NCBI GenBank assembly: GCA_001777015.1
Contig: MFCV01000039.1
Coordinates: forward strand, 1-53,632
From: Candidatus Daviesbacteria bacterium RIFCSPHIGHO2_02_FULL_36_13
Lineage (GTDB): Bacteria > Patescibacteriota > Microgenomatia > Daviesbacterales > UBA10151
DNA: 53,632 nt
Direction: 5' to 3'
In this document: positions 1 through 53,632 of the stretch, in pieces
How positions within the stretch are numbered: position 1 is the stretch's first letter
Layout: the number at the start of each line of letters is the position of its first letter
The notes under the pieces: generated by a model
The model's input: the letters and a program-made list of their open reading frames with translations, nothing else
What the model was told of the DNA's origin: nothing
Databases searched by the model: none
Translations under genes and position numbers: made by a program

Positions 1-311
1 ATGGTAAATCTTCTCTTGCCAGACTTGGAGTTGTTGTGCATTCTACAGCTGCCAGGTTTGATCCAGGTTGGGATGGCTGTCCTGTTTTAGAATTTGGAAC
101 TTTTTTAAAAGGGAAAAAGCTAGTTATATATGAAGGATCTCCAATTTGTGCTTTTTCTTTTGAAAAATTATCAGCACCTGTTCAAAGATCATATAAAAGT
201 TCTCCTAATAATAGGTATGGGGGTTCTGATATGCCGCAAGTTTCAAATTTAATGGGAGGACGGGCTCATCATGGCAAAAAGCACCGCTCGACTAGGAAAC
301 CTAAATCATAA
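1..311 (+). CDS. dcd: dCTP deaminase, 5'-truncated by the window edge
   Basis: Frame is open from nt 3: GKSSLARLGVVVHSTAARFDPGWDG.PVLE matches the Dcd signature. The C-terminal tail runs into a structured element. Confidence 0.85.
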   Translation, partial: GKSSLARLGVVVHSTAARFDPGWDGCPVLEFGTFLKGKKLVIYEGSPICAFSFEKLSAPVQRSYKSSPNNRYGGSDMPQVSNLMGGRAHHGKKHRSTRKPKS

Positions 312-399
312 AGTTATTTTCTAGTCTCGCTGTGGGAAAATTTGTGATTTAGGACTTCACACAAATTTTCTAACTGCTTTTATGCTCATGATTTCGCCC
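262..399. repeat. Multi-branch palindromic element with a potential kissing loop
   Basis: Outer stem 262-283/375-399, inner hairpins 290-299/317-326 and 336-346/360-370. Loop CCTAAAT (300-306) is complementary to loop ATTTAGG (347-353). Confidence 0.7.
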
Positions 400-409
400 T
401 TTTTATATT

Positions 410-994
410 ATGAGTGTATTAGGAATTGATGAAATATTAAGAAGAGTAAAAAAAGAAAAACTCATAGAAAACCTTGGGAAAAGGGAGTTAGAAAATCCTG
501 AAGGGGTGGGGGTGGATTTAAGATTGGGAAGTGTACACAGGATTGTAAGTGGTGGGGCTTTTATAGAAGCAGACCCTTCGACAGGCTCAGGGCAAGTGGT
601 TCTTGGAAAACGTAAGGGAGTGAAAACTGAGCTGGTGGCCGAATTTAAACCCAGAGCTAAAAAACAGAAAGAAATTGTGATAAATCCAGGTGATTATTTA
701 TTAGTTTCCTGTTTTGAAAAATTAAATACCCCAAAAGATTTAATGCCGGTTGTTTTTCCTAGAACTTCTCTTTTTAGAGCAGGACTTCTTTTATTAAATT
801 CTAAAACAGATCCCGGATATAAAGGAACTCTTACTATGGGACTGAAAAATCTTTCAGAGTTTGATGTTAAGTTGCAAATGGGAGCCAGAATTTGCAACAT
901 AGTTTTCTTTAAAATTGAAGGCAAAACAGTATCTTACAGAGGACAGCATCAAGGTGGTAGAATAAGTCCTTCCGATGTTGAACAGCAAGTCTAA
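410..994 (+). CDS. dcd: dCTP deaminase/dUTPase family protein (second paralog)
   Basis: GVDLRLG, PRTSLFRAGL, DPGYKGTL, GARICNIVF and YRGQHQG motifs. Confidence 0.8.
   Translation: MSVLGIDEILRRVKKEKLIENLGKRELENPEGVGVDLRLGSVHRIVSGGAFIEADPSTGSGQVVLGKRKGVKTELVAEFKPRAKKQKEIVINPGDYLLVSCFEKLNTPKDLMPVVFPRTSLFRAGLLLLNSKTDPGYKGTLTMGLKNLSEFDVKLQMGARICNIVFFKIEGKTVSYRGQHQGGRISPSDVEQQV
572..596. repeat. REP-like hairpin in frame in dcd (encodes DPSTGSGQ)
   Basis: GACCCTTCGACAGGCTCAGGGCAAG, 23/25 identical to 35377-35401. Confidence 0.85.
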
Positions 995-1964
995 CAAACA
1001 CCCAGAGTACCAATATTTAGATCTTTTAAAAGAAGCTTTAGAACATGGAGTGAAAAAGGTAGACCGTGGAACAGATATTGTTTTATATTCTCTTTTTGGT
1101 AAACAAACCAGATATGACCTGTCAGAAGGATTTCCACTTTTAACAACTAAAAAAGTTTACTGGAATGGAGTTTTGCAGGAACTGTATTGGTTTATGTCAG
1201 GACAAACAAATATAAAATATTTAGTAGAGAAACAAGTCCATATTTGGGATGATTATCCCTATAAGATTTACAAAGTAAAGAACAAAAATGGAAAAAAGCT
1301 ATTAACTAAAGAAGAGTTTATTGCCAAAATTGCCTCAGATAAAAAGTTTGCCAAACAGTGGGGGGAGCTGCCGAGAATTTATGGAGAGATGTGGAGAAAA
1401 TGGCCAACCAGAAAAAAAGGAAAAACTATTGATCAACTTAAATGGGTAATGAAAGAATTAAAAGATGATCCAGATGCTAAAAATTTAATTGTTAATTCCT
1501 GGAATCCTGAATATTTATATACTATGGCAGAAGGAGGGGATGCTTCACTTTTCCCAATTTGTCACAATATGTATCAGATAAGCAATAGAGGGGGAAAACT
1601 ATCCTTACAGCTTTACCAAAGATCCTCTGACTTATTTTTAGGAGTGCCTTTTAATATTGCCTCTTATGCGCTGTTAACAATTGTCCTTGCTAAAATTGCA
1701 GGACTTAAACCCGGGGAATTTATCCATACTTTTGGAGATGTGCATATTTATGAAAATCATATCCCACAAGTTATGGAGCAATTAAAAAGAAAGCCTAAGC
1801 CCTTTCCCAAAATTAAACTAAGCTCAAAAATTAAAAGTATTGATGATTTTAAACCAGAGCTTGTTACTCTGGAAGGTTATGATCCGCACCCTTCAATGAA
1901 AGCAGAGTTAACAGTAGCTGGTGGATTATATGATCCCTCAACTGGTAAAATGGCAGGACTATAA
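975..1964 (+). CDS. thyA: Thymidylate synthase
   Basis: DRGT, GFPLLTTKK, catalytic PICH, YQRSSDLFLGVPFNIASY, GDVHIYENH. Confidence 0.97.
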   Translation: MLNSKSNKHPEYQYLDLLKEALEHGVKKVDRGTDIVLYSLFGKQTRYDLSEGFPLLTTKKVYWNGVLQELYWFMSGQTNIKYLVEKQVHIWDDYPYKIYKVKNKNGKKLLTKEEFIAKIASDKKFAKQWGELPRIYGEMWRKWPTRKKGKTIDQLKWVMKELKDDPDAKNLIVNSWNPEYLYTMAEGGDASLFPICHNMYQISNRGGKLSLQLYQRSSDLFLGVPFNIASYALLTIVLAKIAGLKPGEFIHTFGDVHIYENHIPQVMEQLKRKPKPFPKIKLSSKIKSIDDFKPELVTLEGYDPHPSMKAELTVAGGLYDPSTGKMAGL

Positions 1965-1968
1965 GAAC

Positions 1969-2454
1969 ATGAAAATATCAATGATTGCTGCTATTGCTTC
2001 TGAAAATAATGCCTTAGGATTAAATGGCAGATTAATTTATGCCATCAGTGATGATTTAAAAAGATTTAAAGAAATTACCACAGGTCATCCAATCATTATG
2101 GGAAGGAAAACATTTGAGTCAATTGGTATGCCACTTCCCAATAGACGAAATATTGTTATAACCCGTGATGAAGATTATTTTGCTGAAGGAGTGGTGATAG
2201 TTCATTCTTTGGAAGAAGCTTTAGGGTTGGTACAAAATGAGGATGAGATTTTTATCATCGGCGGTGGAGAAATATATAAGCAGGCAATAGACATAGCAGA
2301 TAAACTCTATTTAACTATAGTTGAAGAAAACCCGGAGGCAGATACATATTTTCCTGATTATTCTAATTTTAAAAAAGTTGTTTTTGAAGAAAGCCATGAA
2401 ACCGAAGATGGATTAAAGTACAAATTTTTAGATTTAGAGAAAAGCCCCTCTTGA
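1969..2454 (+). CDS. folA: Dihydrofolate reductase
   Basis: MKISMIAA, DLKRFK, IMGRKTFES, LPNRRNIV, IIGGGEIY. Start moved to the ATG at 1969, just after the thyA stop. Confidence 0.96.
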   Translation: MKISMIAAIASENNALGLNGRLIYAISDDLKRFKEITTGHPIIMGRKTFESIGMPLPNRRNIVITRDEDYFAEGVVIVHSLEEALGLVQNEDEIFIIGGGEIYKQAIDIADKLYLTIVEENPEADTYFPDYSNFKKVVFEESHETEDGLKYKFLDLEKSPS

Positions 2455-2490
2455 CAGGCGAAATTAAATTTATTTATTATAGTTTTATAA

Positions 2491-2724
2491 ATGAAATCTC
2501 CAGATATAGATACTTTTACAGGAGAATTTGGAATACCCCGCTATGATTTACTGATTAATACACAAGCCCTTACCCCATTGGGTAGAGATCATTGGCAAAG
2601 AGGTGAAAATTTTGATATGTATCAACAGAGAAACAGGTCAAGTTTGGCTAGAGCTGTAGCACAAAATGTTGGTCATAATACCCCCAGGGGTCATCATGTT
2701 ACCAGACATGGCAATAGGCGTTGA
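2491..2724 (+). CDS. Small hypothetical protein
   Basis: 77-aa ORF filling the gap, preceded by TTGACA at 2451. No recognisable motif. Confidence 0.45.
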   Translation: MKSPDIDTFTGEFGIPRYDLLINTQALTPLGRDHWQRGENFDMYQQRNRSSLARAVAQNVGHNTPRGHHVTRHGNRR

Positions 2725-2764
2725 CTTTTAGCCTCCAAACCTATAAAATACTTTTTATTAAACA

Positions 2765-2804
2765 TCTATCAGTATTGTTTTCCTGAAACTATACTGCTGG
2801 TAGA
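2765..2804 (+). promoter_or_regulatory. Hairpin in the rpsB 5' leader
   Basis: TCTATC-AGTAT-T-GTTT / AAAC-T-ATACT-GCT-GGTAGA stem downstream of a TTGACT...TAAAAT promoter. Confidence 0.45.
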
Positions 2805-2822
2805 GGTGATCAAGGAAAACTT

Positions 2823-3668
2823 ATGTATCAATTACCTAAAATAGAAGAATTATTAGAAGCTGGTGTTCATTTTGGACATCAAATCCGTCGTGGTCATCCC
2901 AGAATGAAGCCATATATTTATGGAGCTCGTGAGGGAGTTCATATTATTGATTTAACTAAATCTGAAATTTATCTTAAAGAGGCTTGTGAATATGTTTATA
3001 GTTTGGGAAAAGAAGGGAAAGTTTTACTTTTTGTTGGAACTAAAAAGCAGGCCAGACCAATTGTTGAAGAATTAGCTAAAAATCTAAAAACCCCATATTT
3101 AATTGAAAGATGGATTGGAGGATTTTTAACAAACTTTGAACAAATGCAAAAAAATCTAAAAATTCTAAAAGAATTTAAAGAAGCAAAAGAAAAAGGAAAT
3201 CTTAAAAAATACACTAAAAAAGAACAGCTTTTGCTTGATAGAAAAATGAATAAATTGGATCGTGATTTTGAGGGAGTTATGGAATTAGGTATTTTACCTG
3301 ATGCAGTATTTGTATCAGACGCTGTTACAGAAAATATTGCTGTGAAGGAAGCAAACAGAATGGGAATAAAAGTTGTGGCTATTGCTGATTCAAATTGCAA
3401 TCCTTCCCAAATTGATTATCCCATTCCTGGAAATGATGATGCTATAAAGTCTATTAAAATATTACTTGAAGCAGTAGCAGGCGCATACGCTGAGGGGAAA
3501 AAGGAAGCAGGGGTGGTGGCAGAAAGAGCTGCTAAACAGGCCGAAAAAGATGCTGCCAAAAAAGCTGCAGATGATAAAGAATTAGATGAAACTCTAAAAG
3601 TAGAAGTAGCTGCTGCTGAGGAGAGCTTAGAGAAAAAAGCTGTAAAAGATTCAGAAAAAGTGGTCTGA
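2823..3668 (+). CDS. rpsB: 30S ribosomal protein S2
   Basis: LLEAGVHFGH, LFVGTKKQA, RWIGGFLTNF, PIPGNDDAIKSI. Confidence 0.98.
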   Translation: MYQLPKIEELLEAGVHFGHQIRRGHPRMKPYIYGAREGVHIIDLTKSEIYLKEACEYVYSLGKEGKVLLFVGTKKQARPIVEELAKNLKTPYLIERWIGGFLTNFEQMQKNLKILKEFKEAKEKGNLKKYTKKEQLLLDRKMNKLDRDFEGVMELGILPDAVFVSDAVTENIAVKEANRMGIKVVAIADSNCNPSQIDYPIPGNDDAIKSIKILLEAVAGAYAEGKKEAGVVAERAAKQAEKDAAKKAADDKELDETLKVEVAAAEESLEKKAVKDSEKVV

Positions 3669-3675
3669 AAACCAT

Positions 3676-4131
3676 ATGAATATAACTGTCGAAGCCATTA
3701 AAAAATTAAGAGAAGAAACAGGGGCAGGTATTGCTGATTGTAGAGAAGCACTTACTGAATCAGCTGGAGATATGGAAAAAGCCAAAGGGATTTTAAAGAA
3801 AAAAGGTTTAGACAAAGCTGTCTCAAAATCAGACAGAGAAGTAAAAGCTGGACTGGTGGATGTATATTCCCATAATGGTAAGGTTGGGGTTTTGGTAGAG
3901 GTGCTTTGTGAAACTGACTTTGTTGGCAAAACAGAAGATTTTAAAAATCTGGCTCATGAACTTTCATTGCAAATTGCATCCATGAATCCATCTTCTGTTG
4001 AAGATTTATTATCTCAAGAATATATTAGGGATAATTCTTTGACTGTGGATCAGCTAGTAAAAAGTATTAGTGGAAAATTGGGGGAAAATATTCAGATTGG
4101 AAGATTTGAGAGAATTGCTTTAGGAGACTAA
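3676..4131 (+). CDS. tsf: Elongation factor Ts (short form)
   Basis: IKKLREETGAG, EVLCETDFV, GENIQIGRFER. Follows rpsB. Confidence 0.96.
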   Translation: MNITVEAIKKLREETGAGIADCREALTESAGDMEKAKGILKKKGLDKAVSKSDREVKAGLVDVYSHNGKVGVLVEVLCETDFVGKTEDFKNLAHELSLQIASMNPSSVEDLLSQEYIRDNSLTVDQLVKSISGKLGENIQIGRFERIALGD

Positions 4132-4685
4132 TGGATCCAGTACTAACTGCCGCCAATGAAAAAATAGACGCCGCTCTGCATCATTTTAAAGTGGAGATTG
4201 CTGGAATTCGCGCCGGAAGAGCTAATCCTGCATTAATTGAAAATATTCCTGTAGAAGCATACGGCGGCAGAATGAAGCTTATGGAAGTTGGAAATATTTC
4301 TGCTCCGCAACCAACTCTTTTAACAGTTCAACTTTGGGATGCCTCCATTTTACAGACTGTTTTAAAAGCAATTCAGGATGCTAATTTAGGACTTAATCCT
4401 TCAAATGACGGATCCTTAATACGTTTGCCAATCCCATCTTTAACAGCTGAAAGAAGGGAAGAATTTATAAAGATTCTACATACAAAAATGGAGGATGGCA
4501 AAGTAGCTATCAGAAATATAAGACAGGAATTTAGAAATGAATGGAAGAAGGATTCTGATAATGGAATAATTTCTGAGGATGAATTCGGCAGACGTGAAAA
4601 ACTACTGCAAGTAATGATTGATAAAAAAATTATTGAGATTGATGAGTTGGGTAAAGCAAAAACGGAAGAGCTTACCCAAATATGA
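4131..4685 (+). CDS. frr: Ribosome recycling factor
   Basis: IRAGRANP, LGLNPSNDG, LTAERREE, KVAIRNIR. Confidence 0.97.
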   Translation: MDPVLTAANEKIDAALHHFKVEIAGIRAGRANPALIENIPVEAYGGRMKLMEVGNISAPQPTLLTVQLWDASILQTVLKAIQDANLGLNPSNDGSLIRLPIPSLTAERREEFIKILHTKMEDGKVAIRNIRQEFRNEWKKDSDNGIISEDEFGRREKLLQVMIDKKIIEIDELGKAKTEELTQI

Positions 4686-5767
4686 TTTTACCTATTTTAA
4701 TTTTTATACTCACGCTTCTGGTATTGGTTCTAATCCATGAATTTGGCCATTTCCTAATGGCTAAAAAATTTGGAATAAAAGTTGAAGAATTTGGATTTGG
4801 TATTCCTCCAAGAGTTTGGGGTAAAAAAATTGGTGAGACTTTATATTCTATAAACCTGCTTCCATTAGGGGGATTTGTAAAACTGCAAGGAGAAGATGAA
4901 GTTGGAGGGATACCTAAAGATTCAAATAGAGATTTTAGGGGCAAACCAGTATGGCAAAGGATAGTGGTAGTGGTTGCCGGGGTGGTTATGAATTTAGTAT
5001 TGGCCTGGATTATTTTTTATAGCCTTTTAATTTATTCAAACTTTAGGATTATTTATCCAACCATAGAGAGTGGCGCTTTTATTGGAGGGGTGGAGGAAGG
5101 TTTTCCAGCTAAAGATGCTGGAATTGTGGTTGGAGACAGGGTTTTAAAAGTTGATGGTAAAGATGTTAAGGCTTGGGAAGATGCAAGAACTTTCATTAAA
5201 GAGAAAAATGGAAAAGAAGTTGTTCTGATTCTTTCTGATTTAGAGGGAAAAAATACAAGAGAGGTTACAGTTACTCCCAAAGAAACTGATGGAGATTATT
5301 TAATTGGAGTGGTGTTTTCTCCAATTGGAATAAAAGAATATAAAACCACCCAGGAAAAAATATTTTCAGGGATAACTTATTCCTGGGATTTAACAAAATT
5401 AACTTTTGCAGGATTTTCTAAATTAATAAAAGATTTGACTGGCGGGGATATTAAGACTGCCAGTGAATCTGTTTCAGGACCTATTGGACTGGCTAATGTC
5501 AGCACAAATATTTTAAGCGGCGGCAGGGAAGCCTTGCCATTTTACGCTTGGTTTGTAGGGGTAATATCCTTAACTTTATCTATTTTTAATGTTTTGCCAA
5601 TACCAGCCTTAGATGGAGGAAGATTATTATTCTTACTGATAGAGGCCACATTCAGAAAAAAGGTAAGTGAGAAAATTGAAACAGCAGTTCATCAAATTGG
5701 ATTTATTGTTTTAATAGGTTTAGCCATTCTTGTTACCTACTCTGATATCTCCAAACTTATCCATTAA
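4682..5767 (+). CDS. rseP: RIP metalloprotease RseP (M50, PDZ domain)
   Basis: HEFGH, PLGGFVK, AGVVMN, NVLPIPALDGG. Confidence 0.94.
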   Translation: MILPILIFILTLLVLVLIHEFGHFLMAKKFGIKVEEFGFGIPPRVWGKKIGETLYSINLLPLGGFVKLQGEDEVGGIPKDSNRDFRGKPVWQRIVVVVAGVVMNLVLAWIIFYSLLIYSNFRIIYPTIESGAFIGGVEEGFPAKDAGIVVGDRVLKVDGKDVKAWEDARTFIKEKNGKEVVLILSDLEGKNTREVTVTPKETDGDYLIGVVFSPIGIKEYKTTQEKIFSGITYSWDLTKLTFAGFSKLIKDLTGGDIKTASESVSGPIGLANVSTNILSGGREALPFYAWFVGVISLTLSIFNVLPIPALDGGRLLFLLIEATFRKKVSEKIETAVHQIGFIVLIGLAILVTYSDISKLIH

Positions 5768-5786
5768 TTTTTGGTATAGTTAAATA

Positions 5787-6941
5787 GTGGCCAAGCTGCT
5801 TACGATATTTACACTTATTTTAGCCGTAGTTTTATTCCCGCCGGCTGCTTTAGCTTTAATTTCTAATAATGCTGTACCTGGTGACCGGACGTATCCTATT
5901 AAAAGAGGACTGGAGAATATAATTTATGCTGTTGCCTCTATTACTCCAACTACGAAAGCCTGGTTTTCTGCTGCCAGGTCTGATAGGAGGTTTGATGAAC
6001 TTTCCACTCTTTTTAATCAAAAAAAATCTACTGTCCAAACAATAATAGAACTAGTTAGTCAAACAAAGACAGCTGCAACTCAGATTAAATTTCTGGATAA
6101 TGGGCAGCAGAAAAAAGACCTCCAAAGTAATCTCCAGGCTTCAACACAAAAATATGTAGAAAAACTTAAGGAATATTCGCAAACATCAAGTTCAACTCAG
6201 CAACCTGTGGTTAATCCAACGCCAACCCCCATTCCTACTGTCGCTACTCCAACACCAACACCAACACCAACACAAAACCCAACCCCTCGGCCTACGTCAA
6301 CTCCAACTCCGAGACCTGGTGCTACAGCAACTCCAACACCGACAGCAACTCCTGTGCCTACAGCTACTCCTGTACCTACAGCTAATCCAACAGTTGCTCC
6401 AACTCCGGTTGCAACACCTGTGCCTACTCCTGCTCCTACACCAGTTCCCATACCATCTGAGATAGAGAGAGACGATTGTTTCAACCAATATCTTATTCTT
6501 ACCCCTCCAAATTGGGAAGGATGGGGAGCCTGTGAGTTAGCAAAAGTTAATACAGGATTAGTTACCACTTCTTCTAATGATACAAATAACAGGTCTGGTG
6601 GTGGTATTGGTGCTAGTTCATTGAATGGTGAGGCTCAAGTTGTACCTACCGGTAGAATAGTTACCTCATCAGTTGTTAATGGTCTGGCTACTATTTCTGC
6701 TTATTGGTCCAATTTTGATTCAAAGGCTGTGATTTGTGTTGCAACCCCAGGGGTAAGTGGAGGAGTTGAGAGGGTTTTCGCCAGCGGAAATGGGCCAAGT
6801 GGTAATTTGAGTTCGGATACAGGTAGTGGAGGAAGTGGTTGGATTTCGCCAGGGACTAGCTATACATTTAAACTTCATAGTTCTCCCATAATTGATTGTA
6901 GCGGTCCGGAAGAGGCTACTGTTGTAGTTACCGGCCCTTAA
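5787..6941 (+). CDS. Exported DUF5667-like protein with a Pro/Thr linker
   Basis: N-terminal TM helix, AVPGDRTYPIKRGLE motif, helical domain, long PT repeat and a beta-rich C-terminal domain. Confidence 0.7.
   Translation: MAKLLTIFTLILAVVLFPPAALALISNNAVPGDRTYPIKRGLENIIYAVASITPTTKAWFSAARSDRRFDELSTLFNQKKSTVQTIIELVSQTKTAATQIKFLDNGQQKKDLQSNLQASTQKYVEKLKEYSQTSSSTQQPVVNPTPTPIPTVATPTPTPTPTQNPTPRPTSTPTPRPGATATPTPTATPVPTATPVPTANPTVAPTPVATPVPTPAPTPVPIPSEIERDDCFNQYLILTPPNWEGWGACELAKVNTGLVTTSSNDTNNRSGGGIGASSLNGEAQVVPTGRIVTSSVVNGLATISAYWSNFDSKAVICVATPGVSGGVERVFASGNGPSGNLSSDTGSGGSGWISPGTSYTFKLHSSPIIDCSGPEEATVVVTGP
6215..6455 (+). repeat. Low-complexity (PT)n/(PTATPV)n coding repeat
   Basis: Tandem ccaaca/cctact units encoding PTPTPT...PVPTATPVPT. 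Confidence 0.85.
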
Positions 6942-6963
6942 GGTTATCATTAGAATTAACTTT

Positions 6964-8691
6964 ATGAAATATTCAAAGCTTTTTGGAAAAACTATCAAGG
7001 AAACGCCTAGTGATGCAACTTTAATTTCCCATAAACTGCTTTATAAAGGCGGATTCCTGCGTGAATCAACTGCTGGTAGGTATTACCTTTTGCCTTTAGG
7101 ACTAAAAGTCCAGCAAAAAATTCAAAAAATAATTAAAGAAGAGATGGATTCTGCTGAAGCACAAGAATTAATTACTCCAGTTTTACATCCTAAAGCTTTA
7201 TGGGAAGAAACTAATAGAACTAATTCTGTGGGGTTTGAACTAATGAGTATTAAAGATAGAAATGAATTTGAATTTGTTTTAGGCGGAACAGCAGAGGAAA
7301 TGTTGGTAGATTTAGTTAGAAAATTTCAACTAAGTTACAAAGATTTACCTGTTAATTTATATCAATTTTCTATTAAATTTAGGGATGAATTAAGAGCTAG
7401 GGGTGGTTTGCTTAGAGTCAGGGAATTTTTAATGAAAGATGCTTACTCATTTCACGTCTCAGAAGAAGATTTTAAGAAAGAATATGAAAATATGAAAAAA
7501 ACTTATACCAAAATCTTTGAAAGATTGGGTTTAAAAACAATAATTGTTGAATCTGATAATGGTTATATTGGCGGCGAATATTGTCATGAATTTGTAGTGG
7601 AATCAGAGGTTGGTGAGAGTAGGTTTTTAGTTAATCCTGATGGAAGTTATGCAGCTCATGAAGATGTGGTTAAATTTGTGCCTGAAAAGAAGAATATAGC
7701 TGAAAAAGAGGAATCTTTAAAAGAGGTTGAAGCAGTGAGAGGTAAGACTATGGAGGATGGTGCAAAATTTCATAAACTTCCACTTTGGCAGCAGATAAAA
7801 GACGTTTTATTTGTAGATGAAAAAGGTAGATTTATTCTTTCAATAATTAGAGGAGATTATGATGTAAATGAAACCAAGCTTAAGCATATTATTAAGGCAT
7901 ACCAACTCCGTCACGCTACTGAAGATGAAATAAGAGAAAAGATTCATTCAGAACCTGGATTTATTTCCCCTGTTGGAATCAAAGAAATTGTTAAAAAGGG
8001 TATAGAAATTATTATTGTGGCTGATGAAACACTCTCCACTGTTAAAAATTCTTATGGTGGAGCCAATAAAAAGAACAGGGATCTTTTAAATATGAATATG
8101 GGAAGAGATTACAAGCCAGATATTACTTCGGACATAGCTTTAGCAAGAGAGGGAGATTTGGCTCCAGATGGGAGTGGTCCATTAAAAGAAAAAAGAGGGA
8201 TTGAGGTGGGGAATATTTTCCAGCTAGGATTCCATTATTCTTCAAAAATGAAAGGGGCTGAGTTTACAGATGCTGATGGCAGTAAAAAACCATATTATAT
8301 GGGCTGTTATGGAATTGGATTGGGTAGAAGCTTAGCAACGATAGTAGAAGTATTTCATGATGATAAAGGAATAATTTGGCCAGAGAGTGTAGCTCCATAT
8401 CAAGTACATCTAATAGGGCTGGATATGGATGAAGCTGAGAAGGTATATAAGCGAAGCTTGAAAACCTCTGAAGAGGTTTATAAATCCCTTCTAGCAGAAG
8501 GAATTGAAGTCCTTTTTGATGATAGGGATGTCTCTGCTGGAATTAAATTTACAGACGCAGATTTAATAGGAATTCCATATCGGGTTGTAGTTTCCAAAAG
8601 AAATGAAGGAAAATTAGAAATTAAAAGAAGAGATAAAGGTGAAACTGAATTTAAAACACTTGGACAACTCCTAAGTCTGGTTTCTCATTGA
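6964..8691 (+). CDS. proS: Proline--tRNA ligase (with editing domain)
   Basis: KFRDELRARGGLLRVREFLMKDAYSF, GIEVGNIFQLG, MGCYGIG, FTDADLIGIP. Confidence 0.97.
   Translation: MKYSKLFGKTIKETPSDATLISHKLLYKGGFLRESTAGRYYLLPLGLKVQQKIQKIIKEEMDSAEAQELITPVLHPKALWEETNRTNSVGFELMSIKDRNEFEFVLGGTAEEMLVDLVRKFQLSYKDLPVNLYQFSIKFRDELRARGGLLRVREFLMKDAYSFHVSEEDFKKEYENMKKTYTKIFERLGLKTIIVESDNGYIGGEYCHEFVVESEVGESRFLVNPDGSYAAHEDVVKFVPEKKNIAEKEESLKEVEAVRGKTMEDGAKFHKLPLWQQIKDVLFVDEKGRFILSIIRGDYDVNETKLKHIIKAYQLRHATEDEIREKIHSEPGFISPVGIKEIVKKGIEIIIVADETLSTVKNSYGGANKKNRDLLNMNMGRDYKPDITSDIALAREGDLAPDGSGPLKEKRGIEVGNIFQLGFHYSSKMKGAEFTDADGSKKPYYMGCYGIGLGRSLATIVEVFHDDKGIIWPESVAPYQVHLIGLDMDEAEKVYKRSLKTSEEVYKSLLAEGIEVLFDDRDVSAGIKFTDADLIGIPYRVVVSKRNEGKLEIKRRDKGETEFKTLGQLLSLVSH
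8448..8483. repeat. TAAGC-GAA-GCTTG hairpin element in frame in proS
   Basis: TAAGCGAAGCTTG-A-AAACCTC-TGAA-GAGGTTT-A-TAA, with TATAA repeated 33 nt apart. Confidence 0.75.
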
Positions 8692-8725
8692 TTTTAAGAG
8701 CAGTTTGGACTACAATACCTAGCTA

Positions 8726-9835
8726 ATGATACAGAAAAATATTAATAAATTACCTAAATCTGTGGTTGAGGTAACTGTAACTGCTCCATGGGCAGATATA
8801 TCTGCTACCTGGGATCAGACTTTACAAAGATTATCAGCTGATGTAGAAATAGCAGGTTTTAGGAAAGGTCAGGTTCCTATCAACATGGTTGAAACTCAGC
8901 TTGGATCCAAACTTCAGGATGAAGTATTAAAAACTGCCATGCCAAATTTTTTAATAGAAGCTCTTAAAGGTACTGATGTGGTACCAATTGATTATCCAAA
9001 ATATGATCTAGTTAATTTTGTTAAAGGACAAGGTATTCAATTTAAAGCAACTATTACTAATAGACCTGCTGTCAGCGTAGGAAACTACAAAACTATTAAA
9101 ACAGTCAGACCTGCTATTAAGCCTGTAACTGATGAAGAAGTAGGAAAAGTTTTAGACGATCTTTATAAAAGATGGAAAACTAGGCAGCCTGCAGTTAACA
9201 ATCCACAGCCTGCAGCTACACAAAATACACCAGCTGGGTCTGGATCTCTAAATTTCCAAAAGAGTGAGATTGCTTCGTCGCCTGCGGCTCCTCGCAATGA
9301 CGGAGTGGCTGAAGCGCCCGATGATACTTTTGCTAAAGCTATGGGGGCAACATCTTTAGTTGACCTTAAGGATAAAATCAGAAAAGATTTAGAAGCCAAT
9401 GTTAAATACAATAATGAACTTGACTATGAAGAAGCAATCTTGCAGGAAGTTGAGAAGATCACTACTGTTGAGCTGCCTGATATTTTAATTGCTGATGAGC
9501 TAAATAGGATGCTTGTTTCACTTCAAAGGAGAGTAGCAGACATGGGACTTCTTTTAGAGGATTATTTAAAAGGACAAAATAAAACTTTAGAGCAAATTAA
9601 GCAGGAATGGAAGCCACAGGCAGAGAAAAATGTCAGAATGGAATTAGGTTTAGCTGATATCGCAAGACAGGAAAATGTCACAATTTCTGACCTTGAACTT
9701 CAGGCAGAAGTTGATAAAATCACTGATGCCAAAGTCAAAAAACAATTTGAATCACAAGAGCCAAGATTGCACCTAAGGCATGCTCTCCGCCAAACCAGAA
9801 CCTTAGATCTTCTCAAAAAGATGGTAGGAGGTTAA
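8726..9835 (+). CDS. tig: Trigger factor (FKBP domain apparently absent)
   Basis: IAGFRKGQVP ribosome-binding motif and a C-terminal chaperone domain. The middle is a low-complexity linker. Confidence 0.9.
   Translation: MIQKNINKLPKSVVEVTVTAPWADISATWDQTLQRLSADVEIAGFRKGQVPINMVETQLGSKLQDEVLKTAMPNFLIEALKGTDVVPIDYPKYDLVNFVKGQGIQFKATITNRPAVSVGNYKTIKTVRPAIKPVTDEEVGKVLDDLYKRWKTRQPAVNNPQPAATQNTPAGSGSLNFQKSEIASSPAAPRNDGVAEAPDDTFAKAMGATSLVDLKDKIRKDLEANVKYNNELDYEEAILQEVEKITTVELPDILIADELNRMLVSLQRRVADMGLLLEDYLKGQNKTLEQIKQEWKPQAEKNVRMELGLADIARQENVTISDLELQAEVDKITDAKVKKQFESQEPRLHLRHALRQTRTLDLLKKMVGG
9266..9302. repeat. CGTC-type REP-like element in frame in tig (encodes EIASSPAAPRND)
   Basis: Reverse strand reads CGTCATTGCGAGGAGCCGCAGGCGACGAAGCAATCTC, with an ATTGC/GCAAT stem. 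GC-rich. Confidence 0.85.
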
Positions 9836-9836
9836 T

Positions 9837-10166
9837 CTGGACTGTCTATTCTGCAAAATTATAAAAAGGGAAATTCCCTCAAATATAGTACATGAGAATG
9901 ATTCCTTGGTAGCTTTTCCAGATATAAATCCTTCAGCTGACGTACATTTATTAATAGTGCCTAAAGAGCATATTGGAAGAATAGAAGATTTAGGTAAAGG
10001 ATCTGGATCAATATTGGAAGAAGTATACCTGGCTGTTAATAAGTTGGTGGCAGATTTTAATTTAAAAGACAATTTATACAGAGTGGTGGTAAATGGTGGG
10101 AAAGCCCAGCATGTACCCCATTTACATTTTCACCTACTAGGTGGACAATGGAAGAAATACGTTTAA
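9837..10166 (+). CDS. HIT family nucleotide hydrolase (HINT-like), probable CTG start
   Basis: DCLFCKII at the N-terminus and the HLHFHLL triad. An in-frame TAG at 9825 leaves CTG 9837 as the best start. Confidence 0.88.
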   Translation: MDCLFCKIIKREIPSNIVHENDSLVAFPDINPSADVHLLIVPKEHIGRIEDLGKGSGSILEEVYLAVNKLVADFNLKDNLYRVVVNGGKAQHVPHLHFHLLGGQWKKYV

Positions 10167-10181
10167 CCCCGCCCTGCGGGG
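10167..10181. terminator. GC hairpin between HIT and rpsU (terminator or REP-like)
   Basis: CCCCGC-CCT-GCGGGG immediately after the stop. No U-tract. Confidence 0.4.
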
Positions 10182-10211
10182 GGTGAGTCAGGAGGTGTTC
10201 TTTTATACTTT

Positions 10212-10409
10212 ATGTCAATAATAGTTAAAGCAAATCCTGGTGACAGTAGCGATTCTGTTATCAGAAAATTTCAAAAAAAGGTTATTGCTGAAGGTTTAGT
10301 TCAGGAAATCAGAGACAGGTCTGTTTATAAAAAGCCTTCACAACGCCGTCAGGAATATTTGGCTGAAAAACGCCGAAAAATAATGAGAGCCAAAAGATAT
10401 GGTGGATGA
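10212..10409 (+). CDS. rpsU: 30S ribosomal protein S21
   Basis: 65-aa basic protein with IRKFQKKV and YKKPSQRR. Upstream of yqeY as usual. Confidence 0.9.
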   Translation: MSIIVKANPGDSSDSVIRKFQKKVIAEGLVQEIRDRSVYKKPSQRRQEYLAEKRRKIMRAKRYGG

Positions 10410-10863
10410 TATTGCAACTGCTCTAAAGCAAGCTCAGCTCGACAGGGATGAGACTAAAGTATCAACCCTAAGACTTCTTTTATCTGAAATTAAAAATGCA
10501 GAGATTGCTAAAGGTGGAGAGCTTTCCAACGAAGATATAATTTCTGTTGTTCAAAAAGAGATTAAGAAAAGAAAAGAAGCAGCTATTGGTTTTAGATCCG
10601 GAGGTAGGGAAGAATCTGCCTTAAAGGAAGAGGCAGAATCAAAAGTGCTGGAAGTTTATCTCCCTGCTCAAATGGAAGTTGACCAGTTGACTAAAATAAT
10701 TGAAGACACTATAAGCGAAGCTTGCCAGCTCGCGCTGGTAACTGGTTCAGAAAAGCCCTCTTTACAAGACATGGGTAGGATAATAAGATTAGTTATGGAT
10801 AAGGTAAAAGGTCAGGCAGATGGTGGAACAGTTAGTTTATTAGTTAAACAGAAGCTTTCATGA
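10399..10863 (+). CDS. yqeY: GatB/YqeY domain protein
   Basis: LRLLLSEIKN, KKRKEA, YLPAQM, DMGRII, GQADG. Confidence 0.92.
   Translation: MVDDIATALKQAQLDRDETKVSTLRLLLSEIKNAEIAKGGELSNEDIISVVQKEIKKRKEAAIGFRSGGREESALKEEAESKVLEVYLPAQMEVDQLTKIIEDTISEACQLALVTGSEKPSLQDMGRIIRLVMDKVKGQADGGTVSLLVKQKLS
10712..10741. repeat. TAAGC-GAA-GCTTG hairpin element in frame in yqeY
   Basis: TAAGCGAAGC-TTGCCAGC-TCGC-GCTGGTAA, with TAA repeated 27 nt apart. Shares an exact 15-mer with the proS copy. Confidence 0.8.
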
Positions 10864-11270
10864 TAAATATAATTGTAAATTCAGATCCCAGATACAACAT
10901 TAACAAAGATGCTATTAAAATGGCAGTTTCAGATGTTTTGCAAAAGCATCATATCGGGGGAAAGGTTGAGCTTGGGGTAAGTATTGTAGGTGACAGGAAA
11001 ATGCATGAGCTTAATAGAAAATACAGAGGTATTGATTCCACAACAGATATTTTGTCTTTTGCCCTGGAAGATTCAAATCCTGGTAGCTTACAGCATATTC
11101 CAAGAATTGGATTTGTAGCTGCACCTGATAGATGGCTTAGACTTGGGGATATTATTATTTCTTATCCACAGGTAATGGAAGATGCATCAATGGATGGAAT
11201 TTCTGTTGATCAGGAGATAAAAACTTTAGTTGAACATGGTGTAAACCACCTGCTTGGAATCCATCACTGA
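10860..11270 (+). CDS. ybeY: rRNA maturation RNase YbeY
   Basis: LNRKYRG, TDILSF, LGDIIIS, HGVNHLLGIHH. Confidence 0.93.
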   Translation: MINIIVNSDPRYNINKDAIKMAVSDVLQKHHIGGKVELGVSIVGDRKMHELNRKYRGIDSTTDILSFALEDSNPGSLQHIPRIGFVAAPDRWLRLGDIIISYPQVMEDASMDGISVDQEIKTLVEHGVNHLLGIHH

Positions 11271-11271
11271 T

Positions 11272-12846
11272 ATGAGTGCATTTTATTTAAAATACAGACC
11301 CCAGTCTCTGGGAGATTTAATTGGACAGGAAGCCTCTAAAAAGGCACTGATGTCAGCTTTTCAAAATAATAAACTATCTCATGCCTATCTTTTTGTAGGA
11401 CCAAGAGGAACAGGTAAAACTTCCACAGCCAGAATTTTAGCCAAAATGGTTAACTGTTTGGATAAGGATGCGCCTTGTAATAAGTGTACTATTTGTACCT
11501 CTATCACTGATGGATCTAATCTTGACCTGATAGAAATTGATGCTGCCTCAAACAGAGGAATAGAAGATATAAGAGCTTTAAGGGAAAAAATAAAACTTGC
11601 CCCATCGTCTCTTAAGAAAAAAGTCTACATAATTGATGAGGTTCATATGTTAACTACCGAGGCTTTTAATGCACTTTTGAAAACTTTGGAAGAGCCACCT
11701 GCCCATGCTCTTTTTATTCTAGCTACCACAGATGCTTCTAAAATGCCTGCAACGATACTTTCCAGGGTTCAAAGATTAGATTTTAAACTGGCAAATCCTT
11801 CAGAACTTTTGGAGGCTTTGCAAAAAATAATAAAGTCAGAAAAAATTGATATTGATGAAGAGGCTCTAAAATTACTTATTAAAAAATCAGAAGGAAGTTT
11901 TCGGGATGGGGTTAAACTTTTAGATCAAGCCTCCTCCATAGGAGGCAAAATAACTGCTGAAGTTTTGGAAAAAAATCTAAAATCCTCTAACTTTGAAGAG
12001 ATTTTAAGTTTAATGGAAGCTATCAGCAAAAAAGACACAGAAGCATCCCTGCTTTGGATTAATAAACAAACTGAAGAGGGATCTGACAGCAAGGATTTAA
12101 TTTTATCCTTAATGGAAAGTTTAAGATCCCTAATTTTTATAAAGAATGGATTGGGTAGTCAATTGGTAGAGTCAAAAATGATGGCAGAACAGTATCAAAG
12201 TTTAGTCAAAGTTTCAGAAAATTTTACAAATTCTGATTTAACTAAAAATCTGGATAGTTTACAAAAAGCCTTAGAAAAATTGAAAACAACATCAATTCCC
12301 TCACTTCCACTAGAGGTGGCAGTAGTGGAAATATGTTCCGAAGAAAAAATTTCTATTAAGAAAAGCGAAGACGTCGCTGCCAGTGCAGTCCAATCTCTGT
12401 CTGAGCAAGGCGAGTCCGTAGCAGACGAGCCGGTCCGCCAACTGGCGGATGCGAGTTTGATTGGCGAGCACAGCGATGTCGAGCTAACACCATCAGCTGA
12501 TATATCTTTATTAAAAGATAAATGGACTTATGTTTTAGAAACCATCAGGCCATATAATTTTTCGCTGGAAGCACTGCTTAGATCTATAAGTGTTAGAGAG
12601 TGTACTCAAACTTTAGTTTTGATGGAGGTTCCTTATTCTTTCCATCAAAGGATTTTGGAGGCCCCAAAAAATAGGGATCTTTTGGAATCTATTTTTTCTG
12701 AAATTTTAGGAAGAACAATTAAAGTCTCTACTGTCTTAGGCAATAGACCTTCAAGAACAGAAGATGTAGCTAATATAGAGATAGCAGCTGATGATGAAAT
12801 AATCAGAGTAGCTGCAGAAATCTTTAACTCTGACTCTGTAAATTAA
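11272..12846 (+). CDS. dnaX: DNA polymerase III subunit gamma/tau
   Basis: KYRPQ, GPRGTGKTS, zinc-binding Cys residues, EIDAASNRG, IIDEVHML. Start placed at ATG 11272. Confidence 0.97.
   Translation: MSAFYLKYRPQSLGDLIGQEASKKALMSAFQNNKLSHAYLFVGPRGTGKTSTARILAKMVNCLDKDAPCNKCTICTSITDGSNLDLIEIDAASNRGIEDIRALREKIKLAPSSLKKKVYIIDEVHMLTTEAFNALLKTLEEPPAHALFILATTDASKMPATILSRVQRLDFKLANPSELLEALQKIIKSEKIDIDEEALKLLIKKSEGSFRDGVKLLDQASSIGGKITAEVLEKNLKSSNFEEILSLMEAISKKDTEASLLWINKQTEEGSDSKDLILSLMESLRSLIFIKNGLGSQLVESKMMAEQYQSLVKVSENFTNSDLTKNLDSLQKALEKLKTTSIPSLPLEVAVVEICSEEKISIKKSEDVAASAVQSLSEQGESVADEPVRQLADASLIGEHSDVELTPSADISLLKDKWTYVLETIRPYNFSLEALLRSISVRECTQTLVLMEVPYSFHQRILEAPKNRDLLESIFSEILGRTIKVSTVLGNRPSRTEDVANIEIAADDEIIRVAAEIFNSDSVN
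12364..12485. repeat. Long GC-rich fold-back element in frame in the dnaX linker
   Basis: About 61% GC by hand count. Stems 12370-79/12471-80, 12390-95/12459-64, 12399-403/12422-26, and nested TCCGCCA-AC-TGGCGGA. Confidence 0.8.
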
Positions 12847-12861
12847 TTATACCGCCGCAGA

Positions 12862-12890
12862 TTGACTTATCCGATAGTTTGGAGTATTGT
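12862..12890 (+). promoter_or_regulatory. sigma70-type promoter of the giant surface protein
   Basis: TTGACT-17 nt-TATTGT, with an in-frame GTG 7 nt downstream. Confidence 0.55.
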
Positions 12891-12897
12891 GCAAGTT

Positions 12898-15800
12898 GTG
12901 AGAGTTTTTAGAAAATTTATTTCTTCCTTATTAATTACTACCCTTCTTTTCTTTCAAGGATTAATCTATCCAATCATTCCTTTTGTTACCCCAGTTCATG
13001 CAGCTATTATAGGAACGTTTTCTGCAAATGAAACAGTAGCAAATGCAACAACGGGTGCTGCTATTCAAACCTTCACTAATGCCAGTATAACTCCTAATGA
13101 TCCAGCCGGAGCGAACACTCAAACAAATGTTACTGCAGAAACTCAAGCTAATGTTTCAGAAGTTAAAGCCACTAGGATTTTAACAGTTGGTGTACTTCCA
13201 GCTAATGCGGACACTATAACTATTGGTTCATGTGCAGTAACCTTTACAACAACAGCAAGTTCAACTGCAGACGATACTGATTGTGCTGGTGGTGCCATTA
13301 TAGATACAAATCTTGATGCTGGTGATACTAATAGAACAATAGATGAAATAGCTGCAACACTACGCAGTTTATCAAATGTAGCTGATGCTGCTCATGGAAA
13401 TTTGACTGTTGGGGGTTCTGGTACTACCGCCTCTTTTACAACTACCAATACAGAAAATAGTGCTTCTGACATTACATTTACAGATGGCACTGGGGGCGAC
13501 ATAACTGCTACCACTACTACAACTGGAGTAATTCCTGTCGCACAAGTAAGTACTGTAACACCTGCTAATATAGAAGTTGGAGATGTATTTACTGCCACAA
13601 TTAACGGTCTTGCTGTTAACTTTACTGCTACTGCAGGAACTGTTGTAAATGTTACAGATGGTTTAACAACAGCTATTAATGCTAGTGCTCAAGCTAGCAA
13701 TGTGACAGCAGTTGATAATACTACAGAAGTTCAAATTACTTCTGATAGTGCAGGTACTTCTTTTACTATAACTTCTGGAACTACTAATTATGCAGGTGTT
13801 AAACAGGTTGATGATTTAACCCCATCAAATATAGAAGTGGGAGATATATTTACTGTAACTGACGTATCAACAGATCCTGTAAATGTAACAGCTACTTCAA
13901 CTTCCGCAATGACTTTGGTGAATTCTTTAGTCACTGCAGTTAATGGTGCAACTGGAGTAACAGTTGCTTCAAATAGTGCTAATAAATTAAGACTAACAGC
14001 AAATGTTGCTGGAACTGGATTTACAGTAATTCCATCAACAACTAATAGAGTTGCAGTTGCTCAAGTTGTTACTTTTACTCCAGCAAATGTAACAGCAGGA
14101 GAAACATTTAGAGCAATTATAAATGGAACTAATTATGATTATTTAGCGGATTCTGGTAATACAGTAGATACAGTAGTTAGTGCTTTGGCTCTTCTTATGG
14201 ATGCAAATGCAGCCGCAGATTGTACTGAGGATAATAATACAAAGGTTACTTGTACAGCATCTGCAGCAGGAACTGCATTTACAGATGATGTACCTAATGC
14301 AGCAACAGTATTTGATATAACTGCACCTGCAGCTCCATCCATACCAAACCTTGATGATGCAAGTGATTCTGGAACTTCAAATTCAGATAACATCACAAGT
14401 GATACTACGCCAACATTTAGCGGAACAGCTGAGAGTAGTTCAACAGTAAAGCTTTATGATAGCGATGGTACTACTGAAATTGGTAGCGGTACAGCTACAG
14501 GTGGAGATTACAGTATAACTACCTCAGCACTTTCAGATGGAGTACATAGTATTACTGCAAAAACTACTGACACTGAAAATAATACTTCAGCTGCCTCCAG
14601 TGCCTTAGATGTAACTATCAATACATCAGCTCCTTCAGCAGTAGTAACTTATTCTATCAACAGCGCAGTCAAGGATACTGATACTTTGGTAATTACTGCA
14701 ACATTTAGTGAAGATATTGTAAATACTCCAAAAATTGCTATCACAGGAAGTGACACTTTAGCGGCTACTGATATGACTTTTTCTTCTGCTACTGTCTTTA
14801 CTTATAGTCATAATGTGGGAACGGGTAATGGTACTGCCACAGTTGCTTTGAGTGTTGGAGAGGATGCTGCAGGAAATGTAGTAACTTCTGCTCCCACAAC
14901 TGGTGCAACATTTACAGTAGATAATTCAGTTCCTACTATATCTTCTATTACCACCAAAGATACCAGTGGTGATGGCAGGGTAGAGACAGCTACTATTGTC
15001 TTTAATGAAGCAGTTGATGATTCAACTTTCTCAGCAGACGATTTTACCATCGCAGGAGCTGCTGTTACCTCATTTAATTTTGGTACCGCTGATGATGACA
15101 GCTTTGATGTAATTGTGAACGGTGGTGTAGCTGGTACTGAGGCAAAACAAGTAACTTATACTCAAGGTACAGGTGCCGATCTAGCAGATAATCTTTTGGC
15201 AAATGTGGCTAATGGAGATGAATCAGAAACAGATGGAGCAAGCCCGGTACTGCTTTCTGCTAGAACCTTCTCAACTACCCAAATTGACCTTACTTTTAGC
15301 GAGGATTTAGACGGTGCTTCACTAGCAATGTCTGATTTTACTGTAAGTGGATATACTTTAACTGGTGGAGTTAGTGAGCCTTCTGCAGGGGTCGCGAGAT
15401 TAACAGTATCTTCTGCTTTTGCTACTAACGCAACCCCAGCTGTGTCTGTGGTTGGAACAGTTCCTGACCTTGCCTCAAATAATGCGATAACAGTTTCGAA
15501 TGTGATTCCAACTGATGGTGTTGCACCGGTGCTTTCTCCAGTCAGTATTGCATCAGATAATACAATCAGTGCACTATTCGGTAAAATCGGAGCAACTGTT
15601 ATTTTAACCTTTACTGCCAGCGAAACTATTAATGCTCCCACAGTGACTATTACTGGTAGTTCCGTCACACCAACTAATCCAAGTGGGAATAATTGGATAG
15701 CTGCTTACGAGCTAACTATAGCTAACTCAGAAGAAGTGGTTCCTTTCAATATTTCTTTTAGTGATACTTCAGCAAACTCAGGTACTCCTGTGACTGCTAC

Positions 15801-18800
15801 CACGAACAGTTCATCTGTCACCTTTGATAAAACTGTTCCTACTATCCCTGGTATGCCTTCCACTACAACACCTACTAATTCTTCACCTCAGAATTGGAGT
15901 TGGACAGCGTCCTCGGATGTTTTATCAGGTTTTTATCTATATAACTGGAGAGCTGTTCAGGGTGTGACAGAAGTTACTGGTACTAGTAATATCAACTCTG
16001 CCCTCAGTTCCTTAGTAGAAGGTATTTGGAATTTCTTTGTTAAAGCTATAGATAATGCCGGTAATGAAAGTGCGGAGTCAAGTGTTGGGACTGTAACTGT
16101 TGATCAAACTCAACCTGATACTTTTTTAACAGCTTATTCTCCAGATCCTTCCAAAGATAACACTCCTACCTATACAGGAACAGCTACGGATGAAGCCACT
16201 AATATTACTGGAGTTGAGTACAGAGTTGATGGAGGTTCCTGGACTGCTGCTTCTGCCACCGATGGATTATTTGATTCCACCTCAGAAAATTTTACCTTTA
16301 CAATCTCTACTTTATCAGATGATACTCATATAATTGAAATTAGAGCTACAGATGAGGCTGTAAATGTAGAAACTTCCTTTGCATCTGATACTTTGCTGGT
16401 TGATACTACAGTTCCAGATGCTCCAACGATTACTCTTTTAGACCCAATATATATTGGCAATCAAGAAGCAGTAACAATTACAGGTACAGGTGAAGCAGAT
16501 GCTACCTTTACCTATACTATTACAGATACTGATTTAAATGTTGTTTCAGGTAATGGTGTAGTTGGTGGAGATGAATCAATCACTATAAATGCTATCGATG
16601 TCTCTACATTAGTTGATGGAGAATTAACAGCTTCAGTAACTTTAACAGATGCTGCAGGAAATAGTGGTTCAGCTGGTACGGCTATCGCTACTAAAGATAC
16701 AGTTGCACCCGATCTTCCAGGGGTTCCTACTGTTGGAGGAGATAATTTAGTTAACTATGACGAATGGAATGATGGCAGCATTATTGTAGAGGGAACTGCA
16801 GATGCTGGTTCTTTAGTAACTGTTAATATTGAAGATGATTGTGGAAGCAGTACGAGTGGATCTGAACAATTATTAGGTGGTGCAACAGACTATTCAATTA
16901 CAACAAGCGCTGATCTTTGTGATGGGCCATATTATGTGTCAGTAACAGCCACTGATGCCGCAGGAAATATAAGTAGTACACAAGATGGAGCAAGCGTTAC
17001 ACAGGATACGGAAGCTCCAACTTTAAGTCCAGTTTCTATAGCTTCATCTAATTCAAATAGCTCTTTTGCTAGAGTTGGGCATACTGTTACTGTAAGTTTT
17101 ACATCTGATGAAACAATTCAGGATCCCATTGTTACTATTGCTGAACAAAGTGCAACTTTAAATCTACAAATTGGTACTGAATGGAGCGTTTATTACACAA
17201 TGACTGCAAATGAAACAGCAGGTAATGTGCCTTTTACGATTGACTTTAGTGATTTGGCTGGTAATCCTGGAGAACAAGTGAGCGCAGCAGATAATTCACC
17301 AGTTATTTTTGATAAAACAGCTCCTGAAATTACTGAAGTAACATTAAAATATGCAGGTACTTCAAATGATGCTCTTGTTGTACAAAATGAAGATGTACTA
17401 ACATTGACTGCAACTGTGACTGATGATGCTAACCAGGTAGAAATGATGCCTGAGGATATTAGTGCAGACTTTACTGGTTTGGGTGGAACTATCGGTGTTA
17501 ATAACCCAACAAGTTATATAGATGGAGTTGCAACTTGGGATGATATAGAAGTTTCAGGAACTATTGATGAGGATATAACTGTGACAGTTGATGCAAATGA
17601 TCCAGCATCTAATCCTGCTAATCAGGGCTCTATAATAACTGATGCCAATAACAGTACTCCTGTTGGGGTAACAGATTCTGTTACAGTTGTTGAAGATACA
17701 GATTTGGATATTCCTACTTCAGATCTTTTAGAGAATGATACTGATGCTGGGGAAGATAGCTTAACTATAACTGCTGTTTTTAATGCTGTTCATGGAACTG
17801 TTTCTCTTTCTGGAAGCACTATAACATTTACCCCTGAGGCAGGTTATATTGATAATGAAGCAAGTTTTACTTATACAGTTTCTGACGGATTTTTATCAGC
17901 AACAGGTACTGTTAACGTAACAGTTAACCCACCAGTTGCAGAAGATGAGGTTTTACTGGAACCTGAAACAGAAGTTGATAGCTCTCATCCAAATATTGTA
18001 GTTGGAGAAACAGATGAAGATTCGACTATAACTATTCCAGCAGGGGTTAATAATGCCACAATTGATTTAAGTAATTTGATAGAAACCTCAGGAGGTAATG
18101 ATGAGGTAACATTAGATAATTCTATTACTCTAGAATCAGATACTTCTGTTGGAGAGGTCAGTATTGAGATTCCAGCTGGAATAACTATTTCCGGTCCATC
18201 CAGCACTTGGGATGGAGTAGTTAATGCCCCACAAATTCAAGCTAATAGTAGTGTAGCTATTGGTAGCTTGTCTGGATCTACCTCAACTCAAATACTTTCT
18301 GTAATTGAGGTTGGGTTTGGAGATATTCTCCTGACTTTTGATAAAGCTGTAAAGATTGTTATTGAGGGTGGAAATCAGGTTCCTGTAGGGTATTCAAGAG
18401 CAGGGATTTTTACTGAAATAACTAATACTTGTATAGATAATTCTCAAGCTGGTAATGATGCTAATTTAGCTGCTGGAGCTGAATGTAAAATTTATGTTGG
18501 GGGAGATGCTGTTATCTGGACAAAGCATTTTACAAAATTTGTCACTTTTAGTAAAACTGATGGAGCATCTGTTCCGCAGCCTGGTGCACCTACCTACAAT
18601 TCAACCCCTCCAGTATGTAATGATAGTAAACCAGGCGGAGCGCCAAGTTTTGTATCAGCTCAAGCTGGAACAAATTCTGTAACATTGACCTGGACAGGAG
18701 CACCTGATCCTGTAACTTATTACCTGATAACTTATGGAACAACAACTGGTGCCCAAACTTATGGCAATCCAAATGTTGGAGGAAAAGGTTCAACATCCTA

Positions 18801-19113
18801 TACAGTTGGTAATCTTTCAGGAGGACAAACATATTACTTTAGGATAAGAGCTGGAAATGGTTGTGCCCCAGGCAGTTATTCAGGTGAAATTTCAGCTACT
18901 CCTGGTGGAGGAACAGTGTCTGGCACAGCACCAGGATTTGCTGAAGGAGTATTAGGTGCTAAAGCACAAGCAACAAATGATGGAGTTATACAGGAAGTTT
19001 CAGGGGAACAAACAATCACTATACCTGGTGTTTCTTCTGAGGTACAACAAACTCCTAAGCTTGGATTTTTTGGAGCGATCTGGAAATTTATCCTCTCCCT
19101 TTTTGGTAGATGA
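12898..19113 (+). CDS. Giant secreted surface protein with Ig-like repeats, a cadherin-like domain and a C-terminal FN3 domain
   Basis: Signal peptide ending VHA-A, repeated D(T/K)TAP...DAAGN Ig units, LLENDTD cadherin-like motif, FN3 (LTW...VGNLSGGQTYYFRIRA). Likely start is GTG 12898 rather than TTG 12862. Confidence 0.85.
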   Translation: MRVFRKFISSLLITTLLFFQGLIYPIIPFVTPVHAAIIGTFSANETVANATTGAAIQTFTNASITPNDPAGANTQTNVTAETQANVSEVKATRILTVGVLPANADTITIGSCAVTFTTTASSTADDTDCAGGAIIDTNLDAGDTNRTIDEIAATLRSLSNVADAAHGNLTVGGSGTTASFTTTNTENSASDITFTDGTGGDITATTTTTGVIPVAQVSTVTPANIEVGDVFTATINGLAVNFTATAGTVVNVTDGLTTAINASAQASNVTAVDNTTEVQITSDSAGTSFTITSGTTNYAGVKQVDDLTPSNIEVGDIFTVTDVSTDPVNVTATSTSAMTLVNSLVTAVNGATGVTVASNSANKLRLTANVAGTGFTVIPSTTNRVAVAQVVTFTPANVTAGETFRAIINGTNYDYLADSGNTVDTVVSALALLMDANAAADCTEDNNTKVTCTASAAGTAFTDDVPNAATVFDITAPAAPSIPNLDDASDSGTSNSDNITSDTTPTFSGTAESSSTVKLYDSDGTTEIGSGTATGGDYSITTSALSDGVHSITAKTTDTENNTSAASSALDVTINTSAPSAVVTYSINSAVKDTDTLVITATFSEDIVNTPKIAITGSDTLAATDMTFSSATVFTYSHNVGTGNGTATVALSVGEDAAGNVVTSAPTTGATFTVDNSVPTISSITTKDTSGDGRVETATIVFNEAVDDSTFSADDFTIAGAAVTSFNFGTADDDSFDVIVNGGVAGTEAKQVTYTQGTGADLADNLLANVANGDESETDGASPVLLSARTFSTTQIDLTFSEDLDGASLAMSDFTVSGYTLTGGVSEPSAGVARLTVSSAFATNATPAVSVVGTVPDLASNNAITVSNVIPTDGVAPVLSPVSIASDNTISALFGKIGATVILTFTASETINAPTVTITGSSVTPTNPSGNNWIAAYELTIANSEEVVPFNISFSDTSANSGTPVTATTNSSSVTFDKTVPTIPGMPSTTTPTNSSPQNWSWTASSDVLSGFYLYNWRAVQGVTEVTGTSNINSALSSLVEGIWNFFVKAIDNAGNESAESSVGTVTVDQTQPDTFLTAYSPDPSKDNTPTYTGTATDEATNITGVEYRVDGGSWTAASATDGLFDSTSENFTFTISTLSDDTHIIEIRATDEAVNVETSFASDTLLVDTTVPDAPTITLLDPIYIGNQEAVTITGTGEADATFTYTITDTDLNVVSGNGVVGGDESITINAIDVSTLVDGELTASVTLTDAAGNSGSAGTAIATKDTVAPDLPGVPTVGGDNLVNYDEWNDGSIIVEGTADAGSLVTVNIEDDCGSSTSGSEQLLGGATDYSITTSADLCDGPYYVSVTATDAAGNISSTQDGASVTQDTEAPTLSPVSIASSNSNSSFARVGHTVTVSFTSDETIQDPIVTIAEQSATLNLQIGTEWSVYYTMTANETAGNVPFTIDFSDLAGNPGEQVSAADNSPVIFDKTAPEITEVTLKYAGTSNDALVVQNEDVLTLTATVTDDANQVEMMPEDISADFTGLGGTIGVNNPTSYIDGVATWDDIEVSGTIDEDITVTVDANDPASNPANQGSIITDANNSTPVGVTDSVTVVEDTDLDIPTSDLLENDTDAGEDSLTITAVFNAVHGTVSLSGSTITFTPEAGYIDNEASFTYTVSDGFLSATGTVNVTVNPPVAEDEVLLEPETEVDSSHPNIVVGETDEDSTITIPAGVNNATIDLSNLIETSGGNDEVTLDNSITLESDTSVGEVSIEIPAGITISGPSSTWDGVVNAPQIQANSSVAIGSLSGSTSTQILSVIEVGFGDILLTFDKAVKIVIEGGNQVPVGYSRAGIFTEITNTCIDNSQAGNDANLAAGAECKIYVGGDAVIWTKHFTKFVTFSKTDGASVPQPGAPTYNSTPPVCNDSKPGGAPSFVSAQAGTNSVTLTWTGAPDPVTYYLITYGTTTGAQTYGNPNVGGKGSTSYTVGNLSGGQTYYFRIRAGNGCAPGSYSGEISATPGGGTVSGTAPGFAEGVLGAKAQATNDGVIQEVSGEQTITIPGVSSEVQQTPKLGFFGAIWKFILSLFGR

Positions 19114-19126
19114 ATTTTATTTCTTC

Positions 19127-19180
19127 TTGACCCATTCGATTGCACTCAGGGTCAATAGTGAGTTAAATCGAACTATTGAC
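19127..19180. repeat. Intergenic REP-like doublet
   Basis: TTGACCC-ATTCGATTGCACTCA-GGGTCAA overlaps GTCAATAG-TGAGTTAAATCGAA-CTATTGAC. Same TTCGA..CTCAGG core as the dcd and purQ copies. Confidence 0.75.
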
Positions 19181-19217
19181 AGAAAAGGGTAGTTCCATAT
19201 AGCATATAGGCCTAAAG

Positions 19218-20549
19218 ATGGCATCACACGTTGCAGGAGCAAAAAAAGTTTTTGATTTAATAAGAGAAGAAGAAAAAAGACAGAAAGAAGTTTTGGAAAT
19301 GATCCCTTCTGAAAATTACGCGTCTGCGAATGTGATGAGGGCTACGGGATCTGTTTTGACTAATAAATATTCAGAAGGTTATCCTCACAAAAGATATTAT
19401 CAGGGTAACTCTGTTGCTGATAAGGTAGAAGATTATGCTCAGGAGTTAGTTAAAAAATTATTTGATGTTCCTCATGTTAATGTCCAACCTTATTCTGGTT
19501 CTCCTGCAAATGCAGCTGTCTATTTAGCCTTAATGGAACCTTTTAAGGATAAGGTAATGGGGTTAACTTTATCTTTTGGAGGACATCTAACTCATGGTTC
19601 ACCAGTCTCTTTTTCTGGAAAATATTTTCCAGTTGTTTCCTATCCTGTAGGAGAAGATGGATATTTAGATTATGACGCTATTGAAAAAATGGCTGTTAAA
19701 GAAAAACCAAAATTAATTATTTGTGGATTTACAGCTTATTCCAGAATTATAGATTTCAAAAGATTTGGGGAAATTGCTGATAAAGCAGGAGCATATCTTT
19801 TAGCAGATATCTCACACATCACAGGCCTTGTGGTAGCAGGTGTTCATCCATCGCCAGTTCCTTATGTACATATTATTATGACAACAACTCACAAAACTTT
19901 AAGAGGACCAAGAGGAGCAATGTTAATGGTGACTGAAAAAGGTATCAAAAAAGACCCTGAGTTAGCTGAAAAAATAGATAAAGCTGTTTTTCCAGGTCTT
20001 CAGGGTGGACCGCATGATAATACAACTGCAGCAATAGCTGTGGCTTTAGAGGAGGCTTCAACTCCAGCATTTAAAAAATATGGGGCTCAAATTGTTAAAA
20101 ATTCAAAAGCACTTGCAAAACAATTAATAAAAAATGGTTTTGATTTAGTATCAGGAGGAACTGATAATCATCTAATATTAATTGATCTTCAAAATAAAAA
20201 TGTAAATGGGGCAGCAGCTGCATTGGCTTTAGAAGTAGCAGGAATAGTTACAAATAAAAATGCAGTGCCCAAAGATCCAATGCCACCTTTTTATCCTTCA
20301 GGTATTCGTCTTGGTACACCAGCTCTTACCACCAGGGGAATGAAAGAAAAAGATATGGTTAAAGTTGCAAATTGGATAAAGGAAGTAGTTTTGGAAGTAA
20401 GTGGGCAACAAATGCCAAGGGACAAAGAACAAAGGTCAGAGTTTTGGAAAAAGTTTAGAAAAGAAGTTGTTAAAAATAAAAAACTGCTTGCTATCGCAAA
20501 GGAAATTAAAGTCTTTGCTGGAAAATTCCCCGTGCCTGGTATACAATAA
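19218..20549 (+). CDS. glyA: Serine hydroxymethyltransferase
   Basis: SENY, NKYSEGYP, GGHLTHG, TTTHKTLRGPRG, GIRLGTP. Confidence 0.98.
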   Translation: MASHVAGAKKVFDLIREEEKRQKEVLEMIPSENYASANVMRATGSVLTNKYSEGYPHKRYYQGNSVADKVEDYAQELVKKLFDVPHVNVQPYSGSPANAAVYLALMEPFKDKVMGLTLSFGGHLTHGSPVSFSGKYFPVVSYPVGEDGYLDYDAIEKMAVKEKPKLIICGFTAYSRIIDFKRFGEIADKAGAYLLADISHITGLVVAGVHPSPVPYVHIIMTTTHKTLRGPRGAMLMVTEKGIKKDPELAEKIDKAVFPGLQGGPHDNTTAAIAVALEEASTPAFKKYGAQIVKNSKALAKQLIKNGFDLVSGGTDNHLILIDLQNKNVNGAAAALALEVAGIVTNKNAVPKDPMPPFYPSGIRLGTPALTTRGMKEKDMVKVANWIKEVVLEVSGQQMPRDKEQRSEFWKKFRKEVVKNKKLLAIAKEIKVFAGKFPVPGIQ

Positions 20550-20552
20550 GTT

Positions 20553-21395
20553 ATGGCCAAAGTTTCTGGTAAAGAAGTTGCAGAAGCAATTCTTTCTAAA
20601 TTAGAAAAAGAAATCAAAGAAAAAAACTTAAAACCTGGTTTAGCCATTATCCTTGCTGGTAATGATCCTTCTTCCAGGATTTATGTTAGAAATAAAATTA
20701 AGGCTGCTGATAGGGTTGGTGTTAAAGCTAACCTTTATGAATTTAAAGAAGAGGAATTAGATAAGTGCATAGAGCTTCTAAAGGGGTTAAATAAGGATTC
20801 AAATGTCCATGGTGTTATCATTCAGCATCCAGTTTATACCTCCTGGAATTATGATGAATTATTAAGCCACCTTGATCCTCAAAAAGATGTAGATGGATTC
20901 TTGGAGAACTCTCCTTATAGTGGAGCTACAGCTATAGCTGTCTGGGAGATGCTGACAGCCTTTTCTTTTCTTGAAGGATTTAAAACAACAGAAAGTTTTC
21001 TGAAGGAGAAAAAAATTGCAGTTTTAGGAAGAGGAAGAGCAGCTGGCGGTCCCATAATTAAACTTCTAGAGGAAAAAGGATTTTATCCGGAGGTTATTGT
21101 GAGAGATACAGAAAATCCTGCTTTAAAAATTAAAAAGGCAGACATTGTAATTGGAGCAACAGGTGCTAAAAATATTCTTAATAAATCAAACATAAAAAAA
21201 GGGGCATATGTGGTAGGGGTTGGGTTAGGTAAGGAAATTATTGAAGGAAAGGAAAGGATATATGGGGATATTAATGAGGAGGAAGTTTCAAAAATAGCTA
21301 AATTTTATAATCCTAACCTTGGAGGCATAGGGCCTTTAACAATTGTTTCATTGCTTGAAAATGTGTTAAAATCAGCACAGAAAGCGAGTGAATAA
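20553..21395 (+). CDS. folD: Methylene-THF dehydrogenase/cyclohydrolase
   Basis: YVRNK, GVIIQHP, KDVDG, GGIGPLT. Confidence 0.9.
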   Translation: MAKVSGKEVAEAILSKLEKEIKEKNLKPGLAIILAGNDPSSRIYVRNKIKAADRVGVKANLYEFKEEELDKCIELLKGLNKDSNVHGVIIQHPVYTSWNYDELLSHLDPQKDVDGFLENSPYSGATAIAVWEMLTAFSFLEGFKTTESFLKEKKIAVLGRGRAAGGPIIKLLEEKGFYPEVIVRDTENPALKIKKADIVIGATGAKNILNKSNIKKGAYVVGVGLGKEIIEGKERIYGDINEEEVSKIAKFYNPNLGGIGPLTIVSLLENVLKSAQKASE

Positions 21396-21397
21396 AT

Positions 21398-21670
21398 ATG
21401 GGTTTCATGGACAATTTAAAACAGCTTGGTGATCTTAAAAAAATGAGAGATCAGGCAATGGAAGTTCAAAAAAAGCTGGGTGGAATTAAAATTACTGTTG
21501 AACACAGAGGAGTGACTGTTGTTATGACTGGAGATCAAAAAGTTGTTTCAATTTCAGGTGAAATGGAGCCTGAAAAAGTAACAGAGGCAGTTAATGAAGC
21601 CTTAAAACAATCTCAAAAAGTAGCTGCAGATGAAATGAAATCCCTCATGGGCGGTATGCCCGGTATGTAG
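21398..21670 (+). CDS. ybaB: YbaB/EbfC nucleoid-associated protein
   Basis: Size, GVTVVMTGDQ motif, GGMPGM tail, position upstream of recR. Confidence 0.85.
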   Translation: MGFMDNLKQLGDLKKMRDQAMEVQKKLGGIKITVEHRGVTVVMTGDQKVVSISGEMEPEKVTEAVNEALKQSQKVAADEMKSLMGGMPGM

Positions 21671-21693
21671 TTTATGCTACAATTGGCCTCATT

Positions 21694-22290
21694 ATGGCAC
21701 AGGTTCCAAAGAGCGTTCAGAGTTTAATTGAGGCATTTGAAAGACTTCCAGGTATTGGTCCAAAAACTGCACAAAGACTGACCTTTTATTTACTGCATGC
21801 TCCAAAAGAAGAAGCCCAGGCTCTTGCGAAAGCTGCCTCAGAGATGAAAGATAAAACAGTTCTTTGTTCAATTTGTTTTAATATTGGAGAAGAGGACCCC
21901 TGCAGTATTTGTGCAGATCAAAATAGAGACAAAGAACTATTGGCAATTGTAGAAGATCCTTTGGATTTATTGGCTTTGGAAAAATCCGGCTTTAAAGGAC
22001 TTTATCATGTTTTACACGGAGTAATCTCCCCCTTAGAAAATATTGGCCCAGATGAAATTCATATAAGAGAGCTTTTGCCTAGACTTAAGGATGGAAGTAT
22101 AAAAGAGATAATTTTAGCTACAAATCCAACAATGGAAGGTGAGGCAACAGCTATGTATATTCAAAGACTAATTTCACCCCTGGGTGTTAAGATAACCAGG
22201 ATTGCCAGAGGCTTACCTGTTGGATCAGATTTAGAGTATGCAGATGAGACAACTTTATCCAGGGCTCTGGAAGGAAGAAAAGAATACTAG
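21694..22290 (+). CDS. recR: Recombination protein RecR
   Basis: LPGIGPKTAQR, C4 zinc finger, ATNPTMEGEATA, GLPVGSDLEY. Confidence 0.98.
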   Translation: MAQVPKSVQSLIEAFERLPGIGPKTAQRLTFYLLHAPKEEAQALAKAASEMKDKTVLCSICFNIGEEDPCSICADQNRDKELLAIVEDPLDLLALEKSGFKGLYHVLHGVISPLENIGPDEIHIRELLPRLKDGSIKEIILATNPTMEGEATAMYIQRLISPLGVKITRIARGLPVGSDLEYADETTLSRALEGRKEY

Positions 22291-22303
22291 TAGAATAATA
22301 CTG

Positions 22304-22735
22304 ATGGCAAATAATGTAATTGGGCAATTTAAAGATGAAATTGAGGAGGCAGTTGGTGAGGTTGCCTCTGATGTTAAAGATTCTGTGGGCGAGGCAATTG
22401 AACAGGGTGCTCAATCTACTGTAGGTACACCTCTTACTCCTCAACAGCTTCAACAGCAGCAGCAAGATAATCAGCAAAAAGAAATAGACAGACAAAAGGA
22501 AATTGCCCGTACCAGAAATTTTCTCCAAAATATTGATGAGGCTCAAAAAAGAGTCAGGATGGAGAATAAACAAAAAGAGGATCAAAGGCTTCAAGCTCAG
22601 CAGCAGGAAGAACAAGATAAAAAGATTGAAAAAGTTCAACTCCAACAAGCATCAAAAACTCCTGGAAAGGCATTAAGAGCAGATATAGCAGAATCTATGC
22701 CAGAACTTCGATCAGGAAGAGGCAAGGGAGGATGA
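22304..22735 (+). CDS. Hypothetical Gln-rich coiled-coil protein
   Basis: ORF fills the recR-cysS gap. ATG 22304 lies 7 nt after TAGAAT, and the stop overlaps the cysS start. Confidence 0.7.
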   Translation: MANNVIGQFKDEIEEAVGEVASDVKDSVGEAIEQGAQSTVGTPLTPQQLQQQQQDNQQKEIDRQKEIARTRNFLQNIDEAQKRVRMENKQKEDQRLQAQQQEEQDKKIEKVQLQQASKTPGKALRADIAESMPELRSGRGKGG

Positions 22736-24093
22736 AACTTTACAATTTTCTGCATAGAAAAGTTGAGGAATTTATACCCTTAAAATCTCCTGTTGGAATG
22801 TATAGTTGTGGTCCAACTACTTATGATTTTGTTCATATTGGTAACCTTCGAACTTTTATTTTTGAAGATGTTTTACAAAGAGTTTTAGAGGCTAATGGGT
22901 TGGAGGTAAAAAGGGTTATGAATATAACGGATATTGATGACAAGATTATAAAAGGGGCTAAGGATGCAGGTTTACCAATAGAGGAGTTTTCCAAGCCTTA
23001 TGAGAAAGTTTTTATGGAGGATTTAAGTAAGCTAAATATCAAATATGCCAATGTCTATCCTAAAGCTACAGAACATATAGGCCATATGATTAAATACATT
23101 GAGGAGTTAATCAAGAAAGGGTTAGCTTATGCGCGGGAAGGTTCAGTTTATTTTGATATTTCTGAGTCTCCTGGTTATGGAAAGCTAACAGGTTTAGAAA
23201 ATATCAGTCTTAAAGAGGGAACAAGAATTTCATCTGATGAATATACCAAAGATGATGTTCAAGATTTTGCTCTTTGGAAATCAGTTGAGTCAACTGAGGT
23301 TGGTTATGATTCTCCTTGGGGCAGAGGAAGACCAGGCTGGCATATAGAATGTTCTGTAATGAGCCAGGAATATTTGGGTAATACTTTTGATATACATGCA
23401 GGAGGAGTTGATTTAATTTTTCCTCATCATGAAAATGAAATAGCTCAAGCAGAGGGAAAAACTGGAGAAAAGTTTGTAAACTTCTTTGTGGAGGGGGAAC
23501 ATTTATTAGTAGATGGGGCTAAGATGGCCAAGTCGAAAGGTAATTTTTACAAGCTAAAGGATTTAGAGGAAAAGGGTATAGAGCCCGTGGTCTTTAGATA
23601 CCTTACCTTAACAGCTCATTACAGGGATAAGCTGAATTTTAGCTGGGAATCCTTGCAGGGAGCTCATAATGCTCTAAACAATTTAAGGGAGAAAATTAGA
23701 GGTTGGAATGAAGAGATTGGGTTGTCAGAACAGTCTAATCTAGGGGATAACCTATTCTGGCAGAGGTTCTTTGAGAGCGTTAATAATGACCTAAATCTAC
23801 CACAAGCTGTTGCGGTGCTCTGGGAGATGGTAAATTCAGACACCACAACCCCTGGTAGATCAAAAGTTTTACTAGAGATGGATAAAATTCTAGGTCTTAA
23901 CCTGGATCAGTACCTAGGAAAGACAATTGAAATACCAGAAGGAGTTCAAAAGCTTATAGGTAGACGTGAAGAAGCCAGAAAAACTGGAAACTTTAAGGAA
24001 TCCGATAAATTAAGGCATGAAATTAAAAAGTTAGGATTTGAAATTTTGGATACTGAATCTGGCCCAAAAATTAAAAAGACTAATGCTTCTTAG
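22732..24093 (+). CDS. cysS: Cysteine--tRNA ligase
   Basis: CGPT, HIGN, GRPGWHIECS, FPHHENE, KMAKS. Confidence 0.98.
   Translation: MKLYNFLHRKVEEFIPLKSPVGMYSCGPTTYDFVHIGNLRTFIFEDVLQRVLEANGLEVKRVMNITDIDDKIIKGAKDAGLPIEEFSKPYEKVFMEDLSKLNIKYANVYPKATEHIGHMIKYIEELIKKGLAYAREGSVYFDISESPGYGKLTGLENISLKEGTRISSDEYTKDDVQDFALWKSVESTEVGYDSPWGRGRPGWHIECSVMSQEYLGNTFDIHAGGVDLIFPHHENEIAQAEGKTGEKFVNFFVEGEHLLVDGAKMAKSKGNFYKLKDLEEKGIEPVVFRYLTLTAHYRDKLNFSWESLQGAHNALNNLREKIRGWNEEIGLSEQSNLGDNLFWQRFFESVNNDLNLPQAVAVLWEMVNSDTTTPGRSKVLLEMDKILGLNLDQYLGKTIEIPEGVQKLIGRREEARKTGNFKESDKLRHEIKKLGFEILDTESGPKIKKTNAS
23714..23741. repeat. Hairpin in frame in the cysS linker
   Basis: AGATTGGGTTGT-CAGA-ACAGTCTAATCT: a 12-bp stem in which all three deviations are G:T pairs. 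Confidence 0.55.
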
Positions 24094-24235
24094 AAATTTT
24101 GTGAGTGAAGGATTTCTGTTCATCGGACCTATCTACTCTACCAAAAAGAGCAAGATATCCACTTATTACTACGAGAAGAATTAGAGGAAAAAAATAAGCT
24201 ATATAATCTATAATACCTTTTAGAATATAATCCAT
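24080..24235 (-). CDS. Small single-TM protein (51 aa, absent from the ORF track)
   Basis: MDYILKGIIDYIAYFFPLILLVVISGYLALFGRVDRSDEQKSFTHKISKKH. TAATG overlap with the upstream ORF. Confidence 0.6.
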   Translation of the reverse strand: MDYILKGIIDYIAYFFPLILLVVISGYLALFGRVDRSDEQKSFTHKISKKH

Positions 24236-24456
24236 TACTTACCTTTCTCTGCAATTATAACAGCGTTTACCAGTATAAACAATCCAGCAGCCAGAAAACC
24301 AAAACCTGAAATTTTGGAATAATTACCTGTTAAACTAATTGCTTCAGGTACAAATATAGCTGCCAACCCAAATAATATAATAGCTTGTGAAATATTGGAA
24401 AAAGCAGACGAAAGAAGTTTCCATTGTTTTGGAGTTAATTTGGGACCTTTGAGCAT
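24235..24456 (-). CDS. Small two-TM membrane protein
   Basis: 73 aa with two hydrophobic segments, occupying the intergenic gap. Confidence 0.65.
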   Translation of the reverse strand: MLKGPKLTPKQWKLLSSAFSNISQAIILFGLAAIFVPEAISLTGNYSKISGFGFLAAGLFILVNAVIIAEKGK

Positions 24457-24584
24457 ACATTGGATATATCATATTTAGATTTAAATTCTTGATAAAATTG
24501 AGGCAGAACTCCTAGAGGAAAGCAAACAGATCCTTTCTTTTGATTTTAAAAGGAGAAAAATTGTGCTAAACTAACAAATTAGGC

Positions 24585-25241
24585 ATGGAAATTGTAACAA
24601 TTGATGGTCCGACATCTTCAGGAAAGAATTCAGTAGGATTTTTACTCTCCCAAAAATTAGGCTATCAATATATTGATACAGGAATGATTTATAGAGTCGG
24701 GACGTATTTAGTTTTAACAAGCAACACTGCTTTGAATGATGTAGCTGCCATTGTGAATATCTTCAAAAGTTTAAATTTAAGATTCCAAACAGATGAGTCA
24801 GAGCTAAGGATTTTTAATGAAGATGTGGATTTAACAGGTTTCCTGCACAATCAGGACGTTACTCAAAATGTGCCTATTGTGGCAGCAATAAAAGAGGTTA
24901 GAGAAATAACCAAAGTAGTTCAAAGAAGATTAGGTGAATCACAAAATACTGTTATGACCGGCAGAGATATTGGCTCTGAAATTTTTCCTGAAGCTAAATA
25001 TAAATTCTTTTTAACAGCCAAAGTTGAAATAAGAGCAAAAAGAAGATTTGATCAACTGATTAAAATTAATCCCACCACCTCTTATGAAACAGTTTTAGAT
25101 GACATGATAAAAAGAGATAAGGTTGATACTGAAAGAGAAGTTTCTCCTTTAAGAATTCCAGAAGGGGCAATTGTAATTGACAATTCAAACCTTAATGTTG
25201 AACAATCAGTTGAAGAGGCGTTAAAACATATTAATGCATAA
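24585..25241 (+). CDS. cmk: Cytidylate kinase
   Basis: IDGPTSSGK, YIDTGMIYR, GRDIG, RDKVD..REVSPL. Confidence 0.95.
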   Translation: MEIVTIDGPTSSGKNSVGFLLSQKLGYQYIDTGMIYRVGTYLVLTSNTALNDVAAIVNIFKSLNLRFQTDESELRIFNEDVDLTGFLHNQDVTQNVPIVAAIKEVREITKVVQRRLGESQNTVMTGRDIGSEIFPEAKYKFFLTAKVEIRAKRRFDQLIKINPTTSYETVLDDMIKRDKVDTEREVSPLRIPEGAIVIDNSNLNVEQSVEEALKHINA

Positions 25242-26496
25242 TTTAACAACTTTAAAAAACGGATTAACTTTAATTACTGTTAATCTTCCGCATTTAGATT
25301 CTGTGACCACTTTAGTTGCGGTAGGGGCAGGATCAAGATATGAGACCAAATCTACTAATGGCATATCTCATTTTTTGGAACATATGTTTTTTAAAGGATC
25401 AAGAAAATATCCAACTGCAGAAATAATATCCAATTTAGTTGATGGCATAGGAGCTGTAAATAATGCTTTTACTTATAAAGAATACACAGCTTATTGGATT
25501 AAATCTTCATCAAAACATATAGAACTAGCTTCAGATTTATTATCATCAATGATTAAGGATTCTCTTTTGTCAGAGGAAGAAATAGAAAGAGAAAAGGGAG
25601 TTATTATTGAAGAACTTAGGATGTATCGAGATAATCCCCAAAGATATGTTTGGGAATTATACGAGCAGCTGCAGTTTGGGGATCAGCCTTTAGGTTGGGA
25701 TATAGGTGGGGATGAGAAAACTATAACGTCATTTCATAGGGATGATTTTGTGAAATATATAGACTCACTTTATAGCCCGGAAAATATGGTTTTAGTGTAC
25801 GCCGGAAAACTTCCAGCCAATGTTGAAAAAATTGCAGAAAAATTATTTTTGGATTTGCCAAAACGGTCTCAGTATAAATTTAAGCCATACAAAAAAAACA
25901 AACAGGATAAAGCCCGGGTGAACGTTTTTTATAAAAAAACAGATCAAGCCAATTTAATATTGGGAGTTGAGGGTTTTGACCGCCTTGATAATAAAAGATA
26001 TGCAGCCAAGGTTTTATCAACAATTTTAGGTGAGGGGATGTCCTCAAGATTATTTTTACAGGTTAGAGAAAGAAGAGGTTTAGCTTATCATGTTAGCGCA
26101 GATCACTATACATATATGGATACAGGAGCTTTTGCCATTTATACCGGAATTAAATTGGAAAAAATTGAGGAAGGTTTGGAAATTATTCTTTCAGAAATTG
26201 AAAAAATTAAGGTAGAAAAGGTCGGAGACGAAGAATTGAAAAAAGCAAAAGAGATGACAAGAGGAAGGTTGGCTATAAGAAAAGAGTCGACTAATTTTTT
26301 AGCTGAGTATTTTGGAACAGAATTTGTTGTTGAAAGAAAAATTGAGGAATTTGAAGACTTCCTGGAAAGAATCGAACAGGTAACGGCTGATGAGGTTAGG
26401 GATGTGGCTAGAGAACTTTTTAAAAAAGAGAAATTCAATCTTCAAATAATTGGACCTTTTAAGGATTCGAGCAAATTTATTAAAATTCTTAAATAA
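25234..26496 (+). CDS. M16 family zinc peptidase
   Basis: HFLEH (HXXEH), NAFT, SSRLF.VRERRGLAY. Confidence 0.93.
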   Translation: MHNLTTLKNGLTLITVNLPHLDSVTTLVAVGAGSRYETKSTNGISHFLEHMFFKGSRKYPTAEIISNLVDGIGAVNNAFTYKEYTAYWIKSSSKHIELASDLLSSMIKDSLLSEEEIEREKGVIIEELRMYRDNPQRYVWELYEQLQFGDQPLGWDIGGDEKTITSFHRDDFVKYIDSLYSPENMVLVYAGKLPANVEKIAEKLFLDLPKRSQYKFKPYKKNKQDKARVNVFYKKTDQANLILGVEGFDRLDNKRYAAKVLSTILGEGMSSRLFLQVRERRGLAYHVSADHYTYMDTGAFAIYTGIKLEKIEEGLEIILSEIEKIKVEKVGDEELKKAKEMTRGRLAIRKESTNFLAEYFGTEFVVERKIEEFEDFLERIEQVTADEVRDVARELFKKEKFNLQIIGPFKDSSKFIKILK

Positions 26497-26544
26497 TAAG
26501 AACCTTATGAAAGAACCCTGCCTTTTTAAAAGGAGTTTAAAAAC

Positions 26545-27789
26545 GTGAATATTTTTGAAGGAGCTCTACAACATTTAAAAAAGGCAGCCAGACAAATAGA
26601 TTTAGAGGATGGAATATTAGCTCAACTAGAACAGCCTCAAAGAACTATTCAACTGAATTTCCCAATTATTTTGGATAATGGAAAAGTAGAGATAATAAGA
26701 GGATATAGAGTTCAATATAATAATTTCTTAGGTCCATATAAAGGAGGGCTTCGTTTTCATCCCAATGTTGATATGGATGAGGTAAAAGCCTTGGCTCTTT
26801 GGATGATGATAAAAAATGCCTTGATTAATGTTCCTTTCGGCGGAGGTAAAGGAGGGTTGGAGATTGATCCTAAAAATTTATCTGAAAAAGAATTAGAAAA
26901 GATTTCAAAAGGTTTTGCCAAAGCACTGGCTCCAAATATAGGACCCTTAATTGATGTACCTGCTCCTGATGTAAATACCAATTCCAAAATTATGGACTGG
27001 ATGGTTGAAGAATTAAATGGTAGAGAAAATTACTTAGCTTCTTTTACTGGAAAATCAATAGAAAATGGAGGATCTTTAGGAAGAGAAGAAGCAACGGGTT
27101 TAGGGGGAGTAATAGTTTTAGAAAAATTAATAGAGAAGCTAGGTTTTAAAAAACCTCTAACTGTGGCAATTCAGGGATTTGGAAACGTTGGTTCAAATAT
27201 TGCCAAAATATTAGACACTCGAGGATTTAAAGTTGTGGCAGTCTCTGATGTTAAAGGGGGAATATATAATGCCGGAAGAGAAGGATTTAATATTGATCTT
27301 GTCAGAGAATGTAAATTGGAAAAAGGATTATTGGCGGGGTGTTACTGTATTGGGTCTGTATGTGATAGCGCAAAAAAAGTTGATGATGGAATCATTTCCA
27401 ACGAAGATCTATTAGAACTTGATGTCGATATTCTGATCCCAGCTGCAATGGAAAATGTGATAACTTCTAAAAATGCCAAAAATATCAAAGCCAAAATAGT
27501 CTTTGAAATGGCTAATGGTCCGGTTTCTTCTGAAGCTGATGGAATCTTAAATCAAAAAGGAATTTTAATAGTGCCTGATGTTTTAGCTAATTCGGGTGGT
27601 GTAACTGTTTCATATTTTGAATGGTATCAAAATATATACAAAGAAAAATGGGATTTAAAGAAAGTGAATTCTAAACTTAAAGAGAAAATGGAAAAGGCTT
27701 TTGAGGAAGTCTGGAAAATTTCCAAAGACAAAAAAGTAGACTTAAGAACAGCCGCTTATATATTAGCTCTTCAAAGATTGAATAAATAG
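26545..27789 (+). CDS. gdhA: Glu/Leu/Phe/Val dehydrogenase (glutamate dehydrogenase)
   Basis: GPYKGGLRF, GGGKGG, DVPAPD, QGFGNVG, NSGGVTVSYFEW. Confidence 0.93.
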   Translation: MNIFEGALQHLKKAARQIDLEDGILAQLEQPQRTIQLNFPIILDNGKVEIIRGYRVQYNNFLGPYKGGLRFHPNVDMDEVKALALWMMIKNALINVPFGGGKGGLEIDPKNLSEKELEKISKGFAKALAPNIGPLIDVPAPDVNTNSKIMDWMVEELNGRENYLASFTGKSIENGGSLGREEATGLGGVIVLEKLIEKLGFKKPLTVAIQGFGNVGSNIAKILDTRGFKVVAVSDVKGGIYNAGREGFNIDLVRECKLEKGLLAGCYCIGSVCDSAKKVDDGIISNEDLLELDVDILIPAAMENVITSKNAKNIKAKIVFEMANGPVSSEADGILNQKGILIVPDVLANSGGVTVSYFEWYQNIYKEKWDLKKVNSKLKEKMEKAFEEVWKISKDKKVDLRTAAYILALQRLNK

Positions 27790-28299
27790 GCCATTAAGTA
27801 ATTTTTTAAGCTGTATGGAAATTGCTACTGAAGCAAGCCCAGTTCCGAATCCTCCTAAGATATCCAAAGGATAGTGTACCCCTACAAAGATTCTGGAAAA
27901 TCCTATCCAGAGCATGAGAAATAGAAAAAGAGGAGTCCATTTGGATTTGTAATAACTATAAGCAAAAGCAATAACTGCTATTGTTGATGCGTGCCTTGAG
28001 GGAAATGATGCATCTTCATGCAAGTAAGATATTAAAGGTAGGATATCATAGGTAACAAAAGGTCTGGCCTCAAAAAAGAATATATGAATTGATTTAATAA
28101 TTACAACCATAATAGGGAAAGATATAAGAGTTAAAAGAAAAGCTTTTTTCTCAGAAACTTTACCCCTAAATGCTAACAGACAACTTAATCCAATTGCCAA
28201 ATAAATTAAAGATTCTGCACCAGAGATCATTAAATAATCTAAGATAGAATTTTTACCATTAAGGCCAAATATTAGGTGAAATAAGGAAATATTATCCAT
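27763..28299 (-). CDS. PAP2 phosphatase (undecaprenyl-diphosphatase-like)
   Basis: K......RP, SFPSRH, SRIFVGVHYPLD. Confidence 0.9.
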   Translation of the reverse strand: MDNISLFHLIFGLNGKNSILDYLMISGAESLIYLAIGLSCLLAFRGKVSEKKAFLLTLISFPIMVVIIKSIHIFFFEARPFVTYDILPLISYLHEDASFPSRHASTIAVIAFAYSYYKSKWTPLFLFLMLWIGFSRIFVGVHYPLDILGGFGTGLASVAISIQLKKLLNGLFIQSLKS

Positions 28300-28628
28300 A
28301 AACCGATTACCACAGAAGTTACAGCTGAAACTAAAACTGCTGCTGCCGAAATATCTTTAGCAAGTTTTGCCCCTGGGTGATTTGTTTGAATGACATGATC
28401 CACAACAGCTTCAACAGCAGTATTTGTTAATTCAACACAAATAACAAACCCGATAAGAAAGATAAGAATAATCCAATCCCCTCTGGAAACCTTAAGCAGA
28501 AAGGCAGTAATAATTACCAAAAGACCAGCTAGAAAGTGAAATTTTAAATTTGGTTCTTCTCTTAAAGCAGCCACTAATCCTTCAAAAGCAAACTTAAAAG
28601 ATAGTACATGAAACTTTTTTGTGTCCAT
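28272..28628 (-). CDS. dgkA: Diacylglycerol/undecaprenol kinase
   Basis: SFKFAFEG, EPN, ELTNTAVEAVVD, AKDISA. Confidence 0.92.
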   Translation of the reverse strand: MDTKKFHVLSFKFAFEGLVAALREEPNLKFHFLAGLLVIITAFLLKVSRGDWIILIFLIGFVICVELTNTAVEAVVDHVIQTNHPGAKLAKDISAAAVLVSAVTSVVIGLWIIFPYFT

Positions 28629-28657
28629 ACTATTATTAGTATATCATGCTATGATTC

Positions 28658-28686
28658 TTGACTTTAAGGCTAATTTTGAGTATATT
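28658..28686 (+). promoter_or_regulatory. purF promoter (apparently leaderless)
   Basis: TTGACT-17 nt-TATATT, ATG 5 nt later, no Shine-Dalgarno. Confidence 0.7.
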
Positions 28687-28691
28687 AAGCT

Positions 28692-30092
28692 ATGGGAACC
28701 GAAATTAAAGAAAAGTGCGGAATATTCGGTGTATACGGGAAAGACTTTCAGGCAGCCCGCTTAGTTCATCCAGGCCTTTGGGCACTTCAACACAGAGGTC
28801 AAGAATCTTCAGGAATTGCATCATCAGACGGTAAAAAGATTTATATTCACAAAGGTATGGGGTTAGTTGCTGCTGTTTTTGCAGAAGAAGATTTAAAAAA
28901 GCTAAAAGGATATTTGGCAATTGGTCACAACCGTTATTCAACATCAGGTGATTCTAAACTTGAACATGCCCAACCCGTTATAGAAAGACTTAAAAACGGA
29001 GAGTTAATTGCTGTGGCTCACAATGGTACTTTACCATCCACAAAAAAAATAGAAGAATTTTTAAAACAAAGAAAGATAAATATTTCTGGTGCAAACGATT
29101 CGGAGATGATTGCTAAAGCCGTAGGGATTTTTATGTCTGAAGGTAACTCTTTAGAGCAAGCAGTTAGAAAAGCATATCCGTTGTTTACTGGAGTGTTTTG
29201 TCTTCTTTTAATGGACAAAAGTAAAATTGTTGCAGTTAGGGATAGTTTTGGGATAAGACCTCTTAGTTTGGGTAGATTAAACGGGGGATTTGTAGTTGCG
29301 TCAGAAACTTGTGCGTTAGATATTATAGGGGCTGAATTTATTAGAGATATAAAGCCTGGCGAAATGGTAGTACTTCATGAAAAGGGTATTAAGAGTTTTC
29401 AACTTGAGAAGGGTCAAGAAAGATTGGATGTTTTTGAATTTGTTTACTTTGCAAGACCGGATAGTATCTTAATGGGTAGAAGTGTTGATCAAGTAAGACA
29501 AGATATGGGGGTGCAGCTTGCTAAAGAATTTAAGTTGAAGGCAGATGTTGTAGTACCGATACCTGATTCAGGAATTCCTGCTGCCTTAGGTTTTTCTAGA
29601 GAGTCAGGAATACCCTTTTATCCAGGGCTTATCAAAAATCGTTACATTCACAGAACATTCATTATGCCGGAACAACACGCTAGAAATCAGGGAGTAAAAT
29701 TAAAACTTAATCCATTAAAACATATTATAGAAGGAAAAATTGTCATACTGATTGATGATTCAATAGTTAGAGGAACTACATCGAAACAAATTATTGATAT
29801 GATAAAGTCTGCTGGAGCTAAAAAAATATACTTTTTAATTGCATCTCCTCCTTATAAATATCCGGACTTTTATGGAGTTGATACCCCAAAACAAACAGAT
29901 TTAATTGCAGCTAGAATGAGTGTTAAAGAAATCGAGAAGGAAATAGGTGTTGATTCATTGCACTATCTTTCTTATGCAGGACTCTTAAAGGCTATTGGAA
30001 TCTCTGAGGATTTACTTTGTACGTCATGTTTTACAGGGAATTATCCAGTTGATATTGGTGAAAGGGTAAAAGAAATTAAAAGAATTGATTAA
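28692..30092 (+). CDS. purF: Amidophosphoribosyltransferase
   Basis: Propeptide + CGIFG, LQHRGQES, GHNRYST, DDSIVRGTTS. Confidence 0.98.
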   Translation: MGTEIKEKCGIFGVYGKDFQAARLVHPGLWALQHRGQESSGIASSDGKKIYIHKGMGLVAAVFAEEDLKKLKGYLAIGHNRYSTSGDSKLEHAQPVIERLKNGELIAVAHNGTLPSTKKIEEFLKQRKINISGANDSEMIAKAVGIFMSEGNSLEQAVRKAYPLFTGVFCLLLMDKSKIVAVRDSFGIRPLSLGRLNGGFVVASETCALDIIGAEFIRDIKPGEMVVLHEKGIKSFQLEKGQERLDVFEFVYFARPDSILMGRSVDQVRQDMGVQLAKEFKLKADVVVPIPDSGIPAALGFSRESGIPFYPGLIKNRYIHRTFIMPEQHARNQGVKLKLNPLKHIIEGKIVILIDDSIVRGTTSKQIIDMIKSAGAKKIYFLIASPPYKYPDFYGVDTPKQTDLIAARMSVKEIEKEIGVDSLHYLSYAGLLKAIGISEDLLCTSCFTGNYPVDIGERVKEIKRID

Positions 30093-30095
30093 TTT

Positions 30096-30698
30096 ATGAA
30101 GAGGATTGCGGTACTAATTTCTAATAAAGGAACAGGTACTAACTTACAAGCAATCATTGACGGGGTAAAATCAGGAAAAATTCAAGCAGAAATAGTAGCT
30201 GTTATTTCAGATACAATTGATGCTTTGGGTTTAAGAAGAGCAAAAGAATTTAATATTCCAATTAAAATAGTTCCCGAAAAAGAAAATTTATTAAAAGTTC
30301 TAAAAGAAATAAATCCAGACTATATTTGTTTAGCTGGTTGGAAACAAATCATTTTGGATGAAGTAATAGATGCTTTTCCAAACAAAATTCTAAACACTCA
30401 TCCTGGTTTAATTCCTGACACAATGAATGGCATTGTTAAAAATCCTGATGGAACAAATGCAGTATGGAATAAAGGGAAGATGACTGCTAAAGCAATGCAG
30501 AATTTCCTGGATAGTAATGCAACATACGCCGGATGTACTAATCATTTTCTTTCTCAAGAGTTTGATTTTGGTCCAATACTTGGAAGATGCTTTGAAAAAA
30601 TTGAAGGAGGAGATACTGTTGAATCTTTATACCAAAGACTTAAGGTTAAAGAAAACCAACTATATGTTGATGTTTTAGAAAGGCTTTGTAATGAGTAA
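30096..30698 (+). CDS. purN: Phosphoribosylglycinamide formyltransferase
   Basis: GTGTNLQAI, LAGW, NTHPGLIP, FDFGPI. Confidence 0.93.
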   Translation: MKRIAVLISNKGTGTNLQAIIDGVKSGKIQAEIVAVISDTIDALGLRRAKEFNIPIKIVPEKENLLKVLKEINPDYICLAGWKQIILDEVIDAFPNKILNTHPGLIPDTMNGIVKNPDGTNAVWNKGKMTAKAMQNFLDSNATYAGCTNHFLSQEFDFGPILGRCFEKIEGGDTVESLYQRLKVKENQLYVDVLERLCNE

Positions 30699-32001
30699 TT
30701 TGAAAACCGTGTTAGTAATTGATGGAGGAGGAAGGGGTGCTGTTTTAGTTGATAAATATGGGCAGTCTCAATCAGTTGGAAGAATTCTAGTTGTGCCAGG
30801 AAATGATTTAATGGCGATTAATACAAGCAAAGATGTTATTACATACCCTAATTTAAAAACAACATCAATCAAGGAAATTTTAGAAATCGTAGAAAAAGAA
30901 GATGTTAATTTAGTAGATGTTGCACAAGATAATGCAGTAGAAGCAGGGTTAGTAAATGAATTAGAAAAATTAGGGATTGCAGTTATTGGCCCAACTAAAG
31001 AGGCCGGGCAAATAGAATGGGATAAAGCCTGGGCCAGAAATTTTATGAAAAAATACGGGATTCCTTCTCCGGAATATCATGTTTTTAATTCTGAAGAGGC
31101 GGGATTAGATTTTATTAAAAAGAACCCTGGGAAAAAATGGTTTATAAAAGCAGCAGGACTTGCTGAAGGAAAAGGAGTAATTCCTGCTGAAAATTTTAAT
31201 AAAGCAATTAAGGCAATAAAAGAAATGAGTAAATTTGGAAAGGCCGGTGAAACCTACCTCTTGGAAGAATGGTTAGAAGGGGAGGAGTTTTCTGCATTTG
31301 CTCTTTGTGACGGAGGAAGCTTTAAATTAGTAGGATGTGCTCAGGATCATAAAAGAGTTAATGACGGTGATAAGGGTTTAAATACGGGAGGAATGGGTTG
31401 TGTTTCCAATCCAAAAGTTGTCACAAAATATATTACTTCTCAGATTAATCAAATCTTCAAAAAAACAATTGAAGGATTGAACAATGAAAGAAGACCCTAT
31501 AAAGGAATTTTATATTTAGGAGGAATGGTTCTAGATAAAAAAGTTTCTGTTATTGAATTTAATGCCAGATGGGGAGATCCCGAAGCGCAAGTTATTTTGC
31601 CATCGATCCAAAATGATATCTATAAAGTTAGTATGGCAATTGTTTCAGAGAGTTTAAAGCAGCTAAAAATTAGAATTGATGAAAACACCAGAGTTGTTGT
31701 AGCGGGTACTTCAAAAGGTTATCCAGGTGATTATTCTAAGGTAAAAGGGAAAAAAGTTTTTGGAATAAGTGAAGTTCAAAAGATTGAAGGAATAAAGATT
31801 TATGGAGCTGGGATCAAAAAAAGTGAAAAAAATTGGGTAGTAAACGGAGGCAGAGTCTTATACATAGCAGGAGAAGGAAAAAATATTATTGATGCAAGAA
31901 AAAAAGCTTACGGGGCAATGGCATTAATTAGTATCGAAGGAAATAACTTACACTATAGATCTGACATAGGATTTCGGGATTTAGAAAGACTTCGAAAATG
32001 A
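30691..32001 (+). CDS. purD: Phosphoribosylamine--glycine ligase
   Basis: KAAGLAEGKGV, QDHKR, NTGGMG, EFNARWGDPE, YRSDIG. Confidence 0.97.
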   Translation: MSNLKTVLVIDGGGRGAVLVDKYGQSQSVGRILVVPGNDLMAINTSKDVITYPNLKTTSIKEILEIVEKEDVNLVDVAQDNAVEAGLVNELEKLGIAVIGPTKEAGQIEWDKAWARNFMKKYGIPSPEYHVFNSEEAGLDFIKKNPGKKWFIKAAGLAEGKGVIPAENFNKAIKAIKEMSKFGKAGETYLLEEWLEGEEFSAFALCDGGSFKLVGCAQDHKRVNDGDKGLNTGGMGCVSNPKVVTKYITSQINQIFKKTIEGLNNERRPYKGILYLGGMVLDKKVSVIEFNARWGDPEAQVILPSIQNDIYKVSMAIVSESLKQLKIRIDENTRVVVAGTSKGYPGDYSKVKGKKVFGISEVQKIEGIKIYGAGIKKSEKNWVVNGGRVLYIAGEGKNIIDARKKAYGAMALISIEGNNLHYRSDIGFRDLERLRK

Positions 32002-34682
32002 TACACAAAGTGAGGGTGGCACCAAGAAATTCAAAAATTGAAAAAAGAGATGCTTTTAAAAAAGTAAAAGTCTATAGATTAGAAGGAATTAGTTTGGAGG
32101 ATACAAAAATACTGGCAGAAAAAGTTTTATCAGAAGAATTAACTCAAATTTGCTCCATTGATAAGCAACTTGTTAAAGAAAAAGTGATAGAAGTTGCCTA
32201 CAAACCAGGAGTTATGAATCCTGAGGTTTCCTCAATAATGAAAGCTGCTTCCGATTTAGGAATTAAATTGCTTGCTGCTGACTCATCATATGAGTATGTT
32301 TTACCTATTAATCAGCATAATTTGTATAACCCTTTGACTGAATATATTATGGAGGAAGAACCAGAAACATTGGTGATCAAAGGAGTTCCAGGAAAAACTG
32401 AAATTGTTCCTCTTAGAAAAATGAATGAAGAGGAGTTATTGGAAATTTCAAAAGATAAACTATTTCTAAACAAAGATGAAATGAAAGTTATTCAAAATTA
32501 TTTTGAGGATTTAAAAAGAGATCCAACTGATTTAGAACTGGAAACTTTAGCACAAACCTGGAGTGAACATTGTGCACACAAAACTTTTAAGGCAAAAATA
32601 ATTTTAGATGGAAAGGAAAAGGAACCACTGTTTAAAAGATTAAAAGATGAAGCTTTAAAACATGACAAAAATATTGTTTCAGCATTTGTGGATAATGCTG
32701 GAGTGATGGATTTTTATGATGGATGGGCCATTAATGGAAAAGCTGAAACTCACAATGCTCCATCTGCAATTGAACCATATGGTGGAGCTATGACAGGGAG
32801 TGGTGGAGTTTTTAGAGATGTTGTAGCAACTGGCCAGGGAGCTAAAGCTGTTGTTTCAACAGATATATTCTGTCTTGCTGATCCTAATATGGATAAAGCT
32901 AAATTACCAGAAGGAACACTTCCACCGGACTATATCTTAAAAAGAGTTGTTGCAGCTGTACGGGATTACGGAAACAGAATTGGAATTCCAACCAATAATG
33001 GATCATTTCACTTTCATGATGATTTTAGAGCCAAGCCAATTGTTTTAGTTGGGGCATATGGAATTTTGCCTAAAGATAAAGCTCAAAAGGGAGAGCCAAG
33101 AATTGGTGATATAGCAGTTGTGATTGGAGGAAAAACAGGAAGAGATGGAATTCACGGAGCTACTTTTTCTTCGGGAGAAATGAGTGATAGAACAATTTCT
33201 GTTAATGCCACAGCAGTGCAAATTGGCAATGCTATTGAAGAAAAAATAACTTTTGATGCCATACTTGAAGCCCGTGATAAAAATTTAATAACAGCTGTGC
33301 AAGATCTAGGCGCTGGTGGATTTTCCTCAGCTATAGGTGAGATGGGAGAAATAACAGGAGTAACTGTGCATCTAGAAAAAGCGCCTTTAAAATATCAAGG
33401 CCTTTCTCCTTGGGAGATTTGGGTGTCAGAATCACAAGAGCGGATGTTAATAATTTTATCTCCAAACAATTTAAATGATTTTTTAAAAATTTGTAAAAAA
33501 TATAATGTTGAGGCTACAGAAATTGCTAAGTTTGATGGAACTAAAAGACTACAAGTTTTTTATGGAAAAGAAAAAGTAGGAGATTTGGACATGAAATTTC
33601 TATATGGAGGACTTCCTCAAAGAGTAATGAAGGCAATTTCTCCTCGTCATTCTGAACGAAGTGAAGAATATAATTTATATCCTTCGGCTATGCCTCAGGA
33701 TGACAATGGATGGATAAAGCTTTTGGAGAAAACATTATCATCTGGAGATGTAAATTCCAAGGAATCGATACTTAGATTATATGATCATAATGTTCAGGGA
33801 ACTAGTGCCTTGCCCCCATTTGTAGGAGTTGATATGGATGGACCAACAGATGCTGCAGTTATAAAACCCTTGCTTGATAAGCCTTATGGTTTAATTGTTT
33901 CTCATGGATTAAGTCCAAAGAAAACCTTAGAGGATTCCTATGAAGGAACTATTTGGTCTGCTACTGAGGCCATCAGTAATTATGCGGCAGTTGGGGGAGA
34001 TTATAAAGAAGCTTGCCTAATAAATAATTACATTTGGCCTTTCCCAGATCCACAGTGGCTTGGAAAATTAGATTCCTGTGTAGACGGCGTGGTTGATTTT
34101 ATGAAAGCTTTGAAAATCCCAGTTATTTCTGGAAAGGATAGTTTGTCTGCAACATACAGGTCTTCAGACGGAATTGTTTTACATAGTCCTCCAACGCTTG
34201 CTATGTCTGTTTTTGGAAAAATACCTGATGTTAAAAAAACAGTTTCTTCTGATTTTAAAAAAGTCGGGTCAGTTATTGTATTGGTAGGTAAGCAGGATAT
34301 ACGAGTTGATCTTAAGGTTTTACCGAAAGTGTTAGAGGCAATGTATAAGGCAATAAACACAGGAAAAGTTTTAGCCTCTCATGATATTTCAGAAGGGGGA
34401 CTTGTAACTGCTATTTTTGAGATGTGTGTTGGAGGAAATTGCGGAGCCTTTATAAAAGTAGAAAGTGGTGAATTACTTTTAGAAACTGCTGGATGTTTTA
34501 TTGTTGAAGTAGAAAATGAAGAAACTGCTAATGAATTATTTAAAGGAATACCTTACAAGATTTTGGGTACTACTACAAAAGATGAGAAGTTATCAGTTGA
34601 GGGATTATTCAGTGCAGATATGAAGCAATTACAAGAAGCATGGAGTAAACCAATGAAGGAGATATTCGGATGGAACAGGTGA
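31998..34682 (+). CDS. purL: FGAM synthase PurL with a fused N-terminal PurS-like region
   Basis: WSEHCAHK, KAETHN, GRDGIHGA, DLGAGG, SESQERM, HDISEGG. N-terminal YKPGVMNP. Confidence 0.95.
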   Translation: MIHKVRVAPRNSKIEKRDAFKKVKVYRLEGISLEDTKILAEKVLSEELTQICSIDKQLVKEKVIEVAYKPGVMNPEVSSIMKAASDLGIKLLAADSSYEYVLPINQHNLYNPLTEYIMEEEPETLVIKGVPGKTEIVPLRKMNEEELLEISKDKLFLNKDEMKVIQNYFEDLKRDPTDLELETLAQTWSEHCAHKTFKAKIILDGKEKEPLFKRLKDEALKHDKNIVSAFVDNAGVMDFYDGWAINGKAETHNAPSAIEPYGGAMTGSGGVFRDVVATGQGAKAVVSTDIFCLADPNMDKAKLPEGTLPPDYILKRVVAAVRDYGNRIGIPTNNGSFHFHDDFRAKPIVLVGAYGILPKDKAQKGEPRIGDIAVVIGGKTGRDGIHGATFSSGEMSDRTISVNATAVQIGNAIEEKITFDAILEARDKNLITAVQDLGAGGFSSAIGEMGEITGVTVHLEKAPLKYQGLSPWEIWVSESQERMLIILSPNNLNDFLKICKKYNVEATEIAKFDGTKRLQVFYGKEKVGDLDMKFLYGGLPQRVMKAISPRHSERSEEYNLYPSAMPQDDNGWIKLLEKTLSSGDVNSKESILRLYDHNVQGTSALPPFVGVDMDGPTDAAVIKPLLDKPYGLIVSHGLSPKKTLEDSYEGTIWSATEAISNYAAVGGDYKEACLINNYIWPFPDPQWLGKLDSCVDGVVDFMKALKIPVISGKDSLSATYRSSDGIVLHSPPTLAMSVFGKIPDVKKTVSSDFKKVGSVIVLVGKQDIRVDLKVLPKVLEAMYKAINTGKVLASHDISEGGLVTAIFEMCVGGNCGAFIKVESGELLLETAGCFIVEVENEETANELFKGIPYKILGTTTKDEKLSVEGLFSADMKQLQEAWSKPMKEIFGWNR
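33645..33705. repeat. CGTC-type REP doublet in frame in purL (encodes RHSERSEEYNLYPSAMPQDD)
   Basis: Inverted arms GTCATTCTGAACGAAGTGAAGAATAT and ATATCCTTCGGCTATGCCTCAGGATGAC. Confidence 0.85.
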
Positions 34683-35458
34683 AAGTTTGTATCCTACAAT
34701 CTGATGGGACTAATTGTGATAATGAACTCTTTTATGCATTTAAGAAAGTTGGGGGAAGTCCTGAGTTTGTACATGTTAATGAACTTAGAGACAAATCCAG
34801 AAGTTTGAAAGATTTTGATATCCTGGCTTTACCTGGAGGGTTTTCTTATGGAGATGATATTGCATCTGGAAAAATTTTAGCAATTGAACTTATTAGTTTT
34901 CTAAAAGCTGAGATAGAAAAATTTAAGAGTGGAGGAGGATTAATTATTGGGATTTGCAATGGATTTCAAACTCTTGTTAGGACAGGCCTTTTACCTTTCG
35001 GAAATTTAGGAAAAATGGATGCAACTTTAGATAATAATGACAGCGGGCATTTTGAATGTAGATGGATAGATCTAAAATCTGAAAAAAGTAAATGTGTATT
35101 TTTAAAAAATTCTTATAAAGGACATTTTGCAGTTAATCATGGAGAAGGAAAATTCTTTTCGCAACCTTCGGTTATTAAAAAAATTGAGGATCAAAATTTA
35201 GTAGTTTTTAGATATGTAGATGAGTCTGGAAATCCCACTCAAGAATATCCTGAAAATCCCAATGGATCTATAAATGCTATAGCTGGAGTAACAGATCCAA
35301 CAGGAAGAATATTGGGAATGATGCCACACCCGGAAAAATTTGTTGACAGCACTCAATATCCAAACTGGAGAAGAGAGACCCTTCGACAAGCTCAGGACAA
35401 GCCTCATGGGCTTTTTATCTTTGAAGATATGGTAAATTATGTTAAGGAGGATAAATGA
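34670..35458 (+). CDS. purQ: FGAM synthase glutaminase subunit
   Basis: GTNCD, PGGFSYGD, GICNGFQ, HGEG, NPNGS, MMPHPE. Confidence 0.97.
   Translation: MEQVKVCILQSDGTNCDNELFYAFKKVGGSPEFVHVNELRDKSRSLKDFDILALPGGFSYGDDIASGKILAIELISFLKAEIEKFKSGGGLIIGICNGFQTLVRTGLLPFGNLGKMDATLDNNDSGHFECRWIDLKSEKSKCVFLKNSYKGHFAVNHGEGKFFSQPSVIKKIEDQNLVVFRYVDESGNPTQEYPENPNGSINAIAGVTDPTGRILGMMPHPEKFVDSTQYPNWRRETLRQAQDKPHGLFIFEDMVNYVKEDK
35377..35401. repeat. REP-like hairpin in frame in purQ (encodes TLRQAQDK)
   Basis: GACCCTTCGACAAGCTCAGGACAAG, 23/25 identical to 572-596 but read in another frame. Confidence 0.85.
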
Positions 35459-37044
35459 TAATTTTAGTTGATTTTGGGGGACAAACTGCACATCTTATCG
35501 GTAGAAGAATAAGAGAGCTTGGTGTGGATTGTTTAATAGTTTCACCAGATGAAGCTTTAGATAGAAGTAGGGATAAAAATCCAAAAGGGATTATATTTTC
35601 CGGTGGACCCGCCTCAGTTTATGAAAAAGATTCACCTACTATTGATGAGAAAATCTTTAACCTTGAAATTCCTATTTTAGGAATATGTTACGGTGAACAA
35701 TTAATAGCACATCTTTTAGAAGGAGAAGTGAAGTCGGGAAATAAAAAGGAATATGGACCTGCTGTTTTAAGTGGAGTAAATATTGATAAATCACAATTAC
35801 TTTCTGGACTACCCCAGGAATCTAATGTTTGGATGAGCCATGGGGATGAGGTAGTAAGAGAACCTGAGGGGTTTGAAACATATGGTGTAACAGCAACCAT
35901 CCCACATGCCGTAATAGAAAATAAGAGTAAAAAAATATATGCCATTCAATTTCATCCTGAAGTTGTACATACGCAGTTTGGTACACAAATTTTAGAAAAC
36001 TTTTTAAAGATTTGTGGAATTACTCCTAAGAAAGTAGAAATCAATGAAGACTATGTAAATAATCTGGTTAAAGATATTAAGGACTCAGTAGGAGATGAGA
36101 AAGCGATCTGTGCATTATCTGGTGGGGTTGATTCATCTGTTGCGGCTTTACTGGTTCACAAGGCCATTGGTGAAAATCTGGAATCTATTTATATCGATTC
36201 TGGTTTAATGAGAGAGGGTGAAACAGAAAACCTGGATCATGTTTTTAAAGAACACTACCAAATGAATGTCAAAATTGTAGATGCCAAAAAGGAATTTTTG
36301 AATGCATTAAAAGGGATTAGGGATCCTGAAGAAAAAAGGAAAGCTATTGGAAAAACTTTTATAGATTGTTTTGAGGCAGAGGCAGCTCGCCCCGCCTCCG
36401 GCGGTAAAAGCCTTGGTGCGAAGTTTCTGGTACAGGGAACAATATATCCTGATGTTATTGAAAGTGCTGGATCCAAGCATGCAAAGACAATGAGTATACC
36501 CAGTTCAGAAACTGGGGTATCCTCTTCTCACGCTGTGAGAATTAAGTCTCATCATAATGTTGGAGGACTTCCGGAAAATATGAATTTAGTACTTATAGAA
36601 CCTTTAAGAAATTTTTATAAAGATCAGGTTAGAAAGATTGGAGAAATCTTAGGGTTACCAGAATCTATAACAGAAAGACAACCATTTCCAGGACCTGGTC
36701 TTGCTGTCAGAATTATTGGAGAGGTAACTGAAGAAAAGTTAGATTTGTTAAAAAAGGCAGATAAAATTGTCACAGATGAACTAGATGGTATTAAACTTTG
36801 GCAAGCCTTTGCTGTTTTTACTGGAATTAAAACAACAGGAGTTAGGGGAGATGAAAGAGCATATGGGGAAACAATAGCAATTAGGGCAATTGAGGCAACA
36901 GATGCAATGAGTGCCAACTTTGCAAAATTGGATTATAAACTTCTAGATAAAATTTCAACAAGGATTGTCAATGAAATACCAGAAGTTAATAGAGTGGTTT
37001 ACGACATCACCAACAAACCCCCTGCCACTATGGAATGGGAATAG
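35455..37044 (+). CDS. guaA: GMP synthase (glutamine-hydrolysing)
   Basis: SGGP, GICYG, QFHPEV, SGGVDS, IKSHHNVGG, KPPATMEWE. Confidence 0.98.
   Translation: MIILVDFGGQTAHLIGRRIRELGVDCLIVSPDEALDRSRDKNPKGIIFSGGPASVYEKDSPTIDEKIFNLEIPILGICYGEQLIAHLLEGEVKSGNKKEYGPAVLSGVNIDKSQLLSGLPQESNVWMSHGDEVVREPEGFETYGVTATIPHAVIENKSKKIYAIQFHPEVVHTQFGTQILENFLKICGITPKKVEINEDYVNNLVKDIKDSVGDEKAICALSGGVDSSVAALLVHKAIGENLESIYIDSGLMREGETENLDHVFKEHYQMNVKIVDAKKEFLNALKGIRDPEEKRKAIGKTFIDCFEAEAARPASGGKSLGAKFLVQGTIYPDVIESAGSKHAKTMSIPSSETGVSSSHAVRIKSHHNVGGLPENMNLVLIEPLRNFYKDQVRKIGEILGLPESITERQPFPGPGLAVRIIGEVTEEKLDLLKKADKIVTDELDGIKLWQAFAVFTGIKTTGVRGDERAYGETIAIRAIEATDAMSANFAKLDYKLLDKISTRIVNEIPEVNRVVYDITNKPPATMEWE
36385..36405. 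repeat. GC hairpin in frame in guaA (encodes ARPASGG)
   Basis: CCGCC-TCC-GGCGG at 36392-36404 interrupts FEAEA|KSLGAKFL. Confidence 0.75.
36489..36542. repeat. Double-hairpin 51-nt in-frame insertion in guaA
   Basis: GAGTATACCCAGTT-CAGA-AACTGGGGTATCCTC followed by TTCTCAC-GCT-GTGAGAA, with AAT repeated 51 nt apart. Confidence 0.8.
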
Positions 37045-37060
37045 TTTAAAATAAAAGTAT

Positions 37061-37972
37061 ATGTCTGAGGCACCTGCAGGTACTAGTGAGGGAGTAAAAT
37101 ATCCACCTCTGAATGTAAGATATGAAGGAGAATTAACCCCTGAAAATGCACTTTTTAATATCGATGGAACTCTTTTAGCACAAGCTATACAAGAGAGTGG
37201 ATATTCTAGATCCGTAGTTTCTAATGTGGTAATTTCCAACAAAGCTGATACGGGAGAAATAGCTCATTTTAATGGCTATAAAAACGAAGTAGTTTTATAC
37301 CAGGATGAAGTGATAAAAAGCTTAAGAAGACATAGACAGGAAGAACAAGATGGATTAGATGCGGTATCAGAAAGCCCGAATAGATTAAAAGACTTTTTGT
37401 ACAGAGTGAGATATTTACTTAATCCAATGGAAGCCCCATATCAACAATTAAACAATAAAGGCAAATATTTACATATATATTCTGGTAATAGAGATAGAAG
37501 AAACCGATATAGAGATCAAGCTCAAGAAGGGTTTGAATTTAAAAAAGACGGTGAAACAGTTAAGCTTTCCCGCGAAGAATCTGTTGATCACGCAAAACAA
37601 TTATTTGACAGACTTTTAGAAAGAGCAGCACCGGGTATATTGGGTTGGGTGGTAGCTCATGAATTTGAACATAAACATCATCATGGTAGGAAATTATCAA
37701 TAAGGGTCGGATCTTTGCTTGTGCCTGGTTTTGGAGGATTTGTTGTGGGTTCAGCCGTAGGTACAGGTTTAGCTATTCCAGCTTTTGCCATGGGAGGAGC
37801 GCTTTTAGGATGGGTAGGTAGTATAGTGGGAATAAAAGCTGATGAAGAGGCATCTTTTGATGCTGGGGACAAAAACTTTGCTAAATTTGCCAAAGCAATT
37901 TCAATAAATCATGATGTTTTTAGAAGAGAAGTATTAGGCGGAGTATCAAAACCAGCTATTGCTAAAGGTTAA
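37061..37972 (+). CDS. Hypothetical membrane-associated protein with an HEXXH motif
   Basis: VVAHEFEH followed by Gly-rich hydrophobic helices and a downstream acidic DEE motif. Confidence 0.6.
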   Translation: MSEAPAGTSEGVKYPPLNVRYEGELTPENALFNIDGTLLAQAIQESGYSRSVVSNVVISNKADTGEIAHFNGYKNEVVLYQDEVIKSLRRHRQEEQDGLDAVSESPNRLKDFLYRVRYLLNPMEAPYQQLNNKGKYLHIYSGNRDRRNRYRDQAQEGFEFKKDGETVKLSREESVDHAKQLFDRLLERAAPGILGWVVAHEFEHKHHHGRKLSIRVGSLLVPGFGGFVVGSAVGTGLAIPAFAMGGALLGWVGSIVGIKADEEASFDAGDKNFAKFAKAISINHDVFRREVLGGVSKPAIAKG

Positions 37973-38010
37973 TGTATTCTTCTCTTTGAGGACTAATTAA
38001 AATAGCCTTA

Positions 38011-38048
38011 TTGACAATTTGTATTAATTATTCGAATAATTAATACAA
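38011..38048 (+). promoter_or_regulatory. Promoter overlapped by a perfect 30-bp palindrome (candidate operator)
   Basis: TTGACA at 38011, TTGTATTAATTATTC|GAATAATTAATACAA at 38019-38048, ATG at 38050. Confidence 0.75.
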
Positions 38049-38049
38049 G

Positions 38050-38508
38050 ATGGGAAGAATCTCCAGAAGAAGAATAGATCCGGAAATTGAAGAAAGAATT
38101 TTTGAAATATTTTGGGATTATTTAGCTACTTTAAAAAAACCAGAAGGTATTCATGAATTTTTAGTTAGTCTTCTGTCCTATACAGAACAAGTTATGTTTT
38201 CCAAAAGACTTGCAATAGCTGTACTTTTGACTAGGGGATACAACTATAGAGATATAGATGAAACATTAAAAGTTTCCACCTCAACAGTAGGTACTGTTCA
38301 TAAACAGTTATTAGTTGGTGCACCAGGGTACACGAAGGCAGTAAATAAAATTCTTACTAAGGAAAAAATAGAGAACGTTTTCAATACTTTAGATGAAATA
38401 CTTATAAAAATGTCTGGTCCTAAAAGATATGGTTCTTTAACTTGGGAGCAGAAAAGTAAGAGGGGTAAAGTTTTATCCAAACGCCAAAGAAAATTATCTG
38501 CTCTTTAA
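38050..38508 (+). CDS. TrpR-like (YerC/YecD) helix-turn-helix protein
   Basis: LLSYTEQVMFSKRLAIAVLL..G.NYRDIDETLKVSTSTVGTV pattern. Confidence 0.85.
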   Translation: MGRISRRRIDPEIEERIFEIFWDYLATLKKPEGIHEFLVSLLSYTEQVMFSKRLAIAVLLTRGYNYRDIDETLKVSTSTVGTVHKQLLVGAPGYTKAVNKILTKEKIENVFNTLDEILIKMSGPKRYGSLTWEQKSKRGKVLSKRQRKLSAL

Positions 38509-38510
38509 TT

Positions 38511-38528
38511 CGACTATTCGAATAATCG
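38511..38528. repeat. Second palindrome downstream of the TrpR-like gene
   Basis: CGACTATTCGAATAATCG shares TATTCGAATAAT with 38029-38040. Confidence 0.7.
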
Positions 38529-38540
38529 CTACAAGCACAG

Positions 38541-40309
<1,769 letters not shown>

Positions 40310-40320
40310 TTAGCAAGTAT

Positions 40321-40349
40321 TTGACTTAAATTCAATAATTTAATATAAT
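40321..40349 (+). promoter_or_regulatory. purP operon promoter (apparently leaderless)
   Basis: TTGACT-17 nt-TATAAT, ATG 5 nt later. Confidence 0.75.
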
Positions 40350-40354
40350 GAATT

Positions 40355-41371
40355 ATGGGATACTTGAAAAACACAATTGTAACGCTTGGATCTCACTCTG
40401 CCCTGCAAATCCTCAAAGGGGCAAAAGATGAGGGTTTTAAAACTTTAGTTGTTTGTACTCCTGATAGAGAAAGACTTTATTCTTCATACACAAATTTTAT
40501 TGATGAAATTATAATAATAAATAAGTGGTCTGATTTTCCAAAATTAGAAAAACAACTCCTTAAAAAAGACTGCATAATTATTCCCCATGGATCCTTTGTG
40601 GCATATCTTGGGATGGATGAAAATAAGAAAATGAAGGTTCCATATTTTGGTAACAAAAAAGTTTTAGATTGGGAAGAAAACAGGAAAATGCAAAGGGAAT
40701 GGATGGAAAAATCAGGCATTAAAGTTCCCAGGAGATTTAAAAAGGGAGATAAGATAGATAGGTCAGTTATTGTTAAGTCCTACGGAGCTGCTGGAGGAAA
40801 AGGATATTTTACTGCCAGAAATCAAAAAGAATTAGACGCAAAATTAAAAACTTTTTCCGAGGAGCGGTTTATGGTTCAGGAATATGTTATTGGAGTTCCT
40901 GTTTATTTTCATTTCTTTTATTCACCTTTAACTAAAAAGGTAGAACTTATGAGTGTTGATAAAAGATATGAAACAAATGTTGATTCTTTGGGTAGAATCC
41001 CTGCTAAAAATCAAAGAGGATTAAATATAGAGCCGTCATTTGAGGTTGTTGCCAATATTCCAATGGCTGTAAGGGAATCAATGATCGCAGTGGCAGTGGA
41101 GATGGCAGAAAGGGTTGTTAAAACTTCACAAAAGCTAATAGATTCTAAAGGGCTTTTTGGGCCATTTTGTTTAGAAACTATTATTACCTCTACTGAAGAG
41201 ATTTATGTGATAGAAATTTCTGCCAGGATTGTGGCAGGAACAAACTTTTTTATTAATGGTTCACCCTATACATATCTACTTTATGATGAACCAATGTCTA
41301 CTGGCAGAAGAATTGCCAGAGAGATTAAAGATGCAATTTCTAAAAATAAACTTAAGGAGGTATTGGATTAA
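40355..41371 (+). CDS. purP: Archaeal-type formate-dependent AICAR ligase PurP (ATP-grasp)
   Basis: LGSHSALQILKGAKDEGF, IPHGSFVAY, GGKGYF, RESM, EISARIVAGTN, MSTGRRIA. Confidence 0.9.
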   Translation: MGYLKNTIVTLGSHSALQILKGAKDEGFKTLVVCTPDRERLYSSYTNFIDEIIIINKWSDFPKLEKQLLKKDCIIIPHGSFVAYLGMDENKKMKVPYFGNKKVLDWEENRKMQREWMEKSGIKVPRRFKKGDKIDRSVIVKSYGAAGGKGYFTARNQKELDAKLKTFSEERFMVQEYVIGVPVYFHFFYSPLTKKVELMSVDKRYETNVDSLGRIPAKNQRGLNIEPSFEVVANIPMAVRESMIAVAVEMAERVVKTSQKLIDSKGLFGPFCLETIITSTEEIYVIEISARIVAGTNFFINGSPYTYLLYDEPMSTGRRIAREIKDAISKNKLKEVLD

Positions 41372-41372
41372 A

Positions 41373-42455
41373 ATGAAAAACTACACCATTGCAGTTCTAG
41401 GTTCTCACTCAGCCTTAGATGTATGCCGCGGTGCCAAAGATCTTGGTTTCAAGACTTTGGTTATTTGTAAAAAAGGAAGAGAAAAAACTTATAAAGATTA
41501 TTATGCATCAAACGGGGAAATGGGTTGCGTTGATGAAGTAATAGTACTGGATGATTTCAAAGAGATTTTAAGTGAAAAGATTCAAAAAGAACTTCTAAAA
41601 AGAAATTCCATATTCATTCCTCACAGATCATTCGAAGTTTACATTAATGATTATAATGCCATTGAAAATAAATTTAAGGTTCCTATGTTTGGCAATAAGT
41701 TTTTATTAAGATTTGAAGAAAGAGATGAAAAACCAAACCAATATGATTTATTGGCAAAGGCTGGAATTAAGACACCAAAGACTTTTAAAAATCCAAAAGA
41801 TATAGACAGGTTAGTTATTGTAAAAGTTTTAGAAAAGGAAAGAGGATTTGAGAGAGCATTCTTTTTTGCAGAATCTTACGGCGAGTATGAGATTGGGGTA
41901 AAGCATGGATTGGGTGTTGGCAAATTTACAGAGCAGCAAATTGAATCAGCTGTTATTGAAGAGTTTATTGTTGGAGTACAAGCTAATTTTAATTTCTTTT
42001 ATTCCCCGATGAATAAAAGATTAGAATTAATTGGTACTGATACAAGGAGACAGACTAATATTGAAGGCTTAACTAAATTGCCATCCATTTATGAAGAAGA
42101 AGTTATGAAAAAAATCGGAGTTAAATATGAGGAGGCAGGACATATTGCTGTAACAGTTTTGGAATCTCTTCTGGAGGATGCTTTTGATATGGGCGAAAAA
42201 TTTGTAGAAGCATGTGAGAAATTAAGAGTTCCAGTCATAGGCCCGTTTGGTTTACAAACTGTTATTACAGCAGGTCCTCCAAAGAAAGAGATAATTGTAT
42301 TTGATGTTTCACCTCGAATGCCAGGATCTCCCGGAATTTTCTCAACACCATATTCTGGATATTTATATGGACAAAATATTTCTATGGGAAAAAGAGTGGT
42401 TATGGAAATTAAAGAAGCTATTGAGAAAAATCAGTTAGGAAAGGTTTTAACCTAA
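41373..42455 (+). CDS. purP: Second PurP-like ATP-grasp paralog
   Basis: LGSHSALDVCRGAKDLGF, IPHRSF, ERAFF, DVSPRMPG. Start at ATG 41373, just after the upstream stop. Confidence 0.85.
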   Translation: MKNYTIAVLGSHSALDVCRGAKDLGFKTLVICKKGREKTYKDYYASNGEMGCVDEVIVLDDFKEILSEKIQKELLKRNSIFIPHRSFEVYINDYNAIENKFKVPMFGNKFLLRFEERDEKPNQYDLLAKAGIKTPKTFKNPKDIDRLVIVKVLEKERGFERAFFFAESYGEYEIGVKHGLGVGKFTEQQIESAVIEEFIVGVQANFNFFYSPMNKRLELIGTDTRRQTNIEGLTKLPSIYEEEVMKKIGVKYEEAGHIAVTVLESLLEDAFDMGEKFVEACEKLRVPVIGPFGLQTVITAGPPKKEIIVFDVSPRMPGSPGIFSTPYSGYLYGQNISMGKRVVMEIKEAIEKNQLGKVLT

Positions 42456-42456
42456 G

Positions 42457-43989
42457 ATGAGTAACCGATATGCTCTTCTGTCAGTTTATGATAAAACAGG
42501 CATTTCGGATTTTGCAAAAACCCTAGTCAAAAATGGCTTTAAAATTATTTCCACAGGTGGAACATTTGAAGAACTGAAGAAAAATGGAATTGATGTAACT
42601 CCCATAGAAGAAGTAACCGGAAATCCAAGAGATTCATTTGATGGCAGAATGAAAACCATCAGTTTTCAAATAGAATCAGGAATTTTATTTGATAGAAAAA
42701 ATAAATCCCATGTTAATCAGGCAGAAAAATTAAACATTCCCCAAATTGATGTGGTGGTTTGCAATCTTTATCCATTTGAGGAAAAGCCGGGAGTTGAAAC
42801 AATTGATGTTGGTGGACCGACCATGATTAGGTCTGCTGCCAAAAATCACGAAAGTGTTTTGGTGGTGGTGGATCCTGAAGATTATAAAAAAATTGGGAAG
42901 TTGATGGAAGATGGAAAATTGGATGGGACTTTAAGAAAAGAATTGGCTGGAAAAGCCTTTTATCATCTGTCACTGTATGATTCCTTAATTGGAAATTATT
43001 TTTCAGATGATAGATTTCCAAAAGAGTTGACTGTTCCTATCAGAAAAGTCAGTGACTTAAGATATGGAGAAAATCCACACCAAAAAGGATCATTTTATAT
43101 AATGCCCAAAACAAATTCACCACTTTCTAGATTAAAAAAACTTTGGGGAAGAGACTTATCCGGGACAAATATTGGAGATATTTATTCAGGGCTAGAAACT
43201 GTCAGACAATTTAAAGAACCCTCCGCAGCTGTTATAAAACATTTAAGCCCTTGTGGAATTGCTATTGGAAAAAATGCACAGGAAGCTTTGGATAGAGCTA
43301 TTAAGGCAGATCCGGTTTCTGCATTCGGGGGCGTCATTGTTTTAAACAGGGAAATGGATTTGGCTACTGCCAAGATTGTGGCGGCTTTTAAGGAGGAAAG
43401 CGAAAGCAACATAGATATTGTGGCAGTACCTTCTGTTAGTGACGACGCTTTAGACCTTTTAAAGAAAACCAGAAAAAGTATGGGTGTTTATACATTTAAT
43501 GAAATTCCAGAAAATAGATCTGAAAATTGGGACCTAAAATATTTTGCAGGTGGAATATTATTGCAGGATTTTGATGACAATATTGAGGAAAGCTATAAGG
43601 ATTGGAAAGTGGTGACAAAAGTTAAGCCTAATAAAAAACAATTAGAACAAATGAAATTTGGAATAAAGTGTGTCAAGAGTGTTAAATCAAATTCAGTATT
43701 GGTTGTAGATAAAGAAATTCCAATGACCCGCGGAATTGGATCTGGTCAAACATCAAGAGTTGGGGCTACAAAAATTGCTTTAGAGCAGGCAGGAGAATTT
43801 AATAATAGTGGAATTTTAATTTCTGATAGTTTTTTCCCTTTTGATGACAGTGTAAATTTAGCTGCACATTATGGCATAGCCGCCATTTTAGAGCAGGGTG
43901 GATCTGTTAACGATAAACTTTCAATTAAGGCCGCAGACAAAGCAGGTATTGCTATGGTATTCTCAGGAAGGAGATCATTTAGACATTAA
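42457..43989 (+). CDS. purH: Bifunctional AICAR transformylase/IMP cyclohydrolase
   Basis: LSVYDKTG, STGGT, GRMKT, IDVGGPTM, LRYGENPHQ, KHLSPCG, SDSFFPF, RSFRH. Confidence 0.96.
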   Translation: MSNRYALLSVYDKTGISDFAKTLVKNGFKIISTGGTFEELKKNGIDVTPIEEVTGNPRDSFDGRMKTISFQIESGILFDRKNKSHVNQAEKLNIPQIDVVVCNLYPFEEKPGVETIDVGGPTMIRSAAKNHESVLVVVDPEDYKKIGKLMEDGKLDGTLRKELAGKAFYHLSLYDSLIGNYFSDDRFPKELTVPIRKVSDLRYGENPHQKGSFYIMPKTNSPLSRLKKLWGRDLSGTNIGDIYSGLETVRQFKEPSAAVIKHLSPCGIAIGKNAQEALDRAIKADPVSAFGGVIVLNREMDLATAKIVAAFKEESESNIDIVAVPSVSDDALDLLKKTRKSMGVYTFNEIPENRSENWDLKYFAGGILLQDFDDNIEESYKDWKVVTKVKPNKKQLEQMKFGIKCVKSVKSNSVLVVDKEIPMTRGIGSGQTSRVGATKIALEQAGEFNNSGILISDSFFPFDDSVNLAAHYGIAAILEQGGSVNDKLSIKAADKAGIAMVFSGRRSFRH

Positions 43990-43992
43990 TAT

Positions 43993-45384
43993 ATGAAAGA
44001 CTATTCAAGATATACAAGCCCTTTTTCTTGGAGATATGGATCTGATGAAATGAGAACCATATTCTCAGAGGAAAATAAATATAAGCTTTGGAGAAAAATC
44101 TGGGTGGAGTTGGCATCTGCTCAGCATAAGCAAGGCTTAGTTTCTAAAGAAGAATTGTCTGATTTAGAAAAACATCAAGAAAACCTTGATATAGAAAGAA
44201 TTTGGGAAATTGAAAAAGATACCAGACACGATGTTGTTGCCGCTATTAAGGAATTTGCAGAAAAAGCAAAAATTGGGGGAGGAAAAATTCATCTGGGAGC
44301 AACCTCCATGGACATTAATGATAATGCAGAAACAATCAGAATTTCTGAAGCCCTTAGTTTGGTGGAAAAAGAGCTAGTTAATTTACTGAAAACCTTTGGT
44401 AAACAGATTGAAAAATATTCGGACTTTACTTGTATGGGTTATACTCATCTTCAAACAGCAGAGCCCACAACTTTAGGATATAGATTTAGCTTTACTGCCC
44501 AGGATTTATTAATGGATTTGGAACAATTGGAATTTGTTAAAAAGAATTTAAAAGCTAAGGGTATGAAAGGTGCAGTTGGAACATCTGCTTCGTATGTAAA
44601 ACTTTTGGATGCTCAGGGTGCTGAAGAAATGGAAAAGATAGTAATGGATAGTTTGGGAATTCAGGCAATTGATATTGCCAATCAAACATACCCAAGAAAA
44701 ATTGATTTATTAGTTTCTAATCTTCTTTCTTCTATTGCGCAAAGTTTAAATAAATTTGCTTTTGATTTAAGAATAATGCAGTCAACAAATTTTGGAGAGT
44801 GGCAGGAGCCATTCGGTAGTCTTCAGGTTGGTTCCTCCGCCATGCCCTTTAAGAAAAATCCAATCAAGAGTGAACAGATTTGTTCACTTTCCAGACTGGT
44901 TGTAAATTTAGGAAGAACTTCTTGGGATAATGCATCCAATATGTTGCTTGAAAGGACTTTGGATGATTCTGCAAATAGAAGAATAGCAATTCCTGAAATG
45001 TTTTTAAGCATAGATGAGATGCTTACCTCTACTAATAATATTGTTGAAGGATTAATTATTAATGAAAAGAGAATTCATAAAAATCTAGAAACATATTTTC
45101 CATTTTCAGCATCCGAAGGAATAATAATTGAGGCAGTCAAAAAAGGTGCTGATAGACAAATGATGCATGAGGTATTACGTGAGATTTCTATGAAAGCTTG
45201 GGAGGCAATACAAGATGGGGAGGGAAATCCCATGGAAGATTTAATAATGAGCAATCAAGAGATTGGTAAATATTTAAGTAGTGAAGAAATACTAAAACTC
45301 ATGGATGCAAAGAATCATACTGGTAGTGCACAAAGTAAAGCTTTGACAATTGCCAAAAAAATTGGTAACTTAAAAAGCCTATAA
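43993..45384 (+). CDS. purB: Adenylosuccinate lyase
   Basis: RHDV, HLGATS, GYTHLQ, GSSAMPFKKNP, ERTLDDSA. Confidence 0.96.
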   Translation: MKDYSRYTSPFSWRYGSDEMRTIFSEENKYKLWRKIWVELASAQHKQGLVSKEELSDLEKHQENLDIERIWEIEKDTRHDVVAAIKEFAEKAKIGGGKIHLGATSMDINDNAETIRISEALSLVEKELVNLLKTFGKQIEKYSDFTCMGYTHLQTAEPTTLGYRFSFTAQDLLMDLEQLEFVKKNLKAKGMKGAVGTSASYVKLLDAQGAEEMEKIVMDSLGIQAIDIANQTYPRKIDLLVSNLLSSIAQSLNKFAFDLRIMQSTNFGEWQEPFGSLQVGSSAMPFKKNPIKSEQICSLSRLVVNLGRTSWDNASNMLLERTLDDSANRRIAIPEMFLSIDEMLTSTNNIVEGLIINEKRIHKNLETYFPFSASEGIIIEAVKKGADRQMMHEVLREISMKAWEAIQDGEGNPMEDLIMSNQEIGKYLSSEEILKLMDAKNHTGSAQSKALTIAKKIGNLKSL

Positions 45385-45418
45385 GCAAAGCTTGAAATTT
45401 TATATAATAAAATTATGA
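45380..45418. repeat. Degenerate TAAGC-family element forming the purB-purE spacer
   Basis: TATAAGCAAAGCTTGA-AATTTTAT-ATA-ATAAAATT-ATGA. First 18 nt match the proS copy at 17/18. Confidence 0.55.
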
Positions 45419-45930
45419 AAAAAGTCGTCATCATCTCTGCATCAGATTCAGAACTAGAAATAATGAATGAGGTAAGGAAAATATTGGATGAGTTTGGAGT
45501 AGAAAGTGAAATAACAATTTCTTCTGCACACAGATCACCTGAAAGAACAAAAGAAATTGTAGTAGATGCACAAACTAGTGGAGTAAAAGTAATAATTTGT
45601 GGGGCAGGACTTGCTGCACATTTAGCAGGAGTGGTAGCGGCTCACTTTCCTTTGCCTGTTATTGGAATTCCTTTGGGAGGCGGACCTCTTAAAGGTCAGG
45701 ATGCTCTGTTGGCAACACTTCAAATGCCATCAGGTATTCCTGTGGCAACAGTAGGGATAGATAATGCCAAAAATGCCGGACTTTTAGCTGTGCAGATTTT
45801 AGCAACCTCAGATCCCGCTTTAGAGAAAAAAATGGTAGATTATAAAAATAAACTTTCAATTAGTATAGAAGAAAAAGCTGCAAAGCTTCAAGAATTAGGG
45901 GTTGAAGGGTATCTGTCCAGCAAGAAATGA
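45415..45930 (+). CDS. purE: N5-CAIR mutase (class I PurE)
   Basis: SAHRSP, GAGLAAHLAG, PVIGIP, QMPSGIPVATV. Confidence 0.97.
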   Translation: MKKVVIISASDSELEIMNEVRKILDEFGVESEITISSAHRSPERTKEIVVDAQTSGVKVIICGAGLAAHLAGVVAAHFPLPVIGIPLGGGPLKGQDALLATLQMPSGIPVATVGIDNAKNAGLLAVQILATSDPALEKKMVDYKNKLSISIEEKAAKLQELGVEGYLSSKK

Positions 45931-46889
45931 TTAGTACAAAAAAAATAATTGAAAATATTCCAAATGCCCTAAAAACAGTTAATATATCAGGTCTTGGCAA
46001 AAAAACTCAAGGAAAAGTTAGAGATATTTATATCTCAAAAGGCAAAAGAGTTTTCATAACAACAGACAGACAATCTGCTTTTGATAAAGTTCTAGGATAT
46101 ATTCCATTTAAAGGACAAGTGCTAACCCGACTTTCTGTCTTCTGGTTTGAGAAAACGAGAGATATAGTTGCAAATCACTTAATCTCCATGCCAGATCCTA
46201 ATGTATTAATAGTTAAAGAGTGTAAATTAATCCCGATTGAAATGGTTGTCAGAGGATATATAACCGGAGTTACAGATACATCCATTTGGGGTAGTTATGA
46301 AAAAGGGGAAAGAGTGATTTATGGAATAAAATTTCCAGAGGGATTAAAGAAAAATCAAAAACTTCCGGAAAATGTAATAACTCCAACTACCAAGGCAGAT
46401 TTTGGGTTGCATGATGAAAGATTAGCGGAGAAAGATATCTTAAAGAAAAAAATCGTTGACCCCAAAATATGGAAACAAATGAAAAAAGTCACATTGGCTT
46501 TATTTGAGCGAGGGCAAAAGATTTGTGATAAAGCTGGAATAATTTTGGTTGATACAAAATATGAATTTGGTTTAGATGATAAAGGAAAACTTATATTAAT
46601 AGATGAGATGCATACTCCTGATTCTTCAAGATATTGGATTAAAAAAAGTTATAAAGATAGACTGAAAAAAGGTCTGGAACCTGAAAGCTATGATAAGGAG
46701 ACTCTCCGAATTTGGTTTAAAGATCATGGTTACAAAGGGGAAGGTAAGATCCCCAAGATGCCCCTTAAGTTTATTGCTAAAATGAGCTCACTTTATATGG
46801 AAATTTATGAAAAAATTACAGGAAAAAAGTTTACACCTGATTTAACCAAAAATGTCAGCAAGAGAATCAAAGATAATTTAATGGTATAA
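45927..46889 (+). CDS. purC: SAICAR synthetase
   Basis: GKVRDIY, TDRQSAFD, EMVVRGY, VDTKYEFG, DEMHTPDSSR. Confidence 0.97.
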   Translation: MISTKKIIENIPNALKTVNISGLGKKTQGKVRDIYISKGKRVFITTDRQSAFDKVLGYIPFKGQVLTRLSVFWFEKTRDIVANHLISMPDPNVLIVKECKLIPIEMVVRGYITGVTDTSIWGSYEKGERVIYGIKFPEGLKKNQKLPENVITPTTKADFGLHDERLAEKDILKKKIVDPKIWKQMKKVTLALFERGQKICDKAGIILVDTKYEFGLDDKGKLILIDEMHTPDSSRYWIKKSYKDRLKKGLEPESYDKETLRIWFKDHGYKGEGKIPKMPLKFIAKMSSLYMEIYEKITGKKFTPDLTKNVSKRIKDNLMV

Positions 46890-46901
46890 TTTTCTAAGCT
46901 T

Positions 46902-47903
46902 ATGCCTAACAATAACGGATTTGTATTATTAACAGGTACAGCAAATTTAAAACTTGCTCAGGATGTTGCTAAGATTTTAGGAAAAGATGTAGGTGAGACT
47001 GTTTCTGTTTTTGCAGATGGCGAAAAGAGAGTTATCATCCCTGAAAATCTTCGAAAAAGAGATGTATTTATAATTCAACCTACTTGTCCTCCGGTTGATT
47101 CCAGTATTATAGAATTATTTTTAATAATTGATGCAGCAAAGCGATCTTCAGCTTCAGAGGTTACTGCAATAATTCCTTACTTTGGATATTCAAGGCAAGA
47201 TAGAAAAGATAGACCCCGAGTGCCTATTTCATCTTCAATTATTGCCAGACTCATTGAATACTCAGGGGCTGACAGAATTTTAACCATTGATATACACTCA
47301 GAACAGGAACCAGGATTTGTAGAGATTCCTTGGGATAATTTATATGGCAGTTATTCACTTCTGCCGGAATTGCAGAAGCATTTTAAATCATCCAATTTAG
47401 TTATAGCCTCACCTGATAAAGGTGGAGTTCCAAAAGCTACTTTTTATGCAGAACTTTTAGACGCAGAAGGTATTGCCACAGTTTTTAAAGAGAGAGATAT
47501 GGATAAAAATAATGAGAGTGAAGCCTTGGACATGATTGGAGATGTTAAAGGTAAGGATGTTTTGATCGTTGACGATATGATCGATACAGCAGGTACACTT
47601 TGTAATGCAGCAAACCTTATTAAAGAGCGTGGGGCAAAAAGCATAAGTGCTGCTTCCACTCATGGATTATTTTCAGGACCTGCCCCAAAAAGAATTGAAG
47701 AGTCGCCAATAGAGAAGATTTTTATAACTGATTCAGTGCCCTTACGAGAAGAAATGAAAAATAGCAAAAAACTTATAGTTACATCGATTGCAAAACTTCT
47801 AGCAGAGGCTATAGAGTGTATTTATGATGGGTCATCCATGAGTGAGAAACTTATTCCTAAGGCACATCAAACACATGATGATAGAGATTTAGCGGAGGTC
47901 TAA
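46902..47903 (+). CDS. prs: Ribose-phosphate pyrophosphokinase
   Basis: FADGE, PYFGYSRQDRK, SPDKGG, VDDMIDTAGT. Confidence 0.97.
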   Translation: MPNNNGFVLLTGTANLKLAQDVAKILGKDVGETVSVFADGEKRVIIPENLRKRDVFIIQPTCPPVDSSIIELFLIIDAAKRSSASEVTAIIPYFGYSRQDRKDRPRVPISSSIIARLIEYSGADRILTIDIHSEQEPGFVEIPWDNLYGSYSLLPELQKHFKSSNLVIASPDKGGVPKATFYAELLDAEGIATVFKERDMDKNNESEALDMIGDVKGKDVLIVDDMIDTAGTLCNAANLIKERGAKSISAASTHGLFSGPAPKRIEESPIEKIFITDSVPLREEMKNSKKLIVTSIAKLLAEAIECIYDGSSMSEKLIPKAHQTHDDRDLAEV

Positions 47904-49004
47904 AGAACTTCCTTCAAAGGTAATATCTTTTTGTTTTAGTACAACTTTTCTTTCACCAGCTTCAAGAAATCCTGCATCTAAACTTTCAAACCCATTTGTC
48001 TTTATAATTTCTTGGGCTTTTGCAATATCTGAAGGGGACACAAAAATAGCATAATCCTGTCCCATGTTATAAGTTTCATACATTTCTTTTTCAGCAAGAC
48101 CGGCGTTTTCTTGGATAAAATTAAAAACTTCTTGTGGCTCAAATAGTTCTTCTATGACATAAATGAAATCTCGATTAGATCTCATGATTTTTCTAAGTCC
48201 ATGACCAGTAATGTTTGAGATATAGTGGATATCAACATTCCCATCCAATAAACCCTGAATTAATTTTGCATAAATATTTGTTTTAGTTAAGATTGCCTCT
48301 CCATACAGAGTGCCATCTTTAAGTTTTGTACCATAACCCTGCTCTAATTTTTCTGCCACAGCTCTTGTTAGAGAAATGCCATTAGCATTTACACCGTTAC
48401 TTTTTAAAAGTAGAATTCTGTCCCCGACAATTAATTTTTTATCCGTTATTAACCTTTTGTCGTTTGTAATAATTCCTACAGCGGATCCTGCTAAATCCAC
48501 TGTATCTTTTTCAATAACTCCTTTATCTGTAGCGGTTTCACCACCTCCCCAGGAACATTCTGCTAAATCACAAGCTGATTTCCACCCTGCAATTAAATCC
48601 TTCATGCGTTCTTCATCCTGCAGCCAACTATTATCTTCAATTGCCCAATAAGCATGTACTACTAGAGGTTTTGCCCCGACTGTTATTAAGTCGTTGATAA
48701 TTGTGGCAACAGTATCGTGACCAATGATGTCATAGTAGGTCTTACCTGTGATTTTTCTTGTATTGTCAGCTACTAAATTTTTAGTTCCTAAACCTTCAAT
48801 AACTGATGCCATAAAAACATCACCTTGTTTCCAAACATATGCAGATTCACCTCTAGTTTCAGATACCTCTATCAAGCCATTTTTGAGATTTTTGGAAGTG
48901 GAAGCGGCTGCAGTTTGAGCTAATTTTTTAATGGGGTCTTTAGTACCGTAATCATCACCAACCTGAGAGTATGTGATCTTTTTCGTAGAACGGTCAGGTT
49001 TCAT
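47889..49004 (-). CDS. purM: AIR synthase (divergent PurM)
   Basis: EGLGTK, INDL, GGET, SNGVNANG, NITGHG, TYNMG. Confidence 0.88.
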   Translation of the reverse strand: MKPDRSTKKITYSQVGDDYGTKDPIKKLAQTAAASTSKNLKNGLIEVSETRGESAYVWKQGDVFMASVIEGLGTKNLVADNTRKITGKTYYDIIGHDTVATIINDLITVGAKPLVVHAYWAIEDNSWLQDEERMKDLIAGWKSACDLAECSWGGGETATDKGVIEKDTVDLAGSAVGIITNDKRLITDKKLIVGDRILLLKSNGVNANGISLTRAVAEKLEQGYGTKLKDGTLYGEAILTKTNIYAKLIQGLLDGNVDIHYISNITGHGLRKIMRSNRDFIYVIEELFEPQEVFNFIQENAGLAEKEMYETYNMGQDYAIFVSPSDIAKAQEIIKTNGFESLDAGFLEAGERKVVLKQKDITFEGSSLDLR

Positions 49005-49019
49005 CTTCCTAATATACCA

Positions 49020-50096
49020 CTATAGTTTTGTTGGATCAACTTTGATAATTTTATCATCACCTGAATTTACTACCCCTCTGCCGTCTCTATTACTGGTTGT
49101 GATATATAACATATTGTCTAGTCCTAAGACTACATCTCTTATTCTTCCAAACTCGCCTTTGAAATAAATTTTAAACTCTTTTGCTTCTATATTATATTGG
49201 AAAAGAGCAGTGCCCCTTAATCCCCCAAAATATAAAGATCCATTTAAAAAAGCTAGACCCGCAGGGGCCCAGGTTTCTGAACCACTTTGCAAAATAGGAG
49301 TTACTAGTGAGTCCTTTTCTTCAATGCCTCTAATAGTAGGCCATCCATAATTTTTACCCTCTTCTATTAAATTAAGTTCATCAGTTGCTGATTGTCCGTG
49401 TTCAACTTCCCAAAGTCGATTCTTATCATCAAAAGCTATTCCTTGAGGGTTTCTGTGGCCTAGTGAATAAACCTTTAGATCTGAGCCATCACTCTTGACT
49501 CTTAAAATCTTTCCAGCCAAGGAATTTTTGTTCTGAGATAAAGATGGTTCCTGGGCATCACCAGTTGTAATATATAAAAATCCGTCAGGTCCAAATTTTA
49601 TTCGTCCTCCGTCATGAAAAATGGAAGCTGGGATTTTATCAACAATTACAGTTTCATCTTCTAAGCTTTTTGAGTCAAAAACAAACCTGGAAACTCTATT
49701 TAGAGAGTTATTGTCTTTTGAAGAGTATGTGTAATAAAGATAAACATAATGATTGTCATTATATTTTGGATCAATGGTAATTCCATGTAACCCGCTTTCA
49801 CCAGTTTGCTTAACAGGAATTGTAGCCAGGGGCTTTTCTGAAAGATTACCATTTTTGTCAATTATTCTTACAGTGCCTTTACGTTCAGTTACTAAAATAG
49901 AATTGTCAGGTAAAAAGGCTAAGGCCCAAGGTACTTCTAGGTTGGAAGCTATGACCTGTGTTTTAGAAGTATCTTTGGAAGTTGTCTGAGTAGGGGAAGG
50001 ACTAGAGAGTGGTGGGGCTACTTTTTCGGATTTATTGTTTGTGACAACTATAGCAATGGTTATTAAAATTAAAAGTAAAATTATAGCCTTCCACAT
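49020..50096 (-). CDS. PQQ-dependent sugar dehydrogenase family protein (exported)
   Basis: LEVPWALAFLPD, HDGGRIKFGPDG, GHRNPQG, NYGWP, GRIRDV. Confidence 0.92.
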   Translation of the reverse strand: MWKAIILLLILITIAIVVTNNKSEKVAPPLSSPSPTQTTSKDTSKTQVIASNLEVPWALAFLPDNSILVTERKGTVRIIDKNGNLSEKPLATIPVKQTGESGLHGITIDPKYNDNHYVYLYYTYSSKDNNSLNRVSRFVFDSKSLEDETVIVDKIPASIFHDGGRIKFGPDGFLYITTGDAQEPSLSQNKNSLAGKILRVKSDGSDLKVYSLGHRNPQGIAFDDKNRLWEVEHGQSATDELNLIEEGKNYGWPTIRGIEEKDSLVTPILQSGSETWAPAGLAFLNGSLYFGGLRGTALFQYNIEAKEFKIYFKGEFGRIRDVVLGLDNMLYITTSNRDGRGVVNSGDDKIIKVDPTKL

Positions 50097-50119
50097 ATGG
50101 TAATATTATACTCTCTTTT

Positions 50120-51031
50120 ATGCGCCTTCGAAGATGGATTAGGTTTTTAATAGGTTGTTTTATCTTAGGAATATTTGTAGTTTTTATCTTCAATTTTTTT
50201 AAATTTTTAACCGGCGGTTTTTCAACAGTTCTAATTTCTCCGATTCTTAATTTAGAAAACTTAAAACAAAATAGTTCTTTGGAAAAAGGTATTAATAAAG
50301 CTTTGGAGGGATCAACAGGCACTTATTCTATAGCTGTTAAAAATTTAAAAACAGGCAAAAGTTATTATCTTGATGAACATAGAGTTTTTGAGGCTGCCAG
50401 CCTTTATAAACTTTGGGTTATGGGAGAGGTATTTAATCAGATTAAAAAAGGAGATTTAAAAGAGGAAGATGTTTTAAGTAAAACCATACCCTATCTAAAC
50501 AACAAGTTTGGGATATCTCAAGAGGATGCAGAACTTAAGGAAGGAGGCATTACATTAAGTGTTAAAAATGCCTTAAACCAGATGATTACAATTTCCCACA
50601 ACTATGCTGCTATGCTTCTAACAGAAAAAGTAAAATTATCTTCAGTTGAAAAATATTTAAAGGATAATGGTTTCAAAGAATCTAAAGTTGGGACAGATGG
50701 TGATTCTCCAAAAACAACAGCTTTTGATATTTTGCTTTTCTTCGAGAAATTATACAACGGAAGATTGATAGAGGGAGAGTATACAAAACAAATGCTTGAG
50801 CTTTTAAGTAAACAGCAGCTTAATAATAAATTGCCTCAAAAATTACCGGCAGAAACAGTTATAGCTCACAAAACAGGAGAAATTTATTCTTTCTCTCATG
50901 ACGGAGGAATTGTCTTAACCTCCAAAGGAGATTATATTATTGTTGTTTTAGCAGATACTGCTATTCCAAAAGCTGCAGATGATAGAATAGCAGATATATC
51001 TTTGGCTGTCTATAAATATTTTACCCGCTAG
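50120..51031 (+). CDS. Class A beta-lactamase-like serine hydrolase (membrane-anchored)
   Basis: SLYK (SXXK), SHN and HKTG motifs, N-terminal TM helix. Confidence 0.88.
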   Translation: MRLRRWIRFLIGCFILGIFVVFIFNFFKFLTGGFSTVLISPILNLENLKQNSSLEKGINKALEGSTGTYSIAVKNLKTGKSYYLDEHRVFEAASLYKLWVMGEVFNQIKKGDLKEEDVLSKTIPYLNNKFGISQEDAELKEGGITLSVKNALNQMITISHNYAAMLLTEKVKLSSVEKYLKDNGFKESKVGTDGDSPKTTAFDILLFFEKLYNGRLIEGEYTKQMLELLSKQQLNNKLPQKLPAETVIAHKTGEIYSFSHDGGIVLTSKGDYIIVVLADTAIPKAADDRIADISLAVYKYFTR

Positions 51032-51383
51032 GGATAAAACGGATTGAAAGGGAATTGACGCAGTGTCTTGTATCCTTTTCGGTTAAATGTTCCCCTTTAA
51101 ATTCATGACCCAGGTGAGCATTACAATTAGCGCACTGAATTTCTATTCTTTGCCCATCAGCATCTGGAATTCTTTTTAATGAATTGGGATACTCATCATC
51201 AAATGAGGGCCAGCCGCATCCTGCATCAAACTTTGACTCTGATGAAAAAAGTGAAGCATTACATTTTTTACAGATGTATCTTCCATCTTTGTAGAAATCA
51301 TCATACTCACCGGTAAATGGGGCCTCGGTACCTTTGTCCTCAATTATATCTTTTTCCTGAGGGGTTAGTTTATTGTAGGACAT
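51021..51383 (-). CDS. msrB: Methionine-R-sulfoxide reductase
   Basis: GTEAPFTG, CxxC pairs, GCGWPSF, HLGH, RHCVNS. Confidence 0.96.
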   Translation of the reverse strand: MSYNKLTPQEKDIIEDKGTEAPFTGEYDDFYKDGRYICKKCNASLFSSESKFDAGCGWPSFDDEYPNSLKRIPDADGQRIEIQCANCNAHLGHEFKGEHLTEKDTRHCVNSLSIRFIPSG

Positions 51384-51467
51384 TAGCCTAAGTAGCCTAA
51401 AACTAATACAAAATTGACCGTAATATCCATACTTACATCATTACAGCTTATGGTAAAATCTGTCAAT

Positions 51468-52484
51468 ATGCGTTTTGCTGCCATATTAATTTTTATTGGT
51501 TTAATATTTGGAACAATCTTTCTCCTAAAAAATTACAAGGTTCCTCAAAGTATAGAGCAGTCTTTTGTATTTAAAGCCAGCCCAACTCCTACTCCTTTTT
51601 ATGAAATGACTATTCCTTATTTACGAAGTAGAGAATATAAATCCAATTTAGGTGAACTTGAGAAAATTTCAGAAAATGGTAGTTACACTTCCTATTTAAC
51701 TAGTTATACCTCAGATGGATTAAAAATTAATGGACTTTTAACAAAACCTAAAGGTGATATGCCAGAAGGAGGATTCCCTGCTATTGTTTTTATTCATGGA
51801 TATATTCCTCCAACTCTATATAAAACAACAGAAAAATATATTGATCATGTAGATTTTTTAGCCAGGAATGGAATTGTAGTTTTTAAAATAGATTTAAGAG
51901 GACATGGAGATTCAGAAGGAGAGGGCGGCGGAGCTTATTATTCTCCTGATTATATTATTGATGCTCTATCAGCTTTGTCTGCCTTAGATTCATCAGATTT
52001 TGTAAATAAAATTGGACTTTGGGGACACTCTATGGCAGGCAATGTAGTTTTAAGATCTTTTGCTTCAAAGCCTGAAATTCCAGCAGTAGTTATTTGGGCA
52101 GGGGCAGTTTATTCATATGAGGATTTTGTAAAATACAGACTAAGTGATAATAGTTATAGACCTCCTGAATTATCTTCTCAAAGGCAAAAAAGAAGACAGG
52201 AACTTTTTAGTGTACATGGGGAGTTTAATAAAGATAATGCTTTCTGGAAACAAGTCGCCCCAACAAATTATCTAGGGGATATAAAAGGTGCGATCCAGTT
52301 ACATCATGCTATTGATGATGATGTTGTTAATATTGGATACAGTAGGGATTTAATGAAGATCTTAGATCAAACTAAAATCCCACATGAGCTTTTTGAATAT
52401 CCCAACGGAGGACACAATATAAGTGGACTAAGTTTTACTCAAGCTATGCAGAAAACAGTAGAATTTTTCAAAAATACTTTATAA
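51468..52484 (+). CDS. Exported alpha/beta hydrolase (S9 peptidase-like)
   Basis: HGYIPP, GHSMAG nucleophile elbow, DDVV, GGH. Start placed at ATG 51468 after TGGTAAAAT. Confidence 0.88.
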   Translation: MRFAAILIFIGLIFGTIFLLKNYKVPQSIEQSFVFKASPTPTPFYEMTIPYLRSREYKSNLGELEKISENGSYTSYLTSYTSDGLKINGLLTKPKGDMPEGGFPAIVFIHGYIPPTLYKTTEKYIDHVDFLARNGIVVFKIDLRGHGDSEGEGGGAYYSPDYIIDALSALSALDSSDFVNKIGLWGHSMAGNVVLRSFASKPEIPAVVIWAGAVYSYEDFVKYRLSDNSYRPPELSSQRQKRRQELFSVHGEFNKDNAFWKQVAPTNYLGDIKGAIQLHHAIDDDVVNIGYSRDLMKILDQTKIPHELFEYPNGGHNISGLSFTQAMQKTVEFFKNTL

Positions 52485-52524
52485 ATGCTTGACAAAATAA
52501 ATTGAAAGTGAGATTGTTATATTA

Positions 52525-53001
52525 ATGATCAAAAATCTAATTTTAGGACTTGTGGTATTAGCAGTACTTGGTTTAGGGTATATGATGTTTTTTAATAACA
52601 AACAAACTCAACCAGCATCAACAACTGTCATAAAAGTAACCAGCCCTTCAGCCAGTCTCTCAGCAAGTCCTTCAGACATATTAGTCAATCTTTCAGAACA
52701 GAATGAATCAAGCCAGTCAGGTACAGCTACATTAACTGAAGCTAATGGGAAAGTAAAAGTAACACTTAAGCTAACAGGTGCACCAAAGGATGCTGCCCAG
52801 CCTGCGCATATTCATAAAGGAGCTTGTCCTGATGTGGGGGCAGTACTGCATCCTCTTAACTCTCCTGTAAATGGTATGTCTGAAACAATTCTTGATACTA
52901 CATTTGCCAAGTTAAAAACTGAACTTCCTCTTGGTATAAATGTTCACAAATCAGCAGCTGAATCAAAAGTCTATGTCTCCTGCGGTGATCTAAAATTCTA
53001 A
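52525..53001 (+). CDS. Exported CHRD/SOD-like His-motif protein
   Basis: TM anchor, SGTATL, QPAHIH.G.C, INVH, SCGD. Confidence 0.7.
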   Translation: MIKNLILGLVVLAVLGLGYMMFFNNKQTQPASTTVIKVTSPSASLSASPSDILVNLSEQNESSQSGTATLTEANGKVKVTLKLTGAPKDAAQPAHIHKGACPDVGAVLHPLNSPVNGMSETILDTTFAKLKTELPLGINVHKSAAESKVYVSCGDLKF

Positions 53002-53271
53002 GAAGGCATTACATTTATAGCACCAGAGCCAGTTGTAGTCACATTTGTGAGGTTTTACAAAAGGGTGATCTGAGCTTTTAAAATGTTCGGTATTGTGAGC
53101 ATTGTGTGATTCACAGCAAAAAACTTTGCCGCAGGTTAAACAAATCCTTAAGTCTTCGTTAAAACCACAAACTTCACAAGCATCTTTTTCTGAGGTGGTG
53201 TCCTCTTTTAGATCAGCTATATGAGGGCACTCAGCCTTTTTAATATGTTTCCAATCTCCAACTCCAGCCAT
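52990..53271 (-). CDS. Stand-alone UBP-type zinc finger protein
   Basis: C.H, CxxC, LRICLTCG.V.CC.S...H...H, W.WCY. Confidence 0.85.
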   Translation of the reverse strand: MAGVGDWKHIKKAECPHIADLKEDTTSEKDACEVCGFNEDLRICLTCGKVFCCESHNAHNTEHFKSSDHPFVKPHKCDYNWLWCYKCNAFLEF

Positions 53272-53315
53272 AGTCCGATTATACTATATAATTTTCTATT
53301 TGGTATAATTTGGGT

Positions 53316-53552
53316 ATGAAAGAAAGATGGAGAAATATCAGGGTGGCTTTAGGAGTACTTATTCTTGCTTCAGCTTTTGTTGGAAATAGAGGTGTAGTAA
53401 ATCAGGAGAATTCTCCTGCAAAAGCAGCTCAACCTCCTCAGTCTTTATTCATTCCTCCAACTCTCAGATCCCTAATGTTTGAAATAGGTGGTTATGTTAT
53501 CCCTGAAAAACTAGGTGTTAGATCCTATCCAAGTGCTAATAAGTTTGACTAG
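53316..53552 (+). CDS. Small exported hypothetical protein
   Basis: Basic N-terminus plus a hydrophobic helix. ATG lies 6 nt after TGGTATAAT. Confidence 0.5.
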   Translation: MKERWRNIRVALGVLILASAFVGNRGVVNQENSPAKAAQPPQSLFIPPTLRSLMFEIGGYVIPEKLGVRSYPSANKFD

Positions 53553-53572
53553 ACAATAATCCCCAAAAGTCC

Positions 53573-53608
53573 TAAGCAGAGCTTGCCTGTTTTCTGCGAA
53601 AAAGGTAA
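53573..53608. repeat. Intergenic TAAGC-family element
   Basis: TAAGCAGAGC-TTGCCT-G-TTTTC-TGC-GAAAA-AGGTAA, with TAA repeated 33 nt apart. Confidence 0.7.
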
Positions 53609-53632
53609 AATTTGTCTCTTAAGAAGAGGTAA

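Follow-up and report, generated by a model that had tools for sequence, protein, structure and literature searches.

Short GC-rich repeats of several families lie in frame within essential genes of a CPR-like genome

How do short, GC-rich segments come to lie in frame within the essential genes of a groundwater bacterium with a genome of 0.96 Mb? We addressed this question in a stretch of 53,632 nt from Candidatus Daviesbacteria bacterium RIFCSPHIGHO2_02_FULL_36_13 (MFCV01000039.1, positions 1-53,632; GCA_001777015.1), here called the window; the genome it belongs to is labelled G000. An earlier note had proposed that several families of palindromic elements are inserted in the window's housekeeping genes. 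We found that the core of this proposal largely holds: very short GC-rich repeats of several families lie in frame within essential genes of this CPR-like genome. Comparison with orthologs confirmed eight of the proposed sites, in dcd, proS, tig, yqeY, dnaX, purQ and guaA (two sites), as lineage-specific in-frame additions, and did not uphold those in purL and cysS (Table 1). The frames, said to be unbroken, are indeed open at all eight. Six of the eight sites fall in families (A, B, C, D, E) that are multi-copy in the genome.

Table 1. Genes, inserts and intergenic copies in the window.
Feature	Position	Strand	Remarks
dcd	410-994		Pfam
dcd insert	572..596	+	family A 25-mer, read D-P-S-T-G-S-G-Q; loop gains ~5 aa
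proS	6964-8691		Pfam
proS insert	8446..8484	+	family D tag (TATAAGCGAAGCTTG) and 8-bp hairpin; anticodon-binding region
tig	8726-9835		Pfam
tig insert	9266..9303	+	family B unit; inter-domain linker; CGTC tag on complementary strand
yqeY	10399-10863		Pfam
yqeY insert	10710..10749	+	family D tag and CCAGC/GCTGG hairpin
dnaX	11254-12846		Pfam
dnaX insert	12391..12470	+	family C, 80 nt; hypervariable linker
unique hairpin	19127..19155	+	14 nt past stop codon of 2083-aa ORF
cysS	22732-24093		Pfam
purF-like ORF	28692-30092
purL	31998-34682		Pfam
purQ	34670-35458		Pfam
purQ insert	35377..35401	+	family A 25-mer, frame unlike that of dcd: T-L-R-Q-A-Q-D
guaA	35455-37044		Pfam
guaA insert 1	36385..36405	+	21 nt, A-R-P-A-S-G-G; CCGCC/GGCGG stem; family E
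guaA insert 2	36490..36540	+	51-nt double hairpin; lid loop; 17 aa
intergenic family D copy	45380..45397	+	directly upstream of start codon
intergenic family D copy	53572..53585	+

At the confirmed sites, most relatives of the same bacterial family are empty, as the alignment suggested by the earlier note was meant to reveal, and in some of them the same loop holds a GC-rich insert that differs from the window's: such inserts were found for tig (relative L002), yqeY (L010), purQ (L023) and dcd (L187). In dcd, 21/23 relatives are empty, one (G043, L174) has the same insert, and the differing insert of the remaining one is palindromic. The window's proS exceeds 6/7 relatives by 5 aa. The tig unit, which translates as E-I-A-S-S-P-A-A-P-R-N-D-G, lies in a hypervariable linker whose short, 'empty' form occurs in 3/11 relatives; L002 has family-A-like DNA at the equivalent spot. 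In yqeY, alignment places the insert proper at 10723-10749 (27 nt, 9 aa). These 9 aa are absent from 10/11 relatives, the eleventh having its own insert there, and another CPR genome (L074) carries a similar in-frame copy within an aminotransferase. In dnaX, the family C core palindrome TCCGCCAACTGGCGGA occupies 12434-12449; the second copy of this family (G000:C25:15516-15595), 96% identical to that of dnaX, appears intergenic. The purQ insert, with a net gain of 4 aa, was present in 0/20 relatives, and the insert of L023 in the same loop is independent.

The two guaA inserts were present in 0/17 and 0/16 relatives, respectively. Insert 1 has a second exact copy at G000:C49:21868; insert 2 has no second copy within this genome. 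In a predicted structural model, both coincide with non-regular, low-confidence loops (insert 2 with the loop 330-371, pLDDT<50), and both appear as gaps relative to a solved GMP synthase; this mapping is consistent with the proposed placement of inserts in surface loops. An assembly artefact at these sites is ruled out by identical contigs from four further runs of four studies, and a single contig (X6 record 13) spans both inserts.

Other candidate sites fared differently. In purL, we found no window-specific insert relative to the relatives that cover the region. A 7-aa indel in cysS is common to 2/5 relatives and bears a faint family-B-like resemblance; we retain it as an old, decayed candidate only. 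A further GC-rich stretch, at 28736-28792, lies in purF and represents conserved protein sequence. Of the copies said to lie between genes, those at 45380 and 53572 belong to family D, whereas the hairpin at 19127 is unique and A-like at its ends only.

The claim of several dense families of short repeats in housekeeping genes gained support from genome-wide counts as well as from the empty ortholog sites: families A to E are all multi-copy in G000, and guaA insert 2 is single copy. Family A gave 9 matches at <=3 mismatches, 5 of them near-exact, and family B gave 27, with 16 exact 12-mers; shuffled sequences gave 0 for both. Family D gave 52 matches at <=2 mismatches (shuffles, 5.5). Family C comprises two 80-nt copies (96% identity) plus 3 core-palindrome sites, and family E two exact 21-mers. 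By a crude ORF caller, which called 92.5% of the genome coding, 9/9 family A and 24/27 family B matches lie within ORFs; for family D, 26/52 do, the rest being intergenic (19) or at ORF edges (7). Outside the window, the same families occur in frame in topA, uvrD, recJ, fpg, leuS, pheT, gatA, murD and ychF, and Pfam domains were present in 17/20 host ORFs tested (including UvrD, TopA, RecJ, Fpg, LeuRS, PheT, amidase, MurD and YchF). In the sense orientation of family B, its one stop-containing frame was unseen among the intragenic copies listed. Family B is balanced between strands (13 vs 13), and family A stands at 6 vs 1, on few data.

Sister genera differ widely in load, from 0 to ~40 sites for the family C core and from 0 to 35 for family B. 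Reversed-pattern controls gave 0 matches for the family A core in 301 genomes and 0 for the family C core in 51, and the reversed 12-nt family B tag gave 2 single matches among 51 genomes. We also surveyed 38 aligned genes from the window and five relatives, which yielded 26 lineage-specific inserts (>=3 aa). Their mean GC was 0.55 vs a background of 0.37; 16/26 had GC of at least 0.55, vs 9% of background, and 8/26 lay above the 95th percentile of stem score.

The description of the segments as hairpin-forming stood for some of them. When folded as single-stranded DNA and compared with dinucleotide shuffles, 3/11 window segments folded better than the shuffles, namely proS (z -2.6), guaA insert 2 (z -4.2) and the hairpin at 19127 (z -2.7), and the other 8/11 did not. 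Among the latter are the units of families A and B, folded singly; the family A unit has a stem of 4 bp and represents a half-site.

What might copy these units? The window, as the earlier note stated, encodes no mobiliser. Elsewhere in the genome lie two RAYT-like Y1 transposase genes (G000:C27:26114-26605 and G000:C7:16907-17548); TnpB and DDE_Tnp_1 gave no match in G000. The prediction that RAYT/IS200 genes would be flanked by the same hairpins failed: families A-D were found within 200 nt of 0/19 Y1 loci (2 in G000, 17 in three relatives). Private sequence is shared between both flanks at 12/19 loci, one such match being AT-rich and trivial. Because both Y1 genes of G000 are flanked by their own hairpins, and not by families A-D, we do not pin the mobiliser to them; these hairpins are low-copy, with 4 and 5 matches at <=1 and <=2 mismatches. 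Y1_Tnp occurs in 45/51 genomes of the bacterial family, with up to 12 genes per 1 Mb genome. Y1 count correlates with the combined load of families B and C (Spearman 0.49, uncorrected for kinship), a correlation that could merely reflect general mobile-element load. Five of the six Y1-negative genomes are without both B and C, and Y1-negative G354 (98% complete) still holds 16 family B copies.

Family A extends well beyond this lineage. Exact copies of its 25-mer occur in 63/301 of the phylum's genomes and also in many further phyla. It sits in 125 different flanks, conservation stopping sharply at -1/+1; the only preference in these flanks is for C, both at -1 (53%) and at +1 (61%). The usual reading, D-P-S-T-G/S-S-G-Q, was found in 57/79 in-ORF copies across phyla and in 23/28 at low-GC loci, a frame bias possibly inflated by the search pattern, which fixed GAC at the 5' end.

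Our results are accounted for, with somewhat better than even probability in our judgement, by a reading in which the inserts belong to several families of non-autonomous repeats of the REP/REPIN kind, ~20-80 nt long, GC-rich and poor in stops, spread genome-wide, essential genes included, and copied from single-stranded DNA by Y1 transposases in trans. Family B would be the CGTC-tagged type among them. Units would be copied to many places of an AT-rich ~1 Mb CPR genome, the interiors of essential genes included. Those surviving within genes would be a multiple of three in length, have a stop-free frame, preferably rich in Gly, Ser and Pro, and lie in a loop or linker that tolerates them; on balance, housekeeping proteins would gain 4-29 residues. 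The multi-copy identity, empty ortholog sites, independent hits on the same loops, spread of genome loads across sister genera (0-40 sites) and open frames are direct observations. The weakest step, which we infer, is that Y1 (HUH, RAYT/IS200-like) transposases would do the copying; the putative source enzymes are the two Y1 genes of G000 and the 1-12 found in most relatives, and the link of the families to such an enzyme is correlative only.

Several features would also suit copying that needs no transposase, in which template switching or microhomology-mediated repair at a break or stalled fork brings in GC-rich units from a copy elsewhere in the genome, partly replacing native codons. The events in dcd and purQ look like replacement plus insertion, not pure insertion, with short junction similarity (native GACAGTGGACAGG vs element GACAGGC). 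The clean junctions of guaA and purQ showed neither target-site duplications nor terminal inverted repeats. Truncation and nesting of units occur (pieces of 12-27 nt; family A within B in gatA), family A shows tandem sub-repeat expansions in other phyla, and no cognate transposase was found at the 19 Y1 loci. Templated patching alone, however, leaves unexplained the exact 25-mers with sharp ends in 125 flanks across phyla, and it does not account for the burst-like copy-number differences or the Y1 association; we regard it as unlikely.

It is more improbable still that the host has selected the units as peptides or as mRNA/DNA structures (flexible linkers, translation pauses, protein-binding sites), and that they are not selfish insertions. 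The strong single-frame preference of family A (57/79 and 23/28) and the reuse of the same loops in relatives would fit such selection, but such a frame preference is also expected from purifying selection acting on random insertions, and the GAC-fixed pattern may inflate it; moreover, the units occur sporadically, in 0-1 of 16-23 relatives at each site, their host proteins are not related to one another, and units also lie between genes. Homologous recombination with insert-bearing alleles of other bacteria, in place of insertion within the lineage, could explain why the 25-mer is identical in many phyla and the dcd insert is common to one relative. We give it very little credence: the flanks are ordinary for the lineage, being 70-80% identical to those of relatives on either side of the inserts, and the purQ and guaA inserts are in none of 16-23 relatives. 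Chance GC-rich indels in variable loops, or chimeras in the metagenome-bin assembly, might be invoked where tig and dnaX have their sites in low-complexity, hypervariable linkers, and for the single-copy guaA insert 2. Against the exact multi-copy repeats with 0 in shuffles, the reversed-pattern controls near zero (A and C cores 0; B tag 2 among 51 genomes) and the contigs that recur identically in four further runs from four studies, this account is barely tenable, and for families A-E it is effectively refuted already.

A broader and more doubtful possibility is that family A, and perhaps the sister families too, represents a cassette of ~25-27 nt that is pan-bacterial, invariant in sequence and open in 5/6 frames, and that is inserted in frame in essential genes of distant phyla by a route other than a lineage-specific RAYT; an ssDNA enzyme conserved across many bacteria, or a repair pathway, might for instance be its copier. 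If true, the cassette would be a general means, undescribed until now, by which bacterial proteins acquire loop insertions (D-P-S-T-G-S-G-Q and relatives), and CPR genomes would be where it is densest per genome size.

If the units are actively copied, the most conserved proteins of minimal-genome bacteria would steadily acquire small insertions. The units would then make alignments of orthologs, and gene calling in metagenome bins, less clear, and would supply natural 'loop-tolerance maps' for essential enzymes. Identity over 25 bases across phyla, in 125 flanks and mostly one frame, raises the question of what copies family A. The question of copying is testable because the same loops are hit recurrently in sister genera and loads differ 0-40-fold.

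How do these repeats compare with known systems? IS200/IS605 elements insert, through TnpA, 3' of a specific tetra- or pentanucleotide and are expected to target the lagging-strand template; the balanced strands of family B are unlike that, and the flanks of family A are C-biased only. In REPIN-RAYT systems, as published abstracts describe them, short palindromic repeats populate the genome and RAYT genes have flanking hairpins, as the Y1 genes do here. A RAYT there is, as a rule, a single-copy gene that is passed on vertically and lies between copies of the abundant REPs, whereas we found up to 12 Y1 genes with low-copy private hairpins, the abundant families lying away from the Y1 flanks. 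The identity of family A (unit ~25-27 nt) across many phyla is likewise unlike the usual lineage-bound REP-RAYT pairs of those descriptions. MITEs (ERIC, QMITE1, Anabaena), as reviewed in PMC10969869, are non-autonomous and occasionally fused in frame with host genes; they measure 70-300 bp and have TIRs and TSDs, whereas neither feature is seen here and all units but family C (80 nt) are <70 nt.

A closer likeness is to the GTAG/CGTC REPs (Di Nocera et al. 2013), which PMC3733652 describes as 20-40 nt GC-rich stem-loops, single or in inverted dimers, the CGTC-tagged families being without a dedicated transposase. The surveyed REPs are predominantly extragenic and mainly from Proteobacteria, in line with the earlier note; that paper already reports intragenic GTAG/CGTC REPs too, which the note's comparison overlooks, notably in replication/repair and tRNA synthetase genes, with dimers encoding 20-30 aa. 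Family B begins CGTCATTGCGAG (16 exact copies in G000; present in 33/51 genomes of the bacterial family), has an ATTGC/GCAAT stem and an inner hairpin that varies, and is found in genes such as topA, uvrD, fpg and pheT. It forms inverted pairs 60-75 nt apart (G000 C25:28940/29000, C33:5333/5395, C41:926/1000 and C48:56928/56993). Matched by description, family B shares the tag, the inverted dimers and, at the 19 Y1 loci, the lack of a flanking transposase gene with the CGTC REP superfamily; its string is absent from the main text of PMC3733652. It differs from the REPs described there in lying mostly within ORFs (24/27) of a 0.96 Mb CPR genome, and family A (9/9) also departs from a predominantly extragenic location.

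Rickettsia palindromic elements (RPEs; Ogata et al. 2000, 2002) are, according to PMC10969869 and PMC3733652, selfish palindromes that a reduced genome carries in frame within housekeeping genes unrelated to one another; they are described as tolerated in loops, in several families per genome, with no linked transposase known. In-frame insertion in functional housekeeping ORFs is common to both. Compared by description, RPE-1-type elements are ~100-150 bp and encode a conserved peptide, whereas the units here are 21-80 nt and often partial; RPE families are not known outside Rickettsia, whereas our units occur in CPR and family A in many phyla. The phenomenon described here resembles the known RPEs and intragenic REPs and can be seen as a variant of them.

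The in-frame inserts proposed in the earlier note are real and more widespread than was first seen: they occur genome-wide, across the family of the host and, for family A, across phyla. Pfam supports the identity of the genes in which they had been reported (dcd, proS, tig, yqeY, dnaX, purL, purQ, guaA and cysS), and we aligned each protein with orthologs from same-family genomes. We found that the two guaA inserts, of 7 and 17 aa, were absent from all relatives compared (0/17 and 0/16, respectively), and that their flanks are highly conserved. Similarly, none of 20 relatives carried the purQ element, which replaced about 9 nt for a net gain of 12 nt. The yqeY site was empty in 10 of 11 relatives, and the window's proS protein is longer by 5 aa than that of 6 of 7 relatives. 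For dcd, 21 of 23 relatives were empty; the closest relative for this gene, G043 (locus L174), also has the element, with a single base difference, which marks an older event. The tig and dnaX elements are sited in hypervariable linkers. Two of the reported sites fell away: purL has no window-specific insert relative to its orthologs, and cysS has only a 7-aa indel, faintly family-B-like, that is common to two genera. A GC-rich stretch in the purF-like gene was also considered as an insert and was ruled out, as it encodes conserved protein sequence.

The same loops hold independent GC-rich palindromic DNA in relatives: the tig linker of L002 has a family-A-like sequence, yqeY of L010 a 9-aa insert of its own, purQ of L023 the insert PPTGRQG and dcd of L187 the insert SEPASSAKRGE. 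The tig linker itself (residues ~146-210) is short, hypervariable and rich in Gln, Pro and Ser, and it joins the N- and C-terminal domains in relatives as well; in the middle of trigger factor, a PPIase domain would be expected.

We also took a blind census of inserts of at least 3 aa in the window, restricted to the 38 genes with three or more orthologs among five syntenic relatives. This yielded 26 lineage-specific inserts, with a mean GC of 0.55 versus 0.37 in segments drawn at random, in frame, from these genes (Mann-Whitney p 4e-7). GC reached at least 0.55 in 16 of the 26, compared with 9% of the background, and 8 of the 26 had a stem score above the background 95th percentile. Family A, read as (P/H)-S-T-S-S-G-Q, was recurrent among them.

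The guaA inserts are not an assembly artefact: contigs from four other sequencing runs, from four studies, are identical to the window across them (record 13 of contig set X6 spans 36054-36700, records 21 and 22 of X8 cover both inserts, and record 31 of X9 and record 5 of X11 cover the second). Contigs of related organisms break near element borders (e.g. 35374-35378 and 36541), and neither clean empty sites nor a presence/absence polymorphism within one strain could be read from them. Both guaA inserts align to gaps in the solved GMP synthase 5tw7. In an AlphaFold model of guaA (mean pLDDT 77), residues 346-362 lie within a loop (330-371) with pLDDT below 50, and residues 311-317 directly follow helix 291-311. 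No target-site duplications were found at the guaA and purQ junctions; proS shows a possible, weak GGTWTATAA duplication.

Repeat families, transposase genes and other features of the window (plain positions) and of further contigs of the host genome (C-numbers)
Feature	Location	Sequence or remark
Family A	572-596 (dcd); 35377-35401 (purQ)	GACCCTTCGACARGCTCAGGRCAAG
Family B	9266-9303 (tig)	GAGATTGCTTCG-variable-CTCGCAATGACG; complement starts CGTCATTGCGAG
Family C	12391-12470 (dnaX)	80 nt; core is the palindrome TCCGCCANCTGGCGGA
Family C, second copy	C25:15516-15595	96% identical; looks intergenic
Family D	8446 (proS); 10710 (yqeY); 45380 and 53572 (intergenic)	tag TATAAGCRAAGCTTG
Family E	36385-36405 (guaA)	21-mer; one more exact copy in the genome
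guaA-2 insert	36490-36540	51 nt; second copy absent from this genome
Hairpin	19127-19155	
tig	8726-9835	Pfam Trigger_N and Trigger_C only
cysS	22732-24093	
purF-like ORF	28692-30092	
2083-aa ORF	12862-19113	directly 3' of dnaX
ACNCCA-type repeats	6210-6450	inside ORF 5787-6941
~130-nt intergenic element	265-400; C48:48080-48320; C48:33820-34040; C30:7960-8200; C11:1240-1460	window copy directly upstream of dcd
A piece nested in B unit	C36:6288-7643	amidase residues ~220-230
30-nt tandem array	C44:17545-17648	unit includes a family-D-like motif
TAGGGTA/TAGGGTT runs	C23:9107; C44:81853; C43:5181; C25:40594; C28:1692; other contigs	at least a dozen loci
Y1 gene	C27:26114-26605	164 aa; own hairpin on both sides, GGGGTTGAACCCC
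Y1 gene	C7:16907-17548	214 aa; own hairpin on both sides, CCACCCCAAGGGTGG

The host genome comprises 963,675 bases in 49 contigs, at ~36% G+C and an estimated completeness of 95.9%; same-family relatives measure 0.6-1.2 Mb, and the label "CPR-like" was right. Generic inverted-repeat scans did not single out the elements because their stems are short; we instead defined families by GC-rich islands in the AT-rich background, together with short-word BLAST against the whole genome and a 14-mer census. Genome-wide counts of families A, B and D exceeded those in shuffles, in agreement with the proposal of several multi-copy families. Family A has three near-exact copies besides those in dcd and purQ, and 9 matches at up to 3 mismatches versus 0 in shuffles; family B has 27 matches versus 0, including 16 exact 12-mers, and frequently forms inverted dimers; family D has 52 matches at up to 2 mismatches versus 5.5. 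The intergenic copies of family D confirm that related copies lie between genes. The segment at 19127, also put forward as such a copy, is indeed a hairpin, but its sequence is unique in the genome and resembles family A at the ends only. Folded as single-stranded DNA, the proS element (z -2.6), the guaA-2 insert (z -4.2) and the 19127 segment (z -2.7) beat dinucleotide shuffles, and the other 8 of 11 segments folded no better than shuffles. The description "palindromic" thus suits the dimers and some units, but not each in-gene copy. The heptamer GCGAAGC, an unusually stable DNA mini-hairpin, recurs in families B and D and in the dcd insert of L187.

Nearly all copies of two families lie inside ORFs (24/27 matches for family B, 9/9 for family A); the ORF caller was crude and labelled 92.5% of the genome as coding, so these counts speak against depletion from genes and do not indicate enrichment. 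Of 20 element-bearing ORFs elsewhere in the genome, 17 carry Pfam domains (E <= 1e-5), among them UvrD helicase, topoisomerase I, RecJ, Fpg, LeuRS, PheRS beta, an amidase, MurD, YchF, a formyltransferase, a GlmU-like protein, a polyprenyl synthetase, WecG and three Wzy_C proteins. In WecG and Fpg an entire family B dimer is read through, which adds ~29 aa to WecG. One sense-orientation frame of family B includes TGA, and none of the intragenic copies listed uses it. Neither family B nor family D showed strand or orientation bias. In the amidase gene, one element contains another: a family A piece (P-S-T-S-L-R) lies within a family B unit (E-I-A-S...V-A-M-T).

Several other features stand beside these families. 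For the 2083-aa ORF, the syntenic regions of the five compared relatives contain no ortholog. The roughly ten tandem ACNCCA-type repeats encode a Thr/Pro-rich linker, with G+C locally raised and GC skew negative. The conserved ~130-nt intergenic element, present in five copies, shows paired changes in its stem between copies (AAATTTGTG...CACAAATTT versus AAATTTTTG...CAAAAATTT) and matches no Rfam family; it is possibly a small RNA or leader not yet described.

Beyond the host, the family C core occurs in 30 of 51 genomes of the same taxonomic family (0 to ~40 sites) and the family B tag in 33 of 51 (0-35 copies). Of 301 genomes spread over the phylum, 63 contain the exact 17-mer core of family A, at up to 21 copies, and a reversed-pattern control gave 0 in all 301. 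In a species-level genome collection, at least 120 stretches carry the exact 25-mer; the records listed are titled as Pseudomonadota, Actinomycetota (with cultured Nocardioides and Cryobacterium), Chloroflexota, Bacteroidota, Planctomycetota, Acidobacteriota, Gemmatimonadota, Spirochaetota and many CPR groups. The 126 instances listed have 125 different flanks, and conservation ends at -1 (C 53%) and +1 (C 61%), which defines a unit of ~25-27 nt. Among listed instances, 79 have an open frame of 40 codons or more on each side, and 57 of these read D-P-S-T-G/S-S-G-Q, as do 23 of 28 at loci of up to 50% G+C, with a search pattern whose fixed 5' GAC may favour this frame. Judged by their translated flanks, several instances appear to be inserted in frame into recognisable enzymes from other phyla. 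The 25-mer also sits at the same position in what, again from translated flanks, are presumably orthologs in two pairs of genomes (L064/L113, Actinomycetota; L073/L097, Portnoybacteria-titled), which hints at common ancestry of the insert or else at a preferred site.

Among viral contigs the family A 25-mer appeared in 2 stretches only, which gives no hint of phages as a vehicle. As the earlier note stated, the window encodes no mobiliser; the enzyme class that the note proposed, which would act in trans, is present and abundant in the lineage. The host genome has two Pfam Y1_Tnp matches above cut-off, with the motif pattern YH(V/I)xNRG ... HFH(L) ... Y and, below threshold, a weak match to the NCBIfam model for REP-associated tyrosine transposase. 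In the family, 45 of 51 genomes carry 1-12 Y1 genes, and the number of these genes correlates with the load of families B and C (Spearman 0.49, p 3e-4, uncorrected for kinship). Five of the six Y1-negative genomes lack both B and C; the sixth, G354, carries 16 copies of B without a Y1 match. No A-D motif lay within 200 nt of any of 19 Y1 loci, so the tie to the in-gene families is only correlative. At 12 of the 19 loci at least 12 nt are common to both flanks (one case is trivial). The hairpins flanking the host's own Y1 genes are low in copy (4 and 5 matches at up to 1 and 2 mismatches, respectively) and do not resemble families A-E. The search for further mobilisers covered TnpB (PF07282) and DDE_Tnp_1 (PF01609), and neither matched in the host genome, 95.9% complete.

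The RAYT-like Y1 genes are themselves unusually numerous for genomes of ~1 Mb. Each locus (two in the host, L232-L248 in relatives) is flanked by hairpins of its own, which a TTGACA-like box follows, and at L232 a further palindromic insert splits one such hairpin.

None of these elements has an Rfam family: at gathering threshold the window matched none, and nine element-rich stretches of the genome gave nothing credible (one chance miRNA match, E 0.11). Our literature search returned no paper on these elements in CPR/Patescibacteria, nor one with the characteristic peptides (PSTGSGQ, PSTSSGQ, TLRQAQG, FDKLRAN and others). The kind of phenomenon is already known. One review names in-frame palindromic repeats as the hallmark of Rickettsia RPEs (PMC10969869). 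Di Nocera et al. 2013 (PMC3733652) divide REPs into GTAG- and CGTC-tagged superfamilies. In several species they describe intragenic REPs, many of which lie in replication/repair genes and tRNA synthetases, and dimers that encode 20-30 aa; they conclude that CGTC REPs have no dedicated transposase. The supplementary lists of REP families and intragenic sites in that article could bear on whether family A or B has already been catalogued. Family B shares with CGTC REPs the tag, the dimers and the lack of a transposase. New features are the small units, how densely they populate essential genes of a minimal CPR genome, the repeated use of the same loops, a sequence that stays invariant across phyla and prefers one reading frame, and the lack of a cognate transposase although Y1 genes are numerous.

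Follow-up and report, generated by a model that had tools for sequence, protein, structure and literature searches.

A very small two-hairpin repeat of Microgenomates (CPR) bacteria, inserted at TAA sites within and between genes

Background

REP/REPIN sequences, which are associated with RAYT (Y1 HUH) transposases, are described as high-copy, non-autonomous imperfect palindromes of 20-40 nt that often lie directly downstream of genes, can provide a stop codon with their ends, occur occasionally within genes, cluster and insert side by side, and presumably are processed as folded single strands (Bertels & Rainey 2011, PMC3116915, also citing Nunvar 2010; Di Nocera 2013, PMC3733652). The element reported here resembles them in these respects. 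One end of a REP also bears a conserved tetranucleotide, GTAG or CGTC (PMC3733652). Rickettsia palindromic elements (RPE), which carry a CGTC tag, are like the present element found in frame in essential genes as well as in intergenic copies, and their host genes likewise stay open and are presumably functional (Ogata et al. 2000/2002, as cited in PMC3733652). Bacterial MITEs (Correia/NEMIS, RUP, Nezha and others) are noncoding and have terminal inverted repeats and short direct repeats, as does the canonical form of our element (PMC3733652).

The repeat was analysed in a window (the whole stretch of DNA, 53,632 nt) of Candidatus Daviesbacteria, and in the genome of that organism and its relatives. 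CPR bacteria have tiny genomes with few recognised mobile elements. Nostoc carries small dispersed repeats (SDR), attributed to Elhai et al. 2008, which are said to be 21-27 nt long, hairpin-forming and mobile-looking, with the enzyme not known.

Results and discussion

Copies in the window and in related genomes

The four copies listed in a preliminary description of the window were recovered with the sequences and positions given there, and additional convincing copies within the window were not found (Table 1). The reported spacings between flanking TAAs were reproduced for copies 1 (33 nt), 2 (27 nt) and 4 (33 nt); in copy 3 the distance from TAA to TGA is 34 nt. It was also borne out that proS and yqeY share TATAAGCGAAGCTTG, the reading frame differing between the two genes (TAT AAG CGA AGC TTG versus ATA AGC GAA GCT TGC).

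Table 1. Coordinates of the four copies in the window (HP1, constant mini-hairpin; HP2, variable hairpin)
Feature	Position	Strand	Remark
Copies 1 and 2, TAAGCGAAGCTTG	starts at 8448 (proS) and 10712 (yqeY)		
Copy 1, proS	8446..8483	+	translated Y-K-R-S-L-K-T-S-E-E-V-Y-K
Copy 1 direct repeats TATAA	8446-8450 and 8479-8483	+	
Copy 1 insertion, 33 nt	8451..8483	+	ortholog comparison; one of several equivalent placements
Copy 1 HP1, AAGC-GAA-GCTT	8449..8459	+	includes GCGAAGC
Copy 1 HP2, TTGAAAACCTCT / AGAGGTTTATAA	8458..8483	+	TTG...TAA closure
Copy 1 HP2 core stem	8462-8468 pairs with 8473-8479	+	
Copy 2, yqeY (PF09424)	10710..10741	+	translated I-S-E-A-C-Q-L-A-L-V-T
Copy 2 HP1	10713-10723	+	
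Copy 2 HP2, TTGCCAGC-TCGC-GCTGGTAA	10722-10741	+	
Copy 2 flanking TAAs	10712-10714 and 10739-10741	+	
Copy 2 insertion, 27 nt	10715..10741	+	ortholog comparison; one equivalent placement
Copy 3	45380..45418	+	occupies entire purB-purE spacer
Copy 3, TAAGCAAAGCTTG	starts at 45382		purB/purE spacer
Copy 3 TAA	45382-45384	+	purB stop codon
Copy 3 ATG	45415-45417	+	purE start
Copy 3 repeats TATAA and TATGA	45380-45384 and 45414-45418	+	34 nt apart
Copy 3 HP1	45383-45393	+	
Copy 4, intergenic	53573..53608	+	adjoins contig end; starts 21 nt past stop codon of 80-aa ORF
Copy 4, TAAGCAGAGCTTG	starts at 53573		
Copy 4 HP1	53574-53584	+	
Copy 4 HP2	53583-53608	+	single bulge
Copy 4 flanking TAAs	53573-53575 and 53606-53608	+	

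The pattern TAAGCNNNGCTTG matched the window four times versus 0.19 matches expected, and at least four matches were seen in 0 of 100 shuffles. The whole genome (964 kb) has 35 oriented copies, versus two and one sites for flank-swapped versions of the pattern; all 24 genomes sampled from the same family carry 3-38 copies, and a reversed-pattern control gave 0. A chance origin of the matches is excluded. Hosts, according to named records, are Candidatus Daviesbacteria and other Microgenomates, and the element family extends across the class, inserted in these ultra-small groundwater bacteria.

Insertion sites

On sequence comparison, three of the four window copies (proS, yqeY and purB/purE) are proven insertions. 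The 33 nt in proS are missing in 11/11 orthologs, the empty site in one genome (G017) reading GTA TAT AAG followed directly by TTA CTC. The 27 nt in yqeY are missing in 29/29 orthologs, and their removal gives ACT ATA ACT GGT... and the length of the orthologs. The element in the purB/purE spacer is missing at 19/19 related loci, where in several cases the two genes overlap at an ATGA junction, and a long form in a GT2-PMT protein gene (contig C45) is missing in 19/19 orthologs. Strains without the proS or yqeY insertion were not found in contigs from four public runs, which gave no sign of recent mobility. The clean 33- and 27-nt ortholog gaps that the preliminary description had predicted, and on which it had staked its refutation test, lie at the exact sites, and the dispersed insertion-type family that it proposed is real.

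Direct repeats of TAA or TATAA flank the insertion at 3/3 window sites open to comparison, and the C45 site has TATAA. Their length varies (TAA in yqeY, TATAA in proS, TATAA/TATGA at purB-purE). The flanking TAA, often TATAA, acts like a target duplication, as had been suggested; TATAA on both sides is equally compatible with target duplication or, as in IS200/IS605-derived (PATE-like) elements, with insertion 3' of a fixed 4-5-nt target similar to the right-end cleavage site, without true duplication. The comparisons show that insertion is precise at TAA/TATAA, with the motif left on both sides, and that insertion at a stop codon regenerates the stop. They also show that within genes the survivors are in-frame, stop-free copies only, with inserts of 21-51 nt that are translated as 7-17 extra residues; such copies lie in proS, yqeY, rplA, argS, a further class-I tRNA synthetase gene and the GT2-PMT gene. 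Not one of the tested sites is common to another genus, and the insertions are therefore younger than the genera.

Structure of the element

The unit consists of a constant 11-nt HP1, AAGC-RNA-GCTT, followed by a variable HP2 closed by TTG...TAA. Its consensus layout is TA-TAA, then GC-RNA-GC-TTG-(stem-loop-stem)-TAA, in which the HP2 sequence is free. In each of the four window copies the fold is a pair of adjacent hairpins, with modest single-copy z-scores (-1.2 to -3.8). The claim that the second stem changes in sequence and keeps its pairing was upheld, as HP2 has a mean of 7.3 pairs in 35 copies versus 5.2 at 4993 random TTG sites (Mann-Whitney p=1.6e-12), and at least seven pairs in 71% of the copies versus 17% of those sites; unrelated HP2 sequences were found beside a common HP1. 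The third base of the HP1 loop, which the pattern left free, is A in 35/35 copies and the first base is a purine in 33/35, a rule consistent with the sheared pair described for GCGNAGC mini-hairpins in DNA (PMC13037366; PMC3201870). On the top strand, the TTG...TAA/TAG/TGA closure pairs solely via G.T wobbles.

Short forms have a payload of 21-31 nt. The four window copies are such short variants of a commoner canonical form, which measures ~57 nt from one outer end to the other (51 nt from TATAA to TATAA) and has ~18-bp inverted ends, TATAA[G/A]CGAAG[C/T]TTGAAAG. This long form was overlooked in the preliminary description. The window copies do not have the right-hand inverted repeat and yet are inserted; the unit is therefore defined by structure and not by inverted ends, in support of the structure-defined unit first proposed.

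In the canonical 57-nt form and in a 30-nt form the inverted ends are near-perfect, as in an ordinary double-strand MITE, for which a DDE transposase (e.g. IS5/PIF-like with TAA duplication, or IS630-like with TA) would bind the ~18-bp ends and duplicate the target, the window copies being decayed or rearranged derivatives. The flanking TAA/TATAA repeats, the presence of both orientations and the absence of replication-strand bias are consistent with a MITE, but the proS and yqeY copies are clean unit-length insertions without the right-hand end, and the element, at 27-57 nt, is far smaller than bacterial MITEs as described (70-300 bp, PMC3733652). Five transposase families were searched in the 964-kb genome (96% complete); of these, Y1_Tnp was the sole hit, with two genes, and there was no match to DDE_Tnp_1, DDE_Tnp_4, DDE_3 or the TnpB zinc ribbon. 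An autonomous copy (left-end...ORF...right-end) was found at none of 73 loci. We therefore consider an origin as an ordinary MITE improbable.

Orientation and gene context

About half of the copies in the genome (17/35) overlap ORFs. By manual reading of the copy contexts, 26 copies are in sense orientation, 5 are antisense and 4 lie in divergent spacers (binomial p=1.9e-4). Such a bias would be given by a host-selected mRNA motif, for example a hairpin between cistrons that affects transcript stability or processing or keeps the Shine-Dalgarno sequence near the start codon, with spread by insertion being secondary. Many copies indeed lie exactly stop-to-start or Shine-Dalgarno-to-ATG (C46, L038), the wobble pairs are G.U-compatible on the sense strand, and known REPs are described as lying mainly downstream of genes, with a presumed function as RNA (PMC3733652). 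However, selection alone would also produce a sense bias, through preservation of the TAA stop and the smaller number of frames with stops, and the bias is absent in a complete relative (G005). An RNA role is implausible for the copies inside proS, yqeY, argS, the class-I tRNA synthetase gene and rplA, the tested sites are not conserved between genera, and Rfam at gathering score returned two tRNAs only in 85 kb (window plus four element-rich loci). A host-selected mRNA motif is thus a very unlikely explanation.

Search for a mobilising enzyme

The explanation that we tentatively favour is that the copies represent a selfish mini-insertion element that is non-autonomous in Microgenomates (CPR) and is moved by a trans-acting enzyme on the folded strand. 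The enzyme would copy or move the element by recognising the folded top strand, HP1 would serve as a handle beside the TAA cleavage or target site, and the process would be akin to that by which HUH tyrosine (Y1) transposases move REP and IS200/IS605-type elements. Recognition as single-stranded DNA is suggested by the strand-specific features, namely the A at the third loop position and the G.T wobble between TTG and TAA. Neighbouring tandem copies have a TAA in common, as expected if each end recreates the target.

Y1 genes were found in 14/15 genomes with at least ten copies versus 114/186 others (Fisher p=0.012, without correction for relatedness), and within the family copy number and Y1 number gave a rho of 0.06. 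One genome of 96% completeness (G089) has 23 copies and zero Y1 candidates, and three others (G128, G175, G027) have many Y1 genes and background element copy numbers. The Y1 genes of the genome itself (2) and of G005 (3) are bordered by different GC-rich hairpins in direct orientation; 12/12 Y1 loci of relatives had no element within 1.5 kb, and none of 7 element clusters examined had a neighbouring transposase. IS200/IS605 elements are expected to show a leading/lagging bias, since they insert into the lagging-strand template. Copies in G005 showed none (19 leading, 19 lagging), in a comparison of low power, many copies being tandem and not independent. Co-occurrence with a transposase or nuclease, for which the preliminary description had proposed a check, was nowhere convincing.

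A mechanism needing no transposase would be templated insertion. A polymerase would stall at the very stable mini-hairpin, and the nascent end, ...TA(TA)A, would jump to a TAA/TATAA in a second copy of the element, be extended as far as the terminal TAA of that copy and return, giving a precise insertion flanked by short direct repeats. The lack of a linked transposase, the 23 copies without Y1 in G089 and the absence of strand bias in G005 argue for it, and direct repeats vary in length as microhomology would give. Slippage of this type would also build tandem arrays and mosaics; tandem arrays with units of 24, 27 and 33 nt are abundant, and in some of them different HP2 sequences follow the same HP1. 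Mini-hairpins with GCGAAGC have been reported to make polymerases pause (PMC13037366). However, a microhomology of 3-5 nt is very short for precise, repeated genome-wide events, the conservation of HP1 and loop A (35/35) across genera resembles protein recognition, and, as an unsystematic impression, unrelated hairpins elsewhere in the genome have not spread similarly. Templated insertion without an enzyme is rather unlikely.

Besides the trans-acting enzyme that we favour, a broader and also somewhat unlikely proposal is that HP1 would be a portable handle, such that any adjoining TTG...TAA-closed hairpin could be copied to a new TAA site, via an undiscovered ssDNA-acting enzyme or hairpin-induced polymerase template switching. 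If true, no smaller mobile DNA defined by structure would be known (payload 21-31 nt); it would depend neither on inverted ends nor on any known transposase, and essential CPR proteins would steadily gain 7-17-residue loops.

Comparison with known repeats

Literature searches found nothing on the element, and with the Rfam result this agrees with the earlier statement that it is not a recognised named family. An element of 27-57 nt has repeatedly and precisely entered CPR genes, including those for ribosomal protein L1 and aminoacyl-tRNA synthetases, as well as tight junctions between genes. It sets a lower size limit for repeats of the insertion type, and it illustrates cleanly how a unit can be defined by its structure, here one constant mini-hairpin followed by any second hairpin, and not by inverted ends. 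Small loops are added to proteins by its insertions, which also create new intergenic spacers, stop codons and start contexts, and for annotation it accounts for odd 7-17-residue inserts and for hairpins between overlapping genes in Microgenomates. If the mover is a new enzyme or a polymerase-switch process, this would bear on the spread of REP-like DNA generally.

The element differs from REP/REPIN sequences in several respects. The tags GTAG and CGTC are absent, the flanks being (T)A-TAAGC and ...TAA, with TAA/TATAA ends instead; it is bipartite, with a constant 3-4-bp mini-hairpin and a free second hairpin; it is mostly single or in direct tandem, whereas REPINs are inverted doublets; about half of its copies overlap ORFs; and, unlike in REP-RAYT systems, the resident Y1 genes are bordered by other hairpins. 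RPE are several times longer, the in-gene inserts here being 21-51 nt (7-17 residues), and their host phylum differs. Unlike MITEs, it has inserted variants without the right inverted end, and a parent insertion sequence was not found. It shares with Nostoc SDR the form of a hairpin below 30 nt, and the sequence, host phylum and target reportedly differ. We conclude that the element adds a new variant, of unusually small size, to the selfish palindromic repeats of the REP/RPE/MITE type.

Precise insertion at orthologous sites

All four copies of the element in the window were found exactly where the preliminary description had placed them, each with a constant mini-hairpin (HP1, AAGC-RNA-GCTT) and a variable second hairpin (HP2) closed by TTG...TAA. 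It had been proposed there as a mobile, structure-defined and TAA-flanked element, and this is supported by clean absences in orthologs, by HP2 pairing and by the flanking TAA/TATAA. In proS (identified by NF006625, 628 bits), the 33 nt were absent from 11 of the 11 orthologs recovered from relatives. The empty site in one relative, G017, reads GAA GCT GAA AAA GTA TAT AAG / TTA CTC, and the window reads GAA GCT GAG AAG GTA TAT AAG [CGA AGC TTG AAA ACC TCT GAA GAG GTT TAT AAA] TCC CTT, with TATAA on either side of the insertion. Immediately upstream of it (about 8424-8446), the window proS is without six codons present in 9 of the 11 orthologs, possibly through a deletion in compensation; the protein gains 5 residues net, and the helix is only 5 residues longer overall.

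In yqeY (PF09424, 132 bits), 9 residues were absent at the site in 29/29 orthologs; removal of 27 nt (TAA to TAA) left ACT ATA ACT GGT..., of ortholog length and with the first 10 bases as in the orthologs. At the third site, the element's TAA doubles as the stop codon of purB, and its end overlaps the ATG of purE. No such element was found in the 90 nt before purE at the 19 related loci with both genes, where the junctions are a few bases long or an ATGA overlap, and the window sequence minus 34 nt becomes ...CTA TGA AAA, an ATGA overlap. A long form of the element, in a GT2-PMT membrane protein gene on contig C45 of the same genome, was absent in 19/19 orthologs, with a 17-residue gap in a close one. 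The element has entered these sites precisely, between TAA/TATAA repeats.

For the fourth copy, the upstream 80-aa ORF had no ortholog in 40 family genomes, and none of the tested sites was filled in other genera. An element upstream of proS in another relative (G009, locus L004) was considered as a reciprocal empty site and rejected, as the region is not syntenic. Among contigs of four public runs covering 6900-11300, window-identical contigs span the proS and yqeY insertions, and none of the joints listed skips 33 or 27 nt. In G015, the yqeY ortholog (L111) carries an independent insertion of its own, 27 nt (9 residues) long and located three codons before the site in the window, ACG GAG TTA GAG GCC AAA GGT CTC ATA; it does not belong to the TAA-flanked mini-hairpin family and resembles a partial duplication or a graft of a neighbour's sequence.

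Locations of element copies, arrays and Y1 transposase genes
Feature	Location	Strand	Remarks
Copy 1, proS	window 8448-8483	+	
Copy 2, yqeY	window 10712-10741	+	
Copy 3, purB/purE spacer	window 45382-45418	+	
Copy 4, intergenic	window 53573-53608	+	
Element between Shine-Dalgarno and start codon	G000 C46:12383-12440; L038:2760-2835		Shine-Dalgarno AAGGAGG
Mosaic arrays	G005:C1 660872-660960, 653917-653970, 757261-757340		constant mini-hairpin, differing second hairpins, 27-33-nt units
Y1 gene, intact, 214 aa	G000 C7:16905-17549 (L002:1285-1929)	minus	HUH and Tyr motifs by eye
Y1 gene, 164 aa	G000 C27:26114-26608 (L001:1303-1797)		apparently without C-terminal Tyr region

Copy number and distribution

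The element is commoner than by chance: TAAGCNNNGCTTG occurred four times in the window against 0.19 expected from dinucleotide-preserving shuffles, and 0 of 100 shuffles reached four. Loosening the pattern gave no additional convincing copy in the window. The genome itself (G000; 963,675 bp in 49 contigs, 35% G+C, with the window as the entire contig C39) carries 35 oriented copies, and the flank-swapped controls TAAGC..GCTTA and CAAGC..GCTTG gave 2 sites and 1 site. There are 73 AAGCNNNGCTT sites, and those followed by G mostly have more sequence in common. A 30-nt tandem array at C44:17564-17634 (TTTCACCCTTATAAGCAGAGCTTCAAAGGG...) has the same mini-hairpin followed by C, not G.

All 24 sampled genomes of the same family, each from another genus, carried 3-38 copies, and the reversed-pattern control gave 0. 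Across 201 genomes of the class, among them the unpublished G105, on which no conclusion rests, at least 10 copies were found in several families (f1, f3, f13, f16, f19, f29), and most other families were at control level. When 185,579 species genomes were scanned for an exact 19-mer, 73 stretches matched. About 30 of them lie in records named Candidatus Daviesbacteria and others in Levyi-, Woese-, Roizman- and Shapirobacteria; the remainder are scattered single matches. From these records, the host is probably one of the Daviesbacteria-like Microgenomates. Viral contigs gave 0 matches.

Structure of the short and long forms

The search pattern left all three HP1 loop bases unconstrained, and in the 35 copies the third base was A in 35 and the first a purine in 33 (A-N-A in 21, G-N-A in 12); position -1 was A in 26. 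Pairs of HP2 counted from TTG averaged 7.3, against 5.2 at 4993 random TTG sites, with at least 7 pairs in 71% of copies and 17% of random sites (p=1.6e-12). The second hairpin is a real feature. It terminates in TAA, TAG or TGA in about 30 of the 35 copies, with which TTG pairs only via G.T wobbles and on the element strand only. Each window copy folds into a pair of adjacent hairpins, whichever strand is taken, and its single-copy z value is modest (-1.2 to -3.8). Loop and wobble positions are strand-specific, and the second stem varies within a conserved architecture. The HP2s of the four window copies are unrelated to one another and to the right end of the long form. An origin of HP2 from the target was rejected: the 3' half of the proS HP2 resembles the upstream flank (13/18), and nothing similar was found in yqeY.

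The commonest member in relatives is a long form of about 57 nt, TATAAGCGAAGCTTGAAAAC...GCTTTCAAAC..GTTTATAA (45 instances, 43 distinct), and its folding is strong (mean z -3.7 against mononucleotide shuffles, n=43). Its right end mirrors the left, with the mini-hairpin G:C pair swapped for A:T (TATAAACGAAGTTTG), and it therefore has inverted ends of about 18 bp. Compensated variants occur in the outer stem (AAACAAAGT/ACTTTGTTT, AAACTTTCA/TGAAAGTTT, AAACTTCG/CGAAGTTT). Across the 43 long forms, RNAalifold recovered nothing but the invariant HP1, the remainder folding in alternative ways, and the structure was judged by single-sequence folds and explicit variants instead. When the right end served as the anchor, the window's own genome yielded six genuine long forms, with the mini-hairpin intact in five and a compensated AAGA...TCTT in one. 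The 30-nt consensus short form consists of both ends fused, and in the window's four copies nothing is retained beyond the left mini-hairpin and the TTG...TAA closure.

Position relative to genes

In the same genome, 17 of the 35 copies overlap ORFs as crudely called, 13 in sense and 4 in antisense orientation; the intergenic copies, read by eye, comprise 13 co-oriented with their neighbours, 1 antisense and 4 in divergent spacers, which gives 26 sense and 5 antisense (p=1.9e-4). Copies lie, among others, in the genes for ArgRS, a second class-I tRNA synthetase, a PrgI-family protein and, antisense, an OmpR-type regulator, and in the N-terminal extension of ribosomal protein L1. Sense copies inside genes are mostly read TAT AAG CGA AGC TTG AAA. 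The frame ATA AGC GAA GCT TGA terminates at TGA and three genes end so; the yqeY copy, in this frame, has a TTGCC variant instead of the stop. Inside genes, only frame-compatible copies survive, and because the stop codon is regenerated at TAA sites, the element should be easily tolerated under any mechanism. Because its fold is compact, the element may also sit between Shine-Dalgarno and ATG (contig C46 and locus L038); as the two are split by 30-57 nt, translation would need the hairpin fold to reunite them. A host-selected RNA motif, to which the sense bias might be ascribed, is a less likely explanation.

Two further readings were rejected. ARAGORN places the copy at C24 147 at 17 nt upstream of a tRNA-Lys, not inside it as a tRNA intron would be. 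A promoter (TTGAAA/TTGCCT ... TATAAT-like) does not serve as a general explanation, with spacings from 8 to >30 nt among copies. At window 53583-53611 and near C44 72668 (minus strand), HP2 happens to yield TTGCCT and TAAAAT 17 nt apart, a good spacing for a sigma-70-like promoter, ahead of a gene or contig end.

Possible mobilising enzyme and mechanism

We tentatively take an HUH/ssDNA route as the best single mechanism, in which the unit would be recognised as a folded single strand via the mini-hairpin beside TAA. GCGNAGC DNA mini-hairpins are described as extraordinarily stable, with the loop A needed for a sheared pair, and as pausing polymerases and present at ssDNA priming sites (PMC13037366, PMC3201870). 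A serious rival is template switching at TAA microhomology, prompted by stalling at the hairpin. The complete genome G005 has direct tandem arrays of 24-, 27- and 33-nt units with TAA in common, some with one mini-hairpin and different second hairpins; leading and lagging strands are represented 19 to 19, without bias. The mosaic arrays have a repeat/spacer-like layout, far too short for CRISPR.

Of five transposase families searched in the window's own genome, only Y1_Tnp (IS200-like) was present, with two genes; a classical DDE MITE, which the inverted ends of the long form might suggest, is less likely. The 214-aa Y1 protein scored 26.9 bits on PF01797 and fell below threshold for the model of RAYTs, the REP-associated type. 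Each of the two genes has a GC-rich hairpin of its own on both sides, in direct orientation (CACCCTTGGGGTG; GGGGTTGAACCCC), and across these and three G005 Y1 genes the flanking hairpins differ from gene to gene and are oriented like IS200 ends. Many relatives carry several such Y1 genes of about 225 aa, with as many as 19 in one genome.

The co-occurrence with a transposase family that the preliminary description had proposed to test was not convincing. At class level, Y1 was present in 14/15 high-copy genomes and 114/186 others (p=0.012, uncorrected for kinship); within the family, the Y1 count did not follow copy number (rho 0.06), and of the Y1 loci of relatives, 12/12 were without the element. 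In G089, which carries 23 copies, no Y1 candidate was found. Element clusters at 7 loci of relatives had no transposase neighbour, and no orphan left-end/right-end pair enclosing an ORF was found.

Other features of the window

Within ORF 8726-9835 (trigger factor), a GC-rich stretch of about 37 nt at 9266-9302 (TTGCTTCGTCGCCTGCGGCTCCTCGCAATGACGG region) lies between Trigger_N and Trigger_C. Metagenome contigs from four runs reached a depth of about 190-2500 on it, against about 3-150 in other bins, and it therefore represents a separate, far more widespread mini-repeat family, in frame in the gene. At 12862-19113, a 2083-aa ORF has Ca2+-stabilised adhesin repeats (NF033510, below cut-off).

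Comparison with known repeat families

The view that the family is unnamed is supported: no Rfam family matched, and for CPR bacteria, Patescibacteria or Daviesbacteria the main texts of the literature searched gave no account of repeats of this sort. Likeness to integron attC sites (AAC...GTT cores) was rejected, as the cores do not match. In Halothiobacillus neapolitanus, a 41-bp target palindrome reads GGGaaGCTT-GAAAaACC--...GGTaTTTCgAAGC-gCCC, and the GAAGCTTGAAAAACC-like letters it has in common with the element may be coincidence.

In two published accounts (PMC3733652, PMC3116915), REPs are palindromes of 20-40 nt with a GTAG or CGTC tag, linked to RAYTs and located mostly downstream of genes, sometimes inside them and sometimes supplying the stop codon; RPEs are their in-frame counterparts in Rickettsia, and MITEs are 70-300 bp long with inverted ends of 15-30 bp. 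By these definitions, the element differs from the REP type in having no GTAG/CGTC tag, no RAYT flanked by it and no inverted doublets, and its size is wrong for a MITE. It behaves like REPs, RPEs and MITEs, yet falls outside the tests that define them.
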